Below, in pieces: positions 1 through 64,000 of a DNA stretch of 64,000 nt (positions within the stretch are counted from its first letter, which is position 1; every line of letters begins with the position of its first letter). This stretch comes from Prorocentrum cordatum (Eukaryota). The position numbers and the translations under genes were made by a program. The stretch is from contig CAUYUJ010000002.1 in NCBI GenBank assembly GCA_963575745.1, positions 2,108,001-2,172,000 on the forward strand, given 5' to 3'. Under the pieces are notes generated by a model, which was not told where the DNA came from, searched no databases, and saw only the letters and a program-made list of their open reading frames with translations.

Positions 1-230
1 TCATGAACCACAAGGTCTTCATCACGACGCTCATCGCGAAGAGGAAGGAGGCGAAGGGAGCGAAGGTCATGAACCAGCAGAAGGCGGTTGACTTTGTGAA
101 GGCGCTGGAGCAGAAGAAGCAGGAGGCCGTCGTCACCGTGAGCTCAGAGATGGTGATGGCCGCGCGCCGCAAGCGCGTCAAGGGCGCGGCGGGGGGCCTT
201 TCTGCCCCGTCGACGTTGGGCCCCTCGTGA
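1..230 (+). CDS. Last exon (partial) of accessory gene A, copy 1
   Basis: Same sequence as 24549-24778; reads MNHKVFITTLIAKRKE...STLGPS*. Confidence 0.75.
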   Translation, partial: MNHKVFITTLIAKRKEAKGAKVMNQQKAVDFVKALEQKKQEAVVTVSSEMVMAARRKRVKGAAGGLSAPSTLGPS

Positions 231-1395
231 GGCGTGGCTGCCCGTTCGGCATCGCATGTTTTGATGCGGATCGGGTCCTGGAGTGGGTTGGCCCTGTACA
301 TCGGTCGCCCCTCCGTGGCTCGGCGGTCGGCCCTGTAGTTTTCGATGCAGGCCGATCTCGTAGTTTCTCGTGGGGGCCTGGGCGTGGCAGCTCGGATCCG
401 TGCTCGGCCGTCGTAGCTTCTAGGGGGTGGCCCATGGCCTGCTCGCTTGCTTGTTGGGTAAGTGCGCGCACAGGCTCATGGGGCGGTCGAGCGTGATTGC
501 ATATCACCCCCCAATGATGTTCAGGACGAGGAGGTTGAGGCGGGTGGAGGGGGGGGGGAGCGCGAGGGGGACGCGGAGGATGATGGGGGGGGGCGAGGAG
601 GGGCATGGTGATGATGAGGAGGATGAGGAGCCTGATTGCACACCACCCCCATTGATAATGGGGGGATGATGGGGGTGATGAGGAGGCGGGCGGGGTTGAG
701 GGCGATAGGGGGAGGGGGGGGGAATGGGGTGAATCTGATGGGCTTATCTGCGTGCCCCCCCCCCATTGAGGATGCGGGGCGCGTGCGTGCGCGCGTGCGC
801 GCGGGGGAGGGGGGGGGGGAGGGGGTGGGATGAGGATGAGGAGGGGGGTGAGGAGGGCGAGGGGGGTGGCGATGCTGAGGGAGGGGGGGAGGGGCTGGTA
901 GGGACCAGGTTGCCCCCAGAGGATGGCGTGGAGGATGAGGGGGATGGCGACGGGGGTGAGAAGGCGGAAGACGCGGAGGATGAGGAGGGCGATGGGAGGG
1001 TGTGCCCGCCCACGAGGCACGCGCTGCGCACGCTGGCTTCAATTCGACCCCCAGGCAGCAGGCCATGGCTGACTGGCAACGGGGTGCCACGCATGGTCGA
1101 GCGTGGGCTGAATCGGAGCGTGCTCAGTCTCAACTTTCCGTGAGGAAAAGCACATAGGCAGGCGGAGTGGTCGGGTTCCCGCCGCAATGATCAGCGTGTC
1201 AGTGTGTCGCCGCTTCTCACTGTTGTCGTTGTGCGGCTCGTCGTTGGCCGATTGTCAGGGGCACGGGCCTCTGCGCCTGCGGGTGGTGGCGGTGGTTTCC
1301 TGACGTCGGCTGCGGCGCCGCAAGTGGGCCCTCCCCCCGAGCCCGATCGAGCTCGCTGCACCCCGTGGTTGGCGCCCTCTGGCACGCATCGGCGG

Positions 1396-4300
1396 ATGGA
1401 AAGGGCCCTCAGCAGGCCCGCGGTAGCATTGGACAGCGTGCCAGGTTCTGCACATTTCGGTTACCCCTCCCCCCCGTGCCTCCTTTCGCCCCCATGACCG
1501 CCGCTGTCGCTCAAGCCCATTTTGGGCGCTCCCCCCTTCAGGGGCGGGGGGCTCGGGGCGGTCGCCCCTAGCGGCCATGCAGCTCCAGTGCTCGATCAGG
1601 GCGTTCAGCCTGTACGACGACGAGCCAGCGCTGGGCACCGTGCGGCAGGTCATCGCCTCGACCGTCACGCAGGAGGTCAGCGTCCTGCCCTCGAACAAGG
1701 ACCGCCACCTTCTAGTTCAGGGTTGCTTTTGCGTCTGCTGTGTCTCATTCTCCAGCCGCGCCGATGCCCCAGAGATGTCGCGCGGGTAGCACGTCGCATC
1801 CTCGGGCGCCCCCCGGGGGGTGAGGGGGTGGGAGGATGAGAAGGGCAACGAATAGGGTGGGCTGGGGGGGGGGCGGGGGGGGAGGGTTCGGGTGGCATTT
1901 CGTTGGGCGCAGGGGGGGTACCGTGACCACGACAGTAAGTAGACCCGCAGGTCGATACACGACGAGCAGGACGACCAGGTCGACGAGGCGGGCGATGCAT
2001 GACGCAAGTGTGAACGAACGCAGGGGGTTGGGAGCAGGTGGGCCCATGAGGAGTTGCGGGGATTCGGGTCGAGGGAGGTGCGAGCTCGTCCTGGGAGGCC
2101 TTGCCTCTTCCCCCCTTCATGTGGGCTGCCCTGGTCGAGCGGTCGGCGCCGCGTCGGAACGTGTGCTTGACTGGTTGCGAAACGTGTGTGTGTGTGTGTG
2201 TGCCATCTTGGGGCGCTCCTGAGGGGCATTCCACGGGCGCTGGATGGCATTTTGGGGGTACCTGATGGTCTTCTCGGCAGCCTCGGATGTCCCAGTGAGG
2301 TCAGATCGGAGCAAGTGCACCGAGAATTGGTCTCGGGGGGCCATGGGGGTCGCCTTTGTTGGGCTCAGCGTTGCGCCCTGGGGCGCCCGAGTTGCGCGAG
2401 TGCCCCCCCCCCCTCTTGGGCGCCTTCGGCATGCTGGTAGGTGGCCGCGGGCTCCAGTCGGAGCGATGTGGTGCAGCATCTAGTGGCCTGGGGGTGTAGT
2501 TGGTTATGTCGGTTGCAATGTACAGGTTTGTTGGCGTAGGGTCGAGGCCGTCCTGTGCCATGCTGGAGGCTCGCGCCTCGGCATTGCACCCCTGTCCCGA
2601 CCTTGGTAGGGCGGCGCCGAGGAGTAGACAACCCCACCCCCGAAGGTGCAACATGATGGGTTGGGCGGTTGAGCTTTTTAGACCTTGTCCACACATGCGG
2701 CTGGCGGGGCTGCATGCGCTGCCAGGTTGTTGTCCCGCCTGCGCATTGTGCCCATCCTAGTGCGACCAGCCCCCGCCAGGAGTGGGTGCTGTGGATGGAC
2801 CCCGACGACGAGGCCGAGGAGGCGATGCTCGTCCCGAAGGGCGTGGACCTGGACGACCCAGCTTGCGAGATCGAGACCCACTTCGCGCAGAACTTCTTGT
2901 CGTTCCGCCACTACGGCAGCGGCGACGAGTTCAAGGACGTGCTCCAGGCCAGCGACGGCACTCGCATCCCTCGGAAGGACATCAAGCAGGCGCACACCAT
3001 GGCCACGTTCACCTTGATCGAGGAGGCCCCTGGGCGGGAGGCTCTGCAGGCGAATGGTGCAGTATTCGAGCACGATTGGGCTGGCCACGTGTTCATTGAT
3101 TTCGTTCATTTAGTTGACGGGATGCACCTCCCGCTCCCGTACAAAAGAGCATCGGATTGGTTCAACAAAAAAGTTGATCGCTGGAGGGAGTGGGGGGCCA
3201 AGGCTGGTCTAACGCGAAGCTGTTGCAGGAGCAGCCAGCCTTACGGCGGTCAGGAGCTGCGCGATCATCCCGAGCGGATATTGCTCTTCCCCAGCGTGTC
3301 CGTGAAGCTGCTCGTCGTCATGTCGCATCGGGCGTGCTTCTCGAGCGCCGAGAGGCACGGCCAGCTTCGCGACCATGCCACGCGCCAGGCTTTCGGCAAC
3401 TTGTACAACAGCCTCCTGGGCATGCTCCCGATGAACTTCACGATCAACGTGCGCGTCGACCGCTTCGTTCAGAAGGCCGCCCCGATGGGTCGCGGCTGGG
3501 GCAGAGCGAGGGGGCCGAGGGGAGGAGGAGGACGCGGCGGCTGGACTTGAGGATCCTGATGCGGCGGTAGGCCGTGGAGGTGGGGGGGAGAGGGGAGGGG
3601 GGAAGGAGGCGGGGGGCGTGGGGGGGGAGGTGCGAATTGAGGCACGCGCGCGGAGGAACGTTTTTTTTGGGGGGGGCGCGGCGGCGAGGAGGAGGAGGAG
3701 GAGGACGTGGTGGAGATTTGGTTTATGAGATGACGGGAAGGAGGTGGAGGACGGGGGCGGATGATCTCAGCATCGGCGACGGCGGGGGGAGTGGTGGTTG
3801 GGCGGGGTCTGGGCGTTGGGCTGGGGTGGCTGGGTCGGGTTACGGCGGGGCGTCGAGGTGGGCTCATCGAACATAATGTGTGTGTTCACCTTTCGGTTGT
3901 TTGAAAATGTTTGGGGTTGATGTTGCGCGTCGTGCGCTGCTCGTCGCACTCGCTGCGCCGCTCTATTGCTGTGTTTTGTTGCGTTGGTTTGTTGGCAGAT
4001 GTACTTCAAGTCTGAAGTGTTGCAACTGCGTTTTAATAATTGTTGGTGGTTGATTTTTCGTGCGCATGTGCTGTTCAAGTTATTTTAACTCGTCATGGGT
4101 TTGGCCAGCGTCGTGGTCATCCAGCTTCCCAAATATTCCCCATCGCCTTTAATCGCTAGTCGTTTTGTCGTTCCTTATTGCCGCGCGTGGCGCGCGCCCC
4201 CTTTCCGCGCGTAGCGCGTTCCACGCCGTCTCGCCATTTCCTGTTTCAGGAATGGCTTCACGGTGGTGTTCCAGTCGGCTTTAGGACCTCATAGGTTTTG

Positions 4301-5671
4301 GCGTTCAGGTTTATTGTTTCCGCTGTTGGGCCGACGCGCGGGAGCTCGCATAAAATTCGCTCGCGTTGTTGTCAACTGGCCCGCGCGGCCTTTTGACGGC
4401 GCGGCGTGCACGTCGCATCTTCACGTCTATCTGGTCGTTTCGTTGTTCATGATTCGCCGCGCTGGCTAAAGCCTTGCCCATGTCATGCACCACGCGCGGC
4501 GCGCAATCCCCGATGCGCCCATGCTCGCATTGCTTCTCAAGCAGGTTGCCGCCCGTGTGCAGGGCCGCCCCCGCGTGCGGAGCCGCGTCTTGTTGTGCCG
4601 CGTGCTGTTCCTACGTTGAAGGGAAGGTGCCGCGCGCGTGCCGTGCCGCGCTGCGCCCGCGCGCCGCGCCGTGCCGCGCCGTGCCGTGTCGCGCTCGCTT
4701 CCTGGGCTGCGCAACCTGCGCCGCCCGCGAGCGGGGGCGCGCCGTGCCCGCGCTGGCCGTGCCGCGCCGCGCCGTTCCGTGCCGCTCGGGCGCCCGCGGC
4801 GCCTGCGCGAGCGGCTTGCCGTGCCCGCGTGCCGCGCAGCATTGCGATTGGCCGCCGTATATCGCCGACCAATGGATCACGCAGTTCGAATCCGATCCGC
4901 GAACTTCTTCCGCCGCCCCCTACAGGTTCACTCACAGCGCGCTTTTGCATCCAGCGTTGCCGTTTCGGGTGCTCTAACGCGCGCCGCCATGCTTCCAATC
5001 GGGCGCGCTTGTGCTCGACCGATAAACGCGGGCGCGCGTGCGCCCGCGGGCAACGCGAATGAGTCGCCTCGGGTTGGGGCCCGAGCCTTCCGCCACCCTT
5101 CCCCCGCCACCTTTCGCCTCCGCCGTAATTGGCGCCTGCCCATGGCGCGCGCGCGCAGGGCGGTCGGCGCGGCCGACGAGGACATGCCCCCGCGGTTGTC
5201 TGCGCTACACAGGGGCCTCGCGACGAGCGCGCATCTGTGGGCCAACCTATGTTTCGTAGATCGAAGCTTCCATTGCGTTAGTCGGGGCGTCTGCCGCGTG
5301 GCATTCGGCGCGGGCCCCCCCGCGATATGGGCGGGGTCAGCGAGCAAGCCATCCGCGCGGCGAAGGGTCATGGTCGAGTTCGAATGCCCCCGCGGCAGGG
5401 AAACAGCATTGCGCGCGCCTGCTTGCATCGGCGCGGGCCCCATGCGATGCCGCCGCCGTTCGGTGGGCGGGGGGCTTCCAGGCGACGCCTTTTTACGGAT
5501 TCCGCGACAATGCCGTCTACTACCCTGTATTGGGCGGCAGACGCGGGCAGAGTAGTCAGCGACGCTGCGGCGCGCTTGGCTGACGCGGCGCAGTGGCCCG
5601 ACGTCGGCATCCACGCGCCCTCGCCGAGGAATTCAGTAACGGCAGCGTTTCCTTCCCGATCGCGCGGGCCA

Positions 5672-5738
<67 letters not shown>

Positions 5739-8700
5739 CGCTACCGTTTCTCACCATTGGGTTCAACTTCCACTGCTGCCGACAAAGCATTCGCGAAGCA
5801 CCGCGGCTGCGGCGGCATGCGCCCAGCACGCGCGATGCCGTCTCGCGCGGCGCTGCTCCATGGGGGCCCCGCCGCGAGCTGTTCGCGGGGACCTACTGCA
5901 GTTTCTGGGGGCGCAGCGGCGCGGTCGACCTCGTGGGCATCCTTCACCAAGACGTTTCGCCGCGTGGGATTTCGGACTGCTCGTCGGGCGGGCATTTGGC
6001 GTCGCCGCGCGCGACGGGGGAACGGGGGCTTGCGCCTGATCCGAAAGGCCATCCACGAGCGCACGCGCACGCTGGGGTTTAGGCTTGCCCTGGGACGGGC
6101 GCGCGCGCCCTGCCGAGGTGCTTCGCCCAGTCGGGGCCAGGAATTGCATGCAGGTTGCAATTGCCTTTTTCGGTGCCGAGGGCGGTGCTTGCGTGCCGAA
6201 TCGGCGCCCGCTCGGGGGGCCGCACCGCGGGACGGGCGAGGTCTGCGCGGCCCCCTCCCCCCCCCCGACAAGCTGCGCGGCAGGTGGCGCCATGTCGCGT
6301 CCAGGGCTTGGAGGCGCCCGAAGGTGGCCCCGCGACCTTCGCGCGGGCGCGAGGTCAGGTTTGCCTTGGGCGGCCGCGGGCGCAGAGCGCCCAGCGGGCG
6401 CGCGCGTGGCTGGCGGCGATATTCGGCGGCAGCGGGGCCAGCGCGCGGCGCCGCATGGCGTTTCTAGGTTGCAGACAATGTAATTCCCCGTGCCCCCCCC
6501 CCATCGCACCCTTCCTCTCCCCCCCATGCCCTTCCTTCCCCAGCCCCCCATTTCCCCCCCCCCCCCCCCCCCCCCCCCTCTCCCGATCTCCTCCGCTCCC
6601 CCATCCCTCGCCCCCCCCCACCCCCGATGCTCTGGTTGCCGCGCGGGTGTTTGAGACGGGGGTGGCGAGCCGCAGCCACGCAAGCGCGGGTGGCCATTGT
6701 TGGGCTGCTGTCGCAGGCGGGCCAGGGCGCCCCCTACGACGGCCGCGCTCATGCACGACGTGATGATGGGCCGTCAGAAACCATGTGTCCCGTCGGCGGA
6801 ACCTGGCCGACGTTCAGGCCGCGGCCCGCTGATGCTTGCCGCGGCAGTGGCTACGCGGAGACGCATGCCACTTTGCGATAGCGGGAGTTGGGCGGCGTGA
6901 GGGGTCTGACCAGGCCGCGCGCTGGCAAGTCGGAGAAACGCGGTGCGGGCTGCGTTGCGCCGAGCAGAGCGTCAATGTTGGGCGCGGCCGTTCGTATCCC
7001 AGTGGGCCGTCACCCACCGCGGGCTCATCAATCGCTGCGGGGTTCGGCCAGAGCGCGGCATGAGCACCCCCGAGGACATTTGCGCGCCCATGGTGGTTTC
7101 GCTGGAAGAGCGGGGGGGGAGGGGGGGGGGGGCGGTCACCCGCGATGTCATGCGGGTACAAGTCGCGCCGTCGCAGCCGCCAGCTACAAGGCGGGCTGGC
7201 GGTCGCGCAGACTGCGGTGTGCGAGCCCACCAAGGTCTACGTTCGGGACGCCCGAGGGGCTCCGCTGTCTTACTTCAGGCGCATCGGTGATTGGGTGGGG
7301 CACCCTCGCCGCGGCACCGCTCATCGCGAAGCAGAACGCCTCCAGCTTGTTCTGGAGAGCGATTTGGCGGGGCACCTTCGCAGTGCGGCCAGTGCATGGA
7401 ACGCCGCTGCTACCCCGCCAGGCACGTCTGCCGCGCGGGGTCCAGGGCGGCGGCGCTGGCAATCGGGGATATGCGCATTGTCGGTGGTTTCCAGAGCGGC
7501 CATGGTGCCGCGCGCGCTGTCTCTGCTTAGATTTCGCGGCGCGCGTCGGGCTCGGCGACGCGCGCCCGAAGACTCTGGCGCAGGCCGAGCCGACAGAGGG
7601 CGTTCGAGCGCGTCTGCGCGCGGGGCCTTCGGTGCGAGGTCGGGCTCTGCGCTCGTCGGTGTCCAGGTTAGGTATCTCGCTGTTGCGGCCACTCCTCATC
7701 TCCTTTCCAAGTTCCCCCTCCCCCCATCCCCCCATCCCCCCCCCCCCCCTCCGCTGGTCGCAGAACCGCGCCTGCTTGCGCGAAGGGCGGCTGTGCCTTG
7801 GGGCGCGATTTTGGCCCGCGGGTCACGGCAAGTTTTAGCATCACTTTGGGTGCGCGGCCAGTTCGCCAGCGCGCGCCCGTTCGCGCGTGGGGCCTCCGCA
7901 ATATTCTTGGGCGGCGCGCGGGGGGCGTGGCGCTGGGGTGCACCTGGAACGTGCGAGGGGCCACCTCGGGTACCTTCGGGCGGCCGCGTGTGTTTCCCTC
8001 GGGGCGCCCGTGCAGCTCGCGTAGGTTTGGTTGGGTTTGCATTAATTCGCGGCTCGTTTGGGGCGCGGGGGGGGGGGGGGGGTCTCTTGGGCCGCGCGCC
8101 GACTTCTCCGCGCGGGGCCCCGCTGCCTCTCCTCGGGGGGCTGGGGCACTGGCGCGGGGCCGCGGCGGTTCTCGACGGGCTGTTCAGCGGTGCATTTCTG
8201 CGCCTTTCACAGCGAACGGCGGCTCAAACGACAACGTTATCAACGAGACGGGCGCGTTCATATTTGTTTCGCGTCATGGGTGCCCTCCTGTGTTCTCCGC
8301 GGCGCGCCATGGGGCCACGGGGGTTGCTCGGGCCCGCGGGCGCGCCGCCGCCCCAATTTGTCGGGGGAGGGGGCCGTGGGGCGTCGGGGGGGGGGGGGGG
8401 GGGGGTCGTGTTCCCCCCCCCCGCTGCGCTTTCGCGGTCTCAGCCATGCGTTTCAAAGGTGTCGCGCAGGTGGTTGGTCCCAATCGCGGTGGCATTCGTT
8501 GGGTTATTCAGTCAACTTTCAAGTGGTCGTCGGGCCCCAGCGTCCTTTGATTATCGCGCGCACCTGCGCGGGCATTGGTGTACGTTTCGGGTTCTATCGC
8601 GCATTTGCGGGGGGGGAGCAGGTGTCTTTCGGCTGCATGCGCGCGCGTCGCGCAAAAATCGCCGCGACGCGAAGTCGGGAGGAGGGGTGGGCATGGCATC

Positions 8701-11700
8701 GCAGCGCCGCGTTCGGCGTGATCGCTGTGGGGCCACTGGCGACCAGCTCGCATCGGCACCACTGGACGCCGAGCGCACCCCCCCTCCCATCGCGGCATCC
8801 GCGGGGCACGCGCCTTGGGCGCCATCGGTTTATTTGGGGTGGGCCGCGGTGGGGCCTGACATGTGGTCGGGGCCGTTGGGGCCACGTAGGGGGCACCCCT
8901 GGCATCGCCCAGGGCTTTCGAGCCGCCTGGCAATGTCCCGACGCAGAGTGTCGTGCTCCAGGGGGGTCGACACCCCCTCGGGGCTCCGCTGCGGCGTTTG
9001 CGCGGCCCCGCAGGCGAGACCCCGCCCCCCCCAGGGGGCCGCGTCGGGCGAGCCGCGTGGCATTGCACTTGGGAGGGGCTTTTCCCCTATGCCCCCCCGC
9101 CCCCCCCCCCCCCCCCCCCCCCCCACGCGCACACACGCGCGCGCGCACGCACACGCGCGCGCGGCGCATCGCTGCAGGGCAGCTGTCGGGGGGGGGGGGG
9201 GGCGCGGGTGCCAGGGTTGCTTTCGCGATACCATCGGGCCCAGCATGCACTTTTATGTTTTCCATTATGGTCGGTCACAGAGTTGCCAGATCTCTTCAAA
9301 AGCCGATCTGAGGGTTTTAACATTGCGTTCATTGCTTGTGTTTCCTGTAATGTAGAAATCATAAGTGGTTTCACCATTTATGTTTTGACATTACAAATGT
9401 TATATTTAGATATAGTCGTGCTTCCAGTAGCTATGGTATAGTTATCAGCAATCGCATAATTATTGTTTGCACGCGTGCATTATTTTTCTGGCAGTTGGAC
9501 AATGTCTGAATACAAACAATTTGCAAATTGGCCAGTCTTGCCGTTCTACGCATTGTATGCGTCTGTTCCGTTATAATTAGTTTTGCCATGCGCTTGGTAT
9601 CGGCTCGGTTGTTTCGTCCGTCGGCACGCGTGCGCGTTGTTCTCCGCGTTCGGGGGATCGAGAGGGGTGGGGGGGTGGGGGCGGGGGGAAGGGCTGTGGC
9701 GGGCGGCGCATGGGCGGGGGGGTGGTCGGGCACGGATGGGGGGGGGAACGGAAGGGGGAGCATGCGGGGGGCGGGGGAGGGGTGGGGGAGGAGGTGGAGG
9801 ACGTGAGGGCCAGGAGGGATATTTGGAAGGGAGGAGCACGGGGGGGGATGGTGGGGGGGGGCATGGGGGGGGGCCCAGCGCGCAGGCCAACCACATCTGG
9901 ACTGGCAAGTGCCCTGCCTCGATCGTCGTGACGAACGGCGTGGTGAGCCTCGAGGACATCAGGGAGCTGCATAACAATGACATGATCCCGACCGACTTCA
10001 CGCCGAGATATCGGGAGCAGATGGTCGCCCTCCTTGGGCTGGACTCCAGCAGGTTCTGCGAGTTCATGACGGACCTCTTCAACTTGTCCTACAAGGAGCA
10101 CAACGAGCTGAACACTGCCATTGCCAAGCAGGCGCGCTTTTTTTTTCTTGTTGTTTCTTTTGCTTTGCGGCCGCGGCGTCGGCGACGACGGCTGCGGAAA
10201 CGACAATGTGTCCAATGGCGACGGCGACGCCTCTGACGACGGCGGGGAGGGCGAGCGCGAGGGGGAGAGCGCCGATCGATGATGACAACGACGACGGCGG
10301 CGGCAGGTCGGCGACGAAGATGACGACGACGATGGCGAACGCGACCGCTGCCCACGACGGCAGCGACGGCCAAGACATTGACGATATCAGACGACGGCGA
10401 CGACCGACAAAACACACCGATGACGCATGCGACGACGACGACGACCGACGAAGACGGACAGGCGACGGACCGCAAACGACGATTGGCGACCGAGTGACTA
10501 CGACCGATGGCGACCGATGGCGACGGCGACATTCGACGACCGACTAGCGACGATCGGTCAAAGAGGGTTGGTGGATGACGGTTGGCGAATGACGACCGCG
10601 GCGGCGATTGACGGCCGCGTCGGCGTCGACGTCTTGGTGGTCGCCGTCGTCGTCGTCACCCCCGTCATCGTAGTGGTCCCCGTCGCCGTGTTCGTCGTTG
10701 TCAGCGTGGATGGCGTCGTGTTTTTTGGTCCTGGCCATTTCGTCGGCTTCGTAGTAATCGCTCGTCGTTAGTTGACTGACTGCCGTTCGTAGCCGTTTGC
10801 TGCCAGTCGGTAGCCGTCGTAGTCGTCGCAGTCGTCGTCGTCGTCGGCGGCGGCGGCGGCAGCGGCGGCCGTCGTATGTCGATCAGTTCTGATTGGCGGT
10901 CGCCATTCGTTCGCCTCTGGCCCGCCGTTCCGCGCGTCCTGCTCTTTGCCTCCATGTCCCCCGCCCATGTCGCATCCAGCCTCGCATCGCTAAGTGTTAA
11001 CAGCAGACGTTCTGTCGTTTCTCGGGTTGTCTCGCCGTGCGGCGCGGGGCCCCATGCATCTCTCAGCAGGTGCTCCACTGCGTCGGCGGCATCATTGAGG
11101 ACAAGCTCAGCGGGAGCAAGCCTCGTCGGGGCCCAGACGGCCTCCCGCTCGAGCGCCACGCAGCCGACGCGGGTGCCAGCTACAGCCAGTATTACCCCGC
11201 CTACCACCCCAAGTGTTGGCGCAAGACCGAGAGGGAGTTGTGCAGATACATCTCCGCGACGAAGTCGAAGTTTAAGGAGCATGTTTTGTGTGAGTTTTGC
11301 CTTGTGCCATTGCTTTCGCCGCCGCTTTGCCTCGCTCGCTTGACCCCCCTCCCCTCCCCATGCCAGTTGGCCGTCTCTCTTGCAGCACCCTCGCCTCTGG
11401 CCTACGCCCCCCTGCCCCTTCCCCCGTTGTTGGGCCGCCTCGTCGTCGGCCCCTCGGTGCTGGGCGGCGTGCTTGCACCGCCACTCTCCCCCAAGTCGGT
11501 TGCATGATGTGCGCGGTGGTCGTTGCTGCGGGTTCTGGTGTTCAGATTGGGCCGACCCCGCCCTTCCCCTCCCCAGCTTATGCGCGCGCCCCCTCCAGGG
11601 CAAGCGGGCGCTGAGCATGGCGGGCCCCGACGGCACGAAGATCGGCACGGACAACGCGGTCTCGTGCGCGGCCATCATGGATTGCGAGACGGGGCTCACT

Positions 11701-14700
11701 GCAGTTTGCCTTCCCCAGGCCCGTGCTTTGACGCCGCGTTGCGATGGCGACGTTGACCTTGCCGACGACGGCGACGGCGTCGTCGAGGGCCGCGTCCGAA
11801 ATTCAATCGTTGCCACGACGGCGACGACGGCGGCGACGACGACGCCGACGACGACGACGACGACAGCGACGACGACGACGACTGCGAATCCGTGGGCGAC
11901 GAGAGTGACGACGCCGACGGCGACGACGAGGGCCTTGGGTTCGTCGTCGTCGGGTCTCGCCCGTCCGTCTGCCGTCGGTGGCCGATCGTCGTTTGTGGTC
12001 GTCGTCCGTCGCCGTTGTCGTCGTCGTCGTCGACGTCGCCCGTCGTCCTCGTCGATCCTCAGTCGTTGATTGTTGTCCGTGGGTGTCCTTCGTGGGTGGG
12101 TCGTCTACTGTCGTCGTGGGCAGTCGTCGCGCTCGTCGTCGTTATCGGCGCTTTGGCGTCGTCGTCGTCGTCTGCATCGTCGTTGCCGTCCGTCCGTCGC
12201 CCTGATCGTCGTGGTCGTCGTCGGCGTCGGCGTCGGCGTCGTCGTCGTCGTCGAGGTGGTCGTCGTCGTCGTCGCGGTCGTCGCCGTCGTCGACGTCGGT
12301 GTCGTCGTCGACGCCGTCGCCGTCGTTGCCCTCGTCGTCGCCCTCGTTGTAACGGCTCGGGGCCGCCGTGTCTACGACCTTGATTTCGACGGGTCGAGGA
12401 TCTGAGGTTTGGGGGGTCATGACTAGGATTTGAGGGGGTCGCGGGGTCCGAGGCCCTTCAGCTCAGGCCCGCGCGCAGGCAGTGGAGGGTAGCGAACTCC
12501 ACGCAATGGAAGATGGCGGGCTCTAGGCTCTTGGGTTCCAGGGGCCCCGTGGGATCTACCATCGCGCGCTTCTGGAATCTACGAGCTGGGGCGTGGCCGA
12601 GGTCCACTGGGGCTGGGGCCTTGGGTTCGGGGCGTCGGGGCTTGGGGGGTCTCAGCTTCAGGATTTCAGGGCCCTCCTGGCTCCTGGGGCCCAGGATCTA
12701 GTAGGGGGCTACGCTGGGGCCGCTATGTGAGGAGTCACGCTGAGGCCGCCCAGGGATGCAGGGCCTGGCGCATTCGGGCGCCGAGGGCCCCCCCCCCCCG
12801 AGCCCATCCCCCCCGTTCGCCGCCGCTGCCGGGACTTGGGGGGGGGGTCCAAAATCGCACCCCTCACAGGGTTCGGGGGTGCACCTCGAGGGCGTTCGCG
12901 GCGACTGCCGGGACTTGGGGGGGGTGTGTGTTGGGGAACACGATCTGCGTGAGGGGTCGCAAACCCGACCCCCCTCCCCAAACACCCCCCCCATCTCGGA
13001 GAGGTTTTGGGTTAGCGCCTCGAGTGGTCTCCAGCGCTGCGGATTGCCGCGCCCCGCGGGCACCCCCCCCCTCTCCCGCAGGTGCCAGCGCAGCACATGG
13101 AGGAGGACTGCTTCTTGGACGAGGACGCCCTGAAGGTTCACCAGGAGGCCCACCGCGAGTACATCAAGACTGCCGAGGGGCTCGGGGAGGGCGCGGGGGC
13201 TTCCGAGGGCGAGGGCTTCGGCGGCCCTCCGACATTGTCAGAGCGTTCCCAGGGGGCCTCCGAGGGGCTGCCGAGGGGCCCCGCCGCGCGGCTTCCGACG
13301 GGGCCTCCGAGGGACCTCGACGGGTCTGCTCTGACATCCCAGTGCCTTCCGAAGTGGCCTCTGATGGGGCTTCCGAGCTGGGGTGATCTTGGAGGCCCCG
13401 AGAGCGCCTCCACGTGGGCCCCGAGCGCCGCGCGCCTCGACTCCGAGGACCGACCGTGGGAAGGGGCCTCCAGAGGGCTTCCGATGGGTTTCCGATGGGG
13501 CCCCCGAGGGGCCTCCGAGGGGCGTCCGAATGTTTTCCTAGGGGCCTCCGAGCCTCCAAGATGCTTTCGAGGCCTCTCCGAGCTTCCAAGCTTTAAAGAG
13601 TTTCCGAGGGGTTTCCGATGGGCCTCCTCCCTGCCCTCCCCTTCCAGCCCACTTCTTCGCGACTCGCCTCGCCCTCTCCCTGCGTCTCCTCTTTTGACGC
13701 CTCCGCTTTCTATATATCCCCTCCCTGCGTCCTCTTAGATCTCTGCCCCGCTTCCAGCTCGAATTTGCCCCCGCTCGTCTTCGCCAGAGCTCCGTCTCAC
13801 GCTCGATCTCGTCACGCTTGCGAGTCGCTTGCCTTCGTGCCCAGACGCGTCACCCTCAGGCACTTAGGGCCCCGATCCGTTGAGGTTCGTACTCGACCTT
13901 CTGGTGCCCACCTCGCATCATTCTCTGCCCTCCTAACCCTTGCAGGCCGCCCCCATACATGCTCGCCGCTCCTCCTCGGCGACGCCCACCGCTTTCCCTT
14001 TCGGGTCCACCCGTGTACCCTTGCTCGCCTCCGTCGCCCCGTGGTCAGCCCCGCCGCTTTTTGGCCCCCCCCCCCGCGCAGCGGGGCCCGCCCATCCCTT
14101 CGCCCAAGCCCGTTCGCGGTGGCTCGGCCCCGACCAGCATTTTCCCGCACCCCCTCCGCCCGCGCCCCGAGGACGGTCGTCAGCCGCAGGCTCGGCGCCA
14201 AGGTGGCCGCATCCGAGGGCCCCCCGCCCAGGAAGAGGCAGCGCACCAAGACTTACCAGGCCATCATGCACATCGACAATATGTTGCGCGGGTCGGCAGA
14301 TGCCAAGCTGGCGGACTTTCGGGTGCAGCGCCGCGAGGACGGCTCCTTCGTGGAGTCGCCCTTCGACTGGCCGAGGCTCAACATCGCCACGGACATGGGG
14401 CCCGACATGGTTGCGAGCGAGTTCTTCATATCATTCCAGCCCAACTTGGACTTGAACATCAGTTGGGACTTCGACGTGGCGCATTCCCTGAACAACGCCT
14501 GCAAGGGTATATTGAGGCCCCACGCTTGTCTTTACAGCGCGCCGAGCAGCCGTGTGAAGATGAGGAGTATGAGGAAGATGCCGAGTGCTCGGGAAGCGGC
14601 TGGATGATATACTGAGAAGAAGGGGCACGAGAGGGGGGAGGCAGGCGACACGTTGGGGGGGAGGGAGTGCACCCCATCAGCTAGCGTTGCATCCCCCCCC

Positions 14701-17700
14701 GCGCCGACCCCAGGCGCTCCAACCTGTGGAAGTTCCAGGTCCTCATGGCGACGGCCCAGAACTGCACGTGCGGCAGTACATTATCACCTCCCCGACTTCA
14801 ACAAATTCGAGAAGCAGTTCGCGACCATTTGGCTTCAACCACTTGCTCCACCGACAGCCTCTTCCAGCTCTACTTGCCATACATCCGCAATCAATTGGGG
14901 GTTGCTGGGCTTGTGTTCTAATCGCCTTTCTTCTGGGGCATTGGGGACGGCAGCATTCGTCGGGGGGGCAGGTCCACTTAGGTCGGTCATCTCCGCGGCA
15001 GCCGTGGCAGCGTTTGCGCTGTGATCTCGAAGGGCCGAGTGCACCCCCTCCATCCGATCGATTGCGGGCGGGGGCAGCGAGCAGCGGCGCTACTGACAGT
15101 TAGGGCTTCGAGGGGCATGGGCAGGTTGTAGCAGCTGTCCCAGATGGGGGCGCGCTCGACGGGGGCGTTGCGGCGGGCTGCCGCCGTGGATTTTGGGCGC
15201 TTTGAGGGGTGGGTGGGGGATGGAAGCGATTGGCTCGGGGGTCGGGGTGGGGAAGCAGCGTTGACAGAGGCTAGCTCGGGCATGACGAGTCGCTGGGGCA
15301 GTTGGGGCATGGGGGCTGGCCGCGGATGATTAGGGGCGCTTGTTGGGTGGTTGGTGGTGGCGGGGTCGACGGGCAGAGGGCCGCCATCCTCCCCCCCCTC
15401 TTCCTCTACCTCCTCAGCCTCGCAATCAGGGGGGGGGGCGGGCCAGAGGTGCGCCCCTTGCGGGGGGAGGTTGGCGCGGTTGGGAGGGGGTGAGTAAATG
15501 ATGGGGGTATGGTCGGCGTGATGGCAGAGGGTGCATGGGCTGGGGTGCGGGGGCAGCGGGGCTGGTCGAGGGCCATTTGCAGCCCCATTCCCGCGCCCCA
15601 GGTGGATCCTGCTTCAGCCGCGGGGGACGCCGATGTCATTTGGAACGGCTTGAAGCACCACCCATTCTTGATGAACAAAGGGGAGCGAGTGAATTTAGGA
15701 AAATACCAGGCCCCCGTCCACATCGCGAAGAAAACTTTGGGGCTGTACTCGTTCAAATCATATTTTTTCAACGCCGCAGCTTTGCGCATCGGCCTCAAGG
15801 GCGCCGACCGCCGCCACCAGCCAGCGCCGCCCAAGCCCGCGGACCCCGAGTTGGAGGCCAAGCCCACTGTGAAGCAGGCTGGGAAGGAGCCGTGGACAGC
15901 TGAGACGACGAACCAACTCGACCGCGCTGCCTACGTGTTCGGCGACATCGAGAACTACTTCGTTCAACAAGTGATAGTGAACGTGCTGCACCCGACGTGC
16001 GAGCTGCACGCGAGGCGCCCCATGGTCAATTGTTGTCATCATGTTAGTGCGGTTGTCGTAGCAGGTTGTAACGTTTGGGGCCCTCGGGGTTCGGATGGGC
16101 ACCGCCATGCGGGATGGGGGTGGAGGAGGGGGGCAAGGGGGAGGGGGGGCTCTGGGCTGCGGGCGGGCCCGTCGAGCAGGCCGCGGCGTCAGGGCCCGTG
16201 GGCATAGGGGGATGTCAACGTCCCAGCGCGTGAGAACGCCTGTGATTTGTTCGCAGATGTCTGGCGAGTGAAAGGTAAGGGCAGGAGGGGGACGGGAGGA
16301 AGGATTCAGGTGGAGGGGCACTGGAGGACGGGCATTGTATCAGGCAGGAGGGAGGACGGGCAGGGAAGTCGGCAGGAAGGTTCGGCGATGGGGAGGGGGG
16401 GGGAGGCGGGGATGAAGGGGGAGGAGGGAGGCGGAGGTGGATTGGAGGGGGGAGGCGCGGAGGGTTTTTATTGATGGGGGGGGTGGGCTAGCAGGCGGAG
16501 TCGCATCTATGCGTTTGCTCTCCCCCCCCCCTGTCTTCCCCCACCCAGGCAGAGCAGGCAGTTGAGGGAGCGCGGGGCGGCCCTCGATTGGGAGCTCGCC
16601 ATGTGCCAGGGTCAGTACAAGGAGCTCGAGACCCAGGCGATCAGCAACTGGACGGACACGCAGAAGTACAACGACATGGGCGTCGAGGTCAGCTGGAACT
16701 CCACCACGCTGTGCTTGGACCACCCGCGGGTCGCCAGCTCCGACGAGCTGGCCAGCGCGATGGTCGGCCTGAGCATCGCGACTGCCATGGAGCATGCGAG
16801 GAGGAGCTTCTTGTACTCCCACGGGCTGCCGAGGCGCATGGCCCTTTTGCTCCAAGACGGGTTGTGCGACCAATTCGCGACAGAGTTGAGGGAGGATTGG
16901 AGGCTGTACAGGAAGCTGAAGGACGAGTGCACGTTCCCTGGCTCGAAGGCCATGGCTGCGCGCTCCGTCTTCAACAAAATGCCCGTGCTGCAGCTCGTCC
17001 TCTGCCTGGAGGAGGAGCACTGGGTGGTCACGGAGAGGTCGGGGGCCTGGCGACACATGATATCTTACCATGTCGATGCCTTGCGCTAGCGCGCCAGGCG
17101 CGTTAGGGCGGGGCATCGGTCGAGTAGGGTGTCTGTTTCGTCTCCAGGTTACGCAAGTGGGTGAGGAGGGTGGGGGACCGCTTCATCTGCCAGCAATTGG
17201 TTGAGGACAGCTTTGGGAAGGTGAAGTCGAGAGTGGACAGGATGTCCAACACGGTGTGCACACCGCAGGCCACAATGGCTGTGATCGTGGACTCGAAGGT
17301 GCTCAGCACTACCCACAGGTACATCGAGGTGGACCGCAACGACGTCGCACCAGAGCGTGGAGCAGTTCTCGACCCACGCGCATTCAAGCCAGCGCTGCAG
17401 CGGCGCCTGCTGGACGTGGCCACCCGCAACTTGAAGCTGTTTGACGTGAGCGGCACGGGCCCTCCCTCGTGGTACTCGACTTCGGCCCACAACTACTGCG
17501 AGAACCTCGTGGACCTCGAGGTCATCAGGCAGGCGAATCGCGCGGGCAAGATGGAGTCGCTGCACCGCAGGTGGTTGGCAGGCCTCGCGAACGACGGCAT
17601 CATCCTGAGGCGCGTTGGGACCGAGGATTGGATGCTCGGCCTGGGGTGCCTGAGCACCAGCCTGGCTGTGGGCTGGCCCATGCGGAGGCTCGGAGTCGGC

Positions 17701-17874
17701 GTCGCCAAGTGGGTCCCCGACCTTGCCAAGGAGCGGCAAATGTTCATCATCCTGGACCCCGCGGAGTGGCAGGCCTTCGAAGTCCAGTACCGCTCCCCCC
17801 TCCACCAGGCGGTGCGCCTCGAGATGACTGTCAAGGGCCCAGCGTCGAACTCGGAGACCGACGTCGACCTGCAG
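1396..17874 (+). CDS. DDE-type transposase gene, copy 1, 3'-incomplete (last two exons fall beyond the gap)
   Basis: Exons: 1396-1444 (tentative), 1572-1699, 2780-3475, 9886-10131, 11070-11276, 11599-11718, 13082-13179, 14190-14516, 14714-14900, 15602-16014, 16549-17037, 17148-17874. Phases join in frame, and the motifs match copy 2. Confidence 0.75.
3870..9600. mobile_element. Decayed nested insertion in a transposase intron (unclassified, possibly retroelement-derived), copy 1; boundaries approximate
   Basis: This intron (3476-9885) is 6.4 kb, while the ordinary introns are 0.1-1.4 kb. The block has AT-richer ends and a complex CpG-rich interior with no credible ORF. I could read no diagnostic motif. 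Confidence 0.45.
5675..5737. repeat. (CT)n microsatellite; also at about 30449-30511
   Basis: Directly visible CT dinucleotide run with one interruption. Confidence 0.95.
10180..10870. repeat. Degenerate (GAC)n tract followed by (GTC)n tract in an intron; also at about 34940-35635
   Basis: GAC-rich 5' half switches to a GTC-rich 3' half near 10610. Confidence 0.8.
11745..12350. repeat. Degenerate (GAC)n then (GTC)n tract in an intron; also at about 36510-37110
   Basis: GAC repeats run to about 11930, then GTC repeats. Confidence 0.85.
13180..13630. repeat. Degenerate short-unit tandem repeat (GGGGCYTCCGA-like); also at about 37942-38390
   Basis: Recurrent gggcttccga / gggcctccga units of about 11 bp. 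Confidence 0.65.
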
Positions 17875-18116
17875 GACTGCGGCGGGCTTGGGGGGCTGGC
17901 CCATGCGGAGGCTCGGAGTCGGCGTCGCCAAGTGGGTCCCCGACCTTGCCAAGGAGCGGCAAATGTTCATCATCCTGGACCCCGCGGAGTGGCAGGCCTT
18001 CGAAGTCCAGTACCGCTCCCCCCTCCACCAGGCGGTGCGCCTCGAGATGACTGTCAAGGGCCCAGCGTCGAACTCGGAGACCGACGTCGACCTGCAGGAC
18101 TGCGGCGGGCTTGGGG
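17671..18116 (+). repeat. 223-bp tandem duplication of an exon 3' end plus splice donor; copy 1 only
   Basis: 17671-17893 is repeated at 17894-18116. Copy 2 has one unit, and the inter-copy offset changes from 24763 to 24540. Confidence 0.95.
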
Positions 18117-19533
18117 GGGGGAGGGGGGGGGCGAGGGTGAACGCAAGCAGCAAACGGGGTTTAAGGAGGAGGGTGCAGGAGGAGGAATCATATAGATGAG
18201 CGAGGGCACTGTTAGCTGCTGAATGCCATGCCCGATGGGCGGCTCGCCGTGGGCATGCGCGTCTACCCCCCTCCTCCTGCGCCCCTCCCCCCTTCCCTCC
18301 CTCCTCGCTATCCTCCCTCTCGCCCTTCCCCCCTCCCCTCCCTCTTCCTCCCCTCTTCCCCCTCCCGCCTCCCGCTCCCCCCCCAACGCATCCCCCCGCC
18401 CTTCCCTCTCCACCCCCCCCCACCTCCCACCTCTCATCCTCTTCATCTTCCTACCTCCCACCCCCGCCGGCGGGAGCGTCGGGGGCGGGGGAGGGGGTCG
18501 GGCGGCGGCGGCCAGGGGGTGCGGATGGGGGGGGGGGAGGGTCGGGCGGGATGGCGAAGGAGGGCGGTTCGGGAGGGGTCGGCGGGCAAGGGGGGGGGGG
18601 AAGGAGATCGGATGGGGGTGCGTTTTTTTTGGGGGGGGGTCGGGGAGGGGGGTCGGGAGGGCAGGGGGGGATGATGGACGGGCGGGGGTCGAGGGGGATA
18701 CCTGGTGACCTGGGTGGGGCGGGGCATTGGGAAGGGGGGCCTGCTTCGACGCCGTTCTGTTTTGCAATTGTGTTTTCAATATCGCTACGTTTTCGTGTTA
18801 CGTATGCCCCACAATTTTAAAATGGCAACTTTCGTAATTCAGCTTCGAGTCGCGCCGTCGTCGCGCATGGCCCGTACAACATCAGTCTAGCGCAGATTGT
18901 TGTTTGCATTGGCGCCGCGTCTCTAAATGCGATACGGTACTTCGCCGCGTTGTCGCTTCGAACTTACTGTTCGCCCAGCTTCGCCTGCCCGTTGCGCGCG
19001 CGGAAGGGGCGTGCAAGCACATGCGTGCCATGCGCGTCGGGTGTCGATGTATTTTTTGGGGTGGCTGATCGCGCTGTAGCTGGAGGTGTTGGCGCAGTCG
19101 CCACATGCGTTTCCATCTGTGTATTCGCCCACAAGCGCCCGTTAGGGCACCGCGTATGTCTTCGCACAGCCCCCGCCGAGCTCCCCCCCGCATGCACCCC
19201 GCGCCTTGCCTGCGAGCGGCCGCGCCGCCCTGAACATCCTCAGGGCGGCGCGGCAATTCTGCCTTCTGTCCGACGCTTGCTCGCGGCGCGGCGCGGTGGC
19301 GCGGGCGGGCCGCGCGCGCCGCATTGCGCTTCCCAGTCGGGGCTTAGGTTGCCCTGAGCATCGCGTGCGGCGCCCCGTGCCGCATTGGCCAGGGTCGCCC
19401 GCGTGTCTCTGAATTGTAATGGCGCGGTTAACATGCGCTAGTTGCTCATGTGGGACAGATTGTACATCTATATTTAACTGGTCTAGATAGCAGCGACTGG
19501 CATTATACCGAATGATAATACCGTAGCGGTGGC

Positions 19534-19633
19534 NNNNNNNNNNNNNNNNNNNNNNNNNNNNNNNNNNNNNNNNNNNNNNNNNNNNNNNNNNNNNNNNNNN
19601 NNNNNNNNNNNNNNNNNNNNNNNNNNNNNNNNN
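19534..19633. other. Assembly gap (100 N)
   Basis: Run of 100 n. Confidence 1.
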
Positions 19634-20005
19634 CTCGTTGTTTTGTTTTTGTTGCCCGTTCCGACGCCGTTTTTTTTACCGGTTCCGTCGCTGTTTTTGT
19701 TACCGGTTTCGGCTCCGGGTCCAATCCTGGAGCGGTTTTTCTGGCCGCTTCCGGTCGCCGTTGTTGTGCCGTTTCCACTCGGAACGGTGAAGAAACGGCC
19801 CTACCGTTCCGGGGCCCACTATCAGGCGATCGCAAACATGGATCAAGGGGGCGTGGATTAGCGACGGGTCCCCATTCTGGAAATCGCGGATTTCCACTGC
19901 CGAGCAGGGCTGCACCGGCCGCATTTTGGGGAGGGCACCTCCCCCGATCCATGCATGCGCGCCCCCGACACTTTGGGCTGACCCCCCCCCCACTCCCCCT
20001 TGCAG

Positions 20006-20083
20006 GTCTGGGCCACAGCTGCGGCGCTCGGCGCCCTGTCCCTCGCCCTGGCCGACGTCTCCGGCGCGCACTTCAATCCGGCC
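20006..20083 (+). CDS. Single exon of an aquaporin / major intrinsic protein (MIP) gene
   Basis: Pyrimidine tract and CAG|G acceptor; reads VWATAAALGALSLALADVSGAHFNPA, containing the MIP SGxHxNPA signature; followed by a GTGAGT donor. Confidence 0.85.
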
Positions 20084-20693
20084 GTGAGTCCGCCCTCCGC
20101 CCGCCGCGCGCGCGCGCGCCGCGCGCGCCGGCGAGCGGGCAGGGCCGTCGCCGGCGCCGTCGCCCAGATCTCCGACGATCTTTCGTGCGATTGTCCCCGA
20201 TTTTCGGTCTGCGGGTCTGCCTGCGAGGTTCGGGCCTCCTTCCCAGAGTTCCGAGGAGTTGTCCGACGACGTTCCGTCTGGGCGTTCTCGATCTTCGGTC
20301 CGGGCTTTCGCTTCCGGTCTTCGGTTTCCGGGTTCTCGGTCTTCGGTTGTCGGTTCTCGATCTTCTTTGTTTTTACGGCTTTTTGGTTTGGGGGGCCGTG
20401 AACAACCAGCCCAGGACGAACAGCTGCCCTTGGCGAGGTGATGGAGACCTCTGGGGCCTCTGCAGGGGAAGAGGACGGAACGGCATGAACAGACGCTTCC
20501 GCAGCCCCGAACGCTAAGGTTTCCGCTGCCTTTGCCTCGTTCTCGCTTGTTTCCTTGATAGCGTTTCGCTCGAGGGTGGTACTAGTGGTAGCAAATGATC
20601 ACAGAAGAGTCCCGACGGGGAGGCCTAGACCGTCCGGTCTGGCAGCCGTTCTGCTTTATATTCCGTAACCGTTTTTTCAGCAGTCTTGTTTCA

Positions 20694-20720
20694 GGAGAGA
20701 ATATCTCACCCCCCACCCAA
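20694..20720 (+). repeat. Left terminal inverted repeat
   Basis: GGAGAGAATATCTCACCCCCCACCCAA; 21/27 ungapped match to the reverse complement of 54498-54524. Confidence 0.75.
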
Positions 20721-21109
20721 GAAACCCCTTGGGTGGGGGGCCCAGGGCCCGATGGCTCCAAAAATCCAGAACGCCGTTAAAATAAACGCGCGAGGCAGCG
20801 CCCCGCGTCATTGTAGGTCCGTGCGCCTTGCGGCGCGCGGGTTACTAGGAAGGGGTATTCATGGGGTGTGTGGGTCGAGTAGGAAGAGACATTCATTGGG
20901 GGGGGTCTGGCGGCCGCGTCGCAGGAATGACAGGTAGGGCGGCGCACGTGTAACGGGGGGGGGCGGGTAGACGGGCGGAGGAGAAACCATGGTGATGAGA
21001 GGAGGGGGCGCGCCTGATACTGAAAAGGGAAAGGAGGAGGACAATTCAGCGAGGAGTAGAGTGTGTGGCCTCCCTCTCTTCTCCCTCCTTCTTCCCCCGC
21101 TCCCTCGCA

Positions 21110-21345
21110 CTCGGCGTCGTCGTCGTCGTCGTCGCCGTCCGTCGTCGCCCGTCGTCAACGTCGCCGTCGCCATCGCCATCGCCATCGCCCGTTGTCCGTC
21201 GTCCGTCGTCCGTCGTCCGTCGTGCGTCGCGCGTCGTTCGCCATCGGTCGTCCGTCGTCTGTCGTCCTCCGTCGTCCGTTGTCCGTCGCCCCCGTCGTCC
21301 TGGCCACCGTCGCCGTCGCCGTCGTCCTCGTCGTCGTCGTCGCAG
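21110..21345. repeat. (GTC)n/(GTCC)-type low-complexity repeat upstream of gene A
   Basis: Directly visible cgtcgtcgt / cgtccgtcgt runs. Confidence 0.8.
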
Positions 21346-21412
21346 GCGTTTGGCCAGCGACCGAGCGAGGCCCTCGGCCCCCGCCGTCGCCCTCGTCGCC
21401 CTTGCCGCGGCC

Positions 21413-23151
21413 ATGGCCGTTTCGGTCGCGGCCGCTCTCGCCGCCGGCCCCGCGCCCGAGGGCGCCTCGGCGCCCGCGGCGCAGACGCCGCCGTCGGCGC
21501 CGCCCCCGCCCTCTGGGGCAGGCGCGTCGCTGGCCGCGGGGGCCAGCAGCTCCGCCGCGGGGTCGGCCGCCGACGCGCCCGCCGCCAAGAAGCGCAAGGT
21601 CGTCGTCGACCCCGACCTGCGCCTCTTGTCGCAAATGCTCGTCGACAAGGCTTCGCCTTCTTACTCTTCCTTCTTATCTCCCCCATCCCTCGTCCGTCCT
21701 GCCTTCATCCCATCCCTCTTCTCCACTTGCTCCTCCTTCTTACCCTCCTCCCTCTTCCTTCTTACCCATCCTCCCTCTCCTTGGTCATCACTCCGCTTGC
21801 TATTCCTTCTTACCTTTCTCTCCCTCTTCTTCCTTCATCCCGCATCCCCCGCTCCTCATAACCCCAGCCCGCACCTTGCTCCGTCGCCGCGTCACCCCCC
21901 CTCCGCCGCTGCCCGCAGGCGGAGCCCCCGCGCGGCACCGCGGCCGAGGTCAAGTTCAAGCACCTTGAGAAGATCAAAGGCGTGTGCCTGGTCTTGCTCA
22001 AGGACCCGATGGGTCATGGCAGTCGGCGTAGGATTAGGAGTAGGGGTAGGAGTAGGGGAATGATGATGGATGATTGAGGGCGGGGTGTGGGGTAGGAGCA
22101 GGGGTAGGAATCGGAGTAGGCTCAGGATCCATATGCCTTGGGGCGTTAGCCCATGCGGTCGATGTGGAATGGGGTCGGAGTGAGAGTAGGAGTAGGAGCG
22201 GGAGTAGGGCCATGAGAAAGAGCAGGAGGAGGAGTATGCTTAGGAGTATGAGTGGGATCAGGGGTATAGCATGGGCTGTTGTGCCCAGGGCTCGTGGCCT
22301 CATTCTCGCATCCTCCGCGATCGCCTCGCCACCTCCGTCGTCGTCGTCGTCGTCGCGTCGCCGCGCCCGCCCCGCATCGCGCGGCGCTGCAGGACACGGC
22401 GAAGACCGCGCACATCGAGGTCGAAGCGTCCAGGCCGCTGTCGGAGATCACCCAGACCCCGATCAAGCGCGGGGCGAAGAAGGCGGAGCTCGAGGCAGAG
22501 CAGTTGAACAGGTCGCCCACCTTCGACGCCACGAAGGTCAAGCACATCAAGGATATCCCCGCGGCGTGGATGCTGCAGTGCATGAAGAACTGCAAGGGTG
22601 CTGGCGACGTGCCGCTCGCCGTGGTCACCCTCATTACTGGCAGGTCGGGCGTCGCTTTGAAGCTCATCGTGCACTACCTTTCTGGTCACTCGCTGCCGCC
22701 CTCCCCCCTCTCCCCCCCCACCTCCTGCTCGCTCCCCTGCCCCTCCTCCCGTCTCCTGCCCGCTCCCATCCCCCCGCGCCTCACGATTATGAGCCTCCGC
22801 CTCACCTCTCATTTTGTCACCTTCCCCCTTCGCCCCGCATTCGCCCCGAGGGAGAGGAGGGGCGGGGCGGGGCATGAGGGCGAGGGCCATGAGGATGCAA
22901 GAGCACGGAAGATGATGACGCGGGTGACGATGAAGATAAGGTGTGAGGACATGGGGGGGGGTGGATGGGGATGAGGGGGGAGGAAGGCGCGTCGCGGCCT
23001 TCGTCGCCGACGTCGCCGTCGTCGCCGTCGCCCTGTTCGAGCCCCCACCCCCTCCTCCAATGGCCCCCCCCCCCTCCCGAGGGGGCGCGGGGGGGGGGCT
23101 GGAGGAGTGGGCAATGTTTGATCTTAACGACGGCGTCGGCGACGACGACGA

Positions 23152-23182
<31 letters not shown>

Positions 23183-23187
23183 CGCGG

Positions 23188-23234
<47 letters not shown>

Positions 23235-24778
23235 ACGACGACTGCGACGACCGCGACGCCGCTGACGACGACTGCGGCGGCGGCGATTGCGACGACGGCC
23301 GCGAGCCAGGTCTTGACCCCATGTTCCAGATTGGAGGGGACATGCTCGTGAAGGACAACTTCGCGCGCTTCTTCACCCAGATGGTGAATGAGCGGAACCT
23401 CCTCGCCGTCGCAGGTGGCTTTTTCCAGGAGATCATGGTTGACGGTCAGCCGAAGTTCGTCCACCCCCACTGCATCTTCTCGGTGGCCAGGGGCAAGGAG
23501 AGCTCTGCGGACGACGAGGACGACGAGGAGGAGGCGCACCGCTAGCATCGGCCGCCGCTTTCTCGTCGGGGTGCGGAGGAGAGCGGAACGGGGAGTGGAT
23601 GAGGAGCGGGAGGGTCGAGTGGCATGGGCATGGGAGGTTGGGAAGGATAGGGGGGTGGAGCGGATGGCGAGGGTGAGCGGGGGGGCCGAGCAGGTCGGGG
23701 TGTCATTGTTTCGCTCGAGGGTGATTCCCTCCCGCCGCTCACCTCGCCACTCTCCCGCCCTGCTCCTCATTTCCCATTTTCCGCCCACCCACTCCCCATC
23801 CACTCCGTATCTCTACCCTCCCATTCCCCGTCCATTCCCACTCCCTGTTCTCCCGCTTCCCGCCCGCTCCGACTCCTACTCTCTACTCTCCCCCTCCTTC
23901 TCCCACTCCTCTCCGCTCCCCCCCTTCCCGCCCCTGCCCTATGCGCCCCCGCTCGCCGTCCACCCCCGACCCCTCCCCCCCTGCCCCTTCCCCCCCCACC
24001 TCCATCCCGCCCCGCCCCGCATCTATGCCGCGCCGCAGCCCGACGTCATCAAGAACAACGTGACGCGCGAGAGCTACGCGCTGCAGGAGAGGTTCCCTGC
24101 AGGCGCCCTGCCTCTTGTTGTTTGCGAGGATGTGGAGATAGGAGGGCAGCGCTGGCGATGAGGGCATGGCGCCCGGGTCGGCGAGAAGGGCGGGGGATGA
24201 GGGCGCGCGGGGGAGGAAGGTTGCATGAGCGATGCTGAGGGGTGGGCGCTCGGGACGGAAGGGTGGGGAGGGGGGTTCGTGAGCGAAGATGCGCGGATGA
24301 GAGGAGCGTGGATGGGGGGTGGGAGGGCGGGCGGCGAGACGGGCAAGGGGCGCGGGCGATGGTGGCGAGGCGGCAGGGGTTGGGGAGGAGGGGTAGGAGA
24401 GCACCGATGGCGAGGGCGAGGGGGGCGTAGGGGAGTGCGCGGAGGAGTCGGGGTTATGCATCTGCGCCCCCCACGCTTGCGTTCGGCCCAGCCCGCCGAG
24501 GCAAAGAGATCATGGACAACTATTCGGTGGCCAGCGCGCGCGTCACGATCATGAACCACAAGGTCTTCATCACGACGCTCATCGCGAAGAGGAAGGAGGC
24601 GAAGGGAGCGAAGGTCATGAACCAGCAGAAGGCGGTTGACTTTGTGAAGGCGCTGGAGCAGAAGAAGCAGGAGGCCGTCGTCACCGTGAGCTCAGAGATG
24701 GTGATGGCCGCGCGCCGCAAGCGCGTCAAGGGCGCGGCGGGGGGCCTTTCTGCCCCGTCGACGTTGGGCCCCTCGTGA
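21413..24778 (+). CDS. Accessory gene A: unknown protein of about 392 aa, 6 exons, with an NLS-like PAAKKRKV motif
   Basis: Exons: 21413-21649, 21919-22002, 22393-22684, 23310-23533, 24039-24102, 24501-24778. Donors are GC, GA, GT, GC, GC. Phases join into 1179 nt without internal stops, and complex coding-like islands alternate with low-complexity introns. Confidence 0.75.
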
Positions 24779-25767
24779 GGCGTGGCTGCCCGTTCGGCAT
24801 CGCATGTTTTGATGCGGATCGGGTCCTGGAGTGGGTTGGCCCTGTACATCGGTCGCCCCTCCGTGGCTCGGCGGTCGGCCCTGTAGTTTTCGATGCAGGC
24901 CGATCTCGTAGTTTCTCGTGGGGGCCTGGGCGTGGCAGCTCGGATCCGTGCTCGGCCGTCGTAGCTTCTAGGGGGTGGCCCATGGCCTGCTCGCTTGCTT
25001 GTTGGGTAAGTGCGCGCACAGGCTCATGGGGCGGTCGAGCGTGATTGCATATCACCCCCCAATGATGTTCAGGACGAGGAGGTTGAGGCGGGTGGAGGGG
25101 GGGGGGAGCGCGAGGGGGACGCGGAGGATGATGGGGGGGGGCGAGGAGGGGCATGGTGATGATGAGGAGGATGAGGAGCCTGATTGCACACCACCCCCAT
25201 TGATAATGGGGGGATGATGGGGGTGATGAGGAGGCGGGCGGGGTTGAGGGCGATAGGGGGAGGGGGGGGTGGAAAATGGGGTGAATCTGATGATGGGCTT
25301 ATCTGCGTGCCCCCCCCATTTGAGGAGCGGGGCGCGTGCGTGCGCGCGTGCGCGCGGGGGAGGGGGGGGGGGAGGGGGTGGGATGAGGATGAGGAGGGGG
25401 GTGAGGAGGGCGAGGGGGGTGGCGATGCTGAGGGAGGGGGGGAGGGGCTGGTAGGGACCAGGTTGCCCCCAGAGGATGGCGTGGAGGATGAGGGGGATGG
25501 CGACGGGGGTGAGAAGGCGGAAGACGCGGAGGATGAGGAGGGTGATGGGAGGGTGTGCCCGCCCACGAGGCACGCGCTGCGCGCGCTGGCTTCAATTCGG
25601 CCCCCAGGCAGCAGGCTATGGCTGACTGGCAACGGGGTGCCACGCATGGTCGAGCGTGGGCTGAATCGGAGCGTGCTCAGTCTCAACTTTCCGTGAGGAA
25701 AAGCACATAGGCAGGCGGAGTGGTCGGGTTCCCGCCGCAATGATCAGCGTGTCAGTGTGTCGCCGCC

Positions 25768-25941
25768 TTTTTATTTTTTCTTTTTTTTTTTTTTTGGTCT
25801 TTGTTTCTTTTTTGTTTTTTTTCTTATTTTTTTTTTTTTTTTTTCCTGTTTTTTTTTTTTTTGTTTTTTTTCTTTTTTTTTTGTTTTTTTTATTTTCTCT
25901 TTGTGTTTTTATATTTTTTTTTTTTTTTTCCTTATTTTTTT
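25768..25941. repeat. Impure poly(T) tract present only in copy 2
   Basis: About 175 nt of almost pure T; absent at the homologous site of copy 1 (about 1214). Confidence 0.9.
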
Positions 25942-26125
25942 CCTCACTGTTCCACGTTCCGTGCGGCTCGTCGTTGGCCCATTGTCAGGGGCACGGGCCT
26001 CTGCGCCTGCGGGTGGTGGCGGTGGTTTCCTGACGTCGGCTGCGGCGCCGCAAGTGGGCCCTCCCCCCGAGCCCGATCGAGCTCGCTGCACCCCGTGGTT
26101 GGCGCCCTCTGGCACGCATCGGCGG

Positions 26126-29100
26126 ATGGAAAGGGCCCGCAGCAGGCCCGCGGTAGCATTGGACAGCGTGCCAGGTTCTGCACATTTCGGTTACCCCTCC
26201 CCCCCGTGCCTCCTTTCGCCCCCATGACCGCCGCTGTCGCTCAAGCCCATTTTGGGCGCTCCCCCCTTCAGGGGCGGGGGGCTCGGGGCGGTCGCCCCTA
26301 GCGGCCATGCAGCTCCAGTGCTCGATCAGGGCGTTCAGCCTGTACGACGACGAGCCAGCGCTGGGCACCGTGCGGCAGGTCATCGCCTCGACCGTCACGC
26401 AGGAGGTCAGCGTCCTGCCCTCGAACAAGGACCGCCACCTTCTATGATTTGCATTGTCAGGCAACTTGGCCCCGCTCCGCCGTAGTGGTTGTTCAGGGTT
26501 GCTTTTGCGTCTGCTGTGTCTTATTCTCCAGCCGCGCCGATGCCCCAGAGATGTCGCGCGGGCAGCACGTCGCATCCTCGGGCGCTCTTTGGGGGGTGAG
26601 GGGGTGGGAGGATGAGAAGGGCAACGAATAGGGTGGGCTGGGGGGGGGGGGCGGGGGGGGAGGGTTCGGGTGGCATTTCGTTGGGCGCAGGGGGGGTACC
26701 GTGACCACGACAGTAAGTAGACCCGCAGGTCGATACACGACGAGCAGGACGACCAGGTCGACGAGGCGGGCGATGCATGACGCAAGTGTGAACGAACGCA
26801 GGGGGTTGGGAGCAGGTGGGCCCATGAGGAGTTGCGGGGATTCGGGTCGAGGGAGGTGCGAGCTCGTCCTGGGAGGCCTTGCCTCTTCCCCCCTTCATGT
26901 GGGCTGCCCTGGTCGAGCGGTCGGCGCCGCGTCGGAACGTGTGCTTGACTGGTTGCGAAACGTGTGTGTGTGTGTGTGTGCCATCTTGGGGCGCTCCTGA
27001 GGGGCATTCCACGGGCGCTGGATGGCATTTTGGGGGTACCTGATGGTCTTCTCGGCAGCCTCGGATGTCCCAGTGAGGTCAGATCGGGGCAAGTGCACCG
27101 AGAATTGGTCTCGGGGGGCCATGGGGGTCGCCTTTGTTGGGCTCAGCGTTGCGCCCTGGGGCGCCCGAGTTGCGTGAGTGCCCCCCCCCCCCTCTTGGGC
27201 GCCTTCGGCATGCTGGTAGGTGGCCGCGGGCTCCAGTCGGAGCGATGTGGTGCAGCATCTAGTGGCCTGGGGGTGTAGTTGGTTATGTCGGTTGCAATGT
27301 ACAGGTTTGTTGGCGTAGGGTCGAGGCCGTCCTGTGCCATGCTGGAGGCTCGCGCCTCGGCATTGCACCCCTGTCCCGACCTTGGTAGGGCGGCGCCGAG
27401 GAGTAGACAACCCCACCCCCGAAGGTGCAACATGATGGGTTGGGCGGTTGAGCTTTTTAGACCTTGTCCACACATGCGGCTGGCGGGGCTGCATGCGCTG
27501 CCAGGTTGTTGTCCCGCCTGCGCATTGTGCCCATCCTAGTGCGACCAGCCCCCGCCAGGAGTGGGTGCTGTGGATGGACCCCGACGACGAGGCCGAGGAG
27601 GCGATGCTCGTCCCGAAGGGCGTGGACCTGGACGACCCAGCTTGCGAGATCGAGACCCACTTCGCGCAGAACTTCTTGTCGTTCCGCCACTACGGCAGCG
27701 GCGACGAGTTCAAGGACGTGCTCCAGGCCAGCGACGGCACTCGCATCCCTCGGAAGGACATCAAGCAGGCGCACACCATGGCCACGTTCACCTTGATCGA
27801 GGAGGCCCCTGGGCGGGAGGCTCTGCAGGCGAATGGTGCAGTATTCGAGCACGATTGGGCTGGCCACGTGTTCATTGATTTCGTTCATTTAGTTGACGGG
27901 ATGCACCTCCCGCTCCCGTACAAAAGAGCATCGGATTGGTTCAACAAAAAAGTTGATCGCTGGAGGGAGTGGGGGGCCAAGGCTGGTCTAACGCGAAGCT
28001 GTTGCAGGAGCAGCCAGCCTTGCGGCGGTCAGGAGCTGCGCGATCATCCCGAGCGGATATTGCTCTTCCCCAGCGTGTCCGTGAAGCTGCTCGTCGTCAT
28101 GTCGCATCGGGCGTGCTTCTCGAGCGCCGAGAGGCACGGCCAGCTTCGCGACCATGCCACGCGCCAGGCTTTCGGCAACTTGTACAACAGCCTCCTGGGC
28201 ATGCTCCCGATGAACTTCACGATCAACGTGCGCGTCGACCGCTTCGTTCAGAAGGCCGCCCCGATGGGTCGCGGCTGGGGCAGAGCGAGGGGGCCGAGGG
28301 GAGGAGGAGGACGCGGCGGCTGGACTTGAGGATCCTGATGCGGCGGTAGGCCGTGGAGGTGGGGGGGAGAGGGGAGGGGGGAAGGAGGCGGGGGGCGTGG
28401 GGGGGGAGGTGCGAATTGAGGCACGCGCGCGGAGGAACGTTTTGGGGGGGCGCGGCGGCGAGGAGGAGGAGGAGGACGTGGTGGAGATTTGGTTTATGAG
28501 ATGACGGGAAGGAGGTGGAGGACGGGGGCGGATGATCTCAGCATCGGCGACGGCGGGGGGAGTGGTGGTTGGGCGGGGTCTGGGCGTTGGGCTGGGGTGG
28601 CTGGGTCGGGTTACGGCGGGGCGTCGAGGTGGGCTCATCGAAGATAATGTGTGTTTCGCCTTCCTGTTGTTTGAAAATGTTTGGGGTTGATGTTGCGCGT
28701 CGTGCGCTGCTCGTCGCACTCGCTGCGCCGCTCTATTGCTGTGTGTTGTTGCGTTGGTTTGTTGGCATTTGTATTTCAAGACTGAAGTGTTGCAACTGCG
28801 TTTAAATAGTTGTTGGTGGTTGATTTTTCGTGCGCATTTGCTGTTCAAGTTATTTTAACTCGTCATGGGTTTGGCCAGCGTCGTGGTCATCCAGCTCCCC
28901 AAATATGCCCCATCGCCTTTAATCGCTAGTCGTTTTCTCGTTCCTTATTGCCGCGCGTGGCGCGCGCCCCCTTTCCGCGCGTAGCGCGTTCCACGCAGTC
29001 TCGCCATTTCCTGTTTCAGGAATGGCTTCAAGGTGGTGTTCCAGTCGGCGTTAGGACCTCATAGGTTTTGGCGTTCAGGTTTACCTTTTTTTCCGCGGTT

Positions 29101-30445
29101 GGGCCGACGCGCGGGAGCTCGCATAAAACTCGCTCGCGTTGTTGTCAACTGGCCCGCGCGGCCTTTTGACGGCGCGGCGTGCACGTCGCATCTTCATGCT
29201 ATCTGGTCGTTCCGTTGTTCATGATTCGCCGCGCTGGCTAAAGCCTTGCCCATGTCATTTACCACGCGCGGCGCACAATCCCCGATGCGCCCGTGCTCGC
29301 ATTGTGCTTCTCAAGCAGGTTGCCGCCCGTGTGCCGGGCCGCCCCCGCGTGCGGAGCCGCGTCTTGTTGTGCCGCGTGCTGTTCCTACGTTGAAGGGAAG
29401 GTGCCGCGCGCGTGCCGTGCCGCGCTGCGCCCGCGCGCCGCGCCGTGCCGCGCCGTGCCGTGTCGCGCTCGCTTCCTGGGCTGCGCAACCTGCGCCGCCC
29501 GCGAGCGGGGGCGCGCCGTGCCCGCGCTGGCCGTGCCGCGCCGCGCCGTTCCGTGCCGCTCGGGCGCCCGCGGCGCTTGCGCGAGCGGCTTGCCGTGCCC
29601 GCGTGCCGCGCAGCATTGCGATTGGCTTCTGTATATCGCCGACCAATGGATCACGCAGTTCGAATCCGATCCGCGAACTTCTTCCGCCGCCCCCTACAGG
29701 TTCACTCACAGCGCGCTTTTGCATTCAGCGTTGCCGTTTCGGGTGCTCTAACGCGCGCCGCCATGCTTCCAATCGGGCGCGCTTGTGCTCGACCGATAAA
29801 CGCGGGCGCGCGTGCGCCCGCGGGCAACGCGAATGAGTCGCCTCGGGTTGGGGCCCGAGCCTTCCGCCACCCTTCCCCCGCCACCTTTCGCCTCCGCCGT
29901 AATTGGCGCCTGCCCATGGCGCGCGCGCGCAGGGCGGTCGGCGCGGCCGACGAGGACATGCCCCCGCGGTTGTCTGCGCTACACAGGGGCCTCGCGACGA
30001 GCGCGCATCTGTGGGCCAACCTATGTTTCGTAGATCGAAGCTTCCATTGCGTTAGTCGGGGCGTCTGCCGCGTGGCATTCGGCGCGGGCCCCCCCGCGAT
30101 ATGGGCGGGGTCAGCGAGCAAGCCATCCGCGCGGCGAAGGGTCATGGTCGAGTTCGAATGCCCCCGCGGCAGGGAAACAGCATTGCGCGCGCCTGCTTGC
30201 ATCGGCGCGGGCCCCATGCGATGCCGCCGCCGTTCGGTGGGCGGGGGGCTTCCAGGCGACGCCTTTTTACGGATTCCGCGACAATGCCGTCTACTACCCT
30301 GTATTGGGCGGCAGACGCGGGCAGAGTAGTCAGCGACGCTGCGGCGCGCTTGGCTGACGCGGCGCAGTGGCCCGACGTCGGCATCCACGCGCCCTCGCCG
30401 AGGAATTCAGTAACGGCAGCGTTTCCTTCCCGATCGCGCGGGCCA

Positions 30446-30512
<67 letters not shown>

Positions 30513-33500
30513 CGCTACCGTTTCTCACCATTGGGTTCAACTTCCACTGCTGCCGACAAAGCATTCGCGAAGCACCGCGGCTGCGGCGGCATGCGCCCAG
30601 CACGCGCGATGCCGTCTCGCGCGGCGCTGCTCCATGGGGGCCCCGCCGCGAGCTGTTCGCGGGGACCTACTGCAGTTTCTGGGGGCGCAGCGGCGCGGTC
30701 GACCTCGTGGGCATCCTTCACCAAGACGTTTCGCCGCGTGGGATTTCGGACTGCTCGTCGGGCGGGCATTTGGCGTCGCCGCGCGCGACGGGGGAACGGG
30801 GGCTTGCGCCTGATCCGAAAGGCCATCCACGAGCGCACGCGCACGCTGGGGTTTAGGCTTGCCCTGGGACGGGCGCGCGCGCCCTGCCGAGGTGCTTCGC
30901 CCAGTCGGGGCCAGGAATTGCATGCAGGTTGCAATTGCCTTTTTCGGTGCCGAGGGCGGTGCTTGCGTGCCGAATCGGCGCCCGCTCGGGGGGCCGCACC
31001 GCGGGACGGGCGAGGTCTGCGCGGCCCCCTCCCCCCCCCCGACAAGCTGCGCGGCAGGTGGCGCCATGTCGCGTCCAGGGCTTGGAGGCGCCCGAAGGTG
31101 GCCCCGCGACCTTCGCGCGGGCGCGAGGTCAGGTTTGCCTTGGGCGGCCGCGGGCGCAGAGCGCCCAGCGGGCGCGCGCGTGGCTGGCGGCGATATTCGG
31201 CGGCAGCGGGGCCAGCGCGCGGCGCCGCATGGCGTTTCTAGGTTGCAGACAATGTAATTCCCCGTGCCCCCCCCCCATCGCACCCTTCCTCTCCCCCCCA
31301 TGCCCTTCCTTCCCCAGCCCCCATTCCCCCCCCCCCCCCCCCCCTCTCCCGATCTCCTCCGCTCCCCCATCCCTCGCCCCCCCCCACCCCCGATGCTCTG
31401 GTTGCCGCGCGGGTGTTTGAGACGGGGGTGGCGAGCCGCAGCCACGCAAGCGCGGGTGGCCATTGTTGGGCTGCTGTCGCAGGCGGGCCAGGGCGCCCCC
31501 TACGACGGCCGCGCTCATGCACGACGTGATGATGGGCCGTCAGAAACCATGTGTCCCGTCGGCGGAACCTGGCCGACGTTCAGGCCGCGGCCCGCTGATG
31601 CTTGCCGCGGCAGTGGCTACGCGGAGACGCATGCCACTTTGCGATAGCGGGAGTTGGGCGGCGTGAGGGGTCTGACCAGGCCGCGCGCTGGCAAGTCGGA
31701 GAAACGCGGTGCGGGCTGCGTTGCGCCGAGCAGAGCGTCAATGTTGGGCGCGGCCGTTCGTATCCCAGTGGGCCGTCACCCACCGCGGGCTCATCAATCG
31801 CTGCGGGGTTCGGCCAGAGCGCGGCATGAGCACCCCCGAGGACATTTGCGCGCCCATGGTGGTTTCGCTGGAAGAGCGGGGGGGGAGGGGGGGGGGGGCG
31901 GTCACCCGCGATGTCATGCGGGTACAAGTCGCGCCGTCGCAGCCGCCAGCTACAAGGCGGGCTGGCGGTCGCGCAGACTGCGGTGTGCGAGCCCACCAAG
32001 GTCTACGTTCGGGACGCCCGAGGGGCTCCGCTGTCTTACTTCAGGCGCATCGGTGATTGGGTGGGGCACCCTCGCCGCGGCACCGCTCATCGCGAAGCAG
32101 AACGCCTCCAGCTTGTTCTGGAGAGCGATTTGGCGGGGCACCTTCGCAGTGCGGCCAGTGCATGGAACGCCGCTGCTACCCCGCCAGGCACGTCTGCCGC
32201 GCGGGGTCCAGGGCGGCGGCGCTGGCAATCGGGGATATGCGCATTGTCGGTGGTTTCCAGAGCGGCCATGGTGCCGCGCGCGCTGTCTCTGCTTAGATTT
32301 CGCGGCGCGCGTCGGGCTCGGCGACGCGCGCCCGAAGACTCTGGCGCAGGCCGAGCCGACAGAGGGCGTTCGAGCGCGTCTGCGCGCGGGGCCTTCGGTG
32401 CGAGGTCGGGCTCTGCGCTCGTCGGTGTCCAGGTTAGGTATCTCGCTGTTGCGGCCACTCCTCATCTCCTTTCCAAGTTCCCCCTCCCCCCATCCCCCCA
32501 TCCCCCCCCCCCCCCTCCGCTGGTCGCAGAACCGCGCCTGCTTGCGCGAAGGGCGGCTGTGCCTTGGGGCGCGATTTTGGCCCGCGGGTCACGGCAAGTT
32601 TTAGCATCACTTTGGGTGCGCGGCCAGTTCGCCAGCGCGCGCCCGTTCGCGCGTGGGGCCTCCGCAATATTCTTGGGCGGCGCGCGGGGGGCGTGGCGCT
32701 GGGGTGCACCTGGAACGTGCGAGGGGCCACCTCGGGTACCTTCGGGCGGCCGCGTGTGTTTCCCTCGGGGCGCCCGTGCAGCTCGCGTAGGTTTGGTTGG
32801 GTTTGCATTAATTCGCGGCTCGTTTGGGGCGCGGGGGGGGGGGGGGGGTCTCTTGGGCCGCGCGCCGACTTCTCCGCGCGGGGCCCCGCTGCCTCTCCTC
32901 GGGGGGCTGGGGCACTGGCGCGGGGCCGCGGCGGTTCTCGACGGGCTGTTCAGCGGTGCATTTCTGCGCCTTTCACAGCGAACGGCGGCTCAAACGACAA
33001 CGTTATCAACGAGACGGGCGCGTTCATATTTGTTTCGCGTCATGGGTGCCCTCCTGTGTTCTCCGCGGCGCGCCATGGGGCCACGGGGGTTGCTCGGGCC
33101 CGCGGGCGCGCCGCCGCCCCAATTTGTCGGGGGAGGGGGCCGTGGGGCGTCGGGGGGGGGGGGGGGGGTCGTGTTCCCCCCCCCCGCTGCGCTTTCGCGG
33201 TCTCAGCCATGCGTTTCAAAGGTGTCGCGCAGGTGGTTGGTCTCAATCGCGGTGGCATTCGTTGGGTTATTCAGTCAACTTTCAAGTGGTCGTCGGGCCC
33301 CAGCGTCCTTTGATTATCGCGCGCACCTGCGCGGGCATTGGTGTACGTTTCGGGTTCTATCGCGCATTTGCGGGGGGGGAGCAGGTGTCTTTCGGCTGCA
33401 TGCGCGCGCGTCGCGCAAAAATCGCCGCGACGCGAAGTCGGGAGGAGGGGTGGGCATGGCATCGCAGCGCCGCGTTCGGCGTGATCGCTGTGGGGCCACT

Positions 33501-36500
33501 GGCGACCAGCTCGCATCGGCACCACTGGACGCCGAGCGCACCCCCCCTCCCATCGCGGCATCCGCGGGGCACGCGCCTTGGGCGCCATCGGTTTATTTGG
33601 GGTGGGCCGCGGTGGGGCCTGACATGTGGTCGGGGCCGTTGGGGCCACGTAGGGGGCACCCCTGGCATCGCCCAGGGCTTTCGAGCCGCCTGGCAATGTC
33701 CCGACGCAGAGTGTCGTGCTCCAGGGGGGTCGACACCCCCTCGGGGCTCCGCTGCGGCGTTTGCGCGGCCCCGCAGGCGAGACCCCGCCCCCCCCAGGGG
33801 GCCGCGTCGGGCGAGCCGCGTGGCATTGCACTTGGGAGGGGCTTTTCCCCTATGCACCCCCGCCCCCCCCCCCCCCCCCCCCCCCACGCGCACACACGCG
33901 CGCGCACACGCGCACACGCGCGCGCGGCGCATCGCTGCAGGGCAGCTGTCGGGGGGGGGGGGGGGCGCGGGTGCCAGGGTTGCTTTCGCGATACCATCGG
34001 GCCCAGCATGCACTTTTATGTTTTCCATTATGGTCGGTCACAGAGTTGCCAGATCTCTTCAAAAGCCGATCTGAGGGTTTTAACATTGCGTTCATTGCTT
34101 GTGTTTCCTGTAATGTAGAAATCATAAGTGGTTTCACCATTTATGTTTTGACATTACAAATGTTATATTTAGATATAGTCGTGCTTCCAGTAGCTATGGT
34201 ATAGTTATCAGCAATCGCATAATTATTGTTTGCACGCGTGCATTATTTTTCTGGCAGTTGGACAATGTCTGAATACAAACAATTTGCAAATTGGCCAGTC
34301 TTGCCGTTCTACGCATTGTATGCGTCTGTTCCGTTATAATTAGTTTTGCCATGCGCTTGGTATCGGCTCGGTTGTTTCGTCCGTCGGCACGCGTGCGCGT
34401 TGTTCTCCGCGTTCGGGGGATCGAGAGGGGTGGGGGGGTGGGGGCGGGGGGAAGGGCTGTGGCGGGCGGCGCATGGGCGGGGGGGTGGTCGGGCACGGAT
34501 GGGGGGGGGAACGGAAGGGGGAGCATGCGGGGGGCGGGGGAGGGGTGGGGGAGGAGGTGGAGGACGTGAGGGCCAGGAGGGATATTTGGAAGGGAGGAGC
34601 ACGGGGGGGGATGGTGGGGGGGGGCATGGGGGGGGGCCCAGCGCGCAGGCCAACCACATCTGGACTGGCAAGTGCCCTGCCTCGATCGTCGTGACGAACG
34701 GCGTGGTGAGCCTCGAGGACATCAGGGAGCTGCATAACAATGACATGATCCCGACCGACTTCACGCCGAGATATCGGGAGCAGATGGTCGCCCTCCTTGG
34801 GCTGGACTCCAGCAGGTTCTGCGAGTTCATGACGGACCTCTTCAACTTGTCCTACAAGGAGCACAACGAGCTGAACACTGCCATTGCCAAGCAGGCGCGC
34901 TTTTTTTTTCTTGTTGTTTCTTTTGCTTTGCGGCCGCGGCGTCGGCGACGACGGCTGCGGAAACGACAATGTGTCCAATGGCGACGGCGACGCCTCTGAC
35001 GACGGCGGGGAGGGCGAGCGCGAGGGGGAGAGCGCCGATCGATGATGACAACGACGACGGCGGCGGCAGGTCGGCGACGAAGATGACGACGACGATGGCG
35101 AACGCGACCGCTGCCCACGACGGCAGCGACGGCCAAGACATTGACGATATCAGACGACGGCGACGACCGACAAAACACACCGATGACGCATGCGACGACG
35201 ACGACGACCGACGAAGACGGACAGGCGACGGACCGCAAACGACGATTGGCGACCGAGTGACTACGACCGATGGCGACCGATGGCGACGGCGACATTCGAC
35301 GACCGACTAGCGACGATCGGTCAAAGAGGGTTGGTGGATGACGGTTGGCGAATGACGACCGCGGCGGCGATTGACGGCCGCGTCGGCGTCGACGTCTTGG
35401 TGGTCGCCGTCGTCGTCGTCACCCCCGTCATCGTAGTGGTCCCCGTCGCCGTGTTCGTCGTTGTCAGCGTGGATGGCGTCGTGTTTTTTGGTCCTGGCCA
35501 TTTCGTCGGCTTCGTAGTAATCGCTCGTCGTTAGTTGACTGACTGCCGTTCGTAGCCGTTTGCTGCCAGTCGGTAGCCGTCGTAGTCGTCGCAGTCGTCG
35601 TCGTCGTCGGCGGCGGCGGCGGCAGCGGCGGCCGTCGTATGTCGATCAGTTCTGATTGGCGGTCGCCATTCGTTCGCCTCTGGCCCGCCGTTCCGCACGT
35701 CCTGCTCTTTGCCTCCATGTCCCCCGCCCATGTCGCATCCAGCCTCGCATCGCTAAGTGTTAACAGCAGACGTTCTGTCGTTTCTCGGGTTGTCTCGCCG
35801 TGCGGCGCGGGGCCCCATGCATCTCTCAGCAGGTGCTCCACTGCGTCGGCGGCATCATTGAGGACAAGCTCAGCGGGAGCAAGCCTCGTCGGGGCCCAGA
35901 CGGCCTCCCGCTCGAGCGCCACGCAGCCGACGCGGGTGCCAGCTACAGCCAGTATTACCCCGCCTACCACCCCAAGTGTTGGCGCAAGACCGAGAGGGAG
36001 TTGTGCAGATACATCTCCGCGACGAAGTCGAAGTTTAAGGAGCATGTTTTGTGTGAGTTTTGCCTTGTGCCATTGCTTTCGCCGCCGCTTTGCCTCGCTC
36101 GCTTGACCCCCCTCCCCTCCCCATGCCAGTTGGCCGTCTCTCTTGCAGCACCCTCGCCTCTGGCCTACGCCCCCCTGCCCCTTCCCCCGTTGTTGGGCCG
36201 CCTCGTCGTCGGCCCCTCGGTGCTGGGCGGCGTGCTTGCACCGCCACTCTCCCCCAAGTCGGTTGCATGATGTGCGCGGTGGTCGTTGCTGCGGGTTCTG
36301 GTGTTCAGATTGGGCCGACCCCGTCCTTCCCCTCCCCAGCTTATGCGCGCGCCCCCTCCAGGGCAAGCGGGTGCTGAGCATGGCGGGCCCCGACGGCACG
36401 AAGATCGGCACGGACAACGCGGTCTCGTGCGCGGCCATCATGGATTGCGAGACGGGGCTCACTGCAGTTTGCCTTCCCCAGGCCCGTGCTTTGACGCCGC

Positions 36501-39500
36501 GTTGCGATGGCGACGTTGACCTTGCCGACGACGGCGACGGCGTCGTCGAGGGCCGCGTCCGAAATTCAATCGTTGCCACGACGGCGACGACGGCGGCGAC
36601 GACGACGCCGACGACGACGACGACGACAGCGACGACGACGACGACTGCGAATCCGTGGGCGACGAGAGTGACGACGCCGACGGCGACGACGAGGGCCTTG
36701 GGTTCGTCGTCGTCGGGTCTCGCCCGTCCGTCTGCCGTCGGTGGCCGATCGTCGTTTGTGGTCGTCGTCCGTCGCCGTTGTCGTCGTCGTCGTCGACGTC
36801 GCCCGTCGTCCTCGTCGATCCTCAGTCGTTGATTGTTGTCCGTGGGTGTCCTTCGTGGGTGGGTCGTCTACTGTCGTCGTGGGCAGTCGTCGCGCTCGTC
36901 GTCGTTATCGGCGCTTTGGCGTCGTCGTCGTCGTCTGCATCGTCGTTGCCGTCCGTCCGTCGCCCTGATCGTCGTGGTCGTCGTCGGCGTCGGCGTCGGC
37001 GTCGTCGTCGTCGTCGAGGTGGTCGTCGTCGTCGTCGCGGTCGTCGCCGTCGTCGACGTCGGTGTCGTCGTCGACGCCGTCGCCGTCGTTGCCCTCGTCG
37101 TCGCCCTCGTTGTAACGGCTCGGGGCCGCCGTGTCTACGACCTTGATTTCGACGGGTCGAGGATCTGAGGTTTGGGGGGTCATGACTAGGATTTGAGGGG
37201 GTCGCGGGGTCCGAGGCCCTTCAGCTCAGGCCCGCGCGCAGGCAGTGGAGGGTAGCGAACTCCACGCAATGGAAGATGGCGGGCTCTAGGCTCTTGGGTT
37301 CCAGGGGCCCCGTGGGATCTACCATCGCGCGCTTCTGGAATCTACGAGCTGGGGCGTGGCCGAGGTCCACTGGGGCTGGGGCCTTGGGTTCGGGGCGTCG
37401 GGGCTTGGGGGGTCTCAGCTTCAGGATTTCAGGGCCCTCCTGGCTCCTGGGGCCCAGGATCTAGTAGGGGGCTACGCTGGGGCCGCTATGTGAGGAGTCA
37501 CGCTGAGGCCGCCCAGGGATGCAGGGCCTGGCGCATTCGGGCGCCGAGGGCCCCCCCCCCCCGAGCCCATCCCCCCCGTTCGCCGCCGCTGCCGGGACTT
37601 GGGGGGGGGGTCCAAAATCGCACCCCTCACAGGGTTCGGGGGTGCACCTCGAGGGCGTTCGCGGCGACTGCCGGGACTTGGGGGGGGGTGTGTTGGGGAA
37701 CACGATCTGCGTGAGGGGTCGCAAACCCGACCCCCCTCCCCAAACACCCCCCCCATCTCGGAGAGGTTTTGGGTTAGCGCCTCGAGTGGTCTCCAGCGCT
37801 GCGGATTGCCGCGCCCCGCGGGCACCCCCCCCCTCTCCCGCAGGTGCCAGCGCAGCACATGGAGGAGGACTGCTTCTTGGACGAGGACGCCCTGAAGGTT
37901 CACCAGGAGGCCCACCGCGAGTACATCAAGACTGCCGAGGGGCTCGGGGAGGGCGCGGGGGCTTCCGAGGGCGAGGGCTTCGGCGGCCCTCCGACATTGT
38001 CAGAGCGTTCCCAGGGGGCCTCCGAGGGGCTGCCGAGGGGCCCCGCCGCGCGGCTTCCGACGGGGCCTCCGAGGGACCTCGACGGGTCTGCTCTGACATC
38101 CCAGTGCCTTCCGAAGTGGCCTCTGATGGGGCTTCCGAGCTGGGGTGATCTTGGAGGCCCCGAGAGCGCCTCCACGTGGGCCCCGAGCGCCGCGCGCCTC
38201 GACTCCGAGGACCGACCGTGGGAAGGGGCCTCCAGAGGGCTTCCGATGGGTTTCCGATGGGGCCCCCGAGGGGCCTCCGAGGGGCGTCCGAATGTTTTCC
38301 TAGGGGCCTCCGAGCCTCCAAGATGCTTTCGAGGCCTCTCCGAGCTTCCAAGCTTTAAAGAGTTTCCGAGGGGTTTCCGATGGGCCTCCTCCCTGCCCTC
38401 CCCTTCCAGCCCACTTCTTCGCGACTCGCCTCGCCCTCTCCCTGCGTCTCCTCTTTTGACGCCTCCGCTTTCTATATATCCCCTCCCTGCGTCCTCTTAG
38501 ATCTCTGCCCCGCTTCCAGCTCGAATTTGCCCCCGCTCGTCTTCGCCAGAGCTCCGTCTCACGCTCGATCTCGTCACGCTTGCGAGTCGCTTGCCTTCGT
38601 GCCCAGACGCGTCACCCTCAGGCACTTAGGGCCCCGATCCGTTGAGGTTCGTACTCGACCTTCTGGTGCCCACCTCGCATCATTCTCTGCCCTCCTAACC
38701 CTTGCAGGCCGCCCCCATACATGCTCGCCGCTCCTCCTCGGCGACGCCCACCGCTTTCCCTTTCGGGTCCACCCGTGTACCCTTGCTCGCCTCCGTCGCC
38801 CCGTGGTCAGCCCCGCCGCTTTTTGGCCCCCCCCCCCGCGCAGCGGGGCCCGCCCATCCCTTCGCCCAAGCCCGTTCGCGGTGGCTCGGCCCCGACCAGC
38901 ATTTTCCCGCACCCCCTCCGCCCGCGCCCCGAGGACGGTCGTCAGCCGCAGGCTCGGCGCCAAGGTGGCCGCATCCGAGGGCCCCCCGCCCAGGAAGAGG
39001 CAGCGCACCAAGACTTACCAGGCCATCATGCACATCGACAATATGTTGCGCGGGTCGGCAGATGCCAAGCTGGCGGACTTTCGGGTGCAGCGCCGCGAGG
39101 ACGGCTCCTTCGTGGAGTCGCCCTTCGACTGGCCGAGGCTCAACATCGCCACGGACATGGGGCCCGACATGGTTGCGAGCGAGTTCTTCATATCATTCCA
39201 GCCCAACTTGGACTTGAACATCAGTTGGGACTTCGACGTGGCGCATTCCCTGAACAACGCCTGCAAGGGTATATTGAGGCCCCACGCTTGTCTTTACAGC
39301 GCGCCGAGCAGCCGTGTGAAGATGAGGAGTATGAGGAAGATGCTGAGTGCTCGGGAAGCGGCTGGATGATATACTGAGAAGAAGGGGCACGAGAGGGGGG
39401 AGGCAGGCGACACGTTGGGGGGGAGGGAGTGCACCCCATCAGCTAGCGTTGCATCCCCCCCCCGCGCCGACCCCAGGCGCTCCAACCTGTGGAAGTTCCA

Positions 39501-42500
39501 GGTCCTCATGGCGACGGCCCAGAACTGCACGTACGGCAGTACATTATCACCTCCCCGACTTCAACAAATTCGAGAAGCAGTTCGCGACCATTTGGCTTCA
39601 ACCACTTGCTCCACCGACAGCCTCTTCCAGCTCTACTTGCCATACATCCGCAATCAATTGGGGGTTGCTGGGCTTGTGTTCTAATCGCCTTTCTTCTGGG
39701 GCATTGGGGACGGCAGCATTCGTCGGGGGGGCAGGTCCACTTAGGTCGGTCATCTCCGCGGCAGCCGTGGCAGCGTTTGCGCTGTGATCTCGAAGGGCCG
39801 AGTGCACCCCCTCCATCCGATCGATTGCGGGCGGGGGCAGCGAGCAGCGGCGCTACTGACAGTTAGGGCTTCGAGGGGCATGGGCAGGTTGTAGCAGCTG
39901 TCCCAGATGGGGGCGCGCTCGACGGGGGCGTTGCGGCGGGCTGCCGCCGTGGATTTTGGGCGCTTTGAGGGGTGGGTGGGGGATGGAAGCGATTGGCTCG
40001 GGGGTCGGGGTGGGGAAGCAGCGTTGACAGAGGCTAGCTCGGGCATGACGAGTCGCTGGGGCAGTTGGGGCATGGGGGCTGGCCGCGGATGATTAGGGGC
40101 GCTTGTTGGGTGGTTGGTGGTGGCGGGGTCGACGGGCAGAGGGCCGCCATCCTCCCCCCCCTCTTCCTCTACCTCCTCAGCCTCGCAATCAGGGGGGGGG
40201 GCGGGCCAGAGGTGCGCCCCTTGCGGGGGGAGGTTGGCGCGGTTGGGAGGGGGTGAGTAAATGATGGGGGTATGGTCGGCGTGATGGCAGAGGGTGCATG
40301 GGCTGGGGTGCGGGGGCAGCGGGGCTGGTCGAGGGCCATTTGCAGCCCCATTCCCGCGCCCCAGGTGGATCCTGCTTCAGCCGCGGGGGACGCCGATGTC
40401 ATTTGGAACGGCTTGAAGCACCACCCATTCTTGATGAACAAAGGGGAGCGAGTGAATTTAGGAAAATACCAGGCCCCCGTCCACATCGCGAAGAAAACTT
40501 TGGGGCTGTACTCGTTCAAATCATATTTTTTCAACGCCGCAGCTTTGCGCATCGGCCTCAAGGGCGCCGACCGCCGCCACCAGCCAGCGCCGCCCAAGCC
40601 CGCGGACCCCGAGTTGGAGGCCAAGCCCACTGTGAAGCAGGCTGGGAAGGAGCCGTGGACAGCTGAGACGACGAACCAACTCGACCGCGCTGCCTACGTG
40701 TTCGGCGACATCGAGAACTACTTCGTTCAACAAGTGATAGTGAACGTGCTGCACCCGACGTGCGAGCTGCACGCGAGGCGCCCCATGGTCAATTGTTGTC
40801 ATCATGTTAGTGCGGTTGTCGTAGCAGGTTGTAACGTTTGGGGCCCTCGGGGTTCGGATGGGCACCGCCATGCGGGATGGGGGTGGAGGAGGGGGGCAAG
40901 GGGGAGGGGGGGCTCTGGGCTGCGGGCGGGCCCGTCGAGCAGGCCGCGGCGTCAGGGCCCGTGGGCATAGGGGGATGTCAACGTCCCAGCGCGTGAGAAC
41001 GCCTGTGATTTGTTCGCAGATGTCTGGCGAGTGAAAGGTAAGGGCAGGAGGGGGACGGGAGGAAGGATTCAGGTGGAGGGGCACTGGAGGACGGGCATTG
41101 TATCAGGCAGGAGGGAGGACGGGCAGGGAAGTCGGCAGGAAGGTTCGGCGATGGGGAGGGGGGGGGAGGCGGGGATGAAGGGGGAGGAGGGAGGCGGAGG
41201 TGGATTGGAGGGGGGAGGCGCGGAGGGTTTTTATTGATGGGGGGGGTGGGCTAGCAGGCGGAGTCGCATCTATGCGTTTGCTCTCCCCCCCCCCTGTCTT
41301 CCCCCACCCAGGCAGAGCAGGCAGTTGAGGGAGCGCGGGGCGGCCCTCGATTGGGAGCTCGCCATGTGCCAGGGTCAGTACAAGGAGCTCGAGACCCAGG
41401 CGATCAGCAACTGGACGGACACGCAGAAGTACAACGACATGGGCGTCGAGGTCAGCTGGAACTCCACCACGCTGTGCTTGGACCACCCGCGGGTCGCCAG
41501 CTCCGACGAGCTGGCCAGCGCGATGGTCGGCCTGAGCATCGCGACTGCCATGGAGCATGCGAGGAGGAGCTTCTTGTACTCCCACGGGCTGCCGAGGCGC
41601 ATGGCCCTTTTGCTCCAAGACGGGTTGTGCGACCAATTCGCGACAGAGTTGAGGGAGGATTGGAGGCTGTACAGGAAGCTGAAGGACGAGTGCACGTTCC
41701 CTGGCTCGAAGGCCATGGCTGCGCGCTCCGTCTTCAACAAAATGCCCGTGCTGCAGCTCGTCCTCTGCCTGGAGGAGGAGCACTGGGTGGTCACGGAGAG
41801 GTCGGGGGCCTGGCGACACATGATATCTTACCATGTCGATGCCTTGCGCTAGCGCGCCAGGCGCGTTAGGGCGGGGCATCGGTCGAGTAGGGTGTCTGTT
41901 TCGTCTCCAGGTTACGCAAGTGGGTGAGGAGGGTGGGGGACCGCTTCATCTGCCAGCAATTGGTTGAGGACAGCTTTGGGAAGGTGAAGTCGAGAGTGGA
42001 CAGGATGTCCAACACGGTGTGCACACCGCAGGCCACAATGGCTGTGATCGTGGACTCGAAGGTGCTCAGCACTACCCACAGGTACATCGAGGTGGACCGC
42101 AACGACGTCGCACCAGAGCGTGGAGCAGTTCTCGACCCACGCGCATTCAAGCCAGCGCTGCAGCGGCGCCTGCTGGACGTGGCCACCCGCAACTTGAAGC
42201 TGTTTGACGTGAGCGGCACGGGCCCTCCCTCGTGGTACTCGACTTCGGCCCACAACTACTGCGAGAACCTCGTGGACCTCGAGGTCATCAGGCAGGCGAA
42301 TCGCGCGGGCAAGATGGAGTCGCTGCACCGCAGGTGGTTGGCAGGCCTCGCGAACGACGGCATCATCCTGAGGCGCGTTGGGACCGAGGATTGGATGCTC
42401 GGCCTGGGGTGCCTGAGCACCAGCCTGGCTGTGGGCTGGCCCATGCGGAGGCTCGGAGTCGGCGTCGCCAAGTGGGTCCCCGACCTTGCCAAGGAGCGGC

Positions 42501-45500
42501 AAATGTTCATCATCCTGGACCCCGCGGAGTGGCAGGCCTTCGAAGTCCAGTACCGCTCCCCCCTCCACCAGGCGGTGCGCCTCGAGATGACTGTCAAGGG
42601 CCCAGCGTCGAACTCGGAGACCGACGTCGACCTGCAGGACTGCGGCGGGCTTGGGGGGGGGAGGGGGGGGGCGAGGGTGAACGCAAGCAGCAAACGGGGT
42701 TTAAGGAGGAGGGTGCAGGAGGAGGAATCATATAGATGAGCGAGGGCACTGTTAGCTGCTGAATGCCATGCCCGATGGGCGGCTCGCCGTGGGCATGCGC
42801 GTCTACCCCCCTCCTCCTGCGCCCCTCCCCCCTTCCCTCCCTCCTCGCTATCCTCCCTCTCGCCCTTCCCCCCTCCCCTCCCTCTTCCTCCCCTCTTCCC
42901 CCTCCCGCCTCCCGCTCCCCCCCCAACGCATCCCCCCGCCCTTCCCTCTCCACCCCCCCCCACCTCCCACCTCTCATCCTCTTCATCTTCCTACCTCCCA
43001 CCCCCGCCGGCGGGAGCGTCGGGGGCGGGGGAGGGGGTCGGGCGGCGGCGGCCAGGGGGTGCGGATGGGGGGGGGGGAGGGTCGGGCGGGATGGCGAAGG
43101 AGGGCGGTTCGGGAGGGGTCGGCGGGCAAGGGGGGGGGGGAAGGAGATCGGATGGGGGTGCGTTTTTTTTGGGGGGGGTCGGGGAGGGGGGTCGGGAGGG
43201 CAGGGGGGGATGATGGACGGGCGGGGGTCGAGGGGGATACCTGGTGACCTGGGTGGGGCGGGGCATTGGGAAGGGGGGCCTGCTTCGACGCCGTTCTGTT
43301 TTGCAATTGTGTTTTCAATATCGCTACGTTTTCGTGTTATGTATGCCCCACAATTTTAAAATGGCAACTTTCGTAATTTAGCTTCGAGTCGCGCCGTCGT
43401 CGCGCATGGCCCGTACAACATCAGTCTAGCGCAGATTGTTGTTTGCATTGGCGCCGCGTCTCTAAATGCGATACGGTACTTCGCCGCGTTGTCGCTTCGA
43501 ACTTACTGTTCGCCCAGCTTCGCCTGCCCGTTGCGCGCGCGGAAGGGGCGTGCAAGCACATGCGTGCCATGCGCGTCGGGTGTCGATGTATTTTTTGGGG
43601 TGGCTGATCGCGCTGTAGCTGGAGGTGTTGGCGCAGTCGCCACATGCGTTTCCATCTGTGTATTCGCCCACAAGCGCCCGTTAGGGCACCGCGTATGTCT
43701 TCGCACAGCCCCCGCCGAGCTCCCCCCCGCATGCACCCCGCGCCTTGCCTGCGAGCGGCCGCGCCGCCCTGAACATCCTCAGGGCGGCGCGGCAATTCTG
43801 CCTTCTGTCCGACGCTTGCTCGCGGCGCGGCGCGGTGGCGCGGGCGGGCCGCGCGCGCCGCATTGCGCTTCCCAGTCGGGGCTTAGGTTGCCCTGAGCAT
43901 CGCGTGCGGCGCAATTGTGTATGGGATCGCACGTGTGTCTCTTGACATTTTCATGGGCGCGTTAACATGCCGCTCGCTTTGCTCATCGTGGGCAGATGTG
44001 TACATCTACATTTATACTTGTCTAGATATGCAGCGAACTCGGCATTGATACCGAATGATAATACCGTAGCGGTGGCGATAGCGGGATCGATATTGATATG
44101 GATAGCTTATGGTATCGGTGCAAGCATGGATTTCGGCCGTGGGAGCGGCAGTAGGATCGATGGATAGTGATATCGCTTCTGGTATCGGTTGTTGGTGGGT
44201 CGTGAGATCGTCGCGGTGCGGCGACCATTGCGCTCTCCGACCGCCCCCCCGTTTGTGCGCCCGTGGTCATTACCCCGCCCCGCCCCACGCAGAATGCCGT
44301 GCGGGTCGCGGGCCACGCGGGCGGCTGCGGCGCCGCCAGTGGGGCGCATCGCGGACATGTTGTATACATGGGCTGACGACGCATGCAGCATCGCCGTTGG
44401 CCGATATGGGGGAGGGGTAGTCGGGGGCGCGGGAGGTGGGTGGGGTGGGGCGGGGGGCGCTCGCGCGCGCAGCGCCTTATTGGCAGAAAACGGCTTGCCC
44501 CGCAATGCATTTGACGCGCGAGTTCTCGGGTGCCCGCATCCTCGCGTAGTTCTCCCGATGATGGTGCGCCTCCGTGCACGAGCGAAGATGCCGCGCCCCC
44601 TCGAGAGAGGGCGCCGAGCTTGGCCAGTGCCGCCGCCAGAGATCGCCACGGGAGCCCGCGGAGGGGGGGGCTTGGTGGGTCGGCAGCCGCTGCTGCCATG
44701 TTCAATGGTGGTGTCGTTGCCAGACCATTGCGTTGGGCGGTCGTTTTTTCCCCAGCCCGCGCCGCTGCGCCGAGCCCCCGTTTGGGCCCGCGGCGCCATG
44801 TGTTCCCCGCTCACCTTCCCGCCCTCCTCTCCCGCGCCCCCAGGGCCCCTTCGCGCGCCCTCGGCATGTCCCAGCGCGTTGCCCGCACGCGGCGCGCGGC
44901 GGTCGGGGCGCGACTTGCAAGTGGCATCATCGCGCATGCCGTTGAACGCGGGTTCGCGCATGCACCGTTCCGCAGGACATGCGTGCGGACGTGTATGCGC
45001 AGCGTTGGGCGCCTTTCTGGCTGTTCTGGAATGCGCGGTCGCGCCGCCAGGGGGTGCGCCGTCGCCGCCGCCGCGCTTTCTTCTTTCAGGGCGTCGGCGG
45101 CTGTCGCCGAACATCGCGCAAGCACGGCGCTGTCCGCGTCGGGCGACCATGGCCAGGCGCGCGAGCCATCGCCGTTGGCGGGATGCGGGCGAGCGTGGCG
45201 CAGGCGCGCGGGTTGCCCGATGTGGCTAGGTGCCAGGCCGAAGAGATGACGCGGAGCCGCGCAGCGGGGAAATCCGCCAAGTCGGGCGGGCCCCCAGGAA
45301 TGAGCATTCCGCGCCGAGATGCGCTCCGAGGCAAGGCGCGCCCCGAGCAGCGGGCGGGCGCCCGCGCCCCAGTGCCCGCCCCCGCATGCGGCCGTGGCGG
45401 CGGATGCTCGGCCCTCCGCGGGCAGTTCGATGCCCGCGTTTACATTTCCGTTGCTCTCTCATTGAAAAACGCACGGCGCGCGGCCTACGTTGACGCGGGG

Positions 45501-48500
45501 CTCGACGAGGCTCGAGCTGGGGGCGACGGGCGCTCGTGCACCAGGGGGCATTCTGCATTTCGAGTGCGCGCCAGCAGCGGGCCCCGCTGGCGCTGGCGAA
45601 TCGCTGCGGGCCGCTGGCCTTCGGCGACCCTTTCGGAGATGCGGCTGGGCCTCTTGTGCGACGCCACGTCGATGGCGGACTCGGGCCCGACGCGCCGCTT
45701 CCATGCAGAGCTTTCACGCGGGCGGGCAAGGTTTCAGATGGCGCGGCGGCGGCCGCGATCCACCCCCGCCGCGCGGCCCGCCGCAAGCCTGCGCGCCGCC
45801 TGTTCTTGCGTGCGCGAGGAGGGGGGGAGGGGCGCGCGCCGCCCGCGCCCGCGGCGGTCGGGGAGCGGCCGCCCGCGCCCGCGGTGGCCGATGCGCCGCG
45901 GCAGCCGCCGCCAACTGGCGCGCCCGACGAGGGAGGGGCCGCCGCCCGCAGGAGAAGTCGTAACAATGCTTCCGTATGTGAACCAGTGGAACGATTAATG
46001 GAACGCACCCGCTGGTTCATTGCGAACGCCAGTTGGTGGGGGTCTGGGTGGGGGTGGGGATCGCGGCGGTTCCCCTGTGCTGGTACTCTACGGCAGCAAG
46101 CCAGGCCCATGCCGTTGTCTCTGCTTGTCCCCAATGGCCAGGGCGGCGCCCTGCCCACCGCGTTCCCCCTCCCCGCCCGCGTCGCGCGATTTCTCCATTG
46201 CACCTGCGCCAACGGGAGGGGGGGCTGAGATTTTTGGCCGACGAGGGCCGACGACAACGAGGGCCGTCGGCGACGACGAGAACGACGACGATGGCGACCG
46301 ACCCGCGGCGAGGACCGACGGCGACGGCGGCAGATGACGGACGACGGGCGACAGGCGACGGGCGACGAACAGCGGGCGAGGAGGAGGACGAGGCGGGCTG
46401 AGGGAGAGGATGAGGATGTGCGTGTGTGTGGGGGGGGGGGGGGGGAGAAGGAGGAGGGCGGGGGCGGGGCAATGGGGGGGGGAGGAGGGCAGGGGGATGA
46501 TGAGGGGGAGGAGGAAGCGGGGGAACGACGACGTCGAGGTAGATTTCGGGTTTGGCGAGCCATTACGGGTTTGCAGCTTTCGCGACGGGGGCCCGCGCCC
46601 CGCCGCTTGCGCACTGGCGGCGGGTCACCTCGCAATGTCGCCAGAAAGCGCGCTTGGCGCGGTGCGAGCGCGGGTGGTCGTGGCATCTGGCGCCGCGGCT
46701 GACGCGGCCGTTGGGCGGTTGTTGGCGCCGCGCCCATGCGCGAGTTCTGCCGCGCTGTCGGGGCCGAGCATTCCAACGCCCTGGCAAGCCCAGCGGTTGC
46801 AACGAGTGAGCGCAGGAATGTTGCCTGAACAAATGCGGCCCGCCAGCGCAATGCATCGGCGTGAACGTCGCCCGCGACGCAGTGGCGCTTGCCCATCGGG
46901 GATGACGCGCGGCGCGTATTGTTAGGGCGTCGGGTTCCACGAGGCTGCGCGGGGTTGCGCGGCGGTGCGATATTGGGCGGGGCGGCTGCAGGTGCGACCC
47001 GCCAGTGACGCCCTCGTGGAGCTCTTCGCTGGACAGGCGCGGCGCGTTCGCTGCCGACGCAGATGCTTCGACGGCGCCGCGCGCCGCGCCAGGTGCGCCA
47101 CGGCGCCGAGCATGCATGGCCCGCGCGCCCCAGGCACGCTTGGCGGGGGCGCGCCTGGCACGCTCGCGCGGGTTGCCGCGCCCGCGAGCGCGGCTGGCAG
47201 ATGCGTTGCAGGCGCGCCTGCGCGGGGCGCGCCCAGCATGCCGCGGGCAGCGCTTTTGCCAGGTACGCGACCACGCCGAGGGCGCCTGGCGCCCGCGCGC
47301 GGGGCACGCCACGACGTGGCCAGCCCGCTTTGCATTGTGCTTCGGTGCCGTTGGTGTCGAAGGTACAGCGGGATGGGCAAGGCCAACCAAGTGCCCCCCC
47401 AATGCCCCTCAGGAGGGGGCCGCAGGCGAAGGATGCCGCCTCCGTCCGCCGCATGGGCGGCCCGTGCTTCTGCGTTGTATGTTTTCCTGGTGGTGGTGGT
47501 GGTGGTGATGTTTGGCGGGCTCCATTGCTTGTGTAGTGCGGATCGTCTGTGGGTGTGCTGATGGCGACCACGTGGTGGTGGTGATGGTGGTGGTAAGGAT
47601 TGTTGCCTATGGTGGTGGTAACGGTGGTCATGGTCCATGTGGTGGCGGTGATGCAGGTGGTGGCGATGATGGCGGTGACGTTGGCGATGGTGATGGCACC
47701 ACTGGCGCTTGCGATGGTGACCCATACGGCGATGGCGATGGCGACGGTGCTCGCCCCCAGTCGCGCCCATTCAGCGCGGGAGCGATCTCGCAGAAGTGTT
47801 GTCTCGGGTATCATTGCTCAGTGGCAGCCCCCCTTGGCATCCACGGGGCTTTTGCATCGGGCACGTCCTGGAGGGGCCGCGTGGCCGACTTGGGCGTTCC
47901 GAGGGGGGGTCGGGGGTGGGGGGGGGGAGGGGGCGGGGGTCGGGCCCCCCGCGGGTCATGCGAAGGGCTCTCTGGCACCATCTCGGGTTACCGTAGGCGA
48001 CATCGTGAGCCATGGCTGGCTTTGCGGGGGGCATCTTGGAAGCGCGACGGGCCTTCTTGAGCTCGCGCGCCTACCATCTTAGCCGCCCCCCCTTTTTTCT
48101 CACTGGAGTGGCGGGGCGCGGGGTGGCGGGGTGGGGGAGGGGGGGGGGGGCTCTCTGCAGACTGCTGCCCCCGATAGGGATGGGGATGCAATCGTCGAGC
48201 TACTCAGATCGTTCGCGGCAAGAGAGTGGGGGTGATTTCGTTGGACCCTTGCGCGGGCCGTTGCCCGCGGGAGCCTCCGCGCGGTTGCTCCCGCGGCAGC
48301 ATTTCTCCTGGCCCTGGGCCGAGCCCTCGCGGGGCGCGGCCGCCGCGCGCCTTCCGCTGGATTCGGGTTGGGTAATGTGCCCCCATGTTTTTTTGTCGCA
48401 TTTGGGTTTTTTTTCCCCATCCGTTTCCCCAGTGTTTCGCAGTGCCCCCGCTCCAGCCACGCGCACCTTCGGCGCGGGCGGCCCCCCGCCCTCGGTTCGT

Positions 48501-50462
48501 TCACCGTTGCCGCATTTATCGGTTGCCACGTTCCAATTTCCGTCACCATTTGTCACATGGGTGTTCCCGTGTTTCATGGTTTGATGTTGTTTCGCATGGG
48601 TGGAGAAATCCATGTCCGTTCGTAAGTTGCGATTCCTTAAGGTCGTCCGCTCAACGTGTGCACGTGTGTTCAATGGTGTCGAATCGGGCCCGCGGGGGAG
48701 GGGGGCGCGGGATGGGGCGGCGCAGGGGTGGAGAGGGGGGGGGGGGTCGGGGGCGGGATGGCGAGGGAAGGGAGGGGATGGGGGGGGTGGGGAGGGGGTC
48801 GGGGGAGGGGAACGGAGCTTTCGTCTCCTCCGCCCGTTTCTGCTTCCCGCTTGTCCTTGCCGCCCGCCCCCTCCCTCCTCGCGCGCACCCCCGTCGCCCC
48901 CCTAGAGGATGGCGCCAAGTACCCCCGCGTGCCCATCGTCGCGGCGCAGGTGGGCGACGTGATGCCGCTGCTCACCCTGGCGGCCAAGCAGGGGTTCTGG
49001 AAGCTCCCAGCCTGGTGGATGCGGGAGCTTTGCGACTACATGGAGGTCGACTACAAGTCGGCGGGCCTCGCGGACTTGATCGTGGCTGCTTGCGGGAAGA
49101 TCCTGGCCCCCATCTCCCAGGAGGGCTTGTTGGCGATCCTGCAGAAGCGCGCCTTGTCCTTCGAGGACGACCGCTGGACAGAGGAGTTGCTGACCTTGGA
49201 GTGGGTCACGGACGCGTTCGACCAGAAGGTCTCGGAGGAGGTCGCGAAGGAAGTGAAGAAGAGCCACACCACCACGACCGAGAAGCAGGACTTCCACAAG
49301 GACCTCAACAAGTTTCGGGTGCAGGGGGGTTGCTCTAAACATTCAGCGTCGAAATGTCCACTCGCCAGTGCCAGTGCGTTCGTTTTGCGCTTTGTGAATC
49401 CCCTCCCCCGCCCCGCCCAGGGGCCATGCCCAGCGCAGTTGTCGCGTCGGCTCCTGGTCGGCTTACTCGCGAGATCGTTGGGGAAGGTGGGGGAAGGGGC
49501 GGGGCAACGGGCGGGGGCAATCTGAGTTTGCATCACGGATAGGAGGTCGTGGGCGCGGGCGACGGGGGTGGCGGCGAAAACAGATCTGCGGGTCAGGGTG
49601 CGGACAGGCAGGGGCGGCGGCGGGGTGGGCGACGCGGGAGCAGCAGGAGGTACGTATGATGAGGAGGACGTGAATGAGGATCATGTTGAACGTGATGATT
49701 GGGATCAGTAGGGCCAGGAGGGTGAGGGCCAGGACAACGAGGAGGGAGCCCGCCCATCCAGAGACGATGCCCAGGTGATTTGCCCTGATCGGTTGAGTGC
49801 GGCATCATCTGGCAGTTGTCTGGGGGAACCCTGGAGGTCCCTTGGTGTAATTTTGGGGCCCGTCTGGGGCAGCCCTGGGAGTCTTCCAGGGGGCATTATG
49901 GTGGGGGATGCGGTCGGGTCACCCTGGAGGCTTTGGGTGCCATCTGGAGGCTTTCTTGCAGTGCATGGGTCATGGAACGCTGCTTTCTGAATGCAGCCTG
50001 CTGCACCTTCAGACCCCAGAGTAGCCGAGCACGGCGACGACGACGACGACTGAAACGACGACGACGACCGACACCGACGACGACGCCGACGGCGACGGCG
50101 ACGGCGACCGACGACCGACGACCGACGACGACGACGACGACGACGACCGAAGACCGACGACCGACAGCGACGACGACGACGACCACGATGACGACGCCGA
50201 CGACGAAGACGACGACGAAGACGACGACGAGGACCGACAATCGACGACCGACGACCGACGACCGACGACCGACGGCCGACGACCGACGGCCGACAACCGA
50301 CGACCGACGATCGGCGACCGACGACCGACGGCGACGACCGACGACGACGCCCGACGACCGACGACCGACGACCGACGACCGACGACCGACGACAACCGGC
50401 CACCGACGACCGACGCCGACGACCGATGCCGACGACCGACGCCGACGACCGACGACCGACGC

Positions 50463-50493
<31 letters not shown>

Positions 50494-50529
50494 CGCCGAC
50501 GACTGACGACGACGACCGACGACGACGAC

Positions 50530-50560
<31 letters not shown>

Positions 50561-51115
50561 CGACAACCACGGCGACCGACGACCGTCGACCGCCGACCGA
50601 CGACCGACGACGATGGCGACGGCGACGACGACGACATCGACGTCGGACGGCCCGTGTATGTCGGCCTCTGTATTTGAAGCGGGCCTCGCCAACGATCCAT
50701 CCTAGCTGCAGGTGCCTGGCATTATCGCGTCGCCCGTCGTCTCCCCCGAGCCCCCCCCTTGCCTCGCCGCCGCCCATCCCAGGTGAAGGTGAAGGGGAAG
50801 CCGCCAGCGGCGAAGAGCAAGAACCACCCCATGTACCAGAAGGACTACAAGGTCGCCGCGCTGAGCCCAGAGAAAGACCTCAGCCAGCGCGAGGCGAAGG
50901 CGTACTGCCCTCCAGGTTGCCACATCTGGAGGGCGAACGTGAGGGGAGGGTGGCACTACCATTTAAAGCCGCACAAGCGCGGCAGCTGTCCCTGGAGCAG
51001 GTTTGGAGGCGACAGCTTCGCAGCCATGAAATCATGCATGGCAGACGCGTGGAGGCTGTGGCTGTCCGACCGCGGGCTCCCCGATTCCCACTGCCCGATT
51101 CCTGGGCTTCTCTGA
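26126..51115 (+). CDS. Large DDE-type transposase (about 1,476 aa from ATG 26126, or 1,458 aa from ATG 26307); hAT/P/MULE/Kolobok-like DxxH architecture; possible C-terminal AP2-like domain
   Basis: Exons: 26126-26174 (tentative), 26302-26429, 27559-28254, 34649-34894, 35833-36039, 36362-36481, 37844-37941, 38952-39278, 39477-39663, 40365-40777, 41312-41800, 41911-42637, 48908-49318, 50783-51115. Total 4431 nt, in frame to TGA. Candidate catalytic motifs: LSMAGPDGT (D 36392), LNIATDMG (D 39154), DVAH (39235-39246), QQLVEDSF (E 41966). Confidence 0.75.
28640..34380. mobile_element. Decayed nested insertion in a transposase intron, copy 2; boundaries approximate
   Basis: Homologous to about 3870-9600; lies inside the 6.4-kb intron 28255-34648. 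Confidence 0.45.
43290..48680 (-). mobile_element. Second decayed nested insertion or composite; possibly includes a minus-strand non-LTR remnant; boundaries approximate
   Basis: Lies in the 6.3-kb intron 42638-48907 and has AT-richer ends. Weak minus-strand APE-like remnants (VNVGRAP near 45490; RPTQWSGNDTTIE near 44720) are interleaved with GAC and GGT microsatellites. Its start is also present at about 18750-19533. Confidence 0.35.
50030..50645. repeat. (GAC)n/(GACC) compound microsatellite in the last transposase intron
   Basis: Directly visible gacgaccgacgaccgacgac runs. Confidence 0.9.
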
Positions 51116-51683
51116 GGCAGGGTGCAACGGCTCTGGTTGGTGTTGCGACGGGCCCAGGGTCCATTCACCAGGACAGGTTTCTGCGAGCAAGCCGTTGCCC
51201 CCTGGCCTTCGGGGTTTTCTGCGCAGTTTCATTGGTTTTTGCGTTCGGGCTGAAGGGGGCGCCCACGCTGCGGATCGGCTCTTCGAACGGCGCGGGATGC
51301 GCCTTCTGAGAAACGAGTGCCTTCGCATCTCCCAGTCTCCGTCGAACGGGCGGGGGGGCCATGGCAGGGTCGTCGCCCCGCCCAAGGCTTTACGGCCACG
51401 TTCTGGCCAGAGGTTTTGGGGGGAGAGGAGGGGGGGGGGGTAATAGGTGAAGCGCCGGCTCGGGGCCATGGAACGGGGCGGTGGCGGGAGGAGCGTTGCC
51501 AGGGCAATGTTTCAGGAGGTGGGCTCGGGAACTGCATCGAATGACATGGGCGGGTGTGGAGGGGGCGGTCTTGGCATGCAATATGGCGTGCCCCCCGTGC
51601 GCGCGGCCCCGTGCCGCCGCAGCTTCTAGCCAGAGGGATTTGTTGTTTCGGGTCCACGGCCGCCTGGGAGCTGCGCGCCCGCG

Positions 51684-53491
51684 ATGGCCTCGCAGAGCGA
51701 TCGCGGCGAGGAGCAGTTCCGCGTCGCAGCTTTCGGCGCTTCAGAGATGCAGGAATGCGCCAGCTCTAGCTTTCGAAGGGGCGGTCGGGGGGGGCGTCGA
51801 GGGGCCCCCATCGAGGGCACCGCTCACGTGAGAGATCGGCAGCGCGCGGGCGGGGGTCGACGCGCGACCCTTGCAAGCGGCGCTCGGCCGTCGCGGTGGG
51901 GAGCTCGTCGGGGGCAGGCTTGGAGTCGAGTCGTCAGACGTTCGAGGGGTTCGGGCGAGTACATGTGGGTTCGTCGTGGCTTTGGCGGCGTCTCTGGGGG
52001 ATGGGGGGGGCCTTCGGCGGGGGCGGGCGGGCGCGCGGGAATCGCGCGCCCGCTTTCTAGAAGGTGCTTGGTGCTCAGTTGCGGGGGCCGATGCTGCGCG
52101 CCCGTCCCAGGGGGAGGGGTCGCTAGTAGCGACGGCGTCGGCCCGAACCCCAGGAGCTGGAGCTGAACGGGAAGATCCAGCTGTGCAACTCGTGGGACTA
52201 CGGTTTCTGCTGCATCCGCGGCCCCGCGTGGGATTGGGAAGGAATCGACCGTCCCGCTGGTCAAGTTTGCGGGCCTGATGACCACAGGTTCGGAAGCACG
52301 GCCGCGCCCAGCCGAGCTGTGATCAAGTCGTGGTTGTCCAGCGCCTTCTTCAATGAGCCGCGCGTTGGCGGGCGCGAAGATGGCGGCCTCCACATGGGCG
52401 GCTTCATGGTGGACCGCTCGATCGTGGCAAAGTTCTCCTTCGCGGGCGAGGATCGCCACTTCAAGGCTGACGACGAGGGGCTCTTCGACCTTCGCAAAGT
52501 CGTCACCATCGCGCACTTGACGCCGCTCGAGCGCCTGCTCCAGGTCATCCAGGTGAAGGACGCGACGGTGGAGCTCATCCAGGATTGGCTGCCGAAGCGG
52601 GCCGACGAGTTGGAGTGCGCCGTCGTCGACATGAACAACCAGCGGCGCTTGATCGAACAGGTGCGCTTCTGGGGGGAGAAGGCCGCCACGGACATCTTGA
52701 ACAGCCACGCAGCCGTCGTGCCCGTCATGAAGTCGCTCTGCGTGGACTGCATCGAGAAGGCCCCGCGGGTGCTCATTTGGCAGTGGGGGAGCGTCGGGGC
52801 GGGGTGGCACGAGCAGGGCTGATGGGGCCGACTGGGAAGCGGGAGGGGGCGGGAGGGTTAGGGCGAGGGCGGGGCGGCGATGAAAATGAGGATGCCGACG
52901 GTAGGGGATACGAGGATGAAGGTGCTGGGGGCGAGCAGGATGAAGATGAAGATGGCGTTGGCGAGGATGGCGAGGACGAGGGCGAACAAAATCATGGCGA
53001 GGTTGAGGGGCAGGATGGGGGTGGTAACGAGGACGGCGATGAGGATGATGACGGCGATGAGGATGATGGCGGCGAGGGCGGCGATGGCGGGGGCCAGGAT
53101 GAGGACGAGGAGGGTGGCAGCACTTCTTTCTCCTTGCGCATTTCCAGCCTCAGTGCCTTCAGCTTTCTCTGCCTCCCCCCCCCTCGTCCCCTTTCTCCTC
53201 GTCGCCCCCATCAGAGTCTCATCATTCCCATCTTTGTCTTCGTCCTAATGCCCATCCCCACCTTCGTGGCCGACGGCTCCTAGTCGGCGCCGCCTCGTCC
53301 ACCCTCCTCTTTCTTTGCCTTTTCCTCGCGCCCCCCCCTCCTCGCCCGCCCCCGCCCTCCTTCCCCTCGCCGTCCATCCCCCCGCTCTGCTTCCCCATTC
53401 CACTTCGCCGACCTCCCCCCCTGCCCATCGGGCCTCCGCGGAGGCGGCCAAGAAGCGCAAGGCCAACCCCACGGCGGCCTCGAGCCATTGA
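51684..53491 (+). CDS. Accessory gene C: unknown protein of about 240-244 aa, 3 exons, with a C-terminal KKRK NLS-like motif
   Basis: Exons: 51684-51752 (CAG|GA donor), 52154-52759 (CAG|G acceptor, AAG|GC donor; ELELNGKIQLCNSWDYGF...CVDCIEK), and 53432 or 53444 to 53491 (..AAKKRKANPTAASSH*). All junctions are phase 0. The last acceptor is ambiguous. Confidence 0.65.
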
Positions 53492-54497
53492 GGGGCGGAG
53501 CCCGCTCGCTCGGGCGCGGCGAGCAAGCGGGGAGAGGAGCGATGAGACGCGGCGGTGAGGAGGCGCGGGATGGCGAGGGCGGAGGTTCGGAGATGGTGAG
53601 GCGAAAGGTGAGGAGAGGAAGGCACGGGCGAAGCGGGGGTGAGGAGGGCCCGAGGAGGGGGCGGAGGGGGGGCGGAGCGAGGGGAGGGCGAGGTAGGGGA
53701 GGATCAGGAGGCGTGGGCATCAATGGATGAGAAGCGGCGGGCATGGGTTCCCGTCGTCGTCGCTTTCCTTGCCCTCGTCGCCTCGGCCGCGTTTCGCCTC
53801 CGTCGTATAGGTCACCGTTGTGCTTGTGTGTATGTCTCGGCCGTGGCCGTCGCCTCCGTCGTCATGGTGCGAGTGGCTGGTCGCCGCCGCGTGCTGTCGC
53901 GGGGCAAGCCCGCGCGTGCCTGCAATTCGCCCTCGCAGGTCTGGCCGCGCGCTGGACCCTGCCGCGCCTGGATGCGGCGCGAGGGCAGTGCGATTGATAA
54001 GGGGAAATCGCCCGCCGCGGAGCGGGCGTCGGCGACGGGGGCAGAGGCAGGGGGCCTGGCAGGGCCCGTTCGGGGGGGCGGCGGGAGAGGGGTGGGGGAG
54101 ACGGTGCAATGATAAGGGTGGTGAGGTGGACAAGTATAGGAACGGCCGCGCGAGAGATCCCCGACCGATGCGATCACGCCCGCGACCCGCTCGCGCCCGA
54201 CCGACGTAGTAGCTGCTGGAGTTATGCCCGCGACCGTGCCGCATGTGTTGCGGGTCGTGCGAGGTTTAGATCGCCGCCGATAGCAGCGATGAGACTTTGG
54301 TTTTCGGCGCCTGTTGTGCATTGGTTTACTCTCGAATGCATCGTCGTCACTACCCTTATTGACGTTTCACCGCCCTCCTTGGACTCGCACGGCTCTCGTC
54401 CGTGGGCGGCTGGAGAGACGGAGGGCGAGGTAGCGGGTGTCGTCATTCGCCCTGCATGCTGGCCTTCGGGCCCCCCAGTTCTCGCTAGGGGGGCGAA

Positions 54498-54524
54498 TTG
54501 GGGTGGGGGTGTGATAAATTCTCC
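54498..54524 (-). repeat. Right terminal inverted repeat
   Basis: Reverse complement is GGAGAATTTATCACACCCCCACCCCAA; followed immediately by TCA. Confidence 0.75.
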
Positions 54525-54589
54525 TCAATTGTTTTTTACGGTAAGAAACAGTTGGCTGCGGCGCATACCAACACGGCGGGCGGGGTTCC

Positions 54590-55480
54590 CCCACTTTGGA
54601 CGGCCGAGGCACAAGGTGAGGGCAAGACGAAGCTCGAGCGGATCACGGAGGAGAAGAAGCGGCTGGAGGGCGGTTTCTTCGACGGTGACAAGCCCGACTG
54701 GTTGCAGCATGAGCTCGCACAGCACGACAAGAAGATTGCAGCGGCGCGTGAGACCCGGGACAGGGCCAATCCGCTGTCCGCGCAGCTGCGCGACGCCAAC
54801 TGCCAGTCCGCGAAGGCCACCAATCAGAGGGTGGCGGCCGAGGCGGAGGTGCAGAAGGCGCGCGAGGTCCTGGCGAAGGCGGTGGAGCGGGATACGGCCG
54901 CCAGGCAGCAGGAGACGGAGGCCAGGTCCCATGAGCTGGAGATTCGGGCCAGGTTCACGCTTGAGAGGCCGAGCTCGCCTGTCACGGACACGGACGTCGC
55001 CCGCGCGGCGCTCGAGGGGCTGGCCGAGCAGGCTGGCACCTCCCTCGAGGCTCTCGGCCTTGCCGCGGGCCTCGCGCAGCTGGACGAGCGGGTGGCCGCG
55101 ACCACTCCTGCTGCCCCTGCTGCCGGCGTGCCAGCTGGGCCCATGGGGCGGCGGCCAGAGCCTCACGGCGCAGGAGTCACAGATGGAAGCACGGCAGTCG
55201 ACCAAGAAGCTAGGCCGACGACGTCGCGGAGGAAGAGAAGGCCCGGCTGCTGGGCGAGGCAGATGTGCCCGATAAGGACCAGCAGCCCGAGCAGCACACG
55301 CGGTACTTGGAGGTGCTGCAGATCCAGCGCGCCTACAATCTCAAGCGTCAGAAGTGTGGGCGATGGTCTGGTGCATTTGGTGCTGAGCGGGACGGCATTC
55401 GGCATGCCCTTCTCGCCGCTGCGGGCAGGGGTGGTGCAGTACCTACGCAGCCAGAACAATGTTCCTGCCTGGGCAGGTGA
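54590..55480 (+). pseudogene. LINE ORF1 remnant (coiled-coil protein)
   Basis: Heptad-like A/E/K/R-rich sequence (KLERITEEKKRLE...PLSAQLRDANCQSAKATNQRVAAEAEVQKAREVL) directly upstream of the endonuclease; frameshifted toward its 3' end. Confidence 0.6.
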
Positions 55481-55789
55481 AGACGGGGGCCCTGAGGGGT
55501 GGCGCTTGCGGCCTGAGGACGGCGACGCCGAGCAGCGCGGCTTGGCAGGTGCTGCGGGCCAAGACGCGGCGGGGGCGCCGGTTGCGGCCGCGCCCGCGGG
55601 CAGCTGGCGGGGCGCGACGGCGGCGCCAGCGGCCGCGCCTGGGCCCTCGCCTCAGGGTCGCCATGGATGAACAAGGCCCGGCGACGAGGAGGACGTCTTC
55701 GTGCTGCGCGGGCAGGACCTGCGAGGGCATGCCAAGGCGCTGACGCGCAGGCAGCAGCTTGGCCTTCTCTGTCCACCCGAGCGAAAGGT

Positions 55790-58700
55790 ACCTCGCAGGA
55801 AGCAGCTCACCATATGGAACCTCGATGGGTCGAGCTGGGGGACGATCGAGGAGACGCTGCCGGGGCCCAAAGGTGGCGATATGCGGCGAGTCTACGCTGT
55901 GCAGGAGCACCACCTACTGGTTGACAAGTGGGCAGGCGCCACCCTCAGCACGAAGGCGCAGGGGCATCAGCTGGGCTGAGTCTTCGCAGCGGCCACCGAT
56001 GGGCAGACGGGCGAGCCAGGTACGTCAGCGGGGGCGGTTATCGCCGCGCCCAAGGATGTCGGCGTGGCTTCCGTCGCGGGCCAGAAGACGTGGGATGTCT
56101 CGCCCAAGGGCAGCCCTGGACGTGCTGCTGTTGCCTGGCTGGACGTTGGACGCGGCGGTCGCGCCGCTGCGTCGGTCTACCCGTGGACGGCGGAGGGCAT
56201 GTCTTATCGGAATAAGCGTTTCCTGGAACACGTCACTGGTTACCTCGAGGGCATGGCTGCGCCGTGGGTCCTGCGTGGCGACTTCCAGAATGGCCCATCC
56301 AAGCTCGTGGAAGTGGATCCGCTCGCTCAAGCTCGCCAAGGCGGCGCCGGTGGTGCCATCCGCGTTGGGGGGCCGCGTGTCGGACGGCTTGGGCCAATAC
56401 TGCCATCGGCCACTTCAGTGTCTCGGAGGCGCCAGGCCGCGACGGCGGCGGCGCGGGAGGCGCGGCCGCTGGCGCCGCGCAAGCCCGCGGGGCTCACGCT
56501 GGATATTCGCCCGCGGGAGCTCTGGGCACGCATGCTCAGCAGGCCAAAGCCTTTGGACGATGTGCCGATTGGCTGTGCGCCAGAGCTGCCCAGCCACGCA
56601 CTGGCGGGCGAGTTCGCCGCGCAGGCAGCGGCCATGCAGGCGCGGGGCCAGTGCATGCGGGCATTGGAGCAGGAGGCTGTTGGTCTGCGCGGCATGGTCT
56701 GGAGCGCGCCCCACGCGCAAGAAGGACGCGCTGAGTTGCCACAGTGGAGGTTGGACGGGGTTGCCCGAGGGCGACCCAATCAGCCCAAGCCACAGTTGGC
56801 GGCCTGGTGGTGGAGATGGTTGGCGGGGGCCCACGGCAGGCTGCACCGGGGGTCGAAGTGCGCAGCGCCTTTGGTCCAGAGGCACAAGGAGGCGTTCGCA
56901 GTGGAGCAGAAGTTCGAAGCCCAGACAGCGAGCATGAGAGCCCTTGTCGAGGTGGATCGAAATGTTTGGGACGAGCGGCGCCAAGCGCTGCGACCAGGAC
57001 CTAGTCGAGGAGCGACATCAGAAGTGGGCGGACAAGCTGGAAGCAGCGGCCTCAGGTGCAGCTGGAGGGCTCCACAGATTGAGCAAGCCTGCGGAGATTT
57101 GGCGGCCGCTGCGCGCAGCAACAGCGCAGGCATCAGAAGACCCGCTACAGGCTGCTGGGGCAGCGCTTGGCGAATGGAAGCAGGCGTGGCGCGTGGGCGA
57201 CCCGATCCAGCAAGCGCCTCGGCCGCGGGAGCGCGAGACCCGCGTGGAGCTGGACGATTTCCAGGGGGCAGTCCCCGACAGGCAGAAGAAGGTGGCTAGG
57301 TCGTTCAAGAGGAAGACTGGGATTGGTGTGGATCGTTGGCACCCTTCTTCGTTGACGGGGGCTTCGGACTTGCCGCGCCGGGGCTTGCTGGACTACCTGA
57401 GGGGTGCGGGGCGTGCGCTGGCGTGGCCGAAGCACGCGGCCACGGCCATCTTCTTCCTGATCCCGAAGAGCGTAGAGGCCGACCGCGCTATAGGCTCGTT
57501 GCCCATTCTGGCCCGCGCATGGGAGATCACGCGAGAGCCGCACCTGGAGGCAAGGGCTAAGGCGAACCAGCGCTCGTGGGACTGCACGTCTCACGGCAGA
57601 GCAGCGGAAGACGCGGCCTGGGAGGTGTTGTTGGCCAGCGAGGCAGATGTTCCAGAGGGGGTGGGTCCCGCGGTTATGGCCACGATGATGGCCATCTTGG
57701 ATTTGGTCCAGGCTTCTGAGCGCGTCAGTTTGCGCGTTCTGTGGGAGCGGCGCATGCGCGTGAATTTCCGCACGGGGGTTTTGGCGGTGGTGTGCTCCTA
57801 TTTTGTTATGTCCAGGCGCATCGTGGCGGGTGAATCGGCGTCTACGGAAACGCCCGCGGTGGGCGCCATCATCGCGGGCAGTAAGTTCTGTCGGCTTCCT
57901 GAAGATGGTCATCCAAGACACGGTTGACACGTTGGTGGTGGAGTGCCCTTTGGCCACGTGGCACATGCACGTCGACGACATGTGCATCAAGCAGCGGGGC
58001 GCGCAGCAGTGGGTGGCGGACGTCTTCCCCAATGTCGTTGACGACTGCATGAACAGCTTTGCGGCCCTGGGCCTGGAGTTCCCGGCGGGCGCGCAGGGCA
58101 ACGGGGCGGTCACGGCCAGCGCCAGGTGGTTGCGCGTAGCACTCCGTGATGACACTGCTGGATGAAGAAGCACACCAACGGACTCTTGAACTTGCGTCGA
58201 GGTGGATGGGCTATGTCAAGAGGCGCAGGGGTGGTCTACAAGCGTGAGCTCAAGCGCTCGGTGTTGCACGGGTGCAAGTGCCTGGGCACGCCAGGCCATC
58301 AGGTCCAGCATCTGCGGCGCCCGGCGGGAAAGATGCTGCAAGATGCCGCCAGGCTCGCGGGGGGCAAGGAGCTTGACCTTCAAATTGGCCCCAGCACAAG
58401 AGGGGCCCACGATCGAGGTCACGGAGGTCCCCGCCCTGCGGTGGGCACGCGCGGCGTGGGAGACCGCGGTGGCGGACGAGCTGGAGCGCGCCTCTGCTCG
58501 CGACGCGACGGCGAGCTCGACGGCGCGGCATATGGGCCCCAGGCCAGTCTGAGCGGGGCCATGGGCCTCTGGGCGTCGCCGTGGCTCTTGGATCTACGCG
58601 GTGATGAGTTCCAAGGCATCGATGCCTGGCAAGAACGGCGGTTCCCTTCATTGCACAGCTTTGTCTCCGCCGACGCGGCAGCCCTTGCGAGAAGCCTTCC

Positions 58701-60980
58701 AGTGGCACTTTCGTGGACACTATGGTGTCCAGGATGAGCGCCAGCTTACTGCGCACCGGGTCGCGGCGGCGCTGAGCAGGAAGGCCCGGGCGCGCGCGGG
58801 ATGGCGAAGGCAGGCGCGGTCGAGCCAAATCGACGGCATTGCTGACGACGAACGCATCGACAGGATTAAGCACCATTGGCGCGAGCTCCGCGGCCTCCGC
58901 CGATGGCTCAGGTAACTGCTCGGGGACGTAGCGCCGCCGCCAGAGCAGGATGAAGAGCTCGGAGTGGGGCCTCAGGAGTTCGACTGGGCGCGCGGCGACG
59001 ACGGGGGCGCGGGCAGCTTCCTCCAGCGCATCGCGGCGCCCGGCAGCCAGCGCGGGCCCAGCGAGGTAGAGGCCAGCGGCCGACAGCGGGGCGGCAGCGA
59101 GAAGGAGGCGCTGCGGCGGCAGCTGCTGGATGCTTGGAGGAGGCAGCTGATGGCGGCGGGCACGCCTCATGGGAGCCTCGTGAAGGGCGCAGCGGGAGCG
59201 TTCATCATGTCGTTGGGAAGAGCGGAGTTGTCGCGGCCAAGCTGGAGCACCTTTCTCACGCGTGAATAAAAAAAGGGAGGCTCGCATGACCCAAGTTTGT
59301 CCCGCGGACGTGGCCGCCCTGCTGCGGGCCGATGTGCAAGCGGTGCTGCGGCGGAGTTGGACAGACCAGGATGAGCACCGCTCGCCCGCACCAGCACCTT
59401 CGCTGCAGCCAGTGCCTGCGCAGCTGGCGGCGAGGGGCTTCCCAAAGCATGCCAGGAACGCGGAGCGCAAAGTGGCGCTGTGCGACTCGTGGACGATGAG
59501 CAAGCCCTCGGAGTTCAATGCGACGCCCACGGACATCTGCTTGGGCTGTGGCGAGGCGGCGGGCGCGCCACACCACAGGCATTACAAGTGCCCCCGCCTT
59601 CGAGAGGCTCGACGTCGAGGGCAGCCTGAGTGGCAGCAAATCGCGGAGCAGCAGGGGGGCAACACGTTGCGGACGCGGGGCTTGGTCAGTGATCCCTCGG
59701 CGGACTGGCAATTCCAAGCGGTGGGAGAGGGCCAATACCATTACGAGGTGATCGAGGCCGACGACGACGTTTTGATTGGCGACATAGTCTGCGACGGGCC
59801 CGAGCTCGGCTCCACGGTCTGGGCGCAGGCGGGATGGGCCGCCATGGCAGTGCGGCAGGAGGGTAGGCCAAAGGTGCAGTTGTAGGGGCCGCTCCCGTGC
59901 CAGTTCCAGGTTCAGAAGTCAGTGAATCGTGTGGAGCTGTGGGATTTCCTCAAAGTGCTGGAGGTGGTGCCCCCTCCGTGCAGGATCTGCACGGACCACA
60001 GGGGCATCCTGGACGGGCTGGTGTGCGGGGCCAAGCGGCGCTTCCACTGGAAGCGGCCGCATGCCGACCTGTGGCGGCGTATATGGCACAAGCTGGCGGA
60101 AATCGGCCTGGAGCACGATGAGGTACAGCATGTGAAGGCGTATCGCACTAAGCAGGCGATGGGGCAGCTCGAGGAGCAGGAGGAGTTGATAGCGAAGGGC
60201 AATGAGGCCGTGGACCTGCTGGCTAAGCGTGGGGCTGACGAGGACGACGTTTTCGGCGAGCAGGAGGCGCTCTCGTCGCTGGGCGAGAACGCGCGGTGGG
60301 CGATCCAGAATGTGGGCTGGCGGCACCAGGAGATGAAAGGTGAATGGCCAGGCGCCCCACCGCGGCCGCCTGGAGCACGGCGCAGGCAGCTGCCCAAGCC
60401 GCAGACCCCCCTGATTGCGCGCACGCGCGCGGCGAGGCCAGCGGGCGGCCACGGTGCGCATGCGCAAGAAGCTATGGGAAGCAGCGCGCCGCCCGCCGCC
60501 GCGGCGCGTGGATGGGCCGACGGCACCAGGTGCGCGCAGGCGGGTTCACTTGAGGTTCGAGCGAGCCAGGCGCGGAGAGCTGCGCAGTAGGACAACGTCG
60601 CCAGGACGGCGGCCACGCGCTGCGCGCCTTCGGCTGGGGCAGCGGCAGCAGCGGCAGTGGCGGCCCCAGCGTGGAGAGCGGCAGCAGGGGGAGGTCCCGC
60701 TCACCAAGGGCCAGGGACAGCGGCGCTGAGGAGGCGCCGAGGCTGGCAGCACCACCGCCAAGGCTGCCTGACGAGGGGAGGCAGCACGTCGCGCAGGTGC
60801 GCGGGCCGTCTGCGGTCTGTCGCGCCGCATGCCGCGCAGAGGCGCGCGGGTTAAGCTAGGCGCGCGCTGGCCCCCTGCCGACATGGAAGGCAGGACCTGG
60901 AGCTAATGCGAGGGGGAAGCGGCGAGATCGGCTCCTTCGAGGACTGCGCCCGCAGACGGGCAAGCCGCTTCCCGCTGTGC
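55790..60980 (+). pseudogene. LINE ORF2 pseudogene: AP endonuclease, reverse transcriptase, CCHC-like finger, RNase H
   Basis: APE: TIWNLDG, AVQEHH, WVLRGDFQ. RT: GIGVDRW, LIPK..DRAIG, ILDLVQASERV, IIAGS, HVDD (about 57968). Finger: CLGC..HRHYKC (about 59540). RNase H: CDG, NRVEL, ICTDH, HADLW, HVKAY, GNEAVDLLAKRGA. Multiple stops and frameshifts. Confidence 0.88.
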
Positions 60981-61139
60981 TGGGGCAGCGAGGAGGCGGG
61001 GCGCGTCGCCGAGGCCGCGGAGAGAGTGGCCCGCGCGCGGGTGTTCTATTTGTAGAACGGCGTGGGCCGTCCTCCGCAGGACCGACGCGGCGCGGGGGGC
61101 CTCTGCCGGGGCCCAGCGAGGCCTCTGAGGGAACAGAAA

Positions 61140-61730
61140 AAATCCTCTTGGGTGTCTCCTCGGGGCTTCTTGGAAGCAATAGTTTAGGTATAGTGGGGGT
61201 ATCCTTGGGGCCTCTTGGGGGCCTCTTGGAGGCCTCTTTGTGGGCTTCTTGGGGCCTCTGGGATCCTTTTTGGGGACTCTTGGGACTCACGGTGTGGAAA
61301 GGTGGGCTCCCTCTTGGGCCTCTCTTGGGACCGTCTTGGGGCTTTTTTGGGCCGTCTAGGACGCCTCTTGGAGCGTCTCGGGGCCCACTCCGGCCGTCTC
61401 GGGGCCGTCTTGGGGGCCTCTTGGGCCGTCATGGGGGCTTCCAGGGCCGTCGCGGGGCGATCTTGGGAATCTCGGTCCGTCTCGGAGCGGCGGAAATCCG
61501 AAAAGGCGAGAAGTCCCAACACTTTCAACAACGTTAGGGACACCGTTGATTTTTGATTCGTGGGGTCCTCTTGGGAGGCCTCTTGGAGGCCTCCCGGGCC
61601 GTCTTGGAAGCAGCTTGGGCCGCCTTGGAGCCATCGCGGAGCGTCTTGGGCCATATTGGTCCGTCTTGGCCTTCGGGGCTCTCGTCGGAGCCTCGTCGGG
61701 CAATCTTGGAGGCCTCTCGGGCCGACCGCG
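61140..61730. repeat. Degenerate satellite-like array of about 11-bp units (CTCTTGGGGCC / GCCGTCTTGG)
   Basis: Many recurrent tcttggg(g/a)gcc units. Confidence 0.8.
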
Positions 61731-62454
61731 CGGTGGCGTCACCATGAGAATTCTGGGGTGGCCCGGATCAGCCTCGATTTGAGGTTCGCCCCCCTTGTTG
61801 GCCGTTTGGTGATGCGGCGTGGCCCCTTAGCAGACAGTAAGCAGGAGGCAGGAAACAGGACGGGAGAGACAAAATCCCAAACAAATGACAACTTATAACA
61901 CGTGAGACTTGCGCCCCACGGGGGGGGCCCTGGATTAATCTGAGTCTTATTCGTGTCAGTATTGTTGCTATTATTTCTTATTCGAACACGTCCCTTGCCC
62001 CCCCGCTTTGGACCACGCATGTGCCTCCGGCTAGGTTTTGAGAACCGAGGACGACTTTCGCCGGCCGACGCTGAGCCGAAAAGGCGATATCCATGGGAGC
62101 GCACCATCGGACGCCAGGGTCTCCAGGATCTCCGGAAGCTCCAAGGGCATCCAGAGGTACGCAGGAGCCCCAATATACCCCCCGCCCAAATGAAAACATC
62201 CTCGACCATCCTCGATCCTAGATCCATCATCCTCCCCCTCCTCGTCCGCCTTGTGGGGGAAGCAGCTGAGGGGTGGGGGGGGGGACATACACTTCGAATC
62301 GGCGATGCATTTCCGATTGATCGGCGATAGGCCCCCGATAGCGAACCGCACGTTCCTGGGCGGGGTGAGCTATCAAACATCTATCGGCGATGAGTGGGCG
62401 ATAGGGGGTCAGCGCACCCTCTTCTGGGCCAATTCACCCCCAACGTTGCCCCTG

Positions 62455-63312
62455 AACCTCTCCCCCTCCCCCTTGTCCCTCCCCATCCTCCTCCTCCTCG
62501 TCCACCTCCTCCTCGTCCTGATGCTGTTGCTGCTGCTGTTCCTCCTCCTCCTCCTCCTTTTCCTCCTCCTCCTCTTCCTCCTCCGCCTGCTGCTACTGCT
62601 GTTCTTTCTGCTCTTCCTCCTCTTCCTCCTCCTTCTCCTCCNNNNNNNNNNNNNNNNNNNNNNNNNNNNNNNNNNNNNNNNNNNNNNNNNNNNNNNNNNN
62701 NNNNNNNNNNNNNNNNNNNNNNNNNNNNNNNNNNNNNNNNNCCTCCTCCTCCGCTTCCCCCTTCTCTATCATCCTCCTCCTCCGCTTCCTCCTCCTCATC
62801 CTCATCCTCATCCTTCTCCTCCGCTTTCTCTTCCCCCTCTAGCCTCGATCCTCCCGGGTCGACGGGCCTCCCGCGGCGCCCTACCAGCAGTGGCGGTTCG
62901 GCCCCTCTAGGCGGGCTGCGCCCAGACACGCTACGAGGCGTCGGTGCTGTGGCGCGGCGTGGAGGCGCAGCGTCGTCGCCGGCGTCGTGGGCCTCGGCCG
63001 CCTCGTCGCCGTCCGTCGTTGTCGTCGCCGTTGTCGCCCTTGTCCTCTTCCGCCTCCTCCCCCTCCTCCTCTGCCTACTCCTCCTCCTGCTCCTCCTCCT
63101 ACTCCTCAGCCTCCTCCTCCTCCGCCTCCTCCTCCTCTTCCTCCTCCTCGTCCTCCTCCCCCTCCTCCTCATCATCTTCCTCTTTATCCCCCTCCTCCTC
63201 CTCCTCCTTCTTCCTCCTCCTCCTCCTGCTCCTGCTCCTCTCCTCCTCCTCCCTCCTCCTCCTTCCTCCTCCTCCTCCTCCTTGTCCTCCTCCTCCGCCT
63301 CCTCCTCCTTCC
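62455..63312. repeat. (CCT)n polypyrimidine microsatellite region spanning a 100-N gap (62642-62741)
   Basis: Directly visible CCT/CTT repeats on both sides of the gap. Confidence 0.9.
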
Positions 63313-64000
63313 ACTCGAAAGGTACCTCATCAGCGCAGTGCCTTCATGCCTTGCTTTTCTCGCCCCATCCTTGACTTTGCCATCCGCTGCCATTTTTGCC
63401 CGAAGTGTTCCGTGCCCGCCTTAGCCTTAGACGCGCCTTTGACGCACTTCCTTATCTTTCACACCCACTTCTACACCCATATGTTAGATGGTAGCGAGGC
63501 ACGACGCTCCGTTGACACAGCCGCGCCATGTTTCGCCAGACCCCGACAGACACGGTCCCAGCCCCCCGCCGTATGTAGTCATCCCGTTGTTCACGTCGCG
63601 CCTTCGTGCAACTTCTCCCGATCACCATGGCAGGGGACGTTACTTTACCGCCCGTCAAAGCAGTAGCCCCTTTGCCAGGACCGGCACCCTCTCTCGTTCA
63701 CGATGGCAGGAGACGTAGCTCGAGGGTCGGGGGGGTCATCCGCCCATCCGCCAGGACCAGTGGCCGGGAGCGTGCACAGCCAGAACGTAATCAGGGACAA
63801 CACCACCAATATCCACAAGGACCGTTATACGACCCATCCCAGGCACGCTCGGACTGTGCCCAGGCAGCTCGCGGACCCCAAATTGACAGTGCCCCCCGCC
63901 CGCGGGGGTAGCGTCAGGTGATAGACAACTGCTCGACTGCTCGACACAACGTGCACATTTGCGGTGTCAGAACAAGGTCCCGAGCTTTTCGGGACTGCGT

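Follow-up and report, generated by a model that had tools for sequence, protein, structure and literature searches.

The 64,000-nt stretch of Prorocentrum cordatum DNA analyzed here (contig CAUYUJ010000002.1, positions 2,108,001 to 2,172,000; hereafter, the window) contains one large, intron-rich gene on the plus strand (27538–51109) whose predicted protein fits the motif pattern of a C/DxxH-type DDE transposase. We tentatively read the surrounding region, 20691–54527, as a cut-and-paste DNA element that looks autonomous, or as the very recent relic of such an element, in a genome rich in GC (these coordinates take in the TSD because copies of TCA sit at both edges). Judged from its sequence, the region plausibly represents a new lineage within a known transposase class, with mobility, boundaries, and TSD all putative.

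All 16 of the exon-like blocks in the region lie on the plus strand and are free of stop codons, with GC3 values of 0.66 to 0.93 versus GC2 values of 0.34 to 0.58, against a non-exon background that is flat at 0.67. The original prediction described three co-oriented spliced genes; a large, intron-rich, co-oriented block is indeed present, but it consists of the transposase-like gene and two small units (22375–24709 and 52343–52795), and the second and third predicted genes appear to be a single gene spanning 27.5–51.1 kb. The GC/GA introns that had been proposed are possible but not singled out, as in-frame G[T/C/A]...AG solutions exist at every exon junction, and the nested insertions also proposed gained no backing, there being no family match in any ORF of at least 90 aa on either strand.

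The transposase-like gene opens with an N-terminal extension that runs colinear with the P. cordatum proteins P0023 and P0153. Its first block (27538–28281) parallels residues 86 to 280 of both (blastp E 3.5e-9), and a further block (35818–36048) corresponds to P0153 residues 348 to 426 (blastp E 7.6e-7, and also by phmmer). The block at 36341–36496 carries the candidate first catalytic Asp (SMAGPDGTK, with GPDGTK at 36386–36403) and matches P0153 residues 418 to 467 (blastp E 2.3e-11), where SMAGPDATK is conserved. A small coding-like block (37814–37969; 52 stop-free codons, GC3 0.90), for which in-frame joins to both neighbors are possible, probably belongs to the helix preceding a basic RKR stretch. 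We infer that these N-terminal exons are joined to the core, which begins with the block containing the second Asp and the DxxH motif (38974–39275; DMGPD at 39154–39168, DVAH at 39235–39246), equivalent to profile positions 52 to 149 (alignment A1; E 4e-23). The long stretch separating DxxH from E (39478–41819; blocks 39478–39663, 40395–40775, and 41310–41819) covers positions 149 to 527 colinearly (E 1e-13 to 5e-31), and the candidate catalytic Glu block (QQLVEDSFGKVK; 41906–42592, VEDSF at 41963–41977) covers positions 520 to 749 (E 7e-55). After a 6.3-kb gap, two C-terminal blocks (48932–51109; 48932–49336 and 50804–51109) occupy positions 757 to 895 and 906 to 999 with tblastn support, and the end of the protein, CPxxGLF, resembles those of its relatives. 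Seven blocks therefore span positions 52 to 999 of the 1008 in the profile.

The remaining coding-like sequence is without detectable kin. The small upstream gene "A" (blocks 22375–22701, 23279–23542, and 24488–24709) is stop-free, with GC3 of 0.85 to 0.89 versus GC2 of 0.34 to 0.45, and yielded neither a Pfam match at E ≤5 nor relatives among the proteins compared. The small downstream gene "C" (52343–52795; 151 stop-free codons, GC3 0.91 versus GC2 0.36) has no match in Pfam, PDB sequences, or the Atlas, and a block outside the gene models (34643–34942; 100 stop-free codons, GC3 0.81 versus GC2 0.38) has no relatives among the proteins compared and no Pfam match. Genes A and C could belong to the element, as cargo or as accessory genes, or could be mere neighbors.

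The main protein is colinear with proteins of 950 to 1,460 aa that form an uncharacterized family. A HMMER search with the exon at 41906–42592 recovered 393 cluster representatives at E ≤1e-3, with 102 at E ≤1e-10 and 22 at E ≤1e-30. Organism names were attached to 5 of the 30 relatives looked up, and the named ones comprise several distinct P. cordatum paralogues plus one from a Pyramimonas transcriptome set; the size and distribution of the family appear TE-like. No transposase family was found by Pfam at E ≤0.01 among 124 and 140 ORFs; the only matches were to MIP, from an ORF in the left flank, and to low-complexity families, from three other ORFs. Searches of Pfam with the 16 exon pieces (E ≤5) returned only four weak, unrelated matches (E 0.03 to 0.23), those with 22 long relatives (E ≤0.01) returned nothing, and those with 14 relatives (E ≤10) returned five unrelated families in one member each. 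NCBIfam and PHROGs gave scattered, unrelated single-member matches only (E 0.09 to 0.97), PDB profile searches gave chance-level matches in a low-complexity stretch only (E 0.43 to 6.2), and the best score in the ESM Atlas was 0.81; none of these searches linked the family to a known transposase. Introns had been held responsible for the invisibility of the element to ORF scans, but that accounts for only half of it: no library model matches even the exons.

Two of the P. cordatum relatives carry the automatic UniRef name "RNA-directed RNA polymerase," and the family matches no known transposase model, its RNase H-like fold being predicted from sequence; both would suit another type of enzyme or a virus-derived protein. 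We consider this highly improbable, given that no polymerase family was matched among the relatives in Pfam, that there is no GDD-like invariant motif, that IMG/VR contains no relative, and that the C/DxxH layout is matched by the invariant residues as well as by the distances between them.

That layout, in agreement with the original prediction of a C/DxxH-type transposase, reads D (GPDGTK), D (DMGPD), DxxH 24 to 25 residues on, N at H+4, and E (VEDSF) ~430 residues on; the corresponding residues of P0023 are D431, D555, D579xxH582, and E981, with a D1–D2 spacing of ~124 residues and a D2–E spacing of ~426. All 14 full-length relatives share D92, H120, N147, and E541, 13 of them have D117, and E541 is also kept in at least 90% of 59 sequences. 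Read by eye, the sequence from the first Asp to the second runs strand-strand-strand-helix-strand. The Asn four residues past the His we take to be a likeness to MULE transposases, and the E motif, VE-x-FG-x-x-K, presumably resembles that of PIF. The Asp of GPDGTK is a candidate for D1, supported by the window and two near-identical P. cordatum paralogues only: a third long form, P0142, shows no significant similarity in this region, and this part is absent altogether from 16 of the 19 relatives compared whose sequences include the surroundings of the second Asp (13 of these 16 are 948 to 1,090 aa in length), an absence that we attribute to putative 5′-truncated ORF calls.

Known C/DxxH groups each share some of these features. 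TSDs are 8 bp in hAT elements and 7 to 8 bp in P elements, neither of which is seen here, and hAT dimerization, BED, THAP, and P-element Pfam matches are likewise missing. Both groups (hAT as exemplified by Hermes) nevertheless resemble the present protein in carrying a C/DxxH signature and, from the second D to E, a helical insertion domain of very large size (PMC7780238). As in MuDR/MULE and IS256 transposases, the second Asp lies at the end of a hydrophobic strand as part of a D-x-G, and the Glu is placed after an inserted region, although no scan returned a Pfam Transposase_mut or MULE model match. The IS256 member ISCth4 (D175, D241, C262xxH265, and E348), whose motif opens a helical insertion domain (PMC7780238), similarly places [C/D]xxH 21 to 25 residues on (D241/C262xxH265 versus D555/D579xxH582 in P0023) but has D1–D2 and D2–E spacings of 66 and 107 residues, versus ~124 and ~426 here. 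TSDs of the MuDR group are quoted as 4 to 10 bp (PMC10045372), versus a putative 3 or 4 bp here.

Dada elements, as portrayed in PMC3706591, are alike in having DxxH (Asp rather than Cys) past the second D, a very long protein (1,402 aa) with many exons (11) in large elements, and a presence in an alveolate, Perkinsus. Unlike the present region, they target tRNA and snRNA genes with 6- to 7-bp TSDs and without TIRs, contain CCCC and CCHC zinc fingers (none were seen by eye in our alignments), and have a D-D-E spacing of 68/176 versus ~124/426 here. Here, an inverted terminal pair is present, and no tRNA or Rfam matches occur in the whole window. Kolobok elements share the C/DxxH signature, 5′-RR..YY-3′ termini, and frequent extra genes (PMC9587614), a likeness by description only, which for the termini applies to GG..CC ends; their TSDs are TTAA-specific and 4 bp long, versus TCA or TTGT here, the latter with TT..AA ends. 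For PIF/Harbinger, the similarities are a short TSD (0 to 4 bp in PHIS; PMC10045372) and an accessory gene, which is usual in PIF (10.64898/2026.05.26.728016). There is, however, no DDE_Tnp_4 match, the core here is far longer and includes DxxH, and TCA differs from the TWA typical of this superfamily.

The proposed left end (GGAGAGAATATCTCACCCCCCACCCAA) has its first base at 20694 and the right end (reverse complement GGAGAATTTATCACACCCCCACCCCAA) its last base at 54524, such that the terminal 27-mers (20694–20720, plus strand, GGAGAGAATATC..., and 54498–54524, minus strand) are identical at 21 of 27 positions, GGAGA...TCTCC, and are flanked by a direct repeat of TCA (20691–20693 and 54525–54527). 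When both strands of the entire window are searched with ≤7 mismatches allowed, the sole match of each terminal 27-mer is the other, and a gapped alignment of the two ends extends to ~62 nt, with TGGGGGGCCC, a GGGGGGCCC block, and a subterminal hairpin common to both. The left hairpin (20709–20740, plus strand) has a perfect 13-bp stem (CCCCCCACCCAAG / CTTGGGTGGGGGG) with a predicted energy of −21.7 kcal/mol (z −4.7; 0 of 200 shuffles were as good); the right-end hairpin, at the same offset, is weak (z −1.3). Evidence against SIGNIFICANCE comes from the 2.7 × 2.7 kb space beside the gene block, which holds 33 inverted 27-mer pairs at ≥21/27 (mostly (CGT)n low complexity), from first-order Markov simulations, which attained 21–22/27 in 10 of 30 trials in an ungapped test, and from the left end itself, which aligns as well or better with four further 100-nt segments elsewhere in the window than with the right end. 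The imperfect 27-bp TIRs of the original prediction are present in the letters, but the ungapped test places them no higher than chance, and the ends are weak.

Among inverted 24-mers scanned over a 7.9 × 6.9 kb space, 198 pairs reached ≥19/24, and the sole pair to survive a complexity filter is that at 20690/54528 (TTCAGGAGAG... versus TTGAGGAGAA...). This register begins 4 nt outward of the one predicted, has TT..AA rather than GG..CC termini, and is flanked by a 4-bp direct repeat, TTGT (20686–20689 and 54529–54532), that fits the letters as well as TCA. The TCA copies are thus real but not unique as a TSD: from one insertion, the two registers are indistinguishable, and the TSD length is ambiguous, at 3 or 4 bp. 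The claim of a 3-bp TSD that fits no superfamily matching the transposase is weakened; 4 bp falls inside the 4- to 10-bp range quoted for that transposase group (PMC3706591). Other copies with these termini were not seen in the sequence collections scanned.

The right end directly adjoins a LINE-like element (a coiled-coil ORF that begins at ~54.5 kb and, at 59886–60587, a weak RNase H match with E 0.0034), full-length relatives lie on contigs of only 3.3 to 8.7 kb, and neither gene A nor gene C could be linked to the family. Such observations would suit a real transposon of this family whose mobile unit is other than 20694–54524, with its true ends, for instance, nearer the transposase gene (genes A and C excluded) or farther out, the right side having been broken by a LINE-like insertion. 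We regard this as unlikely: no better inverted pair was found between 19.6–27.5 kb and 51.1–58.0 kb, and the short contigs may be transcripts or fragments.

In the preferred reading, the plus-strand gene at 27.5–51.1 kb has at least 11 exon blocks and encodes a protein of ~1,400 to 1,500 aa, which would be an RNase H-like DDE transposase of the C/DxxH class. Its active site would comprise the first Asp in SMAGPDGTK (exon at 36.4 kb), the second Asp on a strand terminating in DMGPD (39.15 kb), DxxH 24 to 25 residues past it with Asn at H+4, and, beyond a very long and presumably helical insertion region (~400 residues), the Glu in VEDSF (41.96 kb). With IS256/MuDR, hAT, and P transposases as a model, a multimer may bind the imperfect GGAGA...TCTCC repeats, each with a C/G-rich hairpin behind it, and cleave the two ends while the DxxH histidine sits at the scissile phosphate; integration might then use a short stagger, 3 or 4 bp wide.

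The first reading of the window overlooked a second partial copy of the interior: positions 1–19533 (plus strand) are 97.7 to 99.5% identical to 24549–44076 by self-blastn, with the copy cut by the window start and an N gap (19534–19633). The two copies share the same orientation and lie adjacent, within 25 kb, on either side of this 100-N assembly gap. Exons differ between them by 3 substitutions in 3,875 nt, versus 72 substitutions and 70 gap positions in 15,693 nt of non-exon sequence, a six-fold lower divergence in exons (Fisher p 1.2e-4). Such a pattern would fit a gene under selection that is duplicated in tandem or present as two alleles, and it is what allelic or duplicated copies of a host gene under selection would show. 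The region could be a host locus that is not mobile, that is, a lineage-specific or domesticated transposase-derived gene among ordinary neighbors, in which case the duplicate would reflect tandem or segmental duplication, or two haplotypes scaffolded across the gap, and the "TIR" and "TSD" would be chance matches in C/G-rich, T-rich flanking DNA.

We hold this to be possible, if somewhat doubtful. The placement of the copies, the simulation results, and the ambiguous TSD register all suit it, and tandem gene arrays are common in dinoflagellates and, with one-directional gene blocks, typical of them (PMC11453091). Relatives also persist in the P. cordatum protein set as unremarkable gene models, and the models on which the gene predictors for that set were trained had been TE-screened (PMC10666404). 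Against a host locus stand the very large and diverse family, with several diverged paralogues in one species, and the retention of invariant D, D, H, and E residues, which makes an active enzyme likely. Moreover, the proposed ends form the only inverted pair around the block that is not of low complexity, with matching hairpins, and the left flank past the gap (19634–20690) has no counterpart to the right of the second copy. The upstream copy additionally carries a 223-nt tandem duplication of 42433–42658.

The transposase-like main gene (27538-51109, + strand) and the protein family to which it belongs are real and of interest. The window has a G+C content of 59 to 72% in 2-kb bins and is interrupted by two gaps of 100 Ns (19534-19633 and 62642-62741). 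All exon-like pieces recognized from composition lie on the + strand; 16 exon-like blocks contain no stop codons and have GC3 values of 0.66 to 0.93 and GC2 values of 0.34 to 0.58, with a non-exon background that is flat at 0.67. The best in-frame acceptors consist of AG followed by G in all cases, and some junctions close only with GC or GA donors. GC/GA-AG introns amount to 25 to 74% of introns in Symbiodiniaceae dinoflagellates, and dinoflagellate genes are arranged in one-directional blocks and tandem arrays (PMC11453091). Taken with the named relatives of the main protein, which belong to the dinoflagellate Prorocentrum cordatum, these features make a dinoflagellate the probable source of the window.

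When peptides from the window were searched (hmmsearch) with alignment A1, a profile built from 14 full-length relatives of the main protein, seven colinear blocks on the + strand (38974-39279, 39475-39663, 40395-40775, 41310-41819, 41906-42592, 48932-49336, and 50804-51109) spanned profile positions 52 to 999 of 1008. Three further stretches (27763-28275, 35818-36048, and 36341-36496) are colinear with the N-terminal extension of P0023 and P0153, two relatives from Prorocentrum cordatum. The original prediction distinguished three co-oriented genes; the shared + strand orientation of the exon blocks stands, but because these blocks are colinear with single relatives, N-terminal extension included, the second and third genes look like one gene of ~23.6 kb. 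The closest relatives of the exon at 41894-42658 (P0001, P0002, and P0004) are ORF fragments of ~260 aa that stop where the window exon stops, and this comparison suggests that the intron position at the end of the exon is conserved in related genomes. No transposase family was matched by Pfam among stop-to-stop ORFs of at least 90 aa between 20 and 55.2 kb (124 on the + strand and 140 on the − strand), the only matches being MIP in an ORF of the left flank (E = 2.9e-4) and low-complexity families in three others. Searches of the PDB (phmmer) with gene C (52343-52795), one of two small genes that may belong to the element, and with the first exon of the N-terminal extension returned no match, and the best score of gene C against the ESM Atlas (0.82) was at chance level.

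In the C/DxxH class of DDE transposases, an RNase H-like fold joins the catalytic D, D, and E, and an all-helical insertion domain interrupts this fold. Four residues are invariant in all 14 sequences of A1: D92 (in ...WPxLxxxxDQGSD), H120, N147, and E541 (in TQxVEDGF). H120 is situated within the motif D117-x-S-H-G-x-W-N-D, of which D117 is present in 13 of the 14 sequences, and D117xxH120 follows D92 by 25 residues and precedes E541. This separation is too short for the distance between the first and second Asp in an RNase H fold. The corresponding DxxH of the window is DVAH (39235-39246), and the C/DxxH signature, as defined in PMC9587614, is present in both A1 and the window. The IS256-family transposase ISCth4 is described as having D175, D241, C262xxH265, and E348, with the motif opening a helical insertion domain, and in Hermes the His of the C/DxxH motif is reported to touch the scissile phosphate (PMC7780238); the 25-residue gap between D92 and D117 corresponds to the distance from the second Asp to C/DxxH in ISCth4.

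A candidate for the first catalytic Asp occurs in SMAGPDGTK (36386-36403), which reads SMAGPDATK in P0023 and P0153 (blastp E = 2.3e-11), giving P0023 the putative layout D431, D555, D579xxH582, and E981. As judged by eye, the stretch between the first and second candidate Asp reads as three strands, a helix with a basic loop, and a further strand at whose end the second Asp lies. The third of the long forms, P0142, has no significant similarity in the stretch around the first candidate, and of the 19 relatives that extend over the second-Asp region, 16 lack the candidate residue. Thirteen of these 16 are the forms of 948 to 1,090 aa, which start downstream of the stretch; because the window has introns exactly there, these shorter forms are, in our opinion, 5′-truncated ORF calls. 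D53 (in a VDN motif) was also considered as the first Asp and was rejected, since P0023 has a His at this position and the surroundings are helix-like. At the level of sequence motifs, the case for a putative C/DxxH DDE transposase is good.

A HMMER search with the exon at 41894-42658 against 1.84 billion cluster representatives recovered 393 matches at E ≤ 1e-3, 102 at E ≤ 1e-10, and 22 at E ≤ 1e-30, the best family match being 48% identical. Full-length relatives are 948 to 1,090 aa long, with three at 1,386 to 1,461 aa, and several of the main protein's named matches are attributed to Prorocentrum cordatum. Homologous-protein searches yielded no matches for the exon bearing the second Asp, four for the family profile (the query itself and three close relatives), and one for the N-terminal extension of P0023 (itself). 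Among 22 long relatives, no Pfam family was matched at E ≤ 0.01; at E ≤ 10, 14 relatives matched five unrelated Pfam families in one member each (best E = 0.029), and NCBIfam and PHROGs contributed two and three unrelated families, respectively, again in single members (E = 0.09 to 0.97). Sequence profiles of the PDB revealed no structural relative, only low-complexity matches at chance level (E = 0.43 to 6.2), and the best score of the relative P0053 against the ESM Atlas (0.81) was likewise at chance level. The family is, then, one without a function-relevant model in any library tried (Pfam, NCBIfam, PHROGs, PDB, and ESM Atlas).

Two Prorocentrum cordatum relatives, P0153 and P0075, carry the automatic UniRef name "RNA-directed RNA polymerase," which looks like an annotation artefact because no polymerase family in Pfam matches either protein. 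An RNA-dependent RNA polymerase reading of the main protein itself was rejected, given that it has no GDD motif. Relatives that reside in protein sets under this name, or as "unnamed protein product," inflate gene counts. We found no published description of the family in the dinoflagellate-transposon, new-superfamily, and C/DxxH literature of the limited collection searched.

In a comparison based on motifs, Pfam models, and published descriptions, no testable feature that defines hAT, MuDR, Kolobok, Dada, or PIF was found. As the class-level signature is present and superfamily features are missing, we place the protein, by its presumed mode of action, with the C/DxxH DDE transposases but in no named superfamily. 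Elements of the hAT superfamily make 8-bp target site duplications (TSDs), whereas the flanking repeat here is 3 or 4 bp, and no C-terminal dimerization domain of hAT type was matched in Pfam. Differing from MuDR/MULE-IS256, neither the exons (E ≤ 5) nor the 14 relatives (E ≤ 10) match a Transposase_mut or MULE model of Pfam. Kolobok elements make TTAA duplications and have RR..YY ends, whereas the flanks here read TCA or TTGT and Kolobok-like RR..YY ends appear only in the 20694/54524 register. PIF/Harbinger differs in that there is no DDE_Tnp_4 match, in that the flanks are TCA and not TWA, and in that ~426 residues separate the second Asp from the Glu, in contrast with its compact core. With Dada, which is found in the alveolate Perkinsus, the main family has in common a DxxH motif, many exons, and a protein of ~1,400 aa; Dada, however, is described as inserting in small RNA genes, with TSDs of 6 to 7 bp and no terminal inverted repeats (TIRs) (PMC3706591), whereas the whole window contains zero tRNA genes and zero Rfam matches.

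The proposed left end, GGAGAGAATATCTCACCCCCCACCCAA (starting at 20694), matches GGAGAATTTATCACACCCCCACCCCAA, the reverse complement of the proposed right end (which ends at 54524), at 21 of 27 positions, and TCA flanks both (20691-20693 and 54525-54527). These terminal letters, the inverted match, and the flanking TCA are all present as originally described. Within the window, searched in full on both strands, each terminal 27-mer has the other as its only match at up to seven mismatches, and a gapped alignment of the two ends extends to ~62 nt, with TGGGGGGCCC common to both. Each end also contains a C/G-rich hairpin at the same offset: that of the left end has a perfect 13-bp stem (−21.7 kcal/mol, z = −4.7, with 0 of 200 shuffles as good), and that of the right end is weak (z = −1.3, with 21 of 200 shuffles as good).

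Other comparisons argue against the ends. Within a space of 2.7 by 2.7 kb next to the genes, 21 of 27 matches occur in 33 inverted 27-mer pairs, most of them (CGT)n; 21 to 22 matches in 27-mers were attained in 10 of 30 first-order Markov simulations; and the alignment of the left end to the right end is equalled or surpassed by its alignments to four other 100-nt chunks of the window. A scan of 7.9 by 6.9 kb found 198 inverted 24-mer pairs with at least 19 of 24 matches, and only one passed a complexity filter, namely the pair at 20690/54528 (TTCAGGAGAG... versus TTGAGGAGAA...), which is flanked by the 4-bp repeat TTGT. Depending on the register, the same letters thus support a duplication of 3 bp (TCA) or one of 4 bp (TTGT). 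A TSD of 6 to 7 bp drawn from the GTTTTTT/TTGTTT repeats was rejected, as the ends would become asymmetric. When the 2.7-kb flanks were aligned locally with gaps, the alignment drifted into low complexity and was discarded. DNA just outside the termini (20650-20690 and 54529-54560) appears by eye to be roughly palindromic, with TTCCGTAACCGT and T6 on the left and T6 and ACGGTAAGAA on the right; a hairpin-like or T-rich target may have been the site of insertion.

The TSDs of the C/DxxH transposase group are said to be 4 to 10 bp (PMC3706591); elsewhere, Zator and AcademX are reported to have 3-bp TSDs, and PHIS TSDs of 0 to 4 bp (PMC10045372). The original prediction saw a misfit between the TSD and the class of the transposase, a claim that the data do not establish; the 4-bp reading of the same letters would remove it. 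If the ends and a 3- to 4-bp TSD were confirmed, they would represent an unusual cut geometry for the C/DxxH class.

A second copy of part of the proposed element lies in the same window: positions 1-19533 correspond to 24549-44076, co-oriented and at 97.7 to 99.5% identity. Since the window start and a gap of Ns truncate this copy, it holds no information on the ends; the assembly gap also lies between this copy and the described copy's left flank. Possible explanations are a genuine neighboring copy, a tandem duplication, or a second haplotype that scaffolding placed in tandem. The copies differ by three substitutions in 3,875 exon nt, whereas the 15,693 positions outside exons contain 72 substitutions plus 70 gap positions (Fisher P = 1.2e-4), an excess that may derive partly from unstable microsatellites. 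Exons this similar are expected if the copies are alleles or duplicates of a gene under selection, and less so if they are neutrally decaying transposon copies, and duplication of a host gene, as opposed to a mobile element, is a serious alternative. Relative to 42433-42658 of the described copy, the partial copy has a tandem duplication of 223 nt (17670-18118), which covers the 3′ part of the Glu-bearing exon along with its likely donor and whose length is not a multiple of three; the duplication may do no harm if splicing uses the first donor.

A family scan of metagenome, viral, and prokaryote genome collections found no related loci. The TIR pattern occurred at six loci in metagenome contigs (GC of 0.38 to 0.57), none of which is similar to the window, with ~15 expected by chance by our own estimate. 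In one DNA sequencing run, 31% of the sampled words of 19634-24548 were present, and contigs of this run match the element interior exactly at a word depth of ~3.5 to 6, with low-complexity joints dominating. The runs listed as carrying sampled words of the window include no RNA run.

To our knowledge, the autonomous DNA transposons of dinoflagellates are almost uncharacterized. The broadest reading of the data, and one that we hold to be rather improbable, is an undescribed superfamily-level C/DxxH DDE lineage of dinoflagellates and other marine protists, characterized by a transposase of ~1,450 aa, an insertion domain of ~400 residues, hairpin-bearing terminal repeats, a target duplication of 3 to 4 bp, and still-active, intron-rich, multigene elements of 20 to 35 kb. 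Continued activity enters this reading because the two copies, at 99% identity, suggest it. Were such a lineage real, its target duplication would fall below, or at the limit of, the lengths reported for the class. Dinoflagellate genomes are huge and repeat-rich and have gained introns via transposon-like "introners," ~72% of which could not be classified (PMC12130899); with its hundreds of diverged members, its C/DxxH layout, and no library model, the present family would be a candidate source enzyme for part of the introner activity and would add a branch to the hAT/P/MuDR/Kolobok/Dada group.

Several other features of the window concern its flanks and repeats. The left flank contains a weak aquaporin (MIP) fragment (19982-20398, E = 2.9e-4), and the only exact match of a 1,557-nt contig from one run is to 20004-20090, the pattern expected of a spliced host exon. 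Also in this flank, three unrelated runs show word depths in the hundreds to thousands over 19650-19950, at 85 to 90% likeness; this stretch probably represents a short repeat of high copy number, similar to a MITE or SINE. On the right, a degenerate LINE-like unit (54495-60590, + strand) starts no more than ~40 nt from the terminus and comprises a coiled-coil ORF, endonuclease-like and reverse transcriptase-like portions recognized by eye, and a weak RNase_H match (59886-60587, E = 0.0034). Inside the proposed element, a T-rich microsatellite of ~175 nt (25768-25945) is ~177 nt longer in the described copy than in the partial one. Long (ACG)n/(TCG)n arrays occur in both orientations (23127-23299, 36749-37103, and 50031-50635); they form inverted arms that are 74 to 80% complementary and 13.7 kb apart, and they dominate both repeat finding and read mapping.

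Follow-up and report, generated by a model that had tools for sequence, protein, structure and literature searches.

A 14-exon gene of Prorocentrum cordatum that probably encodes a large member of a hAT-like transposase-derived protein family

The 64,000-nucleotide stretch of Prorocentrum cordatum DNA analysed here (the window) contains a plus-strand gene at positions 26126..51115, which, judging from sequence comparison and predicted structures, probably encodes an approximately 1,445-residue member of a protein family derived from hAT-like transposases. The locus is one genuine nuclear gene of the dinoflagellate type. Genomes of dinoflagellates are very large, contain many introns, and harbour numerous 'dark' genes. 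The predicted protein would start with an N-terminal part of about 420 residues that has no assigned fold and ends in the segment SMAGPDGTK, containing the first candidate catalytic aspartate (D1). It would continue with a basic patch, helix α1, strand β4 ending in the second candidate aspartate (D2), a helix, and strand β5 followed by a D(2)H motif. The D(2)H motif would be separated by a helical insertion of approximately 400 residues from helix α4, which carries an E-D pair, and α4 would be followed by a small β domain, a long helical hairpin, and a C-terminal domain of three strands plus one helix.

Coding-looking blocks are located on the plus strand between 27.5 and 51.1 kb. They can be joined into a 14-exon model (26126–51115), in which 26126–26174 is connected to 26302 to give an open frame of 1,447 residues plus a stop, or into a 13-exon model (26307–51115) that starts from the ATG at 26307, comprises 4,323 nucleotides encoding 1,440 residues, and contains the terminal stop only. 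The earlier note, which was made from the sequence alone, was correct in that fourteen exons join in one open frame. Nevertheless, consistent phases alone are weak evidence because each junction has 15–127 frame-keeping GT/GC-AG alternatives, and the case for one gene therefore rests on collinearity with homologs. A tblastn comparison with P0153, a P. cordatum protein of 1,461 residues, provided ten collinear matches that connect its residues 89–1461 to window positions 27736 to 51112. The product of the 13-exon model aligned with P0153 in a single BLASTP HSP (residues 93–1440 versus 89–1461, 28.7% identity, E = 1.9e-172). The gene exhibits strong codon-position GC asymmetry (GC3 0.851, GC2 0.437). 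The exon junctions were placed by homology guidance and are predicted; their GC or GT donors and AG|G acceptors are usual for such dinoflagellates. The description of the gene as 'cryptic' and 'spread over 25 kb' was overstated, since its layout is ordinary for such genomes: the mean P. cordatum gene, according to the figures in PMC10666404, is 24.5 kb long and has 11.7 exons.

All exons are on the plus strand. The optional 5' mini-exon at 26126..26174, with which the earlier note started the gene, is in frame with 26302, and homologs give it no support. The exon with the ATG (MQLQCSIRAF..., 26307..26405) has a GT donor and precedes the N-terminal domain exon (27559..28257), which matches P0153 residues 89–277 and corresponds to no known family. 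The exons at 34649..34894 (ANHIWTGKC...AIAKQ, GC donor) and 35833..36045 (matching P0153 residues 348–427) lead to the D1 exon RVLSMAGPDGTKIG...LTAVCLPQ at 36368..36481, which has an alternative 3' end at 36514. The exon between D1 and D2 (37844..38052) has an uncertain 3' end, and its acceptor coincides with the 'Q|V' start of family forms that are about 1,000 residues long. The basic patch RKRQR, α1, β4 with D2, and β5 with D(2)H are encoded in 38994..39278. The insertion domain starts in 39477..39663, where GSTLSPPRLQQIREA is identical to P0153, and continues through 40365..40777, whose GC donor yields the junction ELHA|RQSRQLRERG collinear with P0153, and 41312..41800. The exon at 41932..42592 encodes α4 with the candidate glutamate and then the small β domain. 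The helical-region exon (48908..49318) and the last exon with the stop (50852..51115, 5' end uncertain) are matched by 36 and 30, respectively, of the 160 fetched homologs, and these homologs also bear the domain with the glutamate.

The candidate catalytic residues are encoded on the plus strand at 36392..36394 (D1), 39154..39156 (D2, within NIATD), 39235..39246 (the D(2)H motif, DVAH), and 41966..41968 (E, within QQLVEDSF). D1 (LSMAGPD) and D2 (NIATDMG) are residues 446 and 599 of the 14-exon product, and the acidic residues of the 13-exon product are D428, D592, and E1008. In the 14-exon model, DVAH begins 27 residues and the glutamate lies 416 residues after D2, as the earlier note had it, but the D1-D2 distance, given there as about 130 residues, is 153–164 in the window models; it is 132 in P0153. 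The D(2)H motif is separated from the glutamate by 391–402 residues. D2 (P0153 D566) is an aspartate in 17/17 sequences in A3 and 18/18 in A1, the D(2)H motif is conserved in 17/18 (D590) and 18/18 (H593), and the glutamate (E992) in 33/34 in A3 and 99/108 in A1. Further positions conserved in A3 are N621 (18/18), S949 (34/34), and D993 (29/34). The window protein retains all of the conserved P0153 residues except for D598, which is replaced by asparagine. The proposed conservation in homologs applies to D2, D(2)H, and E, which are nearly invariant, whereas the D1 region is present in only four of about 160 fetched homologs, all four of which have an aspartate at D1. The family forms of about 1,000 residues begin downstream of the D1 region.

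The family retrieved with the exon 41932..42592 as a query consists of 384 clusters at 50% identity (E ≤ 1e-3), 101 of which remain at E ≤ 1e-10 and 22 at E ≤ 1e-30. Its members originate from P. cordatum (at least five distinct records), Polarella glacialis, one MMETSP transcript, and metagenome or transcript-size contigs. Long intact open reading frames of the family are found on transcript-size contigs of 3–8 kb from many sources, and the branches of the family tree are long, with a median of 0.74 changes per site. P0157 is an internally deleted relative lacking the insertion domain and the glutamate. The UniRef name of two members is 'RNA-directed RNA polymerase'. This large family, found in marine protists, has until now been without annotation, and its probable ancestor is an RNase H-fold DDE transposase of hAT-like (Hermes-like) type. 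Sequence searches of Pfam, NCBIfam, and the PDB did not link the family to any transposase. A language-model feature search pointed to hAT-type families at 0.77–0.79, which is a lead only.

AlphaFold models were made of the homologs P0153 (residues 396–1216, pLDDT 83.2, pTM 0.80) and P0084 (pLDDT 81.5, pTM 0.84), which are 24–29% identical to the window protein, and were compared to the RNase H topology rules given in PMC8230255. D2 directly follows a strand in both models (strand 166–170 and D171 in P0153, strand 138–142 and D143 in P0084). D(2)H directly follows the next strand, 190–194, as D195xxH198 in the P0153 model, and it is likewise positioned just past the strand after the D2 strand in the P0084 model. 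The glutamate is located on a helix (E597 within 594–609 of P0153, E571 within 568–582 of P0084). Residues 198–590 of the P0153 model are all-helical and form an insertion domain of about 400 residues between β5 and α4, in agreement with the largely helical insertion anticipated before the glutamate. The suggested RNase H fold is supported by the predicted positions of D2, D(2)H, and E on β4, β5, and α4, but not by the D1 segment (30–92 of the P0153 model), which has pLDDT under 50 and contains no strands; the alignment is only four rows deep there. Of the candidate triad, the models place D2 and E.

The predicted core from α1 to α4 resembles the fold of Hermes, one of the transposases to which the earlier note had pointed. 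In an exhaustive structural search of 48,161 chains with the P0153 model, Hermes 8edg_A ranked first (rmsd 5.0, 302 residues aligned, model residues 121–641 to Hermes 216–609) with a Z score of 8.7, which barely exceeds the best Z of 7–8 typical for models without true matches. No other chain reached Z ≥ 8; the second-ranked one had a Z of 5.4. A repeat search returned Hermes 6dww_A (Z 8.8) and 2bw3_A (Z 7.8), with the next chain at Z 4.3. The P0084 model aligned 299 residues to the same Hermes range with a Z of 6.4, ranking fourth among 176 chains with Z ≥ 5. Foldseek against the PDB gave no match at E ≤ 0.001. The alignment starts at Hermes residue 216, beyond the first three strands of Hermes, and thus spans only part of a five-strand RNase H sheet.

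The likeness to Hermes extends from α1 to beyond α4 (302–306 residues aligned to Hermes 216–609) and includes D2 after β4, xxH directly after β5, and E on α4. However, the motif form of hAT transposases is C(2)H, whereas the window family has D(2)H. The window protein of about 1,445 residues, with its insertion of about 400 residues, is much larger than the 550-residue Hermes chain; approximately 450 of its residues (β domain, helical hairpin, and small C-terminal domain) are positioned past the glutamate, and its N-terminal region of about 420 residues has no BED finger match. Of the family, 35 long members were searched at E ≤ 1 and eight at E ≤ 10, and none of them matched the models of hAT families (Dimer_Tnp_hAT, DUF659, DUF4413, and others). 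The hAT elements are defined by short terminal inverted repeats and an 8-bp target-site duplication; neither was found at the locus, where two copies cannot place the ends. The motif around the glutamate, [ST]Q..ED.F, presumably resembles the P-type motif. D2 and D(2)H are separated by 24–27 residues in the window family and by 36 in the P element, and the insertion is about 400 residues long, as opposed to about 190. THAP and P-element Pfam models did not match the window protein or the family members searched, and no P element chains were among the structural matches listed. The P element and THAP9, as described in PMC8230255, share with the family D(2)H directly after β5, an insertion domain between β5 and α4, and a late glutamate.

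The window contains a second copy of the gene, copy A (1..19533, plus strand), which is 97.7–99.5% identical to window positions 24549–44076; the whole gene at 26126..51115 is copy B. Copy A is truncated by the window start and an N gap at 19534–19633, and all eleven reachable exons are present. The two copies are adjacent and share flanking gene sequence: the duplicated segment begins upstream of the gene and takes in one coding-like exon that belongs to the gene next to it (24.5–24.7 kb, corresponding to window 1–190). Because this exon is included, the copies either go back to a segmental duplication or were duplicated in the assembly next to the N gap. They differ at 3 of 3,648 exon positions and 107 of 15,630 non-exon positions, which is eight-fold fewer in exons (p = 5e-7). 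The three exon differences are all nonsynonymous; since synonymous changes are also absent, selection on the protein need not be the cause of this contrast. A comparison of the gene flanks yielded no terminal inverted repeats, and elsewhere only low-complexity repeats were seen. In contigs of DNA run X1, the word depth over the locus is low, like that of its flanks, and provides no sign of many copies, although depth is not copy number. In P. cordatum, the gene thus resembles a gene of normal structure and low copy number.

It is highly improbable that the model merges exons of at least two distinct genes, or that the locus is a pseudogene. The core exons are set apart from those at the N-terminal and the C-terminal end by introns of 6.3–6.4 kb, and the junctions have many alternatives. 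However, the single HSP extends over 1,348 residues of the annotated protein P0153, which, like P0084 and P0053, has core and C-terminal domain on the same chain, and internal stops are absent. The protein might also be neither a transposase nor a nuclease but a lineage-specific, mostly helical protein, in which case the likeness to Hermes would be due to a helical arrangement that is widespread among proteins, or to an artefact of the modelling, and the motifs would be chance. Such an explanation would fit the lack of a sequence link to known families, the Foldseek result, a Z middling for a largely helical model, the absence of D1 strands from the model, and the polymerase name of two members. 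We nevertheless consider it quite unlikely, since the top match of 48,161 chains belongs to the enzyme class predicted beforehand from the motifs, spans about 300 residues from the two strands through the insertion domain to the E helix, and is obtained again for three Hermes entries and, over the same Hermes range, in a second, independent model, and since the invariant residues sit exactly at catalytic positions.

Within a transposase-derived family, the gene could belong to an autonomous, currently mobile DNA transposon of 25 kb or more, with the two copies being products of transposition. The intact predicted fold and candidate residues, the highly diversified family with many paralogs, including those in P. 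cordatum, the deletion derivative P0157, and the near-identity of the copies speak for mobility. It is rather unlikely, however, given the neighbour's exon in the duplicated segment, the flanks without terminal inverted repeats, the low, flank-like depth, and the twelve long introns, an architecture of host-gene type. Alternatively, the gene may represent a domesticated, immobile dinoflagellate host gene family that employs the nuclease core or the DNA-binding parts in a cellular task, which we regard as a serious possibility. Its ordinary structure, low copy number, unseen element ends, exons much better kept than introns between copies, and intact reading frames on transcript-size contigs and in one MMETSP transcript are consistent with domestication. 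Domesticated transposase copies often lose their catalytic residues, whereas the candidates are kept here, and a family of 384 clusters with long branches and deletion derivatives is more reminiscent of transposons than of a conserved host gene. The adjacent copies would also agree with domestication, as dinoflagellates frequently carry genes in tandem arrays according to PMC11453091.

For the hAT-like transposase-derived protein that we favour, a mechanism can be proposed by analogy. The acidic residues, perhaps including D1, would hold two divalent metal ions, and DNA would be cut and rejoined as in hAT transposases. The insertion domain may shape the active site, and the terminal domains may supply DNA recognition. 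The C-terminal domain of about 70 residues, encoded by the last exon, comprises strands 979–983, 988–992, and 999–1002 and helix 1008–1026 in P0084. An AP2/ERF-type domain is a three-stranded sheet packed on one helix, and the predicted domain is possibly an AP2-like DNA binder; the Pfam AP2 model did not match the family members searched. The best small-domain matches were two chains of the T. gondii mitoribosome (Z 6.7 and 6.6, 67 and 59 residues aligned). This mitoribosome contains four AP2 proteins according to PMC11652630, and the two matched chains may be among them. It appears doubtful that the gene represents a new branch, at superfamily rank, of the hAT-like DDE transposases in dinoflagellates and other marine protists, with its own C-terminal AP2-like DNA-binding domain and beyond the reach of present domain libraries. 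If it were, such enzymes could be a vehicle spreading AP2-type domains in myzozoans.

Such enzymes could also be the autonomous partners so far missing for the many introner or MITE-like elements that are unclassified and from which introns of dinoflagellates are built. These elements occur in the same lineages as the window family, but none of the twelve introns of the gene has a terminal inverted repeat of at least 8 nucleotides. About 72% of introners across eukaryotes, many of them in dinoflagellates, are reported in PMC12130899 as unclassified and without a known autonomous partner, and known-domain searches in Amoebophrya gave few or no transposases, as described in PMC7789003; in these accounts, introner transposases are mostly missed by such searches. 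The several hundred diverged clusters described here are outside Pfam and NCBIfam models and combine a predicted Hermes-like core with intact candidate catalytic residues. If active, they would constitute a deep new hAT-like branch and a tangible candidate for the enzyme behind DNA mobility in dinoflagellate genomes; if domesticated, a large host family on a transposase scaffold. Either way, the gene offers an annotation model for hundreds of unnamed proteins, including the two called 'RNA-directed RNA polymerase' in UniRef.

Blocks of normal amino-acid make-up are present on the + strand of the window (65% G+C) at 27.5–51.1 kb, and residues 89–1461 of the homologous P. cordatum protein P0153 (1,461 residues) are collinear with positions 27736–51112 in ten pieces. 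The gene model, built with GT or GC donors and AG acceptors, contains 13 exons (26307–51115, + strand; 4,323 nt) and encodes 1,440 amino acids with a single terminal stop. The protein aligns to P0153 in a single BLASTP high-scoring segment pair (93–1440 versus 89–1461, 28.7% identity, E 1.9e-172), and the approximately 1,000-residue relatives P0084 and P0053 align to it from residues 520–538 onward. The start at position 26126 proposed in an earlier note, with 26126–26174 joined to 26302, gives a 14-exon frame of 1,447 amino acids that indeed stays open. Each junction has 15–127 frame-keeping alternatives, and therefore the junctions of the gene model are approximate; judged from the sequence comparison, the exon chain is proven by homology and not by the consistency of phases. 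Of the 160 proteins retrieved, 36 match the 3' exon at 48.9 kb and 30 the one at 50.9 kb, which assigns both exons to this gene. The exons have a GC3 of 0.851 versus a GC2 of 0.437. The motifs and spacings of the earlier note recur in the 14-exon frame, except that D1 (SMAGPD) precedes D2 (NIATD) not by about 130 residues but by 153–164 residues in the models presented here, where the spacing depends on two uncertain exon ends, and by 132 residues in P0153.

The introns of the gene model are 131 to 6,391 bp long, with six GT and six GC donors, and G follows most of the acceptors. According to excerpts from the P. cordatum genome report, the mean gene is 24,462 bp long with 11.7 exons, the mean intron is 4,709 bp, 51% of donors are GC, 80% of acceptors are AGG, and the G+C content of coding sequences is 65.9% (PMC10666404). 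Beside these figures, the 25-kb layout that had been called cryptic is ordinary, and it appears cryptic only if compact genes are expected. Searches for a DinoSL relic and Rfam and tRNA scans returned no matches.

The block containing the E motif (41891–42739) was used to search 1.84 billion cluster representatives and yielded 384 protein matches with E<=1e-3, of which 101 had E<=1e-10 and 22 had E<=1e-30. The named sources are Prorocentrum cordatum, Polarella glacialis, one MMETSP transcript, and one EukProt entry labelled Pyramimonas; the remaining members originate from ENA, Logan, and JGI contigs of 1–14 kb. The residues proposed as catalytic in D2, D(2)H, and E are nearly invariant in the homologs and are kept in the window's protein. 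In P0153 numbering, D566 of D2 is conserved in 17 of 17 sequences of family alignment A3, D590 and H593 of the D(2)H motif (DVAH) in 17 of 18 and 18 of 18, and E992 of the E motif (QQLVEDSF) in 33 of 34, and in 99 of 108 sequences of alignment A1. Further conserved positions in A3 are N597 (16/19), N621 (18/18), S949 (34/34), D993 (29/34), and F995 (30/34). The window's protein retains the conserved residues, except for D598, which is replaced by N. Word-index homolog searches found nothing with the D2 exon, P0023 and P0157 only with P0153 region 400–640, and P0023 only with profile A2. Related loci were absent from the metagenome contigs, viral contigs, and prokaryote genomes searched.

Only P0153, P0023, P0157, P0142, and the window's protein carry the D1 segment (SMAGPDxTK), and the aspartate is retained in all of them. 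In a quick, midpoint-rooted tree of 117 rows, from which rows with fewer than 170 residues in the region used were left out, the D1-bearing long forms are located on both sides of the root, with 45 of 114 branches open. This distribution of sequences points to the D1-bearing N-terminus as the ancestral state in the family. The forms of about 1,000 residues begin with unrelated residues, often ending in Q, followed by a common "VV.DF" start, which coincides with the intron acceptor at position 37844 of the window. The shared start hints at a conserved intron position together with internal starts or intron retention, and the shorter forms could represent transcripts initiated within, or retaining, the intron ending at 37844. 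The 1,128-residue P0157 is 56% identical to P0153 and keeps the N-terminus, D1, D2, and C-terminus but contains neither the insertion domain nor E, as the product of either deletion or exon skipping.

Comparisons of sequences did not link the family to any known one. Pfam provided no link for ten ORFs of the window, 20 long homologs, and eight homologs at E<=10; among 35 members, 12 Pfam families were matched by one member each without a family link, and NCBIfam gave none for 35 members. Searches of the PDB by sequence, using profiles A1 and A3 and four single queries, returned no relevant match (best E 0.12, irrelevant). The family fails sequence membership in every model tested for hAT, P, MULE, and CACTA, and the excerpts retrieved in literature searches contained no prior description of it. 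The UniRef name of P0153 and of P0074, another P. cordatum homolog, is "RNA-directed RNA polymerase", which has no support in Pfam, PDB, or the models.

Structures were predicted for homologs P0153 and P0084, rather than for the window's own spliced protein. Model 1 (P0153 residues 396–1216, 129 alignment rows) has a mean pLDDT of 83.2 and a pTM of 0.80. It contains a helix (124–141), a strand (166–170) followed by D2 (171), a helix (174–185), and a strand (190–194) followed by D195xxH198; it is all-helical to about residue 590, with E597 within helix 594–609, and has a beta domain at 729–789. Model 2 (P0084, 35 rows, pLDDT 81.5, pTM 0.84) repeats the pattern, with strands followed by D143 and by D168xxH171 and with E571 in a helix, and has in addition a long helical hairpin and a C-terminal domain of three strands and a helix. 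The order of elements in both models agrees with the canonical order alpha1-beta4(D)-alpha2/3-beta5-[C/D](2)H-insertion-alpha4(E), as given in an excerpt of PMC8230255. Of the RNase H-fold core proposed in the earlier note, modelling places D2, D(2)H, and E in canonical order; the first three strands with D1 are missing from the models, the D1 segment of model 1 (30–92) having pLDDT <50 and no strands, so that a complete triad is putative. An ESM Atlas model of the homolog P0057 was too poor for use (pLDDT 0.32), and a Chou-Fasman style guess of strands and helices agreed only loosely and was not used as evidence.

Foldseek against the PDB found no matches at E<=0.001. An exhaustive alignment of model 1 to 48,161 representative chains ranked the hAT transposase Hermes (8edg_A), with which the earlier note suggested a comparison, first. 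The Z score of 8.7 (rmsd 5.0, 302 aligned residues) was the only one of at least 8, with rank 2 at 5.4; the values are moderate, since according to the tool's note a best Z of 7–8 is typical even without a true relative. The superposition covers residues 121–641 of model 1 and 216–609 of Hermes. In a second look at 958 chains, Hermes chains 6dww_A and 2bw3_A reached Z 8.8 and 7.8, and the next chain 4.3. Model 2 matched the same Hermes range at rank 4 (Z 6.4, 299 aligned), amid short helical matches. A chance origin of the match is unlikely: the top hit belongs to the very enzyme class predicted beforehand, its approximately 300 aligned residues take in both strands, the E helix, and the insertion domain, and an independent model yields it again. 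P element, MULE, RAG1, and Transib chains were absent among the structural matches listed, which is no evidence against relatedness. The family probably resembles the core of hAT-type transposases, but it differs from hAT in having D(2)H instead of C(2)H, an insertion of about 400 residues, about 450 residues after E, and a long N-terminal region. Among small domains, residues 956–1039 of model 2 matched two chains of the Toxoplasma mitoribosome best (Z 6.7 and 6.6, 67 and 59 aligned). Four AP2-domain proteins are described in that mitoribosome in an excerpt of PMC11652630; the two matched chains may be among them. Pfam AP2 did not match the C-terminal domain, which is a putative AP2-like DNA-binding domain as a lead only.

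Positions 1–19533 (copy A) are 97.7–99.5% identical to 24549–44076 (copy B, the copy with the gene under study), which makes the segmental duplication at least 19.5 kb long. The window start truncates copy A on one side, and on the other the duplication ends exactly at an N gap (19534–19633); all 11 exons within reach are present. The duplicated segment starts upstream of the gene and includes a coding-like exon of another + strand gene (24.5–24.7 kb). The copies therefore give no evidence of transposition: they reflect duplication of the segment or, possibly, an error of assembly next to the gap, and may be either a genuine tandem array or a haplotype that was falsely duplicated. Exons differ by 3 substitutions in 3,648 aligned bases versus 107 in 15,630 (0.7%) elsewhere (Fisher p 5e-7), a contrast unchanged once low-complexity sequence was removed. 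All three exon differences (28022, 36372, 39533) are nonsynonymous. Since synonymous differences are missing too, the contrast need not reflect protein-level selection alone and may result from codon bias, gene conversion, or repeat errors. At 36372 and 39533, contigs of DNA sequencing run X1 have the letters of copy A. Copy A contains a perfect tandem duplication of 223–226 bp (17670–18118) over the end of the E exon and its donor, which is absent from copy B and leaves the first donor intact. Copy B alone has a T-rich tract of 177 bp immediately before the gene (25784–25960) and a 46-bp insertion (26445–26490).

The gene could belong to an element that is currently mobile in this genome. A transposon history is favoured by hundreds of deeply diverged clusters, several paralogs within one species, the internally deleted relative P0157, and the intact catalytic residues. 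Current mobility is opposed by the lack of terminal inverted repeats between the flanks of the gene, by window-wide repeats limited to (GAC)n and C-rich and G-rich low complexity, by the low, flank-like word depth of X1 contigs over the locus, which is not a copy number and is accompanied by simple-repeat joints, and by the host-like gene architecture. On balance, a resident or domesticated gene seems slightly more likely in this genome. The interest of the family lies in the introner elements: according to excerpts of PMC12130899 and PMC7789003, the majority of those studied in eukaryotes, including dinoflagellates, have no classification, and most of their transposases have yet to be found. 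No link to introners was found in this gene, none of whose 12 introns has introner-type terminal inverted repeats.

Coding-looking exons of the upstream gene (22300–22650, 23300–23500, and 24500–24720, + strand), the last of which is inside the duplicated segment, have no Pfam match. Downstream, a coding-looking 230-residue frame (52130–52819, + strand) matches neither Pfam nor PDB. A run of long ORFs resembling a retroelement (54489–60587, + strand) has a weak RNase H Pfam match at 59886–60587 (E 0.0034, below the cut-off), with no match to a reverse-transcriptase model and no meaningful PDB match. Long (GAC)n and (GTC)n arrays (36575–37113, 50031–50635, and 23127–23301), partly inverted pairs inside intron 5, have many joints and very high depth in the contigs of the DNA runs.
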